A stretch of DNA of 27,725 nt from Candidatus Sericytochromatia bacterium (GTDB lineage: Bacteria; Cyanobacteriota; Sericytochromatia; S15B-MN24; UBA4093): contig JAKFCT010000085.1 of NCBI GenBank assembly GCA_036676495.1, positions 1-27,725 on the forward strand, in the 5' to 3' direction. A program made the translations under genes and the position numbers. Positions 1 to 27,725 of this stretch are shown here, in pieces; positions within the stretch are counted from its first letter, which is position 1, and each line of letters begins with the position of its first letter. The notes below the pieces were generated by a model. It was given only the letters and a program-made list of their open reading frames with translations. It was not told the DNA's origin and searched no databases.

Positions 1-542
1 CTCTCATTAACGCCGGGGCCTGCAGAGTCGACGCAAACGATGCCGCTCGCCGTACCTTGAGACCAATCCAGCCCGATCCCGAAATGCTTGTCCTTTGCCC
101 ATAGACCGATCATGAATGGCTCCTTGCCTTCTGCTCGCTCTACGACAACGAGAACGTCATATTCCTCAGGCGGGCCGTATTCCAACGGCAGAACCGAAGG
201 CGTAGCTACGGTCGAAGAAACAGCTCGGAGAATGCCAGCGGCGAATCTCCACTCTCCGCCCCTAGCGTCGCGTTTTGGATTCGCTCGGAGAAGCAGATCG
301 ATGGCTGGAAGCGGTTTTTTCGTGAACGTCGCGCCGATGAGAGGCGCGGCGGGCGGATCGACGGTGATCCGGATCACGTCCGCCTTGGGCACCTTCAGTT
401 TCTGGCCATCGACGGAGACGATCTCCAACTGATCTCCGGCCTGCCCAAGCGACTTCCACCGGATCGACGTTCCGTTGGAGAGTACGATCTCGTCTGCGTG
501 GACGGCAGCCACGAGAAGGAACACGAGGAGAAGGCTCTTCAT
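1..542 (-). CDS. Secreted protein with a signal peptide (partial, runs off the window; missing from the ORF track)
   Basis: Manual translation from ATG 542 gives MKSLLLVFLLVAAVHA|DEIVLSNGTSIRW...IDLLLRANPKRDARGGEWRF...LPLEYGPPEEYDVLVVVERAEG..., open to base 1. The ATG overlaps the upstream TGA (ATGA). The PPEEYD-type domain resembles beta-sandwich domains I recall from Planctomycetota proteins (recollection, not searched). Confidence 0.8.
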   Translation of the reverse strand, partial: MKSLLLVFLLVAAVHADEIVLSNGTSIRWKSLGQAGDQLEIVSVDGQKLKVPKADVIRITVDPPAAPLIGATFTKKPLPAIDLLLRANPKRDARGGEWRFAAGILRAVSSTVATPSVLPLEYGPPEEYDVLVVVERAEGKEPFMIGLWAKDKHFGIGLDWSQGTASGIVCVDSAGPGVNE

Positions 543-1219
543 CGCGGGTCTCCTGAAGAAAGAGGATCCGGGCATCGGATGCCCAAGGCGGCGCAATGGC
601 GAAGCGCCTCGTCTTGCCACACATGTCCCCGGCGGATCGCGATCGTATAGGGGCATGGGCTGAGGCCGGAGATGACCGACAAATGGACTTGTTCCAGGTC
701 CCCGGTCTCGCAGAGCTCGAATTCCCAGGGCGTTCTCCGCTTCTGTACCCGTTCCATCAGGTAAGTCCTTCGAACAAGCGACGCCTGTAGAGAGAACCGG
801 TATGCGGTTCCGGGATCGTGCGGGCCCCAGGGCATCCCATCCATAGAGCGTGACGGAGGCGGTACCGGAGTCAAACGGAGGTACTGGACACGTTTGTCCG
901 AGAAGGCCTCCTGGGCGGCCCGCATCAGGAAATCGGTATCCCAGCGGGCGAGCGCGAAGTAATCCTCCATGAGAACGAGAACGAGGTCTGACGAGATCGC
1001 CTCGAGCGCCCGTGCGGCCGCGTGTCCCCAACCGATATCGGTTCCCGTCGTGACCACCCGCAGCCCTGGAATCTCCGCCCGGGTCTCGTTGGCCACGAGG
1101 ATCAGCGGCCACGGCCGATCCGGCCAGAACCGTTCGAGCAACCCGGCAAACGGCTTCCATGCGTCGTTATACCGGTCGCACGAAAAGGCGACGACGCACA
1201 CGGAAGGAACGGTGGTCAC
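539..1219 (-). CDS. Glycosyltransferase-like protein (GT-A fold)
   Basis: GTG start at 1219 after AGGTGA RBS. Motifs SCDRYNDAWKPF...FWPD, VLVLMEDYF (DxD-like), YLRLTP, YRFSLQA and TPWEFE are typical of GT-like genes in polysaccharide loci. Lies next to fcl. Confidence 0.7.
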   Translation of the reverse strand: MTTVPSVCVVAFSCDRYNDAWKPFAGLLERFWPDRPWPLILVANETRAEIPGLRVVTTGTDIGWGHAAARALEAISSDLVLVLMEDYFALARWDTDFLMRAAQEAFSDKRVQYLRLTPVPPPSRSMDGMPWGPHDPGTAYRFSLQASLVRRTYLMERVQKRRTPWEFELCETGDLEQVHLSVISGLSPCPYTIAIRRGHVWQDEALRHCAALGIRCPDPLSSGDPR

Positions 1220-1223
1220 GGGA

Positions 1224-2177
1224 TCACCTGAGCTCTTGGACAAGGTCCTTGCCCTGCGCGAGCCACCAGTCGACGGTTTTCCGCAGGCCTTCTTCGAGGC
1301 CAACCGACGGCGTCCACGCAAGGATATCCTTCGCGCGGCTTCCGTCGATGGCGCGTCTTGGCTGGCCGTCGGGTTTTTGGGGGTCCCAGAAGAGAGCCCC
1401 CTGGAACCCGACCAGCGACGCAATGATCGACGCGAGGTTTTCGATCGTGATCTCCTCGGAGCCGGGGAGATTGATGGCTCCCTCGTAATCCAGGCCGCCG
1501 ACCGCCCTGGCAATGGCCTCGGCCGCATCATCGACGTAGAGGAAACTCCTGGTCGCCTTGCCGGTGCCCCAGAGAGTGACGCTCTTCCGACCTGCCTGTG
1601 CCGCCTCGGAGATCCGCCGGATGAGAGCCGGGATCACATGAGACGTCCGCGCGTCGAAGTTGTCTCCGATGCCATACAGATTGCAAGGCACGAGATACGC
1701 ATACTTGAGGCCGCGCCGGGCCCGGTAGGCGGCGCACATGACCAGGAGGGATCTCTTGGCCACGCCATAGGGGGCGTTCGTTTCCTCCGGATAGCCATTC
1801 CAGAGATCTTCTTCCCGAAACGGAACCGGGCAGTGCTTCGGGTAGGAACAGACTGTTCCGACAGCGACCACACGCGCGCCGGCGCTCGCGGCGGCCTCGA
1901 TCACGTTCATGCCCATGCGCATGTTGTCGGTGAAGAAGTGGTCTGGATGTTCCTGATTCGCTCCGATGCCTCCGACCCGCGCGGCGAGGTGGACCGCCAC
2001 TTCGGGCCTCGATTCCAGGAATGCCCGATAGGCCTCCGCCTTGTCCCTCAGGTCATAGCCGAGGCTCCGGCTGACGGGATATACCCGGGCGCCGGCCGCA
2101 TCGAGAATCGCGGTCAGCCGTTTTCCGAGAAACCCGGTCGCGCCGGTCACGAGAACCTTGAAGTCCTTGATCGTCAC
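1224..2177 (-). CDS. fcl: GDP-L-fucose synthase (extended SDR epimerase/reductase)
   Basis: VLVTGATGFLG Rossmann motif, HLAARVGGIGAN, CSYPK, YPEETNAPYGVAK (YxxxK), NLYG..DNFD..SHVIPALIRR, WGTG..TRSFLYVDDAA, KPDGQPRR. GTG start at 2177 overlaps the upstream TGA. Confidence 0.95.
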   Translation of the reverse strand: MTIKDFKVLVTGATGFLGKRLTAILDAAGARVYPVSRSLGYDLRDKAEAYRAFLESRPEVAVHLAARVGGIGANQEHPDHFFTDNMRMGMNVIEAAASAGARVVAVGTVCSYPKHCPVPFREEDLWNGYPEETNAPYGVAKRSLLVMCAAYRARRGLKYAYLVPCNLYGIGDNFDARTSHVIPALIRRISEAAQAGRKSVTLWGTGKATRSFLYVDDAAEAIARAVGGLDYEGAINLPGSEEITIENLASIIASLVGFQGALFWDPQKPDGQPRRAIDGSRAKDILAWTPSVGLEEGLRKTVDWWLAQGKDLVQELR

Positions 2178-2524
2178 ACATCTAGCCCCTGAGAAATCCG
2201 TTCCGCCGAAACATGGAGCAACCATGTCGCTCCCGCCGCCACAAAGGCATCGACGCCCCATGCGATTCCAGGAATGACGTTCGGCCAGACGAGAAGGCAC
2301 GGAGACAAGCCCTTGATCGACAAGGCCAGACCCGCCCACAAAGCGATGCACGGAGGACAGCGTACGAGGGCGGCCAGAGGTTTCAAAAAGACCAACCAGC
2401 GCAATCGCGACAGCCGATCCAGGGGGCGCTGAAGAAGAAACTGGCCGGCCTTCAGAACGCCGACCACGGTGCCAATGCCATAGGTGGCCAGGATGAAGAC
2501 GGAAAGACCGGCGGCGATTTCCAT
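2174..2524 (-). CDS. Small multi-TM membrane protein with CPPC motif (DUF1360-like)
   Basis: MEIAAGLSVFILATYG...LVRCPPCIALWAG, with three hydrophobic segments. ATG lies 1 nt after the upstream TAA. Confidence 0.7.
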   Translation of the reverse strand: MEIAAGLSVFILATYGIGTVVGVLKAGQFLLQRPLDRLSRLRWLVFLKPLAALVRCPPCIALWAGLALSIKGLSPCLLVWPNVIPGIAWGVDAFVAAGATWLLHVSAERISQGLDV

Positions 2525-2525
2525 C

Positions 2526-2903
2526 TTATTTCTGCTGCTGCCCTTCACGAAGCTTAGAAAAATAGTCCGCGAGATCGAACTTCTCGTCGCCCTTGGGTCG
2601 GACGATGGTCGCCGCATTGAGCGGCATGGGAACGCCGACCCATTCGGCGAGTTTTTTCGTGGTCGAGGCGACGGCCAAGCCTATCGGGATCTTCGCCACC
2701 AGAACCTGTTCTTCGCGGTCGTAGATCTCGTATGCCGTGATCTGGGGGTAGAGGAGCTGGACGAGGTGCGCCACGGTCACGACGGCCGATAGCGCATTCG
2801 GGACTTCGATGTCGAAAAGGAACGGCTTCGGCGCCGCGGTGGACCAGAGAACGACGCGGTAAGGCCGCACGGGGATGTTATGGGCTTCGTCCGCGCCGTC
2901 CAT
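2526..2903 (-). CDS. Hypothetical protein
   Basis: 125-aa ORF with globular composition, tightly packed between neighbours. Confidence 0.7.
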   Translation of the reverse strand: MDGADEAHNIPVRPYRVVLWSTAAPKPFLFDIEVPNALSAVVTVAHLVQLLYPQITAYEIYDREEQVLVAKIPIGLAVASTTKKLAEWVGVPMPLNAATIVRPKGDEKFDLADYFSKLREGQQQK

Positions 2904-2904
2904 C

Positions 2905-3420
2905 TCAGACCCCGAGATTCTTCAGCGCCTCGGAAAGCTGACGGGCAAAACCGCCGGTCACCTGGAAGGGAAAGCCGAACATCCGGAGCGTCATCACCGG
3001 AGGCCCGTTATCCTGGTAGTAGTCCATGTCGAGGATTGGGCCCCAGGGCGTATCGATCCGGGTGATCTGATCGCTCTGTTTCGGGACACGCTCGGTCGAA
3101 AGGACCTCGAAATATTCTGCCGGATGCGCCTTGCAGAGATACTTTCCGGTCCTTCGATTCATCATCCAGAAACAGCACGGCCAGAGCGATAGATGAGGCT
3201 TTCCCTCGTGTTCGATCACCTCATGGACCATGAACTGGTTTGGCCAGCCCAGCGCGATCAGCCGGATCGGGGTGACGTGACTGAGCTTCCTGTTTTTCAC
3301 CGCGTCGAGACGGACGCCTACTTTCATCCTGGCGCGGAACGGGCCCTCCGATTCGGCGGGCGCCGGCCCCTGAGTCGCCGGGACAGGGTCACCGGGATGA
3401 TCCATTGCCCCCACCTCCAC
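2905..3420 (-). CDS. Hypothetical protein (WPCC...CKAH motif)
   Basis: 171-aa ORF packed in the operon. The start may be the later ATG (MDHPG) after GGAGGT. Confidence 0.65.
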   Translation of the reverse strand: MEVGAMDHPGDPVPATQGPAPAESEGPFRARMKVGVRLDAVKNRKLSHVTPIRLIALGWPNQFMVHEVIEHEGKPHLSLWPCCFWMMNRRTGKYLCKAHPAEYFEVLSTERVPKQSDQITRIDTPWGPILDMDYYQDNGPPVMTLRMFGFPFQVTGGFARQLSEALKNLGV

Positions 3421-3733
3421 GTCCGATGCCCGCCAGTCTCCGGATGCAGTGCTCGGGAGTCTCGTAGCCCCGGATCCTTCCCACGATCCAGGCTTTCAGG
3501 AATTTGGATATCCGGATGGTCGTCTTTTTGCCGCGACGGGCCAAAAGCATGCGGCCGGCGCGGATCGGATGTCCGATCTCTCCGTGACCGCGTTCCCGGA
3601 AGAGCCTGCGGAGCGTCGCATCGACGATTTCCCCCGGGCGCGCATGGCGGTTGATGAGCCGCCTCATCTCCTTCGTTACGGCGATCGTGGTATCTGGCCT
3701 CTCTAGACGCCGCCGCATCTCTTTTGTTGGCAT
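3389..3733 (-). CDS. Tandem ribbon-helix-helix-like DNA-binding protein
   Basis: Two repeats, TTIAVTKEMRRLI...GEIVDATLRRL and TTIRISKFLKAWI...YETPEHCIRRL, match the TTIxV/IS...E...RRL RHH/antitoxin pattern. First gene after a promoter. Confidence 0.65.
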   Translation of the reverse strand: MPTKEMRRRLERPDTTIAVTKEMRRLINRHARPGEIVDATLRRLFRERGHGEIGHPIRAGRMLLARRGKKTTIRISKFLKAWIVGRIRGYETPEHCIRRLAGIGRGGGGNGSSR

Positions 3734-3745
3734 CAGCGCATATCC

Positions 3746-3774
3746 AATCTACACGAGGCTATGGGTGTTGTCAA
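3746..3774 (-). promoter_or_regulatory. Sigma70-type promoter for the RHH-fcl-GT operon
   Basis: TTGACA-17 nt-TAGATT on the minus strand in an AT-richer intergenic gap. Confidence 0.7.
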
Positions 3775-3782
3775 GCGTCCGA

Positions 3783-4700
3783 TCAGCTTGACGACCAGGC
3801 GACGAGGGCCATGGCGGCAAGGCCCGCCACGACCAAAAGCGCATAATCCTGAGCCGTCGGGATGCTTTCCCCGATCTCCTTGGCAAGAGCGCTCATAAAG
3901 GCTGCGCTCGGAGAACGGAGGCCCACGCCGGCATCCGAGAGAATGATCCAACGCCGGCGGATCTCGTCCTCTTCCTCCTGGAGCCTGCCGAGTTCACCTG
4001 CAGTAAGATCCGGCATGGCCTTGACGCGATCGATGGCCGCGAGCCATTTTCCGGCATCCGCGCGCCAGGATTCCGCCTGTGGAAGGACAAAGAGGGGAAG
4101 CGTTAGATCGTAGAGGGACGGGTTCTCGATCAGGCGTCCAACATCCATATCCGAAAGTACGGGACCGGAGCCGGACAAACGCAGTTTGAGTTCGGACCAT
4201 CGCCCTGCCAAACTGTCGTTGGCCAGCCGGCGAAGCCCTCGAGACATTTCATCGGCCGACGCAAGTTCCTGGAGCGCCCCATCGGCCGTGGTGTCGGAAG
4301 GCCTGAGAAGCGAGAGGATGCCGCCCGCGGCAAGCCCAAAACCCGAGACGAGCCCGACGATGTTCCATTTTGGAGGAAGGAAACCCGTCGCCACGAAGGA
4401 AAGGCCGCTGGCGGCGAAAAAACCGACCGCTTTCGCCACATTCCCGGTATCGGTCCCGATCTTGGAATCCTGTGACTGGCCCAGATGAGGCCGGAGACCC
4501 ATCGTCCGTGAAACGGAGCCTGTAGGAAGAACCCGGCTATAGGGTCGACTTCCTAGAGTGAAGCCGCTTGCGGCCCAGATAAGTCCGTCGGCGGCCACGC
4601 CAGGCCAATTCCAGAGCCTGCCATCGGCCAGTCTACGGAGCTTTCCAGAAACAGGATGACCGATGCCTTGAGCGCCTTCGCTCTCCGGCAGGATGGTCAT
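3783..4700 (-). CDS. Putative virion membrane protein (LGQ leader, internal TM hairpin, C-terminal TM)
   Basis: ...RPHLGQSQD, hydrophobic segments AVGFFAASGLSFVATG and WNIVGLVSGFGLAAGGILSLL, C-terminal YALLVVAGLAAMALVAW. Confidence 0.7.
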   Translation of the reverse strand: MTILPESEGAQGIGHPVSGKLRRLADGRLWNWPGVAADGLIWAASGFTLGSRPYSRVLPTGSVSRTMGLRPHLGQSQDSKIGTDTGNVAKAVGFFAASGLSFVATGFLPPKWNIVGLVSGFGLAAGGILSLLRPSDTTADGALQELASADEMSRGLRRLANDSLAGRWSELKLRLSGSGPVLSDMDVGRLIENPSLYDLTLPLFVLPQAESWRADAGKWLAAIDRVKAMPDLTAGELGRLQEEEDEIRRRWIILSDAGVGLRSPSAAFMSALAKEIGESIPTAQDYALLVVAGLAAMALVAWSSS

Positions 4701-5692
4701 TCGGAGGACTCGTGAGGAGCCCCCCTTTCGTCGTAGACGACGTAACCGCCGTCCTCGCCAGGCGCGCGCGTCCCCCCATCATCGAGCGCGTGCTGGACCG
4801 CGTCCCCGGTTCAGCCGAAGGGACCTGCGGTTCTGCATGCCCCCCCGGTCGCCGGCCCCCAGTAGTCGACCCAGAAGGATTCTGCAAAACCGCTCGACGG
4901 AGGCGTTCCAGGAGGCGGAGGCGATCCGCAAGGTTCCCATACGACGATCGTTTTCGTCGGGCGATCGCAGTCGGACGGATCCAGGATCTGCCATCCCGAA
5001 GCGAGATCGACCGCGAGGCCCTCACGGCCTTCGACCTCTACCCGAAATGTCTCCTTTCCAAGGCAGAGATTCGCCCGAGCGCCGCGTCCCGGATCGACGA
5101 CGGCTCCCCACCAATACCGTCCTGCCCTAGGAAGGCCAGGGACGACGACGCGCTCCACGATCTTCCCTTTCGCCGTGTGATCTCCAAGCCTGGCACCGCA
5201 GCCGATCTTGAAAGGCTCCGGCCTCTCGCCCTGCAGCCTCATGAGGAGAGGTTTGCCGAAGATGATCCCGAGGCTCACGATATAGGCGGGAATCGAAAGC
5301 CAAGGGAGCGCGAGAAAGGTTCCGGCGATGGCCGCGCCGGCGGAGACGACGAGCGTCGTTTTTACCGCCGAAAGCTTTTCGTCACGCGCCCCGATCAAGC
5401 ATTCCTGGAGATCGAAGAGAGCCAAAAGCCCATCCCTCGGGATCGAAATGGACCCGGCCCCCCGGTGTCGCTCGATGGCCTGGGTCATCGCGCCGACCCG
5501 ATCAAGGATCGGTTGCCAGTCCCCAGGAGGGCAATAGGCGTGGAACTCTATCGGGTTGTCATTGGCGAACCCGATGACATCCTCGACCGCACGGACGACG
5601 AGCTCGCCCTCTTCGGCGGAAATCTGGATCGTCTGTCCAGGCGCCGGAGACGGCGCGAGAACCGGGCCCTGTCCAAGGAACGCGACTGCCAT
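4697..5692 (-). CDS. Putative virion membrane protein with in-frame TGA at 4811-4813 (candidate Sec/readthrough); 4811..5692 if the TGA is a true stop
   Basis: Starts MAVAFLGQGP and has a TM hairpin and Cys-containing C-terminal part. After ...CRTAGPFG-TGA the frame continues TGDAVQHALDDGGTRAPGEDGGYVVYDERGAPHESSE to a TGA at 4697-4699 that overlaps the next ATG (4700). Confidence 0.7.
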
Positions 5693-5693
5693 C

Positions 5694-5825
5694 CTACCGC
5701 TTCTTCCGTTTCCCCTGGAAGACGCAGGTGCCCTTGACCCGTTTGCCCGAACGCATGTGGCTTTTCCGCCAGAATCGTCCCGGCCGGCACTTCCGGCCGC
5801 CGAGCTCAAGGAGCGCGTCGGCCAT
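5694..5825 (-). CDS. Small basic Arg/Lys/Cys-rich protein (possible nucleic-acid-binding core protein)
   Basis: Manual translation MADALLELGGRKCRPGRFWRKSHMRSGKRVKGTCVFQGKRKKR, with a strong GGAGGAGGT RBS. Fills the gap exactly. Confidence 0.7.
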   Translation of the reverse strand: MADALLELGGRKCRPGRFWRKSHMRSGKRVKGTCVFQGKRKKR

Positions 5826-5828
5826 CGT

Positions 5829-6092
5829 TCACCTCCTCCTCGTGGGGCTCCGTGAACCGACCTCGATCACCGTCTCCGGATGGTGCCTTTGTCCGATACC
5901 GAGGTATTTCAGGGGACACGAGATCGGCTCGACGAGCGGATCCCCGCGCTCCTTTCGGAACTTGACTCTGCGATCGGTTCCGACCTCGGCGATCCGTCCG
6001 TCGCCGAGCTTCTTCCTGAGGACGGCTCCGCGCCCGGGTTTGCGGTAGCAATGCCCGGGCGAAAGCTCGCTCAGCCGCGCGAGCTGTCTCAC
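5829..6092 (-). CDS. Hypothetical basic protein
   Basis: GTG start 2 nt after the upstream TAA, with GAGG RBS: MRQLARLSELSPGHCYRK... Confidence 0.6.
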   Translation of the reverse strand: MRQLARLSELSPGHCYRKPGRGAVLRKKLGDGRIAEVGTDRRVKFRKERGDPLVEPISCPLKYLGIGQRHHPETVIEVGSRSPTRRR

Positions 6093-6094
6093 GT

Positions 6095-6349
6095 TTACTG
6101 CCTCGTGAGCGCCGAAAAATCGTTCCAGGCCCGGATGCCCGCCATAAGCGCGACCAGCCATCCGACGGTCCGCCAGCCCCCCCGGAAGCTGAGTCCGGCC
6201 GTGACGCCGAGGGCGGTAGCGAATCCGTTCGAGATCAGTCCGACGACGCGGTTGTCGAGCACGCTCGACTGCCCGAGGATCGGTCCGCGGTATCCGAGAT
6301 TCGGCCGTCTCTGGATGATCGGCATGCCCATCCGCGTAACCATGTTCAT
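6095..6349 (-). CDS. Small 2-TM membrane protein with LG/LGQ leader
   Basis: MNMVTRMGMPIIQRRPNLGYRGPILGQSS... followed by two hydrophobic helices. ATGA-coupled to the upstream gene. Confidence 0.7.
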   Translation of the reverse strand: MNMVTRMGMPIIQRRPNLGYRGPILGQSSVLDNRVVGLISNGFATALGVTAGLSFRGGWRTVGWLVALMAGIRAWNDFSALTRQ

Positions 6350-6657
6350 CGCTTCTTCCTCCTCGCCGAGTCCCGGGTTCCGAGATCGGCAACCGACGCG
6401 TTCATGCAGTCCGTCAAAGAACAAGCCGGCGTTTCCCGGATCACCAGGCGGCGCTTCTTTCCAGCTCCAGCCAGGGCACCGGGAGCTACGAAGTAGAAAC
6501 GGTTGCCCCGCCTCACCGCCGCGACCGAGGCGCGGGAGGCGCCCGCAAGATCCGCGACGATGATCCGGTCCCCCACAAGTTCGCTCCTGGCGATCCGGAG
6601 CGGCCCGTCCGGCCGCTTCATTCCCTCCAGGGCTCAGGCATCGACCTTGATTTTCAT
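6346..6657 (-). CDS. Hypothetical protein with in-frame TGA at 6634-6636 (candidate Sec/readthrough)
   Basis: ATG 6657 overlaps the upstream stop (ATGA) and reads MKIKVDA-TGA-ALEGMKRPDGPLRIA...PACSLTDC. The downstream ATG 6621 has GGAGG only 2 nt away, which is poor spacing. Confidence 0.65.
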
Positions 6658-7028
6658 GCCCATCGGCCTCCTTCCAGCGCGCGACCCGTTTCCCGGGCGA
6701 TCCTCAAACTTGACAGCATCGCCTCGGCCGCGACGTACGTCTCCTCGGCGCGCTCGATGGCAAGGGCCGCCTCATCGAAGACCGCGGCCGTCTTTTCCGC
6801 GCCCAGGAGGTCGACCAGCGCCTCGGCTTGTCTGGCGATCCCCTCGGCCCTTTTCCTGGCGCCAACAAGCTTTGCGTGGGCCCGTTCCCGTTGGGCCAGG
6901 ACGGTTTCCGACGGGTGATCGACGGGAGGCGGTTGGGGCGTGAACGGGAGCCTCACGACCTCTTCCTGACCGAGAAGAACTCTCGGCCCGGAGAGCCGCG
7001 AAAGCCCTGTCCACCGTCTGGATGCCAT
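6654..7028 (-). CDS. Helical/coiled-coil protein with LGQ leader
   Basis: MASRRWTGLSRLSGPRVLLGQEE..., GGAGG RBS, Ala/Glu/Arg-rich helices. Confidence 0.75.
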   Translation of the reverse strand: MASRRWTGLSRLSGPRVLLGQEEVVRLPFTPQPPPVDHPSETVLAQRERAHAKLVGARKRAEGIARQAEALVDLLGAEKTAAVFDEAALAIERAEETYVAAEAMLSSLRIARETGRALEGGRWA

Positions 7029-7036
7029 CCGGCCTC

Positions 7037-7819
7037 CTAAAACGCAATCCCGACGACGATCACTCCTACCGCAAGCGCGGCGATCCCTATCAGCGCGAAC
7101 GATTTACGCCGCTTCGACGAGAGACCATCCGCGCATGCCGTCACGAGATCGGTCGCATGGATGTCTCGGACCGTGGCCTGGACCAGATCGGTCTCGGGCC
7201 GCGCAAGCTCGTCGGCGAGTCTGGCCCGGAAGGAACGCGCATCGGCAAGGACGAGGGGATCGATCGCGAGTCCGCAGGCCTCTTTTCGTTCTAGGTCGCT
7301 TGCCTCGGCAACCTTGGCGATGGATGAATCCAGAGCCTCGAGTACGGCCTCGGCTTCGGGCCTGGCGAAATCGACGGAGGGACCCGGGGCGGGGCCGGCC
7401 TGAGTTCCGCCAGGGGGCGGCGGCATCTCTTCTCTCGGCGGTTCTGCAGGCCCTTCGTCCTGGCCCAGATGATAGGCTCCGTAAGAGCCCATCCGGAGCG
7501 GAACCCAGGCGCGGCTGGACGCGTCAAAAGCCGTTCCGGCGCGGAGGGCCGCGTCGCCTCCCCTCAACTGACTTGACATCCGAAGCACTTGAGCGGGTGC
7601 CTGGGTTTCGCGGCCGGAGATGCCCTTGCGGGTTGCCTTGGGCCTTCCGAGCCTGACCTCTTCCGGATTCCTATCCATCTCGTTCCACGCCGCCGGCCTG
7701 GAGCGCGTCACGCGCGGCATCATGCCCGCGCCGCCTCAACCCAGTCCGGGTTCTTCTTTCTCCGCGCCCTCCGGGCGCGGACCGAGCGGCATCGACTTTC
7801 CTCAACCCAGGGCGCTCAT
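7037..7819 (-). CDS. Tail-anchored putative virion protein with two in-frame TGA codons (7802-7804, 7736-7738)
   Basis: GAGGAGG RBS, then ATG 7819: MSALG-TGA-GKSMPLGPRPEGAEKEEPGLG-TGA-GGAGMMPRV..., in frame with the 7037..7723 ORF. Contains YHLGQDEG, a two-Cys helical domain and C-terminal TM FALIGIAALAVGVIVVGIAF. Confidence 0.7.
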
Positions 7820-7832
7820 CGGGCCTCCTCGG

Positions 7833-8210
7833 CTACAAGATCTGCCGGGCGATCGAAACGAGTCCGCCCGCCAGCGATACGGCGCCGGCGAGCGACTGCC
7901 ATGGCCTTGATCCCTCCGAAGCGTCGAGAGCCGCGAGTCGTTCCGTCACGCGGCCCTCCGCCATCCGCACGAGGGACTCGAGCCTTTCCATGCGGCCGAG
8001 ATCGGCCTCTCGCGCCCGAACCCCAAGATGCAGGATCCGCTCAAGCGACCCCGTTCCCAGGAGGAGCCTTGCCTCCAGGGATGCGACCTCAAGCCCGAGC
8101 TGGGCCGCAGTCTCGGGTTCGCTTTCCCCGAGCTCCGCAAGGGCCCTCCCGGAGCGCCCGAGCAGGTTGGCCTGCTCGGCCAGGAATCTTCCGGCAAGCA
8201 TTTCATCCAC
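7833..8210 (-). CDS. Helical protein with C-terminal TM anchor
   Basis: Leu/Glu/Arg helices ending in PWQSLAGAVSLAGGLVSIARQIL. Confidence 0.7.
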   Translation of the reverse strand: MDEMLAGRFLAEQANLLGRSGRALAELGESEPETAAQLGLEVASLEARLLLGTGSLERILHLGVRAREADLGRMERLESLVRMAEGRVTERLAALDASEGSRPWQSLAGAVSLAGGLVSIARQIL

Positions 8211-8217
8211 GATCGGA

Positions 8218-8595
8218 TCACCACTCGGTCTGCTGGACGTCCGTCACGCGCGTGCCGGGCGGAAACGTGAGTTCGACGTTGTCGATCATCTCCTCGCCGT
8301 CCTCGGTCACGCCCTTGACGTCGATCCTGCACTTCCGATGGACCGCCCCGAGCGCCGGCTGCGGTCTCGCGGGGGGAGCCAAAGGAGCCGCAGGCGCGGG
8401 CATGGGCACCGGAGGCGCCACCGGTCTCGGCAACTGGCCCCGGACGAGTTTTCCGAGTTTCGATGGACCCGCGCCGCCGCCGTCGCCGAGCTGGATGGCC
8501 ATTCCCAGTTGCTGGCTCCGAGGATCCATCTGGACCGGGATCGTCTTCGATCCCTTCGGCGAGAACTTCGGCGCGGCAAAGACGTCCTTTTCCAT
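8218..8595 (-). CDS. Putative structural protein (multiple LG motifs, Pro-rich linker, small beta domain)
   Basis: QQLGMAIQLGDG..SKLGK..PALGAV, then CRIDVKGVTEDGEEMIDNVELTFPPGTRV. AGGAG RBS. Confidence 0.75.
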   Translation of the reverse strand: MEKDVFAAPKFSPKGSKTIPVQMDPRSQQLGMAIQLGDGGGAGPSKLGKLVRGQLPRPVAPPVPMPAPAAPLAPPARPQPALGAVHRKCRIDVKGVTEDGEEMIDNVELTFPPGTRVTDVQQTEW

Positions 8596-8610
8596 GACCT
8601 GTCTCCTATC

Positions 8611-10389
8611 CTATGAGACGATTATACCAGCCGCCACGAGGGTCGCAAGAAGTGCCGCGCCGGCGGGCGCGCCGATTCCAGAAAGCCTTGATGCGACCGG
8701 CGGTACCTCAGGGATCGCCCAATCGCGCGTCCTGTCTTCGTCGATGGGCGTTCCGTCCGGGCCCAGAGCGCGTCCGGTCTCGGGATCGCGAATCGCCCCC
8801 GTTGGCTCGCCGGTCCTCGGATCCAGGATCGCCTGGGTCTCAGGATCGAAGACGAATCCGGTCCTCGGATCGACTTCAAGGCTCGTCGGCCGTCCGTTCC
8901 GGAGCACCGCCCCGGTCGTCGGATCGATGGAAAGGACATTCCCGGTCACGGCGGCGCTCCTGGCGAGTTCCTCCTCGGCCGCGCGATAAAGCGCATCGAG
9001 GAGGAGTTGGTCCGTGCACCACAGGAGGAACGCCACGACGTCGTTCGGAAGATCCCTCATTCCGAGGGCGATTTCCTTGAATTCCTCCGCGGAGCGGGCC
9101 CCGACCGCGTTGATCGACCCCACCAGGAGCCGTATGGCGAAGACGAGCGCGGCGCTTCCAGCGGACTGGAGCGTCGCGAAATCGGCCGCTCCGGAGGAGA
9201 GGACGCCCGATCCCGCGTCGCCGGCGATCGCGTTGACGGCCGTCGGAATGGCCTGCTGGGCCACGCCTGCGACCCTCGGATCCGCATCGCGGGCGAGACG
9301 GGCCACGATCGCGGACAAGCCGGCCGAAATGGCAAGATCGATGCCCGGCTGGCCGCCGCTGAGGACCCCGTCGGCCAGTGCGTTCCCCCCCGCTTGGATC
9401 TCGGCAGAGCGGACTCCAAGATTCCGGTAGGCGTACGTGGCGAGATCGACGATCGAGTTCCCGATGCCCGTCGCTCCGGCGATCGGGCCAAGCATGAAGG
9501 AGACCGCCAGTCCCATGGTCGACATGGCCCTCGCCATCCTCGTGACCTCGCGGAGGCGTTTTCCGAGCTTATGATCGATGCAGTCGATGATCGTCGCGAT
9601 ATTGACGAGATAGCGCGCGGCCAGTTCCGTGCGGATCGCGCGGTCCGTCCGTGGGAAAAAATCGCTCATGTCCGGCACATAGATCCTGAAGTTCGCAAGG
9701 GAGAGCGGAGCGCCATCCTTTCCGCGCCAGACCGGGGTCCCGAACGCGCAACGCCGGAACCAGTCGGTATCCTCGATGTCCGGAAATGGGATCTCATCGA
9801 AGACAGCCAGGGCCTGCTCATAATTTGTGATGAGGGCAGGCCAGTCCCGAGGCAGGATAACGGGATCGGCAAGAGCCCAGGAGAGTTCTCCCGCCCAATG
9901 CCGCAAAAGCCGTGGATCGCGGGGCCGAAAGTTCTCGACGGCCGCATGAGCCTGGTCCGCGGCGAAACTCGAAGGGCCTCCCCATGCAGCCTCGGTTTGC
10001 GCCAGGACGTCCGAGAAATAGGCCCTTCTCTCGGCGACCTCGCAGACGACCGAAGCGATGCCTGGCGGGCAAACGATGAGGGTGACGGTTCGGGGTCCGC
10101 CCGGCATGACGTCTTTGGACTGGCTGCCCGGAATCTCGGCCGAGATCCGGATGATCGAGGCGGGAGGAAGGGGACCGATATCGGTCACCCAGCGTCCGTC
10201 GGTTCCCGCTTGGCCGGCCGATGCCGCGACGGGCGCCAGCCAGCCGCGGATCGGGTCGAACGGAACCACGTCCGCCCTGACCCCGACTCCGCCAAAAGGG
10301 GCCAGATCGTCCGCCCTGAGAACAAGGACCTCCACGCGCGTGGGAGGGAAGGCCGTGCCTGCAGCCTGTCCAAGGGCGGAGAATCTCAT
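8611..10389 (-). CDS. Large putative virion protein (LGQ leader, hydrophobic middle region, DPxTG repeats, C-terminal TM)
   Basis: MRFSALGQAA..., Gly/Ala-rich hydrophobic helices, five DPxT(G/Q) repeats and C-terminal AALLATLVAAGIIVS. Start position uncertain. Confidence 0.75.
   Translation of the reverse strand: MRFSALGQAAGTAFPPTRVEVLVLRADDLAPFGGVGVRADVVPFDPIRGWLAPVAASAGQAGTDGRWVTDIGPLPPASIIRISAEIPGSQSKDVMPGGPRTVTLIVCPPGIASVVCEVAERRAYFSDVLAQTEAAWGGPSSFAADQAHAAVENFRPRDPRLLRHWAGELSWALADPVILPRDWPALITNYEQALAVFDEIPFPDIEDTDWFRRCAFGTPVWRGKDGAPLSLANFRIYVPDMSDFFPRTDRAIRTELAARYLVNIATIIDCIDHKLGKRLREVTRMARAMSTMGLAVSFMLGPIAGATGIGNSIVDLATYAYRNLGVRSAEIQAGGNALADGVLSGGQPGIDLAISAGLSAIVARLARDADPRVAGVAQQAIPTAVNAIAGDAGSGVLSSGAADFATLQSAGSAALVFAIRLLVGSINAVGARSAEEFKEIALGMRDLPNDVVAFLLWCTDQLLLDALYRAAEEELARSAAVTGNVLSIDPTTGAVLRNGRPTSLEVDPRTGFVFDPETQAILDPRTGEPTGAIRDPETGRALGPDGTPIDEDRTRDWAIPEVPPVASRLSGIGAPAGAALLATLVAAGIIVS
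8765..8928 (-). repeat. Protein-level DPxTG repeats (IDPTTG, VDPRTG, FDPETQ, LDPRTG, RDPETG)
   Basis: Five degenerate copies are visible in the translation and as ggatc-containing DNA repeats. Confidence 0.8.
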
Positions 10390-10424
10390 GGGCGTACGGG
10401 CAAACGGAAGGATACCCCAGGAGC

Positions 10425-10553
10425 CTATCGGCGACCCTTCTTCTTCTTGCAGCAGAGCCAGCGGGCCTTCTTGCCCCGACCGACCCTCTTGCACTTCCGG
10501 CCCTTCATCCTCTTCTTCGAGAACTTGCAGGGCGGCATCCGCTTCCTCGCCAT
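10425..10553 (-). CDS. Protamine-like Lys/Arg/Cys-rich peptide
   Basis: MARKRMPPCKFSKKRMKGRKCKRVGRGKKARWLCCKKKKGRR with GGAGGT RBS. Confidence 0.75.
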   Translation of the reverse strand: MARKRMPPCKFSKKRMKGRKCKRVGRGKKARWLCCKKKKGRR

Positions 10554-10570
10554 GGAAACCTCCAAAGAAT

Positions 10571-11107
10571 CTACAGGATCTGCGTCAGGAGGATCGCCGC
10601 CACCACGGCCACGCCGGCGCCGACGATCGGGAGGGTGAGGTCGGGTCCCGGAGCTCCCGGGACCGTGATGGTGCCCGGCGGAGGGAGTTGCCCGACTTCC
10701 CGTTCCGAAGCCCTCACCCGGTTCTTGAAATCCTCGTTGATCTTCTCGAGTTCCGTCACCCGGTTCTGCCGGCGCTCGACGGCATACGCGCCGTAGTTCG
10801 GGGGCGTGTAGGCCTCGACATCGGTCTGGATGTCGGAGACCACCGACCGGTACCGGTAGGCCGGGCTCGTCGGGTTGTTCGGGGAGCCCAGCCAGTCGAA
10901 GATCGCGCGCCGGGCCGAGACGCTCGCCAGGATGTTCGTCCTGCGCACGAGGTCGTCGTAGGCGGCGGTGGCGGCCTTCGCTCGCTGGTACCATTCGAGA
11001 TCGGTGGCGCCGAGCGTGTAGTTCCGCATCCTGGCTCCCAGGACGGGACTCGCAGGACGGAAATAGTTGTTGAACCCGGGACCCGCGAGGCGTGCTCCAT
11101 GGAACAT
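10571..11107 (-). CDS. Tail-anchored putative virion protein (YTLGAT leader)
   Basis: AGGAGG RBS, PVLGARMRNYTLGATD, helical body, Pro linker and C-terminal LPIVGAGVAVVAAILL. Confidence 0.8.
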   Translation of the reverse strand: MFHGARLAGPGFNNYFRPASPVLGARMRNYTLGATDLEWYQRAKAATAAYDDLVRRTNILASVSARRAIFDWLGSPNNPTSPAYRYRSVVSDIQTDVEAYTPPNYGAYAVERRQNRVTELEKINEDFKNRVRASEREVGQLPPPGTITVPGAPGPDLTLPIVGAGVAVVAAILLTQIL

Positions 11108-11125
11108 ATTGATCCTCCTGCGATC

Positions 11126-11554
11126 CTATCTCCGGGCGATGAAATATACCGCCGCGCCGACGCCGACGGCGGCCACGGCGCCCACGATGAGCCAGGGGAA
11201 GCCGCCGGCCTGGGGAGGACGGACGGGAGGAGCGGCCCCGCCAGCCGCCTCGTGTCTTCGAACGGATTCCCGGACGTCCTCGTAGAGGTTCTTCAGGCAC
11301 CTTCCTCCCTGGTAGAGTCCGATCACGCCTCCCTCGCCGAGTTTGCGCTGGCACTCCTCGTACCTGGCCCGATACTGCCCCATCAATCCTTCCGGCAGCC
11401 TCCCCAGGAGGTCGATGATTCCTGAAGAGAGGCCTTCGACGTCGATATCCTCGAGGAAGTCCTGGCCGAGATAGGGCGTGAAGGGATTCCCGAGTCTCGG
11501 TCCTGAGAACGGACCGGTCCCCAAACCCGGGCGCGATAGAAGACGCATCATCAT
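11126..11554 (-). CDS. Tail-anchored putative virion protein (LG..LG..LGQ leader)
   Basis: MMMRLLSRPGLGTGPFSGPRLGNPFTPYLGQDF..., two Cys and C-terminal GGFPWLIVGAVAAVGVGAAVYFIARR. ATGA-coupled. Confidence 0.8.
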   Translation of the reverse strand: MMMRLLSRPGLGTGPFSGPRLGNPFTPYLGQDFLEDIDVEGLSSGIIDLLGRLPEGLMGQYRARYEECQRKLGEGGVIGLYQGGRCLKNLYEDVRESVRRHEAAGGAAPPVRPPQAGGFPWLIVGAVAAVGVGAAVYFIARR

Positions 11555-12081
11555 GCGGTTTCCTCCTTGCGGGGCACTGCGTGGCGATGGTTGAAACCGC
11601 CGAGCCCGCGCCGGCCATCGGGAAGGACGGGTACGGGCGGCGCCGAAAGCTCGCTCATGTTCTCGAGGCCCGTGACGATGCGCTCGAGAGTGGCCTCGTC
11701 GAGTCGTTTTTCCAGACGTTCGCCGAGCTTTCTCCAAGTCTCAAGCACCGGCTTCACGTCCTTTTCCCAGTATTCAGGAAGTTTGTCGTCGACCAGTTTC
11801 TCGATCAGCGATTCACTACGCTCGACGCTTTCGACGCTCCGGAATCCAGATTCCCGGGAAGGGACGAGAAAGAGATAGACGAAGGCGTAGATCCAGATGG
11901 CCGCGACGGCGGGGATCGTATAGGCGCCGTTAAAGACCTGGAGCGCGGCGTGCACGGCCTGCGGCAGTCCCGTATAGAGGAGAATCCCGGCAGGACCGAC
12001 GACGAAAGCCGATACCGCCACCAGTCTCCCATGAAGGCGGGTCGTCTTCCGGTACCATTCCCGGATGGGTTGTCCGGTCAT
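11551..12081 (-). CDS. 2-TM membrane protein with C-terminal coiled coil
   Basis: MTGQPIREW...VAVSAFVVGPAGILLY...IPAVAAIWIYAFVYLFLVP, followed by a charged helix. TGATG-coupled. Confidence 0.75.
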   Translation of the reverse strand: MTGQPIREWYRKTTRLHGRLVAVSAFVVGPAGILLYTGLPQAVHAALQVFNGAYTIPAVAAIWIYAFVYLFLVPSRESGFRSVESVERSESLIEKLVDDKLPEYWEKDVKPVLETWRKLGERLEKRLDEATLERIVTGLENMSELSAPPVPVLPDGRRGLGGFNHRHAVPRKEETA

Positions 12082-12593
12082 CAGAACCTCACCATGGTCG
12101 CCGCGAGTCCCCAAGCTTGCTCGCGCTCCTCGAAGTCCCATCCGACCCAGGGACCGATCGTGACGTCGATGAGGGCCACGATCCGCTTGCCCAGGTAGAT
12201 CTCGGCGACCTGGGATCCGGCGCCGGCCTGGAGGATCCACCATCTGGCCCACGGAACCTTGAACCTGAGGATCTCGATCCCCACGGTCGGCGTCATCCTG
12301 GGTTCGGGCTTGATCTCGGCCGCGAGCCCCCCATGGATCGATGGGAACGAAAAGAGCGCCTCGGCCGCTGGATCCTCTGGCCTGTAAACGCCTTTTTCGT
12401 CGACGCTCCCGGGTTTGCCTGCGCCATGCTCGATGCCCCTATCCCAGCCCCATCGGAACTCGAATGGAGCTCCGGGATCGCCGCCGAAATCGAGAGCCCT
12501 GAAAAACGCGCATCCTGAAAGAACAGGGGCGACCAGCATCAGGAAAACTGCACGCCTGATGCCTTGGCCGCGCCAGCCAGCTTTTCGAGCCAT
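12081..12593 (-). CDS. Lipoprotein with beta-strand-rich, outer-membrane-like C-terminus
   Basis: AAGGAG RBS, signal peptide MARKAGWRGQGIRRAVFLMLVAPVLSG|C (lipobox), amphipathic strands and terminal Phe (...ATMVRF). Confidence 0.7.
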   Translation of the reverse strand: MARKAGWRGQGIRRAVFLMLVAPVLSGCAFFRALDFGGDPGAPFEFRWGWDRGIEHGAGKPGSVDEKGVYRPEDPAAEALFSFPSIHGGLAAEIKPEPRMTPTVGIEILRFKVPWARWWILQAGAGSQVAEIYLGKRIVALIDVTIGPWVGWDFEEREQAWGLAATMVRF

Positions 12594-12829
12594 TCGGCCA
12601 GAGTCTCCTTTTTTCGCCGCGCTTTCCACGCCTGTCCTACGACCCAAAGACGCCTCAGAATGAGGCCGATTTCCTCGGCCTCGGCCTCCGTCACCCTCGC
12701 ATCCCGAAGACGGAGAAGCATGCGGTTCCAGCCCACGACCAACGCTTCCCGGAAGACATGGTCGTCCGTCCCCGGGACCACGGGGCCCGGAAAGAACCCG
12801 GTCACGCAATCCTTGAAAAAGAACGTCAA
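12539..12829 (-). CDS. Hypothetical protein (start uncertain)
   Basis: (M)TFFFKDCVTGFFPG...EWLEKLAGAAKASGVQFS fills the gap. TTG start assumed; overlaps the lipoprotein signal sequence. Confidence 0.45.
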   Translation of the reverse strand: MTFFFKDCVTGFFPGPVVPGTDDHVFREALVVGWNRMLLRLRDARVTEAEAEEIGLILRRLWVVGQAWKARRKKETLAEWLEKLAGAAKASGVQFS

Positions 12830-12873
12830 GGTCCCGACGTCTCTCGCCGAGGCCCTGCCGCCGAAAAAGGCCC

Positions 12874-13347
12874 CTATGGCGTCGGCGGCGCCGGAGGCGT
12901 AGGGTTTGCCGATCCCGCCTTGAAATCCTCCAAGAGCTCCCGGGTCTTGACGACGGCGTTTCGCCAGACCGCCTTCACGGCGACTTCGAAGATCATGGTA
13001 AGCCCTGCGAAGATCGGGCTTGCGACGGCGGAGGTCCCGAAATCGGACGGGTTGATCTTGAAGATTCCGGCGACCAGTCCCAGGATCGCGCCAAAGATGC
13101 AGGTCTGGACGAGATACTGTATCCCGAACTCCTGGTGGCTCCCGGCGCGGGTGTCCCGGTTCTTGGCGTAGCCGGCGAACGATGCCAGGATGCCTCCCCA
13201 GATCCCCTGGAGAAGCCCCTGCCACCAGGTGCCTCCCGTCGCCCCGCCCGCAATCGAAGCACCGTCTGCCGCCATGGCCGCCGCCGGCAGGATGAGCATG
13301 AGAGCCATCGCCGCCGGCGCCCAAAACATCCTTGTCGCGAGCTTCAT
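12874..13347 (-). CDS. Multi-TM membrane protein, holin-like
   Basis: Signal-like N-terminus plus three hydrophobic segments, GGAGGAG RBS, ATGA-coupled. Confidence 0.65.
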   Translation of the reverse strand: MKLATRMFWAPAAMALMLILPAAAMAADGASIAGGATGGTWWQGLLQGIWGGILASFAGYAKNRDTRAGSHQEFGIQYLVQTCIFGAILGLVAGIFKINPSDFGTSAVASPIFAGLTMIFEVAVKAVWRNAVVKTRELLEDFKAGSANPTPPAPPTP

Positions 13348-13628
13348 GTCGTCTCCTCCTCCTGCCCGTCATCGGGCATCGTCTTTTCCGCGCCCGGCCC
13401 GTGCGTCCTGGCGGACGCTTTGTCACCGGACGCAAACGGTCCGGGCGGGCCGGGCGTTCGCCGATCCGTTTCTCCGTCTGCAAGCTTTCCGGTTTCGAGA
13501 TGCGCCGCCACGGCCGCCTTCAGACGCTCCTTCTTTTCCGGAGCGGCTTCCTTCGCCTTGACGAGGAGATCGACCCGGTGCTTCCGGATCTTTCCCATGG
13601 TCTCCTGGATCTCTCTCTTGACCGTCAT
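13344..13628 (-). CDS. Hypothetical charged protein
   Basis: 94-aa ORF, ATGA-coupled at both ends. Confidence 0.65.
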   Translation of the reverse strand: MTVKREIQETMGKIRKHRVDLLVKAKEAAPEKKERLKAAVAAHLETGKLADGETDRRTPGPPGPFASGDKASARTHGPGAEKTMPDDGQEEETT

Positions 13629-13843
13629 CTCAGATTCTCGAAAAGGTTCCTGAGATACCTCTCCTGCTCGGTGACGACTTCATGGAGATCCTTCCTGCAT
13701 GCCTTGAGGTCGTTATAGAGCTTCTTGGCCACGAGACCGAGCCCGCTCGTCACGGCCACAACGACGCCCGCGAGGACATAGGCGATCCCCTTCCAGTCGA
13801 CCGGCGCATCGGCCATGCTCGCCGCCAAATTCCAGAGATCCAT
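13625..13843 (-). CDS. Small single-TM plus coiled-coil protein (holin/lysis-accessory-like)
   Basis: WKGIAYVLAGVVVAVTSGLGLVAKK followed by a coiled coil. Confidence 0.65.
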   Translation of the reverse strand: MDLWNLAASMADAPVDWKGIAYVLAGVVVAVTSGLGLVAKKLYNDLKACRKDLHEVVTEQERYLRNLFENLR

Positions 13844-13846
13844 GCC

Positions 13847-14512
13847 TTACGATCCCGCGCTCCCGAGAAGAGCCGCGACCGCGATGAGGACCGCTCCGCC
13901 GACTCCGACGGCGAGCCAGGGGAAGGCCCCCGCCGGCTCCGTCACCGGCACGGCTCCGGCTTCCGCTTCGACGATCGCCCTCTGCAACGTCTCCTTCATG
14001 GTGCGGATCGCGGCGAGATGGAGCTCCTGGTGCTCGGCGGCCGGCGCCGCGACAGCGGAGCCCGGGAAACGGCCGCCCTCGCGATTGGCGATCGCACGGA
14101 GCTCGTCCAAGCCCGAGGCTGTCTCGTCGAGCTCCGTGGCCTGGCCCGAGGAGAGATACGGGCCGGCCGCCGTCTGGACTTCGTCAACGAGCCTTCCGAA
14201 GGCGGTGGCGTCTGAGGAGACCTGTCCGAGGACCTCCTCGCGCGACATCAGAAGCCCGATGATCGGGATCTCCCGGTACTCCTCAGCCCCCATGGCGAGC
14301 TCGAGCTCGTTCACGATGTTCTGATACTCGCTCTGGACGGCCGAGAGGATCGCAGAGATTCTCCGCTCGATCGCGCGCCGGGCCGCCTCGGAAACCGGCG
14401 CCTGCGAAAGGCGCCCCTGGCCAAGAGCGTAAGGGCGCGGTCGGAGTCCGAGGGGGAGAGCCAAGGGACCCGGCGCGAGAGCCGGGCGGCCGAACCCCGT
14501 GAGCACCATCAT
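13847..14512 (-). CDS. Tail-anchored putative virion protein (LGQ leader)
   Basis: ...LPLGLRPRPYALGQGRLSQ..., helical body and C-terminal GAFPWLAVGVGGAVLIAVAALL. Confidence 0.8.
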   Translation of the reverse strand: MMVLTGFGRPALAPGPLALPLGLRPRPYALGQGRLSQAPVSEAARRAIERRISAILSAVQSEYQNIVNELELAMGAEEYREIPIIGLLMSREEVLGQVSSDATAFGRLVDEVQTAAGPYLSSGQATELDETASGLDELRAIANREGGRFPGSAVAAPAAEHQELHLAAIRTMKETLQRAIVEAEAGAVPVTEPAGAFPWLAVGVGGAVLIAVAALLGSAGS

Positions 14513-14522
14513 GTCGATCCCC

Positions 14523-15089
14523 CTAGTCCATCCGCCAAGCCCGGAAAACGATGTGGAACCTCGCGATCGACGCGATGTCGTAGTTGAGCGCGAAGACGCG
14601 GAATCCCCCTTCGGGGCAGAGGCCGAAGTTTTCCGTGTTCACGAACGCGCCGCGGGTCTCCTGGGGATGGGTCGGGAGACACATCTCCGGGAAATCCACG
14701 AATTTGTTGTTCTTGAAGGACACCTCGCCCGAATCTTCCGCGGTGACGTTCGCGGCGGTCACCCGCAGGATCTCGACCCATACGCCGGCATCGAGCGGAG
14801 CGCATATTTCCAGGATCTTCTTCTCGAACGGGTCTTGGGCCGACGGCGCCGGATCGACGTCCGTTTCGAATTCGAAGTAGGTGACCGGACCGGCGGGCCA
14901 GACCGTGCCGATCGGTCTCAGGGCCCCCATCAGGTGAAGGAGTTTGACGACCTCGGCCGCGAAGCCGCCCTCGGCGATGATGCGCCTGACGGAAGGAGGG
15001 AAATCCCCGGTCCTGCAATAGCGCAACCAGTCCGAAAGCGAAAGCCAATCTCGGACTGCCGACGCGTCCGGAATCTCCGCGATCTTCAC
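14523..15089 (-). CDS. Beta-rich protein; candidate second (jelly-roll) capsid protein
   Basis: GGAGG RBS and GTG start. Alternating beta-strand patterns (VTYFEFET, VWVEILRVTA, FRVFALNYD, RFHIVFRAWR). Directly follows the capsid candidate. Confidence 0.5.
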   Translation of the reverse strand: MKIAEIPDASAVRDWLSLSDWLRYCRTGDFPPSVRRIIAEGGFAAEVVKLLHLMGALRPIGTVWPAGPVTYFEFETDVDPAPSAQDPFEKKILEICAPLDAGVWVEILRVTAANVTAEDSGEVSFKNNKFVDFPEMCLPTHPQETRGAFVNTENFGLCPEGGFRVFALNYDIASIARFHIVFRAWRMD

Positions 15090-15121
15090 CTAACGGCCTC
15101 CGATGACAGACAAGCGGACCG

Positions 15122-15154
15122 GCGGAGGGGGACCCGTCCGGGTCCCCCGTCCGC
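15122..15154 (-). terminator. Strong GC hairpin downstream of the capsid candidate (terminator or mRNA-stabilising element)
   Basis: GCGGA-C-GGGGGACCC-GGAC-GGGTCCCCC-TCCGC, without a clear U-tract. Confidence 0.45.
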
Positions 15155-15187
15155 GCGGCCGTTGATATGTCCAGCGAACGGGTTCGG

Positions 15188-15925
15188 CTAGGTGCCGAAG
15201 GGCCCCTGTTCGAGGCCGTACTGCACGCCGTACCCCGGACGGGGTCCCGGGACGCCCGCCGTCCCGGCGACGACCGGCGGGGCGAGCTGGGCCTCCGCGC
15301 AGGCGTTGATCGGGACGATCTGCTGGGTCTGGGGCTCGTAGACCCCGGGGGTCAGCCAGCAGCGCTTCCGGTCCTGGGTCGAATACTCCCACTGCCGCCA
15401 GATCGTCACGAGCGTGAAGGTCTCGGCGAACCCGGTGGGGAAGGCGGCCGTGAGGGTGGCCAGCGTGTCGCGGGTCGTGAAGACCAGCGGGCACTCCTGC
15501 TGGAGCATCGACACGGGGACGCCGGGGATCACGCGGGCCGCGGTGGTCGGCTGGCCCGTCACGGCGCAGACGCCGCAGCCCGTGTACTTCTTGATCGAGT
15601 CGTCGTCGATCAGGGGCTCGTCGTCGTTGTCGAGCGTCAGGCGGACGAGGCCGCGGATGTAGAGGATGTAGTCCGCGATCGGCATGTCGTCCGTCTCGAA
15701 GTGGGGCCCCGCGGCGAGCATCGCGTTGCAGGGTCCGGGGGCGTTGCCCGGCACGGCGTTGTTGATGACGGTCGCGGTCACCGTGGCGTTCGTGGTGGCG
15801 ATGCCGTCGACCGTGTTCACGTAGAGGGCGTCCGCCGAGCAGATGAGCTTGACGGGCACCGCCTGGCAGGCCATGGCATCGACCACGGCCGCGTACATGG
15901 GCGGGTTCCTGTACATCTGGTTCAT
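15188..15925 (-). CDS. Candidate major capsid protein (single jelly-roll-like)
   Basis: 245 aa, Thr/Val/Pro beta-rich, no TM. Near-exclusive G/C third positions suggest high expression. AGGAAGGAG RBS, flanked by structured UTRs. The fold is inferred, not demonstrated. Confidence 0.55.
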   Translation of the reverse strand: MNQMYRNPPMYAAVVDAMACQAVPVKLICSADALYVNTVDGIATTNATVTATVINNAVPGNAPGPCNAMLAAGPHFETDDMPIADYILYIRGLVRLTLDNDDEPLIDDDSIKKYTGCGVCAVTGQPTTAARVIPGVPVSMLQQECPLVFTTRDTLATLTAAFPTGFAETFTLVTIWRQWEYSTQDRKRCWLTPGVYEPQTQQIVPINACAEAQLAPPVVAGTAGVPGPRPGYGVQYGLEQGPFGT

Positions 15926-15953
15926 CTCCTTCCTGACCGTTTTCCCTTTTCCC

Positions 15954-16075
15954 GGCCTGTTTCCAGGCCACACGCGCTTTGGCCGCCGCCGCCGGGCGGG
16001 GAGGCCGTGGACCCTGGAGCGGCCTTTCGGCCTCTCCTCCCGGTGGGGTCCGCGGCTCCCCGGCCCGGCGGCCGC
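15954..16075 (-). ncRNA. Structured intergenic RNA / 5' UTR upstream of the capsid candidate
   Basis: Long stem GCCGCCGGGC-CGGGGAG-CCGCGGACCC ... GGGTCCACGG-CCTCCCCG-CCCGGCGGC capped by GGCC-GAAA-GGCC, then a second hairpin GGCCTG-GAAA-CAGGCC (two GNRA tetraloops). Confidence 0.55.
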
Positions 16076-16079
16076 GCGG

Positions 16080-16703
16080 TTACATCGCCGGCTGAAGGAT
16101 CCGGACCGGCCTGGGCTGCCAGGCCGACGGCTGGGCCGCCCGCGGCGCGAGCGCCCCGCGCAGGTTCTGGAACCTTTCCCTGACGGCCGCCGCCGGGGAG
16201 GGCGCCTGCCTGGGCAGGTAGCGCCGGTCTCCCATGAGCGCCGGCTTCTGCATGCCGAGCGCGTCGAGGCCCGCGTCGGCGAGATCGAACGCGAGCTGGA
16301 GGACGCCGGGGAGCGCGATCCCCACGGTCATGTCGTTCTTGGCGAAGAAGAACGGCACGATCCCGACCAGGGCGTTCACCCCGTCGACGGCGAGCTCCGA
16401 ATCCGTGCCCAGGATCGAGGGCGTCACCCGCCTGAGGAGCCGGTTGCCGACCGCTCCGAGGAGCCCGCCTCCCACCATGCGCCCCGTGTTCACGTGCGTG
16501 GGGATGCCGAGCTTCGCCCCGAGCGACGGCCCCGAGAAACCCCAGCCGTGGGCGCCCATCCCCGACTGGCGCGCGCCGAGCGCGCGACCGTGCGCGCCGG
16601 CCATCCCGCCCTCGCGGAGCCGGCGCTCCAGGGCCTCCCCGAGGTCGATCGTGACGTTTCCGTCCGGACCCCGGAAGGCCTTGCCTTTGACCTTCTTGCC
16701 CAT
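16080..16703 (-). CDS. Putative major virion membrane/core protein with LG/MG-rich leader
   Basis: AGGAGG RBS, RALGARQSGMGAHG..PSLGAKLGI, Gly-rich hydrophobic segments and strong codon bias. Precedes the capsid candidate. Confidence 0.75.
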   Translation of the reverse strand: MGKKVKGKAFRGPDGNVTIDLGEALERRLREGGMAGAHGRALGARQSGMGAHGWGFSGPSLGAKLGIPTHVNTGRMVGGGLLGAVGNRLLRRVTPSILGTDSELAVDGVNALVGIVPFFFAKNDMTVGIALPGVLQLAFDLADAGLDALGMQKPALMGDRRYLPRQAPSPAAAVRERFQNLRGALAPRAAQPSAWQPRPVRILQPAM

Positions 16704-16773
16704 CTCCGTTGCCTCCTGTCACTGTCAATAGAGCCGCCGGCCGAGCGACGGGCCCGGCCGCCTGACCTTCCTT

Positions 16774-17394
16774 CTACGATGCCGCAATCAGCGCAAGCGC
16801 CCCCGCCCCTATCGCGAGCGGGACTCCGATCAGAAGCGCGGCCGAAAGGCCCCCTTCGTCCGCGCCGTTCCCGTCCGACCTGACATCGGCCCGATCCCTC
16901 GGAAGCATCCTTTCGACCTGGTCCCTGGCCTGCGGAGGGGCATTGTCGAGGATCCTCTGCCGGGCCTTGGAAACCGTGTTTTTCCGGTCCTCCTCTCCGA
17001 AGTTCGCTTCCAAGGCGTCGGAGAGCCCCTCGAAGAGGTTCGATATTTTTTCGAGAGCCAGGTGCGGGATCTCGATGGCGAACTTGAGGATCGCGCCGGC
17101 GGCGAGGACGGCCTGCGCCGCGAGCTCCCCGAGAAGGGGGATCTCCCTTAAAAGCGCCGAGACGTTCGAGAAGACGACGTCGACGCCGGAGACGAGGAGT
17201 TCGGTCGGCACGGAAACGATATCGGCGATGACTCCGACCACGGTCCCGAGGGCGTCGGCCAGGAACTGCGCGGCCGACGAAAGGGCGTCGCCCAAGGCCG
17301 GTCGGCGCTGGGCGAGAAACGGCCTCTGGCGGGCGGACGTCCCGGAACGGCCGAGTTCGAGGAGCTCGGTCGCTCCAAGCGTGTAGGCCCTCAC
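16774..17394 (-). CDS. Tail-anchored putative virion protein (YTLGAT leader)
   Basis: GTGA-coupled start MRAYTLGATE..RPALGDAL, amphipathic helices and C-terminal LLIGVPLAIGAGALALIAAS. Confidence 0.75.
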   Translation of the reverse strand: MRAYTLGATELLELGRSGTSARQRPFLAQRRPALGDALSSAAQFLADALGTVVGVIADIVSVPTELLVSGVDVVFSNVSALLREIPLLGELAAQAVLAAGAILKFAIEIPHLALEKISNLFEGLSDALEANFGEEDRKNTVSKARQRILDNAPPQARDQVERMLPRDRADVRSDGNGADEGGLSAALLIGVPLAIGAGALALIAAS

Positions 17395-19184
17395 AGGGGC
17401 ACCTCGAGCTCGTCGTAGTCGTCGAACTCCATCTGATCTCCGAAACGGAGCCACGGCTCCGTGAAATCGCTGTTCCAGGGCTCGCCGGCGATGTAGATCC
17501 GGGCCCATGTGTGATGGATCGATCCGCCGTCGCCTCCGAAGGCGAAGCAGAGTTTGTCGTCCTTCGAACCCACGCCGATCGCAAGCGCCGCGCACATCGC
17601 CAGGTAGAGGCACCCCGGCTCATCGCAGTTGTGAACCAGAGAACCATTGTCCAGGAGGAAGTTGCCGTTGTCGGCCACCGTGAGATCGCAGCAGCGCGTC
17701 TCCGGCTCGAGTTCCACCGATCTCAAGCGACTCGAGACGAGTTCCGGACGTTTACGATCTCGCTCGTTCTTGTACTCGAACAGGCGGTACATCGCGGGCT
17801 TATCCTTCCACGGTCTCTGCAGATGACCGCTCAGAGGCCGACCGAGGACCAAGTGCATGAAACGTAGTTGCCTGGCCAATGCCTCTGACTTCGTGTTATG
17901 GACGAGATGGGCTTTGGTCGCCCACCGGCCGTGCGTAGGAACGAAACCGTCTCCGAGCGTGTATGCTCCGACCAAGACGCTCATTGCATCTTTGGAAAGG
18001 GATAGATACCCGTCCGGAAAGCGCTTCGTGCCAGCATTCCCTCCGAAAAGAGTTGCCAGTCTCTTGGTGAAGGGAGATGTATTGAGACGAAGCGTGACGA
18101 GTCCATCTTTGCGGAGATGTTCCCCATACGGCTGGTCGATAACGGCCAGGTTTGTCTTGAGGCCTCCGATCGCATGGGGGTCGTTCATGCCGATCTTGGC
18201 CCGGTAGGAAGCGTCCTTCCGCTTCCCTCGTCCCATCGGCTCGGACCACCCTTCGGCCACGTAGAGACCTTCGATGTGAAGCTGGGCGCTTCCCAGCCCC
18301 AGGGCGTGTTCAAGATTTGCTCCTGCTTCAGGGATGCGCGCCGCACAAGCCACCGTATACAGCTTGCTTCTCGCCGTCTGTTTTTCGGCAAGCAACTCGG
18401 CCAGCGTCATGGTCACGAGTTCATGGGTCGTCCGTCTCTTGGACCGAAAGACGTAAAGCCTGTGGTTCTCCGTGCAACGGAACGACGTCCCGTTGGTCAG
18501 AGAGATCTTGTAGACAGGAAGTGTCCCCTTGTGGATGAAGCGCGTGATGGGCTTGAACTCGAAGCGCTCCTGCGCTTCGTTGTAGGAGACAACCTCCCGA
18601 TCCCAGAATGACTGTTCCAGTTCCCCCGCTTTGATGACCTCGTAGTAGCGGTCCGATTTTCTGCGTGTGATGATCGGCTGGTCGAATGGGATGCAGTCAC
18701 CGATGAACATCGGACGCGGCGAATAACTCCCGCGGTGGAACTCCGGCTCGAGCTCCTCGAGCGCCGCGTAGAAGGGCTCCATGAACTTCCGGAGGGCGTC
18801 GATCGGCAGCCGCGCGTGCCTGACCATGCGCTCCGGCGTCTGGATGACCTCGATGCCGGCCGGGTCGTTCACGTAGAAGTAGAGATGCCGCATGAGGATG
18901 TCGCAGGCCTCCGCCTGCAGGACCTTGTTCTGGTGGATCTCCACCTCTTCGCCGCGGCTCTGGGCGTAGTCCTGGACGAGGATCGAGTAGCGGGCCGCGG
19001 CCTCGCGGGCCGCGTCGACGACGAGCTTCTCTTTGCGGCCGTCCTTCACGAGGCGGCACATGCGGCCGATCTCGAAACGGATCCCGTCCCACGTGTCCGG
19101 GAGATGGGTGTAGCGCGCCTCTCCGCGCTCCGGCGACGGGGCGTCGAGGGCCCGGGAACTCATCTTGTAATGGGTCTGGCGCAC
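17391..19184 (-). CDS. Transglutaminase-like cysteine protease/transglutaminase interrupted by an intein
   Basis: The spliced product (241 aa) has YVNDPAGIEVIQTPER...FIGD|CDE...IHHTW...WNSDFT, i.e. a GDCD/E Cys plus His and Asp triad of the transglutaminase-like superfamily. Confidence 0.85.
   Translation of the reverse strand: MRQTHYKMSSRALDAPSPERGEARYTHLPDTWDGIRFEIGRMCRLVKDGRKEKLVVDAAREAAARYSILVQDYAQSRGEEVEIHQNKVLQAEACDILMRHLYFYVNDPAGIEVIQTPERMVRHARLPIDALRKFMEPFYAALEELEPEFHRGSYSPRPMFIGDCIPFDQPIITRRKSDRYYEVIKAGELEQSFWDREVVSYNEAQERFEFKPITRFIHKGTLPVYKISLTNGTSFRCTENHRLYVFRSKRRTTHELVTMTLAELLAEKQTARSKLYTVACAARIPEAGANLEHALGLGSAQLHIEGLYVAEGWSEPMGRGKRKDASYRAKIGMNDPHAIGGLKTNLAVIDQPYGEHLRKDGLVTLRLNTSPFTKRLATLFGGNAGTKRFPDGYLSLSKDAMSVLVGAYTLGDGFVPTHGRWATKAHLVHNTKSEALARQLRFMHLVLGRPLSGHLQRPWKDKPAMYRLFEYKNERDRKRPELVSSRLRSVELEPETRCCDLTVADNGNFLLDNGSLVHNCDEPGCLYLAMCAALAIGVGSKDDKLCFAFGGDGGSIHHTWARIYIAGEPWNSDFTEPWLRFGDQMEFDDYDELEVPL
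17628..18695 (-). mobile_element. Intein with LAGLIDADG homing endonuclease (356 aa)
   Basis: Starts CIPFDQPI. Block B CTENHRL, LAGLIDADG-like GLYVAEGW and GAYTLGDGF, block F CDLTVADNGNF, ends VHN|C. Visibly lower GC than the flanks. Confidence 0.93.
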
Positions 19185-19186
19185 CG

Positions 19187-21220
19187 TTAGCCCTTTGCCT
19201 CCTTCTGCGCAGAAGCCGGCTCCGCGGCCGGGGCCGAGCGGGAGGCGTTTCTTTCGGCGACCTGCTTCCAGTAGCCGTCGACCTCCTCGAAGAAGCAGGC
19301 CCTGAACGCCTCATAAAACTCGTCGGCCCATTCGGTCCCGAAGGCTTCCTTCTCGTCGGGGGCGAGATGGGGCTCGAGAGCCCCGAGCATCGTCTTCCAG
19401 TCGCGCGTCCGGATGTAGACCGAGAAGACCCGGCATTGCTTCCGGAACGCGTGGTCGATCGGGTCCTGGTATCCGTCCATGAAAAATCCAAGGAAGGATC
19501 CCGGAGGGACCTCGGCCTTGACCTGGCGGGCCCACTCGGTCACGATCTGCCTTCCGCTCGGATCGCGCATGAACTTCGCGATGAAGTCCTCGGACATCTC
19601 GGATCCCTCCGCCTTCTGGGCCGGATCGGCCGCCGGCTCCTCCTGGGCCGGACGCCTGGCATCCAGGAGCGAGGTTACGTTCCCGGGGCCCAGACCCATC
19701 TCAGCCTTCTTGTGGTCGAGGATGGAGTCGATGCCTTTTCTCAGTTCCGAGACCAGCTCCTTGGCCCCACGGACGAGCGAATCGGTCGTGTTCGCCGTGG
19801 CGATCTGCCGCTCGAGATCGAGCTTTTCTCGGATCAGCGACGCCTCCGTGGCCAGCTTGTCCTTGATGAGAGCGTGCTCCTTCTCGAGCATCTCCGCGCG
19901 GAGTTTGTGCTCCCTCTCGAGGTCCTTCTTGCCCTCGGAGATCTTGGATTCGACCGACTTTTCGAGATCGGCCATCTCCCCTCTCGTGCGATCGATCTCC
20001 CGCTGGGAGTCTTTTCGTTTTCCGTCGAGCTCGGACCGCAGCGCCGTCTCTCGCGTGTCGAGATCCTTCCGGAAGAGGTCGATCTTCTTCTGCTCGAGAT
20101 CGAGGATGAACTTCTGGTTCTTGTCTTCGCGCTCGACGCGCTTTTCCTCCTCCAGGCGCAGGCGGTCCATTTCCCGGCGATGCCGGTCCTCGGCCTCGTC
20201 GCGCTCGCGCTTCCACTGGTCGTCGCGGTCGGCGCGTTCGTGGGCACGGGCGGTTTCCTCCCGGGTCCTCCGTTCCTCTTCCTTCGCCCGCTCTTCCTCC
20301 CGCATCCGGTTCGAGCGCGCGTCCTGGTCGCGGATGAGATCCTGGAGGAACGCGGAGGGGCCGGTCTTCCGGTCCTCGGCTTCCCGCGTGAGAAAACCCT
20401 TCTGGAGCTCTCCCATCTGCCGGATGGCCTCGGCGGCCGCGGTCTCCCCCACCACGACGGGCTGCGGGGCGCGGGGCCAATCGTATGGCCGGCCGTACGG
20501 GTCCCGCGCGTAGGGATCCGGGGGGCCCTGGGGTCCCCACGAAGGAGGCCGTCCGGGAACGGCCGCGCGGTCGCGCCGCTCGACCCTGGCCGCCTCGTCC
20601 TCGTGCTCCCGGGCCGGGAACTTGGGGGGCCCGTAGTTCTCGCTCACGCGCTGCTCGCAGATGTACTCCTTGGAGTCGGAAGGCAGCCTGAGCCGGATGA
20701 GGTACGTGCCGCTCCCGTACGTCTGGCCGAGCTGCTCGGGATCGTAGGCCCCGATGTGGGTTCCGAGGTGGCCGTGGGGCGGATGCGTGCGCTCGACCCG
20801 GAAGTGCGGCTGGGAGACGTAGTTGTTGAGGCTCCCGGCCTGTCCGGCGGCGGTGAAGTTGAAGCCGAAGCTCGACGGGTCGTAACCTGGGGCTTTCTGA
20901 GGCGCGGGTTGAGGATTCCCCACGGGCACCTCCAAAACGTGGGCATGAAGGGATTCGGCTTCAGCTTCTGGTTCGGGCGCCGGTGCGGGCTCCGGCGCTG
21001 CTTGGGGAGGCGCCGGTTCGGTCGCTTGGACGAATCCGGCGGGGACCTCATGGAGTCGGCCGTGAAGCTTGGCCGTGTTTATGATGCCCGTGATCTGCTT
21101 GGGCCGGCAGTCGAAGCGCCGGGCGATCTCATCCTTGGAAACGCCCTGGAGAAAAAGTTGCCGGATCTCGACTTTCTCTTGGCGCTTGAGCCGCTTGAGG
21201 GGAATCTGCGTCTGCGCCAT
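19187..21220 (-). CDS. Large protein with N-terminal HTH and long charged coiled coil
   Basis: IRQLFLQGVSKDEIARRFDCRPKQITGII (HTH), Pro-rich linkers, YGSGTY-containing domain, E/R/K coiled coil and helical C-terminal domain. Confidence 0.75.
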   Translation of the reverse strand: MAQTQIPLKRLKRQEKVEIRQLFLQGVSKDEIARRFDCRPKQITGIINTAKLHGRLHEVPAGFVQATEPAPPQAAPEPAPAPEPEAEAESLHAHVLEVPVGNPQPAPQKAPGYDPSSFGFNFTAAGQAGSLNNYVSQPHFRVERTHPPHGHLGTHIGAYDPEQLGQTYGSGTYLIRLRLPSDSKEYICEQRVSENYGPPKFPAREHEDEAARVERRDRAAVPGRPPSWGPQGPPDPYARDPYGRPYDWPRAPQPVVVGETAAAEAIRQMGELQKGFLTREAEDRKTGPSAFLQDLIRDQDARSNRMREEERAKEEERRTREETARAHERADRDDQWKRERDEAEDRHRREMDRLRLEEEKRVEREDKNQKFILDLEQKKIDLFRKDLDTRETALRSELDGKRKDSQREIDRTRGEMADLEKSVESKISEGKKDLEREHKLRAEMLEKEHALIKDKLATEASLIREKLDLERQIATANTTDSLVRGAKELVSELRKGIDSILDHKKAEMGLGPGNVTSLLDARRPAQEEPAADPAQKAEGSEMSEDFIAKFMRDPSGRQIVTEWARQVKAEVPPGSFLGFFMDGYQDPIDHAFRKQCRVFSVYIRTRDWKTMLGALEPHLAPDEKEAFGTEWADEFYEAFRACFFEEVDGYWKQVAERNASRSAPAAEPASAQKEAKG

Positions 21221-21282
21221 CGGCCTCTCGCTCACGAAAAGCAAGCGAGGCCGTTCCGTCTCCGGGAGGAGAGTACGAAGTA

Positions 21283-21311
21283 GTGATACCGTCTCGGCCG
21301 ACTGATGTCAA
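21283..21311 (-). promoter_or_regulatory. Sigma70-type promoter for the leftward protease/structural operon
   Basis: TTGACA-17 nt-TATCAC on the minus strand. Confidence 0.6.
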
Positions 21312-21324
21312 CATTTTTCCGAGA

Positions 21325-21564
21325 TCAAGGCGCGCCCAGACGCTCGCGTTCCTCGACCGAGAGTTCGAACCATTTGGCGATGCGGTCGACGGAGGCCTTG
21401 AACCTCAGGAATTCCTCTTCGGTGAAGGATCGCTTGAACTCCTTCAGGACAACGGAAAACGGCGCAGGGATGCGGAGGACGAGTTCCACATGGCCGTCAC
21501 GGAAACCGTAACGGCCTGTGATGTCGCCATCGATGGATTCCGTGAACGGCGTGCCGGAGGACAT
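21325..21564 (-). CDS. Hypothetical protein
   Basis: MSSGTPFTESIDGDITGRYGFRDGHVELVLRIP..., GGAG RBS, globular composition. Confidence 0.6.
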   Translation of the reverse strand: MSSGTPFTESIDGDITGRYGFRDGHVELVLRIPAPFSVVLKEFKRSFTEEEFLRFKASVDRIAKWFELSVEERERLGAP

Positions 21565-21682
21565 GGACGCGCTCCGGGGATCGGGCTCCTCGCGGGCCGG
21601 GCGCGCCGGCCCAAGAGGAGCCAGGCCACCGCTTCGAGGGGTACGCCCTGTCAAAGGCGGCCTGGCCCTGGAGAGAGGGGGA

Positions 21683-22057
21683 TTAAGTATTTCTCCCGTG
21701 GATCTTATCGTGACAGGAACGGCAGACCCACCGAACCTCATACGGTTTCCGGTAGTCGTCGTGATGTCCCTCGATCTTTTGTTTAGCGAAGAACAGAGCA
21801 CAGACTGAGCACTGGGCCGGTTTCACAATCCGCCCTTTCCAGACGGCCGTATCCAGAAGTTTCCATGCCCGTTTCTGAAGCTTCCGGATTTCCGGTGAAT
21901 GTGGCCGACATCGCAGACCCTTCTTCAGCCTGCGATTGAAGGCACTCAGGCATGGCCCGCAGCGGGTGAACCGTCTCGGCCTTCCGTTCCGAACCTCTTT
22001 GACATAGAACGATCCGACGGGCAATTCTGCCCGGCAGTCTTTGCAGACCTTTCCCAC
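21683..22057 (-). CDS. HNH-type endonuclease with N-terminal zinc ribbon
   Basis: CKDC..SFY..CGPC, then KPAQCSVC..IEGHHDDYRKPYEVRWVCRSCHDKIH, a typical phage HNH pattern. Lower GC. Confidence 0.8.
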   Translation of the reverse strand: MGKVCKDCRAELPVGSFYVKEVRNGRPRRFTRCGPCLSAFNRRLKKGLRCRPHSPEIRKLQKRAWKLLDTAVWKGRIVKPAQCSVCALFFAKQKIEGHHDDYRKPYEVRWVCRSCHDKIHGRNT

Positions 22058-22132
22058 TTAATCCCCCGCCCGTTGCCAAAGAACACCCATAATATACAGA
22101 AAATCAAACTCGAAAAGCAAGGACGATCTTTC

Positions 22133-22161
22133 TTGACTCGCCCGGGGTCCTCGGGTACATT
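22133..22161 (+). promoter_or_regulatory. Sigma70-type promoter for the rightward replication arm
   Basis: TTGACT-17 nt-TACATT, downstream of an A-rich UP-like tract in the divergent intergenic region. Confidence 0.65.
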
Positions 22162-22204
22162 CCCTCGGGGCGCCAAGGCGTGCTGCTGCGCGACGAGAGA
22201 CGAT

Positions 22205-22301
22205 ACCCCGTCCCCTGAGGCGGCGTCCGGCGGCCCAGACGCGCAGCCTGGGCTTTCGGCGCCACCGGCCGGACGCCGCCACGGGGACGGGGTTTTTCTT
22301 T
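22205..22301 (+). terminator. Large leader stem-loop with U-tract (attenuator/terminator or small RNA) before rep
   Basis: ACCCCGTCCCC-TGA-GGCGGCGTCCGGC ... GCCGGACGCCGCC-AC-GGGGACGGGGT followed by TTTTCTTT, with an inner hairpin GGCCCAG/CTGGGCT. Confidence 0.65.
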
Positions 22302-22394
22302 CGCTTGGCCCTGGAGAGATCGTGAGAGTCCGGTCGCCTCCCACCTGAGCCGAAAGCCATCCCACGACTTCATTCCGGATCAAGGAGAGAGAGC

Positions 22395-23543
22395 ATGTAT
22401 AAGCGTCTGCATGATTCCGTCCCGGACTCCCTCAAACTCGGTAAGTTGAGCGACTTCGCTTTTCGCTCGTGGACCGTAGCCCTTTCCCAGGCGGACTGGT
22501 ACGGCAGGCTCACTGCGAAGCCTGAAAAGTTCGTGGTCCAATGCTTCCCGAACCGAAGGGAGGTCACCCCTGAACAAGTGAAGGCTGCGCTCGACGAGGT
22601 AGCCGACGTGATGGGCGAAGGGCTCATCCATCTGTACAAGAGCTCCGACGGGAAGGAGTACCTGGTCTTGCACAACATCGAGGAGCATAACCCCAGGCAG
22701 ACGCACTCGAGAGCAGCGTCAGCGTACCCGCCCCCCCCGAAGGGTCTCTGCCCCTGCGTCAGATACTGTCCCCAGGAGGGCCAAGGACCCTTCGGAGGAA
22801 GGGAGTTCAGGTTCTACCCCGGTCTCTTCGAGAAAGCGGGAAAGGAGGAGGGAGGGAAAGGCTGTGGTGCAAGTGCGTGCTTTGGCGTGCATGAGCGTGC
22901 AGATGCGTGCTTTGGCGTGCAAGGGCGTGCAGAGGCGTGCTTGACCGTGCATGATAAAGATCCTTCCTCTCCTCTCCCTTCCTCTCCTCTCCCTTTAGAG
23001 GGAGGGACGGAAACGGGGGGGTGTGGGGGGGGGCAGGGTCCCATGGACAGGCTTTCAGCCGAATTCGAGGCCCTGACGGGCAGATCGGCCTTCCGTTCAG
23101 AGGAGGAGTGTGCCAAAACGGCACAGTTACTCGCCCCGATCCTGGCCGCGCGGCCCCTGGAAGAGCTTCTTGGCGTCATGTCCGCAAGGATCAGCCGCGA
23201 ACGGACGCGCGGAACCAAGGGACCCGCGTCGATGCGCTATTTCGTCGCCGTCTTTTCGGATCCAAGGTCCTTCGGGCCGGCACCGCCGAAATCCGCCCCA
23301 TCCAAGGCCGATGAACCCCGAAAGCCGCCGGCCGAGGACTATAGCCGCCTCCGCGAGATCGCCGAGGACAAACTTTCGGCGCTCCCCGAGGACGAACTAT
23401 CGCTCTGGAAAGAGGACGCCGAGCAAGAGGCCGCTCGCTCCGGAGTGATCTCGTTCATGCGTCCGCTGTACGTGAAGACCAGGCTCGCCGATCGCGCCAT
23501 CCAGACCTTCGGCATCTCAATCAAGGGAGGGGATCCGCCATGA
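22395..23543 (+). CDS. Phage replication initiator / replisome-organiser-like protein
   Basis: AAGGAG RBS. N-terminal KL..LSD..F..W....SQADWYGRL...GLIHLY..DGKEYL pattern of phage initiators, central low-complexity linker carrying DNA repeats, C-terminal ..SMRYF.. helical domain. Confidence 0.75.
   Translation: MYKRLHDSVPDSLKLGKLSDFAFRSWTVALSQADWYGRLTAKPEKFVVQCFPNRREVTPEQVKAALDEVADVMGEGLIHLYKSSDGKEYLVLHNIEEHNPRQTHSRAASAYPPPPKGLCPCVRYCPQEGQGPFGGREFRFYPGLFEKAGKEEGGKGCGASACFGVHERADACFGVQGRAEACLTVHDKDPSSPLPSSPLPLEGGTETGGCGGGQGPMDRLSAEFEALTGRSAFRSEEECAKTAQLLAPILAARPLEELLGVMSARISRERTRGTKGPASMRYFVAVFSDPRSFGPAPPKSAPSKADEPRKPPAEDYSRLREIAEDKLSALPEDELSLWKEDAEQEAARSGVISFMRPLYVKTRLADRAIQTFGISIKGGDPP
22861..22993 (+). 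repeat. Iteron array / putative replication origin inside rep
   Basis: Nine (C/G)GTGC units at exact 10-bp spacing (22866-22950), with a higher-order 30-bp repeat gcgtgctttggcgtgca..., followed by a pyrimidine tract (ccttcctctcctctc x2). Confidence 0.8.
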
Positions 23544-23860
23544 AGCCGTTCACGTGCCTTCTCTGCAAGGCTTCTCTTTTGGAGAAGAAGCCCTTCTCTG
23601 TTCCGGTCTCGGACACGGTTTCGGCCAATCCGCTCTGCCGTCCCTGCGCGGCAAAGCTTTCGGTGGACGAGATCCTTTCGTTCGTGTCCACCCAGACCGA
23701 ATCGTGGCCTCCGGAGGCGCCCAGGAAGGACAAGGATCCCCCAGGCCGCATGGAGACCGCGCGTCTTTCTCTCGAGCGGTGGTTCGCCGGGCACGGTCTT
23801 GCGGAGGATCCGCTCGATGTCCGAGATATCGAAAAACACAAGGGCAAAGCCGCGCCTTGA
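23540..23860 (+). CDS. Zinc-finger protein (CxxC...CxxC)
   Basis: FTCLLCK...PLCRPCA, ATGA-coupled to rep. Confidence 0.7.
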   Translation: MKPFTCLLCKASLLEKKPFSVPVSDTVSANPLCRPCAAKLSVDEILSFVSTQTESWPPEAPRKDKDPPGRMETARLSLERWFAGHGLAEDPLDVRDIEKHKGKAAP

Positions 23861-23885
23861 CCCAGAGGCGCATATCCGATATACT
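23857..23885 (+). promoter_or_regulatory. Sigma70-type promoter probably giving a leaderless mRNA
   Basis: TTGACC-17 nt-TATACT, with ATG 23892 six nt downstream and no RBS. Confidence 0.65.
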
Positions 23886-23891
23886 TTGGCC

Positions 23892-24560
23892 ATGGCCCGC
23901 GAGACCGCGATCGCGATAGGCCTCGGGCAGCCGCCCGGCGTGGAAATAGAGGTCGCATCGACCTCGGAGCTTGCGCCGGGCGACCTCATCTGGATCTCGT
24001 TCCCCTTCGGCGCGCGCGGATGGTTCAAATACGGCTCCGAGGAGACTTTCACGGTCGTCTCGGTCGATCCGGACGGGACCGTCAACGTGATCGACGAGGG
24101 CGGGGATCCCTTCGTCCTTCCCGGAGGCAGCACGGCCGAGCTTCGGGCGAAGCTGAGAGACCAGACGAGTTTCAGCGCGATTACGATCGTCCGGCCGGAC
24201 CTCGGGCCTCCGGGGTCCGGCCAGGTCGCCCAGGGTCTCGGAATGCCTGGGGGCTATCGCGAAATCCCCGTCATGACCTGGAGCGACCTCAGGGTCGGCG
24301 ACTACGTGCTTCTCGGCCAAGCGACCGGCATCCCCACGCTGGTCCGCGTCGAGGACGATGATCCGGAGCTTCTCATCGCGCGCGTGATCGGGACGGAATC
24401 CCCGAGCGCCCAGCCGGGAGACCTCTGGTATTTCGAGGGGCCGGGCCGGATCTTCGCTCCCGACGCGGCCTTCCGGGGCCAGCCCATCGAGGAAGGCTGG
24501 TATGTGGCGGGCGCGGCCGTCGTCGCCGCCGGCGCTGCCCTTGTCCTCGCCTTCTGGTAG
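23892..24560 (+). CDS. Tail-anchored protein with LGQ leader and two SH3/KOW-like repeats
   Basis: MARETAIAIGLGQPP..SELAPGDLIWI.. and ..SDLRVGDYVLL.., with C-terminal WYVAGAAVVAAGAALVLAFW. Confidence 0.7.
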   Translation: MARETAIAIGLGQPPGVEIEVASTSELAPGDLIWISFPFGARGWFKYGSEETFTVVSVDPDGTVNVIDEGGDPFVLPGGSTAELRAKLRDQTSFSAITIVRPDLGPPGSGQVAQGLGMPGGYREIPVMTWSDLRVGDYVLLGQATGIPTLVRVEDDDPELLIARVIGTESPSAQPGDLWYFEGPGRIFAPDAAFRGQPIEEGWYVAGAAVVAAGAALVLAFW

Positions 24561-24570
24561 GAGGTGATCT

Positions 24571-25101
24571 CTGCCCTCTCAACTCGAGATCGCCTTTTCC
24601 CCCGGAGCCCTCCCTGTTGCGCGATCGTTCCGGGGCTATCCGTGGTGGGAAAGCCGGGAACGCGCCAAACCCATCCGGTGCCGCGAGTGCGGCCGGCCCA
24701 CCAACACCTACCATCGGAAGATCTCGACTTCCATGGGCTGGAAGCTCGTCCGGCTCCACCGCCTCGGCCTTGAGGACGAGAACCAGTTTTTCCACGTCTC
24801 CGAGTTCGACGTCCTCGGCGGCCGCGGAGAGTCCGGCACGCTCTCCGTCTGGGGCCTCGTCGAGGAGCGGGCGACGGTCGACCCCAGGAAGAAGACCTCC
24901 GGCTTCTGGAGGCTGGCCCCGGACGGGCTTGCCTTCGTCCGCCTCGAGGCCATGATCCCGAGATACGCGATCGTCCGCTATCGGAGCGAAGTGGTCGGTT
25001 TCGCAGGTCCCGCCGTCGGCTTGGCCGAGGTCCTCGGAAAGGATGGCCGGTTCGACTACCGGGAGCTCCTCCAGTCTCCCCTCCCCTCTCTCCTCCGTTG
25101 A
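24571..25101 (+). CDS. Conserved phage-type Zn-ribbon/winged-helix protein; probable CTG start
   Basis: The frame extends upstream of ATG 24733 through IRCRECGRPTNTYHRKISTSM. The only start-like codon near the AGGAGGT RBS is CTG at 24571. WGLVEE..SGFWRL..G..FV..FDYRELL resembles a phage family I recall. Confidence 0.65.
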   Translation: MPSQLEIAFSPGALPVARSFRGYPWWESRERAKPIRCRECGRPTNTYHRKISTSMGWKLVRLHRLGLEDENQFFHVSEFDVLGGRGESGTLSVWGLVEERATVDPRKKTSGFWRLAPDGLAFVRLEAMIPRYAIVRYRSEVVGFAGPAVGLAEVLGKDGRFDYRELLQSPLPSLLR

Positions 25102-25127
25102 CATCCCCAAGCGGCCCATGATAAGAT
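25098..25127 (+). promoter_or_regulatory. Sigma70-type promoter with extended -10
   Basis: TTGACA-18 nt-TAAGAT with TGn immediately upstream of the -10. Confidence 0.6.
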
Positions 25128-25137
25128 TCCTCCGGAG

Positions 25138-25287
25138 ATGGACGGTCGGGACGCCCCGGAGGGCGGCCCGGCTCCGGGAGGACCGGTGGCCTTCGTCTGG
25201 TTCGTCATGGCTTATTGCGTGGCGAGCTTCATCCTTGCGGCGGTCATGCTCTCCCGCCTCCCGAAAGACAAGGGAGCCGGCAGATGA
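25138..25287 (+). CDS. Small single-TM protein (49 aa)
   Basis: Manual translation MDGRDAPEGGPAPGGPVAFVWFVMAYCVASFILAAVMLSRLPKDKGAGR. Its stop overlaps the next ATG (ATGA). Confidence 0.6.
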   Translation: MDGRDAPEGGPAPGGPVAFVWFVMAYCVASFILAAVMLSRLPKDKGAGR

Positions 25288-25703
25288 CGGCCATTTCCTG
25301 GCCCGTTCTCGCGCGAAGCCCGAAACAATCGCTCGGGGCCGTGGCGCCTCGCAGGCTCGGACTTTCCGGATCTATCTCGACCTCCCAGCGCATGGCCGTC
25401 TCCGTCCTTTCGGCGCTCTCCATCGCGGGCGTCCATAGCGCGCTTAACCCGTCGCTCTTCACTCTCATGAGCTTCGCCACGCGTCCCGAGGCGAAGAAAC
25501 TCGCGATGAAGGGCCTCTGGATCGGATTCGGCGCCTCGACTCTCGCCAGCGGCATGATCTGGGTCGTCTTTTCGGACTGGCTCCCCGCCCTCATCTCCGA
25601 GGCGACGGCCCTCGGGCTCTTCGCCGCCGGCGTCTGGGCCTTGAACCAGGCCGCCCCGGTCACGATCCCCAGGATCGAAGAACAGGAACTCCCCGGACCG
25701 TAG
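25284..25703 (+). CDS. Multi-TM membrane protein with LG leader
   Basis: MTAISWPVLARSPKQSLGAVAPRRLGLSG..., three hydrophobic segments. Confidence 0.75.
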   Translation: MTAISWPVLARSPKQSLGAVAPRRLGLSGSISTSQRMAVSVLSALSIAGVHSALNPSLFTLMSFATRPEAKKLAMKGLWIGFGASTLASGMIWVVFSDWLPALISEATALGLFAAGVWALNQAAPVTIPRIEEQELPGP

Positions 25704-25715
25704 GGAAGGAAGACG

Positions 25716-26207
25716 ATGAGGATCTCGATGCCTCTCGGGGCGGCCAGGATCGCGCTTGGCCAGGGCCAGAACCTGCTCGTTCCGCGAGGCATCCGTCAGG
25801 GCCAAAGAGCCCAGCCGGCCGGCCCGCCCGAAGGCATCCGCGAGGGCGATAGACGAATCCCCCCCGGCAAAGCCGCGCTCACCGTGCCGGAGGCGAAGGA
25901 TCTCCTCGCCTCGCTCGATCTCGTCGTCCGTCCCATCGAGAAAGAGGAGCGCGCCCTCGCCGAGCACGAATGCCTCCGGGAGCTCCAGGCCGGCCCCTTC
26001 CCCCAGGTCGTCCGCCTCAAGGCCAAGGTCGCCGCGTTCCTCGAAACGGCCGCCCCCGGCGACCTCTTCCCCGTCTCCGCCGGAGAGCTCGAGGTCCTCG
26101 AGAAAGCCGTCGCGTGCGCGGAGTCCCTGGGCCGGGGCCGGGCCGTGAAAGTCGCCGTCGCCGCCGGAGGCGGCGCGGCCGTCCTCGCCCTTCTACTTCT
26201 GGCTTGA
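25716..26207 (+). CDS. Tail-anchored protein with LGQ leader and two-Cys helical domain
   Basis: MRISMPLGAARIALGQGQ...EAKDLLASLD...HEC...LEKAVACAE...AAVLALLLLA. Confidence 0.8.
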   Translation: MRISMPLGAARIALGQGQNLLVPRGIRQGQRAQPAGPPEGIREGDRRIPPGKAALTVPEAKDLLASLDLVVRPIEKEERALAEHECLRELQAGPFPQVVRLKAKVAAFLETAAPGDLFPVSAGELEVLEKAVACAESLGRGRAVKVAVAAGGGAAVLALLLLA

Positions 26208-26218
26208 TCGGAGGCTCG

Positions 26219-26461
26219 ATGCCGGTTTTCTATCTCATGGGCGCCGCGGCCGCGGGATGGCTCGCCGGCATGCTCGCCCGACGCGATCAAGCGCTCGGGA
26301 TGAGACACCAAACGCCGTTCGACCGAAGCCCGTTCGAGTTTTCCAAAGGTCGCCAGAGGGAGCCCGTCGTCCTCCGCGCCCCCGCCCAGCCTCGCGAGTT
26401 CCGTTCCATGGCATGGCGCGAAGGCCGGATCGCCTCCGCCTGGCAGCCCTTCGACTGGTAG
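26219..26461 (+). CDS. Small protein with N-terminal TM
   Basis: GGAGG RBS, MPVFYLMGAAAAGWLAGMLARRDQALGMR... Confidence 0.65.
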   Translation: MPVFYLMGAAAAGWLAGMLARRDQALGMRHQTPFDRSPFEFSKGRQREPVVLRAPAQPREFRSMAWREGRIASAWQPFDW

Positions 26462-26469
26462 GAGATCCT

Positions 26470-26724
26470 ATGGCCCGCTGGTCGACGCAGTCGGTCCTGG
26501 TCCGGCGTTCTCGGACCGGTCCGGGCAGTTCCGCCGCCAAGGCCAGGGCCTACGTCAGGAAACACGGCTACCGGGCCGGCAAGGTCGACAAGACCAGGAC
26601 CTACTACCGGTTCCGCCAGGCCCCGCCGGCCAGGTTCAAGAAGCGCTCGATGCGCACCCTCTGCGTCTCCCATCGGCTCTGTTTCATCCGCGGCCGTCTC
26701 GCCAAAAAAGGTTCCTCTTCATAA
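26470..26724 (+). CDS. Small basic viral protein of the 'QS..HGY..KVD.T..YYRFRQ..P' type
   Basis: AGGAG RBS, MARWSTQSVLV...YVRKHGYRAGKVDKTRTYYRFRQAPPARF. I recall this motif from small proteins of diverse dsDNA viruses; function unknown. Confidence 0.7.
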   Translation: MARWSTQSVLVRRSRTGPGSSAAKARAYVRKHGYRAGKVDKTRTYYRFRQAPPARFKKRSMRTLCVSHRLCFIRGRLAKKGSSS

Positions 26725-26735
26725 GGGGGTCTCCC

Positions 26736-27254
26736 ATGCCGATCTTCGGCCAGCCCTTCCCCGGCGGCGGGTTCCAGATCCACTCGCCGGGCTTCTCGTT
26801 CCCAGAGCCCGAGCCGGCGGCGCCGCCGCCCATCGACTGGGGGGGTGCGCCAGGAGAACCCCCGCCGCCGTTGCCCCCGCCCGCCCCGGCCCAAGGAGAA
26901 CCGGTCCAGGTCCCCCTCGGCCCCCGATTCGCCGCGGCCGCGGCAGGCGCGGTCGCCCCGGCCGCGGGCGCGCCTGCGGCCATGGCCGTTCCTCCGCCGG
27001 CGGGAGGATCGGTCGTCTGGATCTCCGAGGCGTGGCTTGCCCCGCGGCCCGTCGCCTACGGCTGCCCGGATTTCGCGGGCTTTTATTGCCCGCCGAGGAG
27101 GGCCGGCGCCGCGTACGAAGAGATCCCGCCGGAGGCGCTCGAGGACCAGGCGGCCAGGATCGAGACGCCGGTCGCGGCCAAGATCGCGACGGTGGGGGGC
27201 CTCGGCGGGCTCCTCGTGGTGGGACTCGCGGCGGCGGGGGCGTTCGGGAGGTAG
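26736..27254 (+). CDS. Pro/Ala-rich tail-anchored protein
   Basis: MPIFGQPF..., poly-Pro, YGCPDFAGFYCPP and C-terminal IATVGGLGGLLVVGLAAAGAF. Confidence 0.75.
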   Translation: MPIFGQPFPGGGFQIHSPGFSFPEPEPAAPPPIDWGGAPGEPPPPLPPPAPAQGEPVQVPLGPRFAAAAAGAVAPAAGAPAAMAVPPPAGGSVVWISEAWLAPRPVAYGCPDFAGFYCPPRRAGAAYEEIPPEALEDQAARIETPVAAKIATVGGLGGLLVVGLAAAGAFGR

Positions 27255-27303
27255 GGGGGCAGGGGGGGCCGCCCGCGCGCTATATAGGAAAGGCGACATC
27301 GAC

Positions 27304-27687
27304 ATGCCCCGCCTGACATCGAGAGTCTTTCCGCGCCTGCGGATGCGGTCCTTCGCCCCCGGGGCCGAGGATCCCTGCTGGGCCCGATTCAAACCAGAGA
27401 TCGACAAGATCCGCCAGCAGGTGAACTATTACATAGAGATCCGCCAGGCCCTCCTCCGAGAGAGCCAGCTCGCCCGCATGCACTACTACCAGCTCCCCAC
27501 CGAGGAACGGAAAGAGGCCTTGGACGAGGTCTTCCGCGCCCTCCGCGAGGTCGACATGGACGTCCACGCCGTCACATCCGACTACGGCGGCGTCCTCGAA
27601 AGATACGAGGCCTGCCGGCGGACGAGCGCGACCATGCTCAGGATCCTGCCCTTCGGAGGTTCGATCCGGATCCCGTTCGGCACGTAG
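27304..27687 (+). CDS. Helical hairpin protein with two Cys
   Basis: MPRLTSRVFPRLRMRSFAPGAEDPCWARF...ERYEACRR, AGGAAAGG upstream. Confidence 0.65.
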   Translation: MPRLTSRVFPRLRMRSFAPGAEDPCWARFKPEIDKIRQQVNYYIEIRQALLRESQLARMHYYQLPTEERKEALDEVFRALREVDMDVHAVTSDYGGVLERYEACRRTSATMLRILPFGGSIRIPFGT

Positions 27688-27701
27688 GACAAGGAGGAAC
27701 C

Positions 27702-27725
27702 ATGGAGCCGATCCGGCAACCGAGA
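27702..27725 (+). CDS. Start of next gene (partial)
   Basis: AAGGAGG RBS followed by ATG GAG CCG ATC..., runs off the window. Confidence 0.55.

What the first reader, a model, noticed from the sequence alone, without database searches (positions are those of the whole stretch)
4697..7819. Cluster of four in-frame UGA codons in three virion-type genes: candidate viral selenoproteins / programmed UGA recoding
Seen: TGA at 7802, 7736, 6634 and 4811 each interrupts a frame whose readthrough restores a normal gene boundary (strong RBS plus ATG at 7819, ATGA coupling at 6657, ATGA coupling at 4697/4700). Without readthrough these are unexplained gaps in an otherwise tightly coupled operon. All four are TGA; I found no comparable TAA/TAG or frameshift lesions. 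TGA is also the normal stop for many genes here and TGG is used for Trp, so this is not a genome-wide code change. The contexts LG*G and LG*GG mirror IGCG in the 5692 gene, which points to Cys or Sec. Established: bacteria insert Sec at UGA via SelB and a SECIS hairpin directly 3' of the codon. Inference: the virus uses host Sec machinery (no sel gene or tRNA was seen in the window) for structural proteins, possibly tying virion assembly to selenium or redox state. I know of no described case in structural genes of a bacterial virus.
Basis: partly seen in the sequence, partly recalled or inferred. Interest (0 to 1): 0.95.

Follow-up and report, generated by a model that had tools for sequence, protein, structure and literature searches.

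The report
Selenocysteine codons in a dark mobile element
Four in-frame UGA stop codons in three unknown membrane-protein genes of an unclassified mobile element are almost certainly translated, most likely as selenocysteine, which would make these new selenoprotein families carried by a virus-like or plasmid-like element.

Summary
The four minus-strand TGAs (7802-7804, 7736-7738, 6634-6636, 4811-4813) lie inside reading frames that stay conserved on both sides in independent metagenome relatives. At 4811, 7 loci carry TGA, 5 Cys and 6 Ser/Asn/Gly, and the 37-residue tail is kept in all. At 6634, 5 loci carry TGA and 2 Cys. 7802 is TGA in all 9 lineages, inside the only invariant block (L-G-U-G) of that protein, and distant relatives read LGCCG there. 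7736 is TGA in 8 of 9 lineages. True gene ends switch among TAG, TGA and TAA, so this is site-specific recoding and not a changed code.

Hairpins that fit the published bacterial SECIS consensus follow 20 of 26 distinct TGA sites, against 10.7% of background positions. Site 4811 has none (0 of 5), and the window's own 7736 narrowly fails.

Selenocysteine is the best reading (about 0.7). Nothing shows the element is a virus or that these are virion genes. The genome bin holding the contig has no selA, selB, selD or tRNA-Sec, although nothing beyond binning ties the contig to that bin. Function is unknown.

The parts
7037..7819 (-). Gene C: 260-codon frame from ATG 7819 to TAG 7039..7037 with two in-frame TGAs. 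It encodes a tail-anchored membrane protein (C-terminal hydrophobic segment).
   Evidence: homologues in 9 lineages. The only invariant block is M..L-G-U-G at the N-terminus.
7824..7830 (-). Shine-Dalgarno sequence GAGGAGG, 4 nt before ATG 7819
   Evidence: A GAGG-type site precedes the corresponding ATG in L003, L006, L008 and L010.
7802..7804 (-). Site C: UGA at codon 6 of gene C (MSALG-U-GK)
   Evidence: TGA in 9 of 9 lineages. Cys-Cys forms (LGCCG) occur in P0039, P0043 and P0047.
7761..7781 (-). Hairpin UCCGCGCCC[GGA]GGGCGCGGA, 29 nt after site C; candidate SECIS
   Evidence: -18.0 kcal/mol, fits the published consensus, kept in L003. P = 0.0065 against synonymous shuffles.
7736..7738 (-). 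Site D: UGA at codon 28 of gene C (PGLG-U-GG)
   Evidence: TGA in 8 of 9 lineages; L010 has no stop there.
7703..7731 (-). Two overlapping candidate hairpins after site D: GCGCGG[GCAUGAUG]CCGCGC and GCGCG[UGA]CGCGC
   Evidence: The window's copy fails the strict consensus, while 7 of 8 distinct site-D sequences pass.
6346..6657 (-). Gene B: frame from ATG 6657 (an in-frame ATG also lies at 6663) to TGA 6348..6346, with one in-frame TGA at codon 8
6634..6636 (-). Site B: UGA (MKIKVDA-U-ALEGMKRP)
   Evidence: TGA in WIN, L002, L003, L004 and L006; TGC (Cys) in L008 and L010.
6599..6617 (-). Hairpin AGCGGCC[GGACG]GGCCGCU, 23 nt after site B; candidate SECIS
   Evidence: -14.1 kcal/mol. Kept in L002/L003 through a G:U pair and in L006 with another stem. 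No qualifying hairpin in the two Cys forms.
4697..5692 (-). Gene A: 331-codon frame from ATG 5692 to TGA 4699..4697, with one in-frame TGA at codon 294. It has an N-terminal helical domain, membrane helices and a C-terminal beta-rich domain.
4811..4813 (-). Site A: UGA (AGPFG-U-TGD)
   Evidence: TGA in 7 loci, Cys in 5, Ser/Asn/Gly in 6.
4700..4810 (-). 37-codon tail of gene A after the UGA (TGDAVQHALDDGG...DGGYVVYDERG...)
   Evidence: Conserved in all 17 loci that reach it. The AF2 model folds it as a helix plus beta-hairpin packed on strands 273-292, with pLDDT about 88-92. No consensus SECIS was found here.

Best explanation
The four TGAs are sense codons read by site-specific recoding, most likely as selenocysteine. 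Delivery would be by the true host's SelB and tRNA-Sec, guided by SECIS hairpins that lie in the coding sequence 19-29 nt downstream. This yields three selenoproteins of previously undescribed families: gene C (two Sec in an N-terminal LG-U-G ... G-U-GG region of a tail-anchored membrane protein), gene B (Sec at residue 8) and gene A (Sec at residue 294, at the start of a helix in its C-terminal domain). Shown: the frames continue across the TGAs; Cys replaces TGA in relatives; TGA also ends genes in the same operon; consensus hairpins follow sites B, C and D. Inferred: that the inserted residue is Sec; that it serves redox or metal chemistry; that the element depends on a Sec-competent host.
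For: Site A: the codon after the invariant AGPFG is TGA in WIN, L002, L003, L005, L006, L007 and L014, TGC in L008-L011 and L017, and Ser/Asn/Gly in L012, L013, L015, L016, L018 and L019. The tail is conserved in all of them. All 10 database proteins called under code 11 stop exactly at AGPFG. Site B: 5 loci have TGA and 2 have TGC. Site C: TGA in 9 of 9 lineages, within the only invariant block of alignment A3. Of 90 family representatives, none covers the N-terminus except three that read LGCCG. Site D: TGA in 8 of 9 lineages. True gene ends are TAG 44, TGA 41, TAA 9 and switch type between orthologues. Using the published bacterial SECIS consensus (passages of PMC13188914), 20 of 26 distinct TGA sequences pass, against 10.7% of 46,047 background positions: B 4 of 4, C 9 of 9, D 7 of 8. 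Cys forms of B pass 0 of 2. In the synonymous-codon shuffle test the Fisher P values are B 0.007, C 3e-7, D 4e-6, and non-TGA homologous sites 0.22. Stems differ between lineages while the loop stays at +23/+24: L006 GUCUCC/GGAGAC, L008 GCCUCC/GGAGGU, L010 AGAUGC/GCAUCU, all with a GGUC loop. The AF2 model folds the post-UGA tail into the domain.
Against: Site A has no consensus hairpin in 0 of 5 TGA lineages, and its shuffle test is null with median P 0.86. The window's own site D fails the strict consensus. The folding energy of the 48 nt after the TGAs is not unusual, at percentiles 0.03-0.6. The hairpin rule used was chosen after I had seen the hairpins, and the lineages are related, so those P values are inflated. 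The bin G000 (91.9% complete) has no selA, selB or selD above cut-off. Its best tRNA-Sec matches are tRNA-Leu and tRNA-Ser. selA is found in 0 of 3 genomes of its genus, though in 22 of 41 relatives overall. No Cys form of site D was seen. There is no RNA or protein evidence. No sel gene or tRNA lies on the window or on any of the 18 related loci.
Confidence: 0.7

Rival explanations
1. UGA is recoded at these sites, but to a residue other than selenocysteine. Candidates are Cys delivered by a tRNA-Sec-like tRNA-Cys with a SelB-type factor, or Ser, Trp or Gly delivered by a suppressor or unusual tRNA of the host. These systems are recalled from the literature and were not checked here.
For: The bin has no Sec machinery. 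Cys is the commonest replacement. Ser (L012, L013, L015) and Gly (L018) also occur at site A. Site A lacks a consensus SECIS.
Against: Sites B, C and D carry SECIS-consensus hairpins. Site C is never replaced among the 9 lineages, which suggests that a plain Cys codon is not equivalent there. No tRNA is encoded on the window or the related loci. TGA is also a frequent true stop in the same operon, so a free suppressor tRNA would be costly.
Confidence: 0.15
2. The TGAs are leaky or regulatory stops. Most ribosomes terminate, giving a 5-residue leader, a 293-residue gene A product and so on. Only a fraction read through, so short and long isoforms coexist, or expression is throttled by the supply of the decoding factor.
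For: Site A ends at an invariant C-terminus-like motif and has no consensus hairpin. Sites B, C and D lie within the first 8-42 codons, where termination is cheap. Good internal starts with ribosome-binding sites follow them: ATG 7791, 7723 and 6621.
Against: This reading is compatible with Sec decoding, which is itself inefficient, and so is not exclusive of it. The sequence between and after the TGAs is conserved as protein. The gene A tail is part of a folded domain in the model. The Cys forms are necessarily read through in full.
Confidence: 0.1
3. These are ordinary stops, misjudged starts, pseudogenes or assembly errors.
For: Open frames are common in 65% GC DNA. Gene callers produce plausible shorter genes.
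Against: The same TGAs recur in independent assemblies at 32-80% protein identity, with conserved flanks. TAA or TAG never appears at these sites, although true stops vary. Independent Logan contigs cover the region. No other decay is seen, and gene order is collinear with L003.
Confidence: 0.03

Closest known systems
Bacterial selenoproteins decoded by SelB and an in-frame SECIS (for example E. coli formate dehydrogenase H, fdhF)
   Same: In-frame UGA. Cys in orthologues. A hairpin 16-37 nt downstream with G in the first two loop positions. Site C of L006, L008 and L010 has a GGUC loop starting at +23; I recall the same loop and spacing for fdhF. The consensus itself comes from passages of PMC13188914.
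   Different: The proteins belong to no known family. Sec lies at codons 6-42 or near the C-terminus of membrane proteins. There are four Sec codons in three adjacent genes of a mobile-element-like contig. Site A has no consensus hairpin. No Sec machinery was found in the associated bin.
Selenoproteins of eukaryotic viruses (glutathione peroxidase of molluscum contagiosum and fowlpox viruses)
   Same: A mobile genetic parasite that depends on its host's Sec machinery.
   Different: Those are captured host enzymes with a eukaryotic 3'-UTR SECIS. This case is recalled by me; for PMC6769590 and PMC8310308 I saw only the search listings and abstract starts. Here the families are new, the SECIS is of the bacterial type, and a viral nature is unproven.
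Stop-codon reassignment in phages (TAG=Gln or TGA=Trp in crAss-like and other gut phages)
   Same: In-frame stop codons in late or structural-looking genes of a mobile element.
   Different: Those are code-wide changes with a suppressor tRNA, and I saw only the listing and abstract start of PMC9523058. Here TGA still ends 41 of 94 genes, only four sites are read through, Cys aligns to them, and no tRNA is encoded.
Thioredoxin reductase C-terminal Gly-Cys-Sec-Gly, replaced by Ser-Cys-Cys-Ser in insects (recalled, not checked here)
   Same: A Sec flanked by glycines on a flexible end of the protein. The Sec-less relatives carry a vicinal Cys-Cys (LG-U-G versus LGCCG).
   Different: There is no sequence or fold relation. 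The motif here is N-terminal in a tail-anchored membrane protein, and its function is unknown.

Membership tests
Bacterial selenoprotein gene (SelB/SECIS-dependent UGA recoding) | In-frame UGA with protein-level conservation on both sides | tested here: met
   All four sites.
Bacterial selenoprotein gene (SelB/SECIS-dependent UGA recoding) | Homologues with Cys aligned to the UGA | tested here: met
   Site A: 5 loci. Site B: 2 loci. Site C: 3 of 90 representatives read LGCCG. Site D: none seen, so inconclusive for that one site.
Bacterial selenoprotein gene (SelB/SECIS-dependent UGA recoding) | SECIS hairpin fitting the consensus (loop 3-9 nt with G in its first two positions, stem 4-16 bp, 16-37 nt after UGA, at most -7.5 kcal/mol) | tested here: inconclusive
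   Met at B (4 of 4), C (9 of 9) and D (7 of 8; the window's own D fails). Not met at A (0 of 5). Background is 10.7%. Only contiguous stems were tested.
Bacterial selenoprotein gene (SelB/SECIS-dependent UGA recoding) | selA, selB, selC and selD in the host | tested here: not met
   Tested for bin G000 only. Best selB hit 109.9 bits against a cut-off of 242; selA 20 against 268; selD 53 against 125. No tRNA with a UCA anticodon among 52 tRNAs. The true host is unknown: the contig shares no DNA and only epimerase paralogues with the bin.
Bacterial selenoprotein gene (SelB/SECIS-dependent UGA recoding) | Selenium in the protein | not testable with these tools
   Needs 75Se labelling or mass spectrometry.
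Code-wide TGA reassignment (tables 4 and 25) | TGA is not used as a stop | tested here: not met
   TGA ends 41 of 94 orthologous genes, and these ends alternate with TAG and TAA. Cys aligns at the sites; Trp never does, and Gly does only once (L018, site A).
Bacterial virus (any known realm) | Hallmark genes: capsid protein, packaging ATPase or terminase, portal | tested here: inconclusive
   PHROGs and Pfam gave no hallmark hit among the roughly 40 window proteins scanned. No relative was found in IMG/VR or INPHARED. The AF2 model of the best capsid candidate failed, with pLDDT 27.8.

The most novel reading that the evidence does not exclude
The contig is part of a so far unclassified virus, perhaps a tailless membrane-containing one, of soil and groundwater bacteria. 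Its membrane-anchored particle proteins need four selenocysteines, including an N-terminal LG-U-G selenol motif that was not replaced by a sense codon in any of the 9 lineages with DNA here. This would be the first selenoproteome encoded by a bacterial virus or mobile element. Its propagation would be gated by host SelB/tRNA-Sec and by selenium supply.
Probability: 0.3. Interest if true: 0.9.

Novelty: new variant of a known kind. Interest (0 to 1): 0.75.

Why it matters
If confirmed, this adds three selenoprotein families with no known domain. One of them keeps its UGA more strictly than any other residue. It would also show that mobile elements of bacteria can encode selenoproteins and therefore depend on a patchily distributed host trait. 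That has consequences for host range, for gene calling in metagenomes (all database proteins of these families are truncated at the UGAs) and for the ecology of selenium. Five literature searches turned up no described selenoprotein of a phage, prophage or plasmid. A 2026 review of prokaryotic selenoproteomes has no occurrence of 'phage', 'virus', 'viral', 'plasmid' or 'mobile' in its main text (PMC13188914). The supplementary family lists of BSepDB and deep-Sep could not be opened and might already hold these families.

Tried and rejected
Function and identity:
- Pfam and PHROGs scans of about 40 window proteins and 20 proteins of related loci gave only an epimerase, an intein, a weak replication-initiator match, and DegT and GT2 in L003.
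- ESM Atlas gave scores of 0.85 or less.
- PDB sequence searches found nothing beyond an intein.
- Foldseek against PDB and BFVD, and VIA-align wide, on the gene A model gave nothing above chance; the best VIA-align result was Z 6.4, to generic helical bundles.
- The AF2 model of the capsid candidate 15188..15916 failed with pLDDT 27.8.

Relatives:
- IMG/VR, 3 scans: none.
- 185,579 species genomes, 2 pattern scans: none.
- 60 relatives and 400 genomes of the phylum: none apart from the window itself.
- INPHARED phages and PLSDB plasmids: none.

Other attempts:
- The folding-energy test after the TGAs was not discriminating.
- No RNA holder was listed among sequencing runs.
- The whole-record search of the large metagenome contigs for sel genes was not possible because the records are not held.
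- Two scripts gave unusable noisy output because off-frame shadows in the close relative swamped the real signal. They were replaced.
- I rejected a +1 or -1 frameshift at GGU UGA GG, because the zero frame is the conserved one after the TGA.
- My reading of the 597-residue intein host as a transglutaminase-like protease got no Pfam support.


Full report
SETTING

The window is the whole of contig C85 (27,725 bp, 64.8% GC) of a 4.1 Mb metagenome bin, G000. The bin is 91.9% complete and 6.7% contaminated. The contig has no terminal overlap, no tRNA and no Rfam match. From about 21,244 down to 3, genes run head to tail on the minus strand. A smaller plus-strand block (22,395-27,254) holds a weak replication-initiator match, PHROG 1408 at E = 1.9e-6.

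Almost everything else is dark. Pfam and PHROGs name only an NAD-epimerase (1224..2351) and an intein inside the 597-residue protein 17391..19184.

THE OBSERVATION

I name the sites on the minus strand:
- A = 4813..4811, in the gene that starts at 5692.
- B = 6636..6634, in the gene that starts at 6657.
- C = 7804..7802 and D = 7738..7736, in the gene that starts at 7819 behind a GAGGAGG site.

RELATIVES

A search of 5.8 billion proteins with gene A read through found 10 proteins at 40-100% identity. All of them end at exactly the same invariant AGPFG. A metagenome scan with their alignment returned 18 loci. The operon is conserved in order in these loci, from 80% down to about 30% protein identity.

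- Site A. The codon after AGPFG is TGA in WIN, L002, L003, L005, L006, L007 and L014. It is TGC in L008, L009, L010, L011 and L017. It is Ser, Asn or Gly in six shorter soil-type forms. The following tail (..D...HA...GGF...G.DG.Y..YD..G) is conserved in every one. An AF2 model made from 19 sequences (mean pLDDT 77, C-terminal 140 residues about 88-92) folds the tail as a helix (295-306) plus a beta-hairpin. These pack on the two strands before the UGA, which places residue 294 at the start of the helix.
- Site B. The sequence reads MKIKV[DE]A-TGA-ALEGMKRP in WIN and L002-L004, and VKFKMTP-TGA-MWNGLKRP in L006. It is TGC in L008 and L010.
- Sites C and D. The gene evolves fast (19-27% identity between groups). 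Even so, nine lineages (WIN, L003, L006, L008, L010, L015-L018) all start M..LG-TGA-G. Eight of them have a second G-TGA-[GRK] 12-33 codons later, and L010 alone lacks it. In alignment A3 the invariant columns are the start Met, the N-terminal block L-G-U-G and four scattered residues (R109, A171, L201, G252).

A profile search of 1.84 billion representatives found 90 family members. None reaches profile positions 1-20 except three that read ..LGCCGYDEL... Several others start right after the motif, as expected if gene callers were stopped by a TGA. Cys forms therefore exist for A, B and C. I saw none for D.

NOT A CHANGED CODE, NOT DECAY

Orthologous true gene ends in the same nine lineages are TAG 44, TGA 41 and TAA 9, and they switch type between lineages. 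The real end of gene A, for example, is TGA, TAG or TAA. The in-frame sites are only ever TGA or a sense codon.

Between WIN and L003, codons 1-31 of gene C show 8 synonymous and 5 non-synonymous differences. Independent Logan contigs of four soil runs from two studies cover the stretch. Their indels are in multiples of three. No listed difference falls on a TGA, although 173 of 213 rows were not shown. A window-wide scan found no further conserved in-frame TGA.

SECIS

The plain folding energy of the 48 nt after each TGA does not stand out in this GC-rich DNA, with percentiles 0.03-0.6. I then applied the published bacterial consensus: apical loop 3-9 nt with G in its first two positions, stem 4-16 bp, 16-37 nt after the UGA, and at most -7.5 kcal/mol (passages of PMC13188914). 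I used contiguous stems only.

- 10.7% of 46,047 background positions pass.
- 20 of 26 distinct TGA sequences pass: B 4 of 4, C 9 of 9, D 7 of 8, A 0 of 5.
- The two Cys forms of B do not pass.
- Five of twelve non-TGA sites do pass. All five are at site A: four soil-type forms plus the Cys form L017, which keep a hairpin there.

In the window itself, B (AGCGGCC[GGACG]GGCCGCU, -14.1) and C (UCCGCGCCC[GGA]GGGCGCGGA, -18.0) pass. D (GCGCG[UGA]CGCGC) narrowly fails.

Stems differ between lineages while geometry is kept:
- Site C: L006 GUCUCC/GGAGAC, L008 GCCUCC/GGAGGU and L010 AGAUGC/GCAUCU, all with a GGUC loop at +23.
- Site D: L006 CGUCAUCA/UGAUGACG against L008 GUCGUCA/UGACGAC, with a GGA loop at +24.

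A shuffle of synonymous codons holds the protein sequence fixed. It gives Fisher P values of 0.007 (B), 3e-7 (C) and 4e-6 (D), but 0.76 for A and 0.22 for non-TGA homologous sites. That rule was set after I had seen the hairpins, and the lineages are related, so the P values are only indicative.

HOST AND ELEMENT

G000 has no selA, selB or selD above the curated cut-offs. Its best tRNA-Sec matches are tRNA-Leu(UAA) and tRNA-Ser(UGA). selA is present in 22 of 41 relatives, including 4 of 9 other genomes of the family, but in 0 of 3 genomes of the bin's genus.

The contig's link to the bin, however, rests on binning alone. It shares no DNA match with the other 105 contigs, and the only shared proteins are epimerase paralogues. 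Gene A relatives are absent from 60 relatives and from 400 genomes of the phylum. Two pattern scans of 185,579 species genomes found none. I conclude that the host is unknown.

Whether the element is a virus also stays open. No hallmark gene was recognised. There is no relative in IMG/VR, INPHARED or PLSDB. The fold of the most conserved, beta-rich protein (15188..15916, 96% identical in L003) could not be predicted. Family members sit on contigs of 28-32 kb and also inside contigs of 53-242 kb whose 20 kb around the operon are equally dark.

VERDICT

Read-through of all four TGAs is close to certain. Selenocysteine is the best-supported residue (about 0.7). The main rival is another site-specific recoding, and partial read-through is a compatible refinement. 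The function of the three proteins is unknown. The Gly-flanked N-terminal Sec pair in a tail-anchored membrane protein, its Cys-Cys replacement in distant relatives, and a Sec at a helix start in gene A all point to redox or metal chemistry. That is inference only.

Noticed in passing
window 17391..19184 (-): The 597-residue protein carries an intein at residues 164-519 (Pfam Intein_splicing, 9.4e-12). The extein junction reads ..FIGD|C..HHTW..D, which I read from memory as a transglutaminase-like Cys-His-Asp protease with the intein at the catalytic Cys. Pfam gave no support for this on the separate exteins.
   Followed up: partly
L012, L015, L016, L017, L018, L019, about +30 after the site A column: The soil-type forms of gene A have no TGA at site A, yet they keep a strong hairpin (for example GCCGUC[CGAAAC]GGCGGC) at SECIS distance. 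It could be a fossil SECIS or a by-product of the AVRNGG coding sequence.
   Followed up: partly
window 5694..5825 (-): A 43-residue, very basic, Cys-containing peptide (about 14 Lys/Arg) sits between the membrane-protein genes and is conserved in L002-L004. It is possibly a nucleic-acid-binding or condensing peptide.
   Followed up: no
L015 8052..9269 and the same place in L016-L018: Three tandem paralogous small membrane proteins (motif GADVLFS.LTA.GAMTVGIAAMT.G ... SNVSKISK) follow the coiled-coil gene in the soil-type loci.
   Followed up: no
window 7573..7693 (-), inside gene C: This stretch is hypervariable among soil runs. There are many substitutions, a 3-nt deletion at 7688, and in one run a 95-nt stretch replaced by 92 other letters. 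All changes preserve the frame.
   Followed up: no
window 1224..2351 (-); L003 15744..18470: Sugar-modification genes lie at the end of the operon: an NAD-epimerase in the window, and a DegT-type aminotransferase and a family 2 glycosyltransferase in L003. This hints at glycosylation of a surface or particle.
   Followed up: no
G000 whole genome: Among 1,146 long ORFs of this 66% GC bin the stops are TAG 448, TGA 371 and TAA 327. That is unusually rich in TAG and TAA for such a GC content.
   Followed up: no
window 15188..15973 and 14523..15089 (-): Two adjacent beta-rich proteins include the most conserved protein of the element (96% identical to L003). I wondered about a pair of single jelly-roll capsid proteins, but the AF2 model failed, so this is untested.
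   Followed up: partly

Follow-up and report, generated by a model that had tools for sequence, protein, structure and literature searches.

The window analysed here is a stretch of 27,725 nt from a Candidatus Sericytochromatia contig and contains 37 proteins, many of which carry the tripeptide LGQ or a relative of it near the N terminus (Table 1). All ten LGQ tripeptides that the original prediction had placed at the ends of N-terminal leaders are present, although two of them lie far from the N terminus, at residues 86 and 73. Nine of the ten positions assigned to them are indeed ORF start codons; the tenth, 7819 for YHLGQ, was wrong, as this ORF starts at 7723. The variants named alongside them were also recovered (YTLGAT in two proteins, with starts at 11107 and 17394, as well as PALGD, RALGA, PSLGA and QSLGA), but single variant sites such as ALGD or SLGA are indistinguishable from chance because a composition like this one is rich in LG dipeptides. 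Between 539 and 21244 the minus-strand genes were validated by comparison with the collinear relative L005 (75-81% DNA identity), in which mismatches showed a periodicity of 3. The start codons, guided by conservation, and the last LG of each leader were our own choice. The three plus-strand carriers were read from the window sequence alone, without a relative for comparison.

Table 1. Motif-carrying proteins and the transglutaminase-fold enzyme in the window (arrow, bond after the glycine)
Feature	Coordinates	Strand	Leader or motif	Codons of the site	Remarks
Tail-anchored protein	3783..4700	-	GFTLG↓S (conserved); PHLGQ	4562-4548 (GFTLGS site); 4484-4476 (LGQ)	
Membrane protein	4811..5692	-	MAVAFLG↓Q	5677-5669 (LGQ)	
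84-aa protein	6095..6349	-	PNLG↓Y, PILG↓Q	6277-6269 (LGQ)	ATG overlaps upstream stop codon (ATGA)
Soluble coiled-coil protein	6654..7028	-	leader ends RVLLG↓Q	6974-6966 (LGQ)	
Tail-anchored protein	7037..7723	-	AYHLG↓Q, residues 84-88	7468-7460 (LGQ)	L005 has AFQIG↓Q
Tail-anchored protein, 592 aa	8611..10389	-	MRFSALG↓Q	10374-10366 (LGQ)	C-terminal DPxTG repeats
Tail-anchored protein	10571..11107	-	PVLG↓A, NYTLG↓A	11014-11006 (LGA)	
Tail-anchored protein	11126..11554	-	PGLG↓T, PRLG↓N, PYLG↓Q	11470-11462 (LGQ)	three leader sites
Tail-anchored protein	13847..14512	-	31-residue leader ending YALG↓Q	14425-14417 (LGQ)	PLG↓L upstream
Protein with internal site	16080..16703	-	PSLG↓A (conserved)	16523-16515 (LGA)	orthologous site in L006 is PWLG↓Q
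Tail-anchored protein	16774..17394	-	MRAYTLG↓ATELLELG	17379-17371 (LGA)	GTG start overlaps enzyme stop codon (GTGA)
Transglutaminase-fold Cys-His-Asp enzyme, candidate leader protease	17391..19184	-			start GTG 19184 or ATG 19163
Enzyme, C-extein	17394-17627	-			
Enzyme, intein	17628-18695	-			
Enzyme, N-extein	18696-19163	-			
Tail-anchored protein	23892..24560	+	MARETAIAIGLG↓Q	23922-23930 (LGQ)	
Tail-anchored protein	25716..26207	+	MPLG↓A, IALG↓Q	25755-25763 (LGQ)	GC3 0.83
Tentative tail-anchored protein, frame ambiguous	26736..27254	+	starts MPIFG↓Q		

All ten window proteins with a C-terminal membrane anchor contain [LIF]G[QA] in the first 100 residues, and eight of the ten have it in the first 35, compared with 5 of the 27 others. 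The 16774..17394 protein holds further LG sites at residues 14-15, 34-35 and 49-50. In the 3783..4700 protein, the conserved upstream FTLG↓S is a better candidate site, judged by alignment, than PHLGQ at residue 73, which falls in a stretch missing from L005.

The excess of LGQ is concentrated in the leaders. In the 30 minus-strand proteins (6176 aa) the tripeptide occurs 11 times against 1.7 expected, and in their first 35 residues, read in conservation-verified frames, 7 times against 0.35 (Poisson, 9e-8). Its count never exceeded 5 in 5000 within-leader shuffles. It ranks first among all tripeptides in these leaders, with the reservation that some tripeptide reached a count of at least 7 in 45 of the 5000 shuffles. 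Within the first 35 aa, LGQ is found in 9 of the 37 window proteins (24%) and in 32 of 3080 proteins of the remaining genome (1%), the latter counted with a crude gene caller. The motif is thus real and non-random, as had been proposed. Of the nine, the LGQ of the 3-542 protein looks like a chance occurrence because a classical signal peptide precedes it and L005 reads LVQ.

The motif is also conserved where its surroundings are not. At six sites compared with L005, motif residues are identical at 18 of 18 positions and flanking residues at 84 of 120. The LGQ codons differ at wobble positions. In the 13847..14512 leader, the flank PRPYA is replaced by SERYD in L005 while LGQ is retained, and the L005 frame of the 4811..5692 protein opens precisely at the aligned Met (MKGALLGQ). 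ALGQ of the 8611..10389 protein is retained in all four homologues that have the N terminus, down to about 50% identity and under leaders of 5, 7 and 12 residues; overall, conservation at the amino-acid level extends to relatives of 36-50% identity. At the orthologous site in the 16080..16703 protein and L006, Ala and Gln are swapped while L61 and G62 are invariant, and Q, A, R, E, K, S or L follow LG at homologous sites. Read from these alignments, the core of the motif is [Y/F/H]-x-[L/M]-G, after which the residue varies, Gln being merely the commonest choice of this lineage.

The motif had been linked to the enzyme encoded at 17391-19184, described as transglutaminase-like and spliced; the analysis shows a transglutaminase fold, an invariant Cys-His-Asp triad and an intein. 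Pfam Intein_splicing matches the protein (E 9.4e-12), and the junction FIGD↓C...HN↓CDEPGC (arrows, splice sites) combines a Hint-type splicing domain, a first-position Cys, a terminal His-Asn and a Cys as the +1 nucleophile. The enzyme is presumably inactive until the intein is spliced out, because the intein sits exactly on the catalytic cysteine. We found about 74 intein-free homologues of some 250 aa each, one of which (P0009) is 98% identical in the N-extein. GDCDE, HH.W and D..TE are invariant across the aligned homologues, and the triad, formed in order by the C of GDCDE, the H of HH.W and a later D, is invariant in 19 and 27 aligned homologues.

An AF2 model of the homologue P0010 (pLDDT 91) returned LapG first in Foldseek (prob 0.99, E 7e-3). 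VIA structure matches were 3kd4, a putative protease (Z 12.2), factor XIII (10.8), TG2 and TG3 (10-11) and LapG (9.1), and the best 14 VIA matches (Z at least 8) were all transglutaminase-core proteins or domains. Judged by this model, the enzyme has a transglutaminase/papain-like core fold. At the level of sequence families, Pfam Transglut_core (PF01841) does not match the window enzyme and matches 7 of 19 homologues weakly, below the curated threshold (best E 0.0011). The BTLCP/LapG family (DUF920) of Pfam matches neither the window protein nor the 19 homologues, and a profile search of PDB sequences likewise missed LapG. The fold is common to proteases, transglutaminases, deamidases and isopeptidases and does not discriminate among them.

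Leaders of the same kind occur in families outside the window. Where enzyme homologues have a leader of at least 8 residues, it contains [LMIV]G in 62 of 64 cases (shuffles: mean 21.7, maximum 33); P2 is L in 40 and M in 18, and P1' is R in 40, E in 8 and Q in 5. The enzymes of the window and its closest relatives (P0009-P0011) have no LG leader of their own. In the family of the gene downstream of the enzyme (16774..17394; 84 representatives), 49 of 53 leaders, variable and 6-26 residues long, end in [LMIV]G directly before a conserved AEELIELG box. Nine members begin with M followed by A[ED]..., that is, exactly at P1'; these leaderless members could be miscalled starts. A P6-P1 position matrix trained solely on sequences from outside the window gave 7 matches of at least 9 bits in the window, of which 6 fall within residues 1-100. 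Shuffles gave means of 2.2 and 1.1, respectively, and never more than 5 within residues 1-100. The best match of the matrix is the 10571..11107 protein. The enzyme and motif-bearing neighbours occur together in all three loci available (the window, L005 and L006/G401). G401 also holds non-homologous anchored proteins with N-terminal LG[QAR]; in a weak test with a crude gene caller, 3 of its 9 anchored proteins and 21 of the 369 others have LG[QA].

From these comparisons we propose, with moderate confidence, that the co-encoded LapG-like transglutaminase-fold protease cuts the leaders after Leu-Gly. The linear motif ends disordered N-terminal leaders in at least a dozen proteins of this mobile, virus-like element, most of them tail-anchored; the leaders, mostly of 6-31 residues, often hold several copies. 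Leu or Met would occupy P2 and Gly P1 of the cleavage site. In papain-like enzymes a hydrophobic P2 dominates specificity. Trimming by the Cys-His-Asp protease would take place as the element assembles or matures, and in most relatives the protease would also remove its own N-terminal leader. The leaders themselves may serve in targeting or hold the proteins inactive.

The most serious competitor is a docking or targeting signal. Such a signal would guide the membrane proteins, together with the enzyme, to a partner or a place of assembly while staying uncut, or it would be cut by a host protease instead of the co-encoded enzyme. We consider this unlikely. It would account for a motif that tracks one protein class, the tail-anchored proteins, and T4 propeptides serve as targeting sequences according to the discussion in PMC10052503. 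The enzyme's own leader is equally readable as a targeting tag, and the window enzyme does without one. However, the nine family members that start exactly after the Gly argue that the upstream part is dispensable in the mature protein, leaders are free to vary in length and sequence except for their last residues, and a gene with a cysteine protease fold adjoins a motif carrier and is translationally coupled with it.

The original prediction had left open whether the enzyme cleaves at LG↓X or cross-links the Gln. In a true transglutaminase system, the Gln of LGQ would be the acyl donor by which N-terminal tails are cross-linked to lysines of other structural proteins. Transglutaminases typically act on a Gln that lies in a flexible hydrophobic context, the fold resembles factor XIII, TG2 and TG3, and 8-10 proteins of this lineage have Q after LG. 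Nevertheless, there is no invariant substrate Gln: Ala occupies an orthologous site, and in the downstream-gene family it follows Gly in 50 of 53 leaders. Among the enzyme leaders, 57 of 62 have R, E or another residue in place of Q. Cleavage after Leu-Gly is favored over cross-linking because the residue after Gly varies while L and G are conserved. A role of Gln as key residue or cross-link donor is not supported, and we regard a true transglutaminase as very improbable.

Chance is less probable still. At 65% GC the genome encodes much Leu and Gly, and the chosen LGQ sites might just happen to follow a Met: the six-frame count in the window is 22, near expectation and without enrichment, 14 of the 22 matches have an in-frame Met within about 32 codons, the LGQ of protein 3-542 is not conserved, and the shuffles in which some tripeptide was as frequent point the same way. 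The enrichment becomes visible only after the true reading frames are fixed. The excess in verified frames and over the genome, the full conservation amid drifting flanks and the recurrence of the motif in outside families largely refute an origin in composition. That LGQ is only the chance translation of a signal in the nucleic acid (translation initiation region, promoter or methylation site) has a negligible probability: the Gln codon is CAG at 10 of 10 sites and the next base G in 7 of 10, but Leu (CTG/CTT/CTC) and Gly (GGC/GGA/GGG/GGT) codons vary, the distance from the start codon ranges from 5 to 85 codons, and it is the amino acids that are conserved in distant relatives.

The proposed cleavage resembles that by LapG, which cuts LapA between Ala108 and Ala109, removing the N-terminal part at a short small-residue site; adhesins whose genes lie close to those of LapG homologues retain this site (PMC3032545). 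LapG is one of the bacterial transglutaminase-like cysteine proteinases (BTLCP), with which the enzyme described here shares the transglutaminase-core fold and the Cys-His-Asp triad, and the site proposed here is likewise short, of small residues and near the N terminus of the substrate. The periplasmic LapG is under c-di-GMP control through LapD and acts on one or a few giant adhesins. Here, by contrast, the putative substrates number about a dozen, are small and mostly tail-anchored and belong to a mobile element; the site is Leu-Gly instead of Ala-Ala, leaders are mostly of 6-31 residues, and the enzyme has no Pfam family match above threshold.

The label 'eukaryote-virus-like', given earlier to the predicted maturation system, is not supported, as prohead proteases of the T4 and phiKZ/SPN3US types already cleave N-terminal propeptides off many phage head proteins; PMC10052503 gives 14 cleavage sites in 9 SPN3US substrates, 8 of which have N-terminal propeptides, and a multi-site degradation of these propeptides that parallels the tandem motifs in the leaders here. 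As with T4 gp21, phiKZ gp175 and SPN3US gp245, one protease would act on many unrelated substrates at a short motif, and self-processing, typical of them, is predicted here in most relatives. Prohead proteases are serine enzymes of the herpesvirus-assemblin type that cut after Glu. They act on head proteins of HK97-type capsids, in contrast to the membrane-anchored proteins, cysteine fold and site after Gly considered here.

Adenain, poxvirus I7 and ASFV pS273R are cysteine proteases of eukaryotic viruses that process virion precursors; their motifs, (M/L/I)XGG↓X, AG↓X and GG↓X, place Gly at P1 and an aliphatic residue some positions before it. The likeness, a Gly-specific cysteine maturation cleavage, is functional only: these enzymes, with their Ulp1/adenain fold, form a separate clan, nothing points to a common ancestry, and no structure of that fold appeared among the Foldseek or VIA matches of the enzyme homologue. 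Double-glycine leaders are likewise short, N-terminal and Gly-ended, and are removed by the papain-like C39 peptidase of bacteriocin exporters. They differ in ending with GG, GA or GS after a longer conserved helix, and C39 is fused to an ABC exporter whose cargo is secreted; none of these features is seen here.

The assignment of the element to a bacterial virus is not established. Pfam, PHROG and NCBIfam gave no match to a prohead protease, HK97-type capsid, portal or terminase in the window, although such genes may have escaped recognition, and tailed-phage hallmark genes were also not found among 95 G401 proteins of at least 230 aa. Contigs of 28 to 236 kb belong to the element group, which has no members among GenBank phages or PLSDB plasmids. 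It is conceivable, and we suggest it tentatively, that widespread uncharacterised large mobile elements or non-tailed viruses mature their tail-anchored proteins and their protease by Leu/Met-Gly cleavage. Maturation would then act on the membrane proteome of a particle and not on its capsid. We know of no virus of bacteria with a LapG-like transglutaminase-fold maturation protease; leader removal itself is familiar from phage prohead proteases, from which the protease class and substrates would differ. If the cleavage is real, it defines a new protease-substrate system recognisable in sequence alone, made up of a motif, an enzyme family (about 250 residues) lacking a Pfam model and a substrate class of tail-anchored proteins. 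This would provide a first functional handle on 'dark' mobile elements missing from reference phage and plasmid collections. It would also add the maturation of multiple substrates to the roles of LapG-type enzymes, known so far for the regulated release of adhesins. Being short and portable, the Leu-Gly leader is, with its protease, a candidate processing tag.

The tripeptide LGQ occurs 22 times in the six-frame translation of the window, about as often as chance predicts, and 14 of the 22 have an in-frame Met within ~32 codons. Thus, the ten LGQ sites listed in the original prediction, all of which are present in the sequence, prove nothing alone. In the verified frames (6176 residues), LGQ ranks first among all tripeptides, with 11 occurrences versus 1.7 expected, and is concentrated within the first 35 residues (7 versus 0.35 expected, Poisson 9e-8). 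The LGQ count never exceeded 5 in 5000 within-leader shuffles; in a look-elsewhere check, some tripeptide reached at least 7 in 45 of 5000. When plus-strand genes are included, 9 of 37 window proteins carry LGQ in the first 35 residues, against a background of 32 of 3080 proteins in the genome outside the window by crude gene calls.

At high G+C, long open frames arise on both strands, and the G+C of codon positions is ambiguous taken alone. The collinear relative L005, from an 82-kb metagenome contig, aligns to 292-20782 of the window with 75-81% DNA identity, and the mismatches show a sharp 3-base periodicity nearly throughout, in the phase of a tight minus-strand gene series from 21244 down to 539. 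A start codon was picked where the two genomes align at a start and, upstream of it, the frames close or drift apart. The L005 frame of 4811-5692 opens precisely at the Met of MKGALLGQ, aligned to MAVAFLGQ in the window, the start codons at 6349 (ATGA) and 17394 (GTGA) share bases with an upstream stop codon, and gene calls in distant homologues of the 8611-10389 protein begin just upstream of ALGQ. One ORF assigned to 7819 actually starts at 7723; LGQ is residue 86 of its product and residue 73 of the protein starting at 4700, so neither site is close to the N-terminus.

In L005, the motif is identical at all 18 positions of six sites, versus 84 of 120 flanking positions, and a seventh orthologue has IGQ. 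The Leu and Gly codons of the LGQ sites differ at the wobble position, indicating that selection acts on the protein. The PHLGQ of the 4700-start protein lies within a stretch absent from L005, and an upstream FTLG/S (a slash marks the presumed cut) is conserved. The LGQ of the 3-542 protein follows a classical signal peptide and is replaced by LVQ in L005, and thus looks like chance. The 677-aa protein of 19187-21220 (-), syntenic in the more distant relative L006, combines a helix-turn-helix at the N-terminus with a long coiled coil rich in Lys, Glu and Arg and a C-terminal domain that is conserved; an internal E(Q/E)LGQ.YG.GTY is common to L006 and reads LAV in L005, and is therefore regarded as part of a folded domain rather than a leader. 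A Sec signal peptide was ruled out for the leaders, which are devoid of a hydrophobic core and often have F, Y, H, I or L at position -3.

Three sequence comparisons show Leu/Met-Gly to be the conserved part of the motif, the next residue being free. First, PSLG/A of the 16080-16703 protein aligns to PWLG/Q in its 37%-identical L006 orthologue on an IMG/VR contig. Second, among homologues of the co-encoded enzyme (17391-19184) with at least 8 leader residues before the conserved domain, 62 of 64 contain [LMIV]G, versus a mean of 21.7 and a maximum of 33 of 64 in shuffles. For each leader we chose the final [LMIV]G as the site; on that basis, P2 is mostly L (40) or M (18), P4 is often Tyr, Phe or His, and the residue after Gly is R (40), E (8), Q (5), L (3), S (2), I (2), A (1) or K (1). 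No leader of this kind is present in the window enzyme or in its closest relatives.

Third, the gene 16774-17394 (-), which is translationally coupled to the enzyme gene and begins with MRAYTLG/ATELLELG, has 84 representatives in a library of 1.8 billion proteins. A regular expression found an AEELIELG-type box in 62 of them; the other 22 include a few visible misses. A leader of 6-26 residues precedes the box in 53 of the 62 members, and 49 of the 53 leaders end with [LMIV]G directly before it (G at P1 in 51, L at P2 in 46 and Y, H or F at P4 in 38). Another nine proteins of the family start with M-A-[E/D], exactly at the residue after Gly. These leaders resemble a removed propeptide, since they are variable and dispensable, end with a fixed dipeptide and have natural leaderless counterparts starting at the next residue. 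In some members (P0140, P0147 and P0115), the [LM]G-AEELIE[LM]G unit is doubled in tandem at the N-terminus.

A P6-P1 position matrix was built solely from sequences outside the window, and its best matches in the window are the N-terminal parts of the motif carriers. Seven matches scored at least 9 bits, and six of these fall among the first 100 residues of their proteins (shuffle means 2.2 and 1.1, respectively); one match, to the endonuclease motif of the intein, is due to chance. Ten window proteins have a hydrophobic C-terminal anchor, and all ten contain [LIF]G[QA] among their first 100 residues. If the span is narrowed to 35 residues, the motif is found in 8 of the 10 anchored proteins versus 5 of the 27 others. 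At the right end of the window, the plus strand encodes three of these anchored carriers, 23892-24560, 25716-26207 and, tentatively, 26736-27254; the conservation check covers minus-strand genes. In the largest carrier, 8611-10389 (-), a run of D-P-x-T-G repeats precedes the anchor, and there are invariant Cys and Trp residues.

The enzyme of 17391-19184 is split by an intein (Pfam E 9.4e-12), the first residue of which is the Cys after FIGD and which ends with HN before CDEPGC. The family has the invariants GDCDE, HH.W and D..TE, and the intein (17628-18695, -) is placed exactly on the invariant Cys (GD/C...HN/CDE), presumably the catalytic residue. Shorter relatives comprise 74 intein-free proteins of about 220-280 residues without Pfam annotation, including P0009 in public data, which is 98% identical to the window N-extein; in L005, the open frame of the enzyme gene is ~69 codons shorter. 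Pfam Transglut_core matched 7 of 19 homologues weakly, and a profile search against PDB sequences gave no match. An AF2 model of an intein-free homologue (pLDDT 91) and structure searches bore out the predicted transglutaminase fold: Foldseek placed Legionella LapG first (prob 0.99, E 7e-3), and the top matches in an independent structure search were all transglutaminase-core structures, namely the putative protease 3kd4 (Z 12.2), factor XIII (10.8), TG3 (10.3), TG2 (10.2), PNGase (9.2), LapG (9.1), TglA (8.8), PeiP (8.7) and PeiW (8.5). In BFVD, three unnamed viral proteins share the fold (E <=0.001). The modeled fold alone cannot tell a protease from a cross-linker. A complex predicted for the enzyme and residues 1-60 of the 13847-14512 protein scored 0.10 versus a mark of 0.32, which weighs neither way on binding.

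Papain-like active sites prefer a hydrophobic P2, and Leu/Met at P2 with Gly at P1 would therefore fit such a site. By Foldseek, the nearest solved structure is LapG, a protease of established activity: it cleaves LapA between two alanines in the N-terminal part, at a site conserved among adhesins encoded beside LapG homologues (PMC3032545). We therefore interpret the enzyme as a putative maturation protease, which would cut after Leu-Gly in about a dozen substrates. The leaders may serve in targeting or keep the proteins inactive before removal. Tandem motifs, such as PGLG, PRLG and PYLG in the 11126-11554 leader, would permit piecemeal degradation, as documented for propeptides of phage SPN3US (PMC10052503). 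Speculatively, a cut before Gln would leave an N-terminal Gln able to cyclise to pyroglutamate.

As alternatives to the maturation protease, the motif may serve purely in targeting, or a host enzyme may do the cutting. Cross-linking through Gln is disfavoured because Gln is not conserved after Leu-Gly. Chance and a DNA-level signal, the latter rejected on the wobble variation, are largely excluded. The original prediction was thus confirmed and refined in its observation and, in its interpretation, partly supported, for cleavage but not for cross-linking. There is no need to invoke eukaryotic viruses, as phage prohead proteases already do such a job; the new elements are the class of the putative protease, the Leu-Gly site and the membrane-anchored substrates. 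We found nothing relevant on a transglutaminase-like maturation protease in phages in the full text of open-access PMC and bioRxiv.

The window is a complete 27.7-kb contig from a 4.1-Mb metagenome-assembled genome, with a G+C content of 64.8% versus 65.9% for the genome and no terminal overlap. Only five products match known families in Pfam, PHROG and NCBIfam, which marks the window as a 'dark' mobile element, plausibly a virus; NCBIfam added no annotation for the motif carriers.

Window products matching known families
Feature	Coordinates	Strand	Match
GDP-sugar epimerase	1224-2351	-	known family
HNH endonuclease	21683-22057	-	known family
Replication initiator	22395-23543	+	known family
Intein	within 17391-19184	-	known family
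Unnamed PHROG	24733-25101	+	PHROG

The enzyme family is absent from 400 genomes of the host's phylum, the genome-contig library and, by tblastn, GenBank phages and PLSDB plasmids, so the host assignment of the binned contig is uncertain. A 627-aa protein has no relatives in the viral-contig or genome-contig libraries, and only chance-level matches in the 400 genomes. Each of two queries matched one contig in IMG/VR. The window, L005 and L006 share synteny over the enzyme gene, the coupled gene and their neighbours; L006 lies at one end of the 236-kb IMG/VR contig G401. Pfam detected no tailed-phage hallmark (terminase, portal or HK97-capsid) among 95 G401 proteins of at least 230 aa, and matched a HerA-like ATPase, an integrase, three RNA ligases, a DNA ligase, an RF-1-type release factor, ThyX and several DNA methylases. 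G401 could represent either a large virus without a tail or some other kind of giant element. It encodes more anchored proteins with N-terminal LG[QAR], two of them thioredoxin-like, which are non-homologous to those of the window; LG[QA] is found in 3 of 9 anchored proteins versus 21 of 369 others, for which the statistics are weak.

After the enzyme gene of L006, a paralogue (10693-11325, +) no longer has the catalytic residues (GDDVD replaces GDCDE and YQRVW replaces LHHVW) and retains an N-terminal RTLG/L. Elsewhere on G401, the product of L010 138-716 (+) starts with four tandem [LM]G-CGC units (MG CGC DQLG CGC SEMG CGC DSLG CGC) followed by LLGQ, which looks like a string of leader motifs interleaved with Cys pairs. 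Three neighbouring paralogues in L010 737-3523 (+), one with a DnaJ domain, share a distinct N-terminal motif, E-M-S-G-[VI]-F-D-[YW]-[FL]-K.

In the window, 15188-15925 and 14523-15089 (-), encoding 245-aa and 188-aa products, are among the best-conserved genes, the former with >90% DNA identity to L005, and their products are candidates for capsid proteins. The structure model of the 15188-15925 product has low confidence (pLDDT 31) with mostly strand secondary structure. Scores from the ESM Atlas were <=0.85. Ordinary export signals coexist with the Leu-Gly leaders in the same gene block, as 12081-12593 and 12874-13347 (-) provide a signal of the lipoprotein type (LSGC) and a classical signal peptide.

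Follow-up and report, generated by a model that had tools for sequence, protein, structure and literature searches.

In the bacterial selenoprotein genes that are read by SelB, with E. coli fdhF as the prototype, a UGA codon stands where homologs have a Cys, and a hairpin follows it just downstream within the coding sequence. The available part of a 2026 selenoproteome review (PMC13188914) models this hairpin (bSECIS) with a loop of 3-9 nt, a stem of 4-16 bp, a G in loop positions 1-2, a distance of 16-37 nt from the UGA and a minimum free energy (MFE) of -7.5 kcal/mol or lower. The same part lists small Cys-motif selenoproteins, including the rhodanese-like form 3 'CxU' and the ferredoxin-thioredoxin reductase 'CxU', and the words 'phage' and 'virus' do not occur in it. 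In the literature on phage selenocysteine, only predicted phage tRNA-Sec genes were found (PMC10747093, in the section at hand), and stop codons are reassigned in some phages, i.e., TAG to Gln ('code 15') or TGA to Trp (PMC9523058, accessible portion). In the locus described here, the UGA at codon 8 of a small gene stands at a position that is an invariant Cys in its relatives, and the hairpin that follows it fits the bSECIS model; hence, this UGA is most likely a selenocysteine codon. We consider it probable that UGA 6636-6634 codes for selenocysteine and that the gene represents a new selenoprotein family carried by a huge phage-like element. Throughout, the window is the whole stretch of DNA that was analyzed (27,725 nt).

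The first-pass annotation had read an ATGA-coupled start followed by MKIKVDA-UGA-ALEG-MKRP, and this reading was confirmed on the minus strand, with the TGA at 6636-6634 (Table 1). The start at 6657 precedes the Cys/Sec column by exactly 7 codons, the same distance as in most of the full-length relatives (MKxxxCxC). From the internal start at Met13 the protein would read MKRPDG..., and both readings terminate at TGA 6348-6346, a stop that overlaps the next ORF at its ATG (6349-6347). The upstream 124-aa ORF matched no family. The downstream 84-aa ORF probably encodes a membrane protein, and the downstream ORF of the related locus L033 (4351-4701) has a similar hydrophobic tail at its end, as judged by eye.

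Table 1. Features of the two module genes and their surroundings (window positions; L020-L022 and L033 are related loci)
Feature	Position	Strand	Remarks
Second module gene with in-frame UGA	4697..5692	-	...AGPFG-U-TGDAVQHALDDGG...; 293 + 1 + 37 codons from ATG 5692
Second in-frame UGA	4811..4813	-	aligned with Cys (TGT) of the ortholog on the 266-kb element (G401)
Downstream 84-aa ORF	6095..6349	-	start ATG 6349, ATGA-coupled
Small read-through gene	6346..6657	-	103-residue product before the stop, MKIKVDA-U-ALEGMKRPDG...RRKKR
Extended lower stem (CCUGG/CCAGG and others)	6586..6633	-	MFE fold, this window only
Core SECIS-like hairpin	6599..6617	-	AGCGGCC 6617-6611, loop GGACG 6610-6606, GGCCGCT 6605-6599; 7 bp
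Internal GGAGG (6628-6624) and, after 2 nt, AUG 6621-6619 (Met13)	6619..6628	-	start picked by gene callers
In-frame UGA (codon 8), proposed selenocysteine codon	6634..6636	-	conserved; aligns with invariant Cys8 of relatives
Proposed true start ATG 6657-6655	6655..6657	-	ATGA overlap with upstream stop (6656-6654); GTGA in L022
Upstream 124-aa ORF	6654..7028	-	coupled through ATGA; ortholog at same place in L021 and L033
Shine-Dalgarno GGAGG	6667..6671	-	9 nt upstream of ATG 6657; kept in L020-L022

The TGA at codon 8 is unchanged in all three of the related metagenome loci (L020, L021 and L022), where the small protein is 77-78% identical and the start is kept as ATG or GTG, and the DNA of each of the three keeps the upstream frame [A/G]TG-AAA-ATH-AAG-GTC-GAW-GCC-TGA. 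The same TGA was present in contigs of three further runs from other studies, i.e., X5 (96% identical, 899 nt), X6 and X8, all the TGA-type DNA compared being one lineage. The segment 6658-6599 is 93.3% identical to L021, as against a mean of 71%, and ties for the top of the 12.7 kb compared (top 0.13% of windows). The 36-nt N-terminal stretch carries 3 to 4 substitutions, all of them ATG>GTG or at third codon positions, and the remainder of the small gene evolves as a coding sequence (10, 8 and 33 differences at the first, second and third codon positions). Three other loci (L023, L024 and L025) were rejected as family members, their resemblance being chance heptapeptide matches. Among the runs listed as containing the stretch there was no RNA dataset.

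The family of the small protein comprises 157 database proteins (E<=1e-3), is about 90-130 aa in length and has an N-terminal C-x-C motif, and a functional name was carried by none of the 120 family members among the matches listed. In the 136 family proteins examined, the column of the UGA is occupied by Cys in each of the 83 that cover it; in 41 of the remaining proteins the annotated start falls 1-6 residues past the Cys column, and 12 start deeper. This residue (Cys8) is invariant in the full-length members (56/56) and is their one invariant cysteine, and the syntenic ortholog in L033 carries a Cys codon, TGC, at the UGA position. The UGA replaces the second Cys of the family C-x-C motif; the first is an Asp in the subfamily of the window. 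About a third of the family members seem to have replaced the invariant Cys by Sec, a proportion in which the stop codon is inferred for the 41 clipped proteins. When an HMM was built from the 56 Cys-type members only, residues 1-101 of the read-through protein aligned to positions 1-93 of the profile, residue 8 fell on the Cys, and the score was 75.5 bits (X at position 8) versus 68.1 bits for the Met13 form. This gain of 7.4 bits came from MKIKVDA and ALEG, and none of 200 shuffled extensions reached 75.5 bits (maximum 73.2), although the statistical power is limited, the upstream part having just 7 codons. The C-x4-C motif pointed out in the first-pass annotation is indeed present (PACSLTDC), but it is specific to the subfamily and not a feature of the family, most relatives having ADSLTD[C/G/A]. 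The same annotation had asked whether homologs begin at MKRPDG: gene callers do begin all 4 close homologs there, but the DNA of the three related loci keeps the upstream frame, and the distant relatives carry the segment with Cys.

The family appears to have no counterpart in the reference collections searched. Pfam gave no match for the 91-aa protein of the window or for any of 6 Cys-type members, neither the small protein nor its neighbours had a match in PHROGs, Pfam or NCBIfam, and with the NCBIfam selenoprotein models none of 30 family members had a relevant match, the only two matches being unrelated (E 0.023 and 0.095). Long repeat proteins, among them P0018 and P0023, also match residues 29-70; they were excluded, since a beta-hairpin-like motif with FG-GAP-type repeats is all that they share. 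The predicted product has a short N-terminal Cys/Sec segment, a small beta-sheet and a long basic C-terminal helix (AlphaFold pLDDT 81.9); Foldseek of this model against PDB and BFVD returned nothing at E <= 1e-3, VIA-align gave a best Z of 5.6, and Atlas no usable match. Among genomes, the family was seen only in the bin that holds the contig (61 related genomes, with one weak match at E 0.005; 27 of the order; 401 of the phylum). There was no match by tblastn in phage and plasmid collections (queries P0001, P0073, P0095 and P0142), and scans of viral contigs found no relative with queries A1 and A4, one contig with A5 and only that same contig with A6.

The RNA fold CCUGG...AGCGGCC-GGACG-GGCCGCU...CCAGG described in the first-pass annotation, with a G-starting loop 23 nt from the UGA, was reproduced, its outer pairs being part of the MFE fold. 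The stem begins 16 nt after the UGA, the 5-nt loop starts with GG, and the hairpin falls within all four constraints of the bSECIS model, in the part of PMC13188914 that gives them (5-nt loop GGACG, 7 bp, 23 nt, -14.8 kcal/mol). L021 and L022 retain the core, but the "extended" part of the structure is not conserved, since the 3′ arm of the outer stem reads CAAGA in both loci and the outer stem is broken there. The hairpin shows one G-C to G-U change (L021 and L022) and one pair-breaking G to A (X5); the covariation looked for among homologs was not found, there being no compensatory change among about 3 distinct sequences. The GGA loop shared with a hairpin at 7761-7781 is a trivial similarity. 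Rfam gave no family at the gathering threshold over the whole window, and only chance-level matches around the site (E 1.5 and 6.3).

The doubt that such a hairpin might be no more stable than shuffled controls holds for the 72-nt span (z = -1.50, equalled by 16 of 200 dinucleotide shuffles, which is unremarkable), but not for shorter segments or for codon-preserving controls. With dinucleotide shuffles, the 54 nt after the UGA gave z = -2.72 (2/200) and the 21-nt core, at -14.8 kcal/mol, z = -3.96 (0/200). Codon-preserving synonymous resampling gave -30.0 versus -17.1 ± 3.4 kcal/mol (z = -3.8), the native value being reached by 0.05% of 2000 resampled sequences and by 0 of 1000, and the fold is in the top 0.5% of the sliding 54-nt windows of the block. 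As to the type of gene, the codon-preserving z was -3.8, -2.3 and -3.15 in three TGA-type genes versus +0.01 in the Cys-type ortholog, and the dinucleotide-shuffle z was -2.72 and -2.18 in the TGA type versus -0.06 in the Cys type. A hairpin in agreement with the SECIS model was thus seen in genes of the TGA type only.

A second gene of the same module also carries an in-frame UGA, which is kept in L021 and L022. The 37 codons that follow it contain no indel, the protein is identical at 26 of the 37 positions, and the differences fall 4, 8 and 16 times on the first, second and third codon positions (P = 0.008 for the third-position excess). The final TGA of this gene overlaps the ATG of the next one, and all seven database homologs (58-100% identity) end at ...AGPFG. 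The enumeration of simple hairpins after this second UGA yielded none that fits the bSECIS model, and the region has no excess fold stability (z = -1.25 to -1.6; Cys-type, -1.7). Across the whole window, stops aligned to Cys were observed at these two sites only (24 alignments with ORFs of G401). TGA terminates 5 of the 9 genes of the block, both recoded genes included; TGA is not globally reassigned, and the recoding is site-specific.

The contig is held by an assembly (bin G000) that is 91.9% complete and in which the Sec machinery was not found. The best tRNA-Sec match in the bin is a tRNA-Leu, and its 52 tRNAs include neither a SeC tRNA nor one with a UCA anticodon; selB scored 110 bits against a cut-off of 242, with the SelB-wing absent, selA 20 bits, and selD 53 bits against a cut-off of 125. 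Neither selA nor selB was found in the three genomes of the genus; in the order, SelA was above the cut-off in 18 of 27 genomes and SelB in 18 of 27, and the use of Sec is common in the relatives of the bin. However, the window contig is the most deviant of the bin (rank 1 of 76), 26 related genomes contain no DNA match to it, and it is the only contig of the bin that is broadly similar (15 ORFs) to a 266-kb IMG/VR element (G401). Because the contig is deviant and matches this element, the bin is not secure as the host, the attribution of the contig to the bin is doubtful, and the objection that the bin and genus are without selA, selB, selD and tRNA-Sec is weakened. The 266-kb element has 43 tRNA genes and a prfB-like gene, which implies that such elements alter translation. 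None of these 43 tRNAs has a UCA anticodon, and the window contains no tRNA gene. Virion hallmark genes (capsid, portal and terminase) were not found in G401 ORFs that are 250 aa or longer (105 by PHROGs, 81 of these also by Pfam).

Three other explanations of the UGA were weighed against selenocysteine. In a metagenome-assembled contig, a short ORF with one in-frame stop close to its beginning could reflect a sequencing or assembly error, or be a recently broken pseudogene, but with the identical TGA in three related loci and in contigs of three further runs, with the surrounding 60 nt tied for the highest conservation of the block, and with coding-type change in the remainder of the gene (10, 8, 33), this explanation is scarcely credible. 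The UGA could also be a true stop. In that case, a 7-codon mini-ORF that bridges the two genes and is ATGA-coupled to the upstream one would end 12 nt before AUG 6621, ribosomes would re-initiate through the GGAGG at 6628-6624 to make a 91-aa protein that lacks the Cys segment, and the hairpin would modulate re-initiation. Bacterial re-initiation after a nearby termination is established, a GGAGG and an AUG do lie directly 3′ of the UGA, the glutamate codon that creates this GGAGG is specific to the subfamily of the window, gene callers begin the four close homologs at MKR, and the failure to find Sec machinery in the bin or genus would agree with it. This GGAGG and the AUG are, however, just 2 nt apart, closer than at any other of the 13 starts inspected, and the seven "leader" codons are homologous, in register, to the N-terminus of the family, with changes that preserve the start or fall on third positions. 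The Cys that re-initiation would discard is invariant in the 56 full-length relatives, a bridging uORF is further demoted by the Cys-type relatives, and the excess stability of the hairpin is confined to the TGA-type genes. Moreover, the second gene shows the same Cys-to-TGA change followed by 37 conserved in-frame codons; no start codon was seen at the head of that segment, and therefore re-initiation cannot explain the second site. We regard translation from Met13 after a true stop as rather unlikely.

Alternatively, the UGA could be read as sense by something other than canonical SelB and SECIS, be it an opal tRNA (Cys or Sec) borne by the element, a tRNA(Sec)-like recoding to Cys, or a leaky near-cognate read-through aided by the downstream structure. 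Cys-inserting tRNA(Sec)-like systems exist, and the lack of a model-conforming SECIS hairpin at the second UGA, as well as the 43 tRNA genes and prfB-like gene of the 266-kb element, would be in line with such decoding. Predicted tRNA-Sec genes in 3 of 7 huge phage genomes, as given in the section available of PMC10747093, point the same way. On the other hand, a general suppressor would read through the TGAs that end 5 of the 9 block genes, including the two recoded ones, a UCA anticodon is absent from the 43 tRNAs of G401, no tRNA gene lies in the window, and the hairpin at the first site fits the SECIS model in all four constraints. Non-canonical decoding is accordingly judged improbable.

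The proposal that the UGA at codon 8 is a Sec codon with a SECIS element, as put forward in the first-pass annotation, is supported by the conserved UGA, the Cys at its column in 83 of 83 relatives and the fit of the hairpin, although Sec machinery was not found in the bin. In the mechanism that we favor, translation would start at AUG 6657, 9 nt downstream of a GGAGG and ATGA-coupled to the preceding gene, and the ribosome would reach the UGA after seven codons. The GC-rich hairpin would then act as a bacterial SECIS and recruit SelB with Sec-tRNA(Sec), and Sec would be inserted where the full-length relatives have the invariant Cys, i.e., the second Cys of the C-x-C motif. We infer that the inserted residue is Sec and that SelB binds the hairpin; the protein probably functions through a redox or metal-binding site. 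The conserved module that contains the gene belongs to a very large element of virus-like or mobile type, and with two module genes in which Cys is replaced by UGA, the element would have to replicate in a Sec-decoding host. A broader proposal, on which we are evenly divided, is that huge virus-like elements (>200 kb) of one soil and groundwater lineage carry selenoprotein genes of their own. One conserved module would contain two or more of these, in families known only from such elements, and the propagation of the elements would depend on, or manipulate, the Sec decoding of the host. In the boldest version, the element would bring its own opal-decoding tRNA, which would explain the second UGA and its lack of a canonical SECIS.

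If these assignments are correct, an undescribed protein family would gain a defining feature, namely an invariant N-terminal Cys that is seemingly swapped for Sec in about a third of the members, and a phage-like element would be shown to bear selenoprotein genes. It would also follow that gene callers systematically clip such genes at the UGA (4/4 close homologs of the small gene and 7/7 of the second gene), and the signal could be used for the annotation of the elements and for host prediction, the host having to decode Sec.

The locus resembles stop-codon-reassigned phages, as they appear in the accessible portion of PMC9523058, in having in-frame stops within phage genes that gene callers truncate, but it differs from them in that there are just two in-frame TGAs (24 alignments), both at Cys, that TGA still terminates, and that no suppressor tRNA was seen. 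With the huge phages for which tRNA-Sec genes are predicted, it shares a very large phage-like genome, a big tRNA set and a link to Sec; in those phages, as far as the section of PMC10747093 at hand goes, the evidence consists of tRNA predictions and no selenoprotein gene is named, whereas here there are candidate selenoprotein genes and no tRNA-Sec. The replacement of the second Cys of a C-x-C motif by Sec follows the usual pattern of Sec for a redox or metal-binding Cys, as in the CxU/CxxU selenoproteins (PMC13188914, available part), but there is no sequence relationship to these proteins, the predicted fold of the window protein matches nothing solved, and its first Cys is an Asp. The closest likeness is to the SelB-read bacterial genes of the E. 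coli fdhF type, with a UGA at the Cys position of homologs and a hairpin just downstream within the coding sequence whose loop, stem, distance and stability all lie inside the ranges in that part of the review. Unlike in the fdhF type, no cognate selA, selB, selC or selD could be tied to the element, only 7 codons precede the UGA, the hairpin overlaps a Shine-Dalgarno-like GGAGG and an AUG, and the gene lies on a huge virus-like element rather than on a cellular chromosome.

The first-pass annotation had described an ATGA-coupled start followed by MKIKVDA-UGA-ALEG, with the UGA at codon 8, and this minus-strand frame was confirmed. The spacing between the second GGAGG and the internal ATG was the shortest among the 13 starts inspected. 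Three related metagenome loci (L020, L021 and L022), which correspond to window 292-12677 in gene order with 75-78% nucleotide identity, all retained [A/G]TG AAA ATH AAG GTC GAW GCC TGA GCC CTG GAG GGM ATG (L020 and L021 are identical over the site). The site was also unchanged in contigs of three further runs (X5, X6 and X8), the X5 contig differing from the window by 37 in 899 nt. The 60 nt at 6658-6599 were 93.3% identical to L021, versus a mean of 71%, and tie as the most conserved stretch within the 12.7-kb block in this comparison. What little changed over the 36 nt upstream of ATG 6621 was ATG to GTG or fell at third positions of the read-through frame. The first TGA is real and conserved, and the chance that it is an artefact is very small.

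Features at the two UGA sites of the module
Feature	Position	Strand	Remark
Upstream 124-aa ORF	7028-6654	minus	stop TGA 6656-6654 overlaps ATG 6657-6655 as ATGA
GGAGG	6671-6667	minus	9 nt upstream of ATG 6657
Start ATG	6657-6655	minus	opens MKIKVDA, then TGA
In-frame TGA	6636-6634	minus	then ALEG
Second GGAGG	6628-6624	minus	2 nt upstream of ATG 6621
Internal ATG (Met13)	6621-6619	minus	after ALEG; continues MKRPDGPLRIAR...
Hairpin	6617-6599	minus	AGCGGCC / GGACG / GGCCGCT
Frame-ending TGA	6348-6346	minus	overlaps ATG (6349) of next ORF
Second gene with UGA	4697-5692	minus	UGA 4813-4811

With the read-through alignment as the query, a profile search over 1.84 billion representatives detected small Cys-type relatives in which the N-terminal segment is ordinary protein (MKFQVTPCAWAGMTRP, MKIKICSCEIPALMRP, MKIRMCSCLWSGLVRP and MRWRLCQCEVNGLVRP), and a second search gave 157 family members at E <= 1e-3, 120 of them listed. 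The column count covered 136 distinct proteins, leaving out the window's own entries and long repeat proteins. The TGA column was covered by 83 of them, with Cys in 83/83 (78 C-x-C, three x-x-C and two with a one-residue insertion), whereas 41 were called from a start 1-6 residues past the column and 12 from a deeper start; no residue other than Cys was found there among the 136 proteins. Across 56 aligned full-length members, Cys8 was invariant and the first Cys at least 90% conserved. An HMM made from these 56 Cys-type members alone, without any window-type sequence, aligned window read-through residues 1-101 with profile positions 1-93, leaving no gap at the N-terminus, and placed residue 8 on the invariant Cys. 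The read-through protein scored 75.5 bits with X at residue 8 and 82.5 bits with C there, against 68.1 bits for the Met13 form, and none of 200 shuffled N-terminal extensions reached 75.5 bits (maximum 73.2). Hence, ATG 6657 lies exactly at the family start and the TGA on the family's invariant cysteine. The sequence suggests that the invariant C-x-C may be a redox or metal site. The AlphaFold model of the small protein (87 sequences; pLDDT 81.9, pTM 0.71) has a short helix at the N-terminus, around residue 8 and of low confidence (pLDDT 58); its other elements are a small beta-sheet (residues 20-59 and 71-75) and a long basic C-terminal helix. No structural match was found among solved or viral predicted structures. 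Family proteins P0012, P0013, P0016, P0024, P0037 and P0045 have a basic C-terminal tail in which a single Cys sits amid Gly-rich sequence (GGCGG, QECGQ, GGCGA, GGCSP and RGCGK); as a speculation, this Cys could pair with the N-terminal Cys/Sec.

The apical loop of the hairpin (GGACG) was measured 23 nt from the UGA, as had been proposed. Its stability stood in part: against dinucleotide shuffles the 72-nt span originally described gave z = -1.50, with equal folding in 16/200, but the 54 nt 3' of the UGA (z = -2.72; matched by 2/200) and the 21-nt hairpin core (z = -3.96; 0/200) beat the controls. When the 54 nt were compared with a codon-preserving control (same amino acids, codon usage of the block), the values were -30.0 vs -17.1 +/- 3.4 kcal/mol (z = -3.8; 0.05% of 2000), and in a repeat run 0/1000 reached the hairpin stability. 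This segment ranks in the top 0.5% of sliding 54-nt windows in the block, and no Rfam family was found for the window hairpin region. The codon-preserving z was -3.81 in the window, -2.30 in L021 and -3.15 in L022, all with TGA at codon 8, and +0.01 in L033, the locus of a Cys-type ortholog with TGC; the dinucleotide z was -2.18 for L021 and -0.06 for L033. The hairpin thus goes with the TGA, with excess stability in the TGA-type genes (L021 and L022 being close kin) and not in the TGC ortholog. The bacterial SECIS model given in PMC13188914, with constraints counted as four, asks for a loop of 3-9 nt with G in its first two positions, an upper stem of 4-16 bp, a distance of 16-37 nt from the UGA and an MFE <= -7.5 kcal/mol, and the hairpin lies within all four. 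Only two kinds of stem change were seen, G-C to G-U in L021 and L022 and, in X5, a G to A that breaks a pair. No compensatory covariation was found among these three, and the "extended" stem was given up, since its outer part is lost in L021 and L022.

In a search for stops on Cys, the ORFs of G401, a virus-like IMG/VR element, were aligned to the window, reading through stops. The TGA closing a "332-aa" ORF of the same module aligned with a Cys of G401 (codon TGT): the window reads ...CRTAGPFG-TGA-TGDAVQHALDDGGTRAPGEDGGYVVYDERGAPHESSE-TGA and G401 ...IRRAGPFG-C-PMDTRDHAIDDGGITKKGQDGDYVLLNMEGEEVPVPKS. This TGA was retained in L021 and L022. The 37 codons 3' of it are conserved without indel (26/37 identical), with 4, 8 and 16 differences by codon position (P = 0.008 for an excess at third positions), and the extension closes with a TGA overlapping the next gene's ATG. 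The database homologs of the second gene (58-100% identity) end at ...AGPFG in 7/7 cases. The fold at this site showed no surplus stability (z = -1.25 to -1.6; Cys-type -1.7), and no simple hairpin fitting the bacterial SECIS model was found, both of which count against a Sec reading here.

The bacterial bin that holds the window (4.14 Mb, 106 contigs, 91.9% complete) yielded no tRNA-Sec (best Rfam match a tRNA-Leu; SeC or UCA anticodon in 0/52 tRNAs) and no SelB wing domain; selB and selD reached 110 and 53 bits vs cut-offs of 242 and 125, and selA 20 bits. SelB and SelA were each above cut-off in 18/27 genomes order-wide and in 0/3 genomes of the window's genus. This would be strong evidence if the window's contig, C85, belonged to that organism, but the evidence says otherwise. 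In tetranucleotide use, C85 deviates more than any other of the 76 contigs that reach 8 kb (r = 0.94 vs median 0.994), no DNA match to its other half turned up in 26 order genomes, and it is the sole contig of the bin broadly similar to G401 (15 distinct ORFs along 1.2-26 kb), and therefore the bin does not fix the host. The inspected contigs C15, C27 and C29 were matched by G401 mainly via sugar-epimerase/glycosyltransferase-type ORFs. Outside the bin, the small-protein family was found in none of the 27 order genomes or 401 phylum genomes searched. C85 has probably been binned wrongly and is a piece of a huge phage-like element.

IMG/VR lists G401 (266,490 nt), the contig that holds L033, as viral, and CheckV puts its completeness at 92%. 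Judged from translations compared by eye and from tblastn matches for two, most ORFs flanking its TGC ortholog appear to correspond, in order, to ORFs of the window. None of its 43 tRNA genes has a UCA anticodon; one tRNA is odd, with a 4-nt anticodon call. It carries a prfB-like (release-factor-2-like) gene (L049:8457-9407, minus strand; 369.5 bits vs cut-off 370, profile 32-353), an integrase, ligases, methyltransferases, a helicase, many glycosyltransferases and collagen-like "tail fibre" matches. Among its ORFs of at least 250 aa, scans with PHROGs (105 ORFs) and Pfam (81 of those 105) gave no capsid, portal or terminase, so that its viral nature rests on IMG/VR. Several of its sugar-modifying genes are akin to window 1227-2351 (minus), a GDP-L-fucose-synthase-like/nucleotide-sugar epimerase (NCBIfam 263.8 bits, below the cut-off of 500; phrog_540, 4.5e-67). 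The window also gave weak replication-initiator matches and a single hit in PHROGs, to a family of unknown function. Its 597-aa ORF at 17394-19184 (minus) contains an intein, whose Hint domain is matched by Pfam PF14890 (9.4e-12) and TIGR01445, with an extein that matched no Pfam, PHROGs or NCBIfam family. At 7753-7812, between the 125-aa and 228-aa ORFs (minus), lies the GC-rich hairpin 7761-7781 (minus-strand form CCGCGCCC-GGA-GGGCGCGG), which has no following T-run and is therefore not a typical terminator; the ~100 nt of intergenic DNA around it are 91.7% identical to L021 vs a mean of 71%. Conservation peaks of 60 nt against L021 were also seen at 3012-3071 (93.3%) and 3214-3273 (91.7%), minus strand, inside or near the 171-aa ORF 2905-3420.

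The first-pass annotation had named homologs beginning at the MKRPDG methionine as a refutation of its reading, and the called starts of the close homologs do so (4/4, from MKR...). Hence, a true stop at the UGA with re-initiation at Met13, the first codons forming a bridging mini-ORF, was favoured at first. However, the DNA of L020-L022 keeps the upstream frame, and the Cys-type relatives, with their N-terminal segment as ordinary protein, go against an MKR start and overturned this reading. Furthermore, the 37 conserved codons of the second site have no start codon at their head, and re-initiation cannot explain their conservation; we consider it unlikely at the first. The candidate REASSIGNMENT was rejected because TGA terminates 5/9 block genes, both recoded genes among these, and in-frame TGAs on Cys are only two in 24 alignments. 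Site-specific UGA recoding at Cys positions is the hallmark of Sec, and sense decoding of the UGA by another route is quite improbable. We therefore favour, as the likely reading, a UGA that encodes Sec in a new family of small proteins carried by a huge phage-like element. "Phage" or "virus" has 0 occurrences in the available part of PMC13188914, and no report of a phage-encoded selenoprotein gene was found among the literature titles and abstracts listed; in the accessible part of PMC10747093, tRNA-Sec genes were predicted in 3/7 huge phage genomes.
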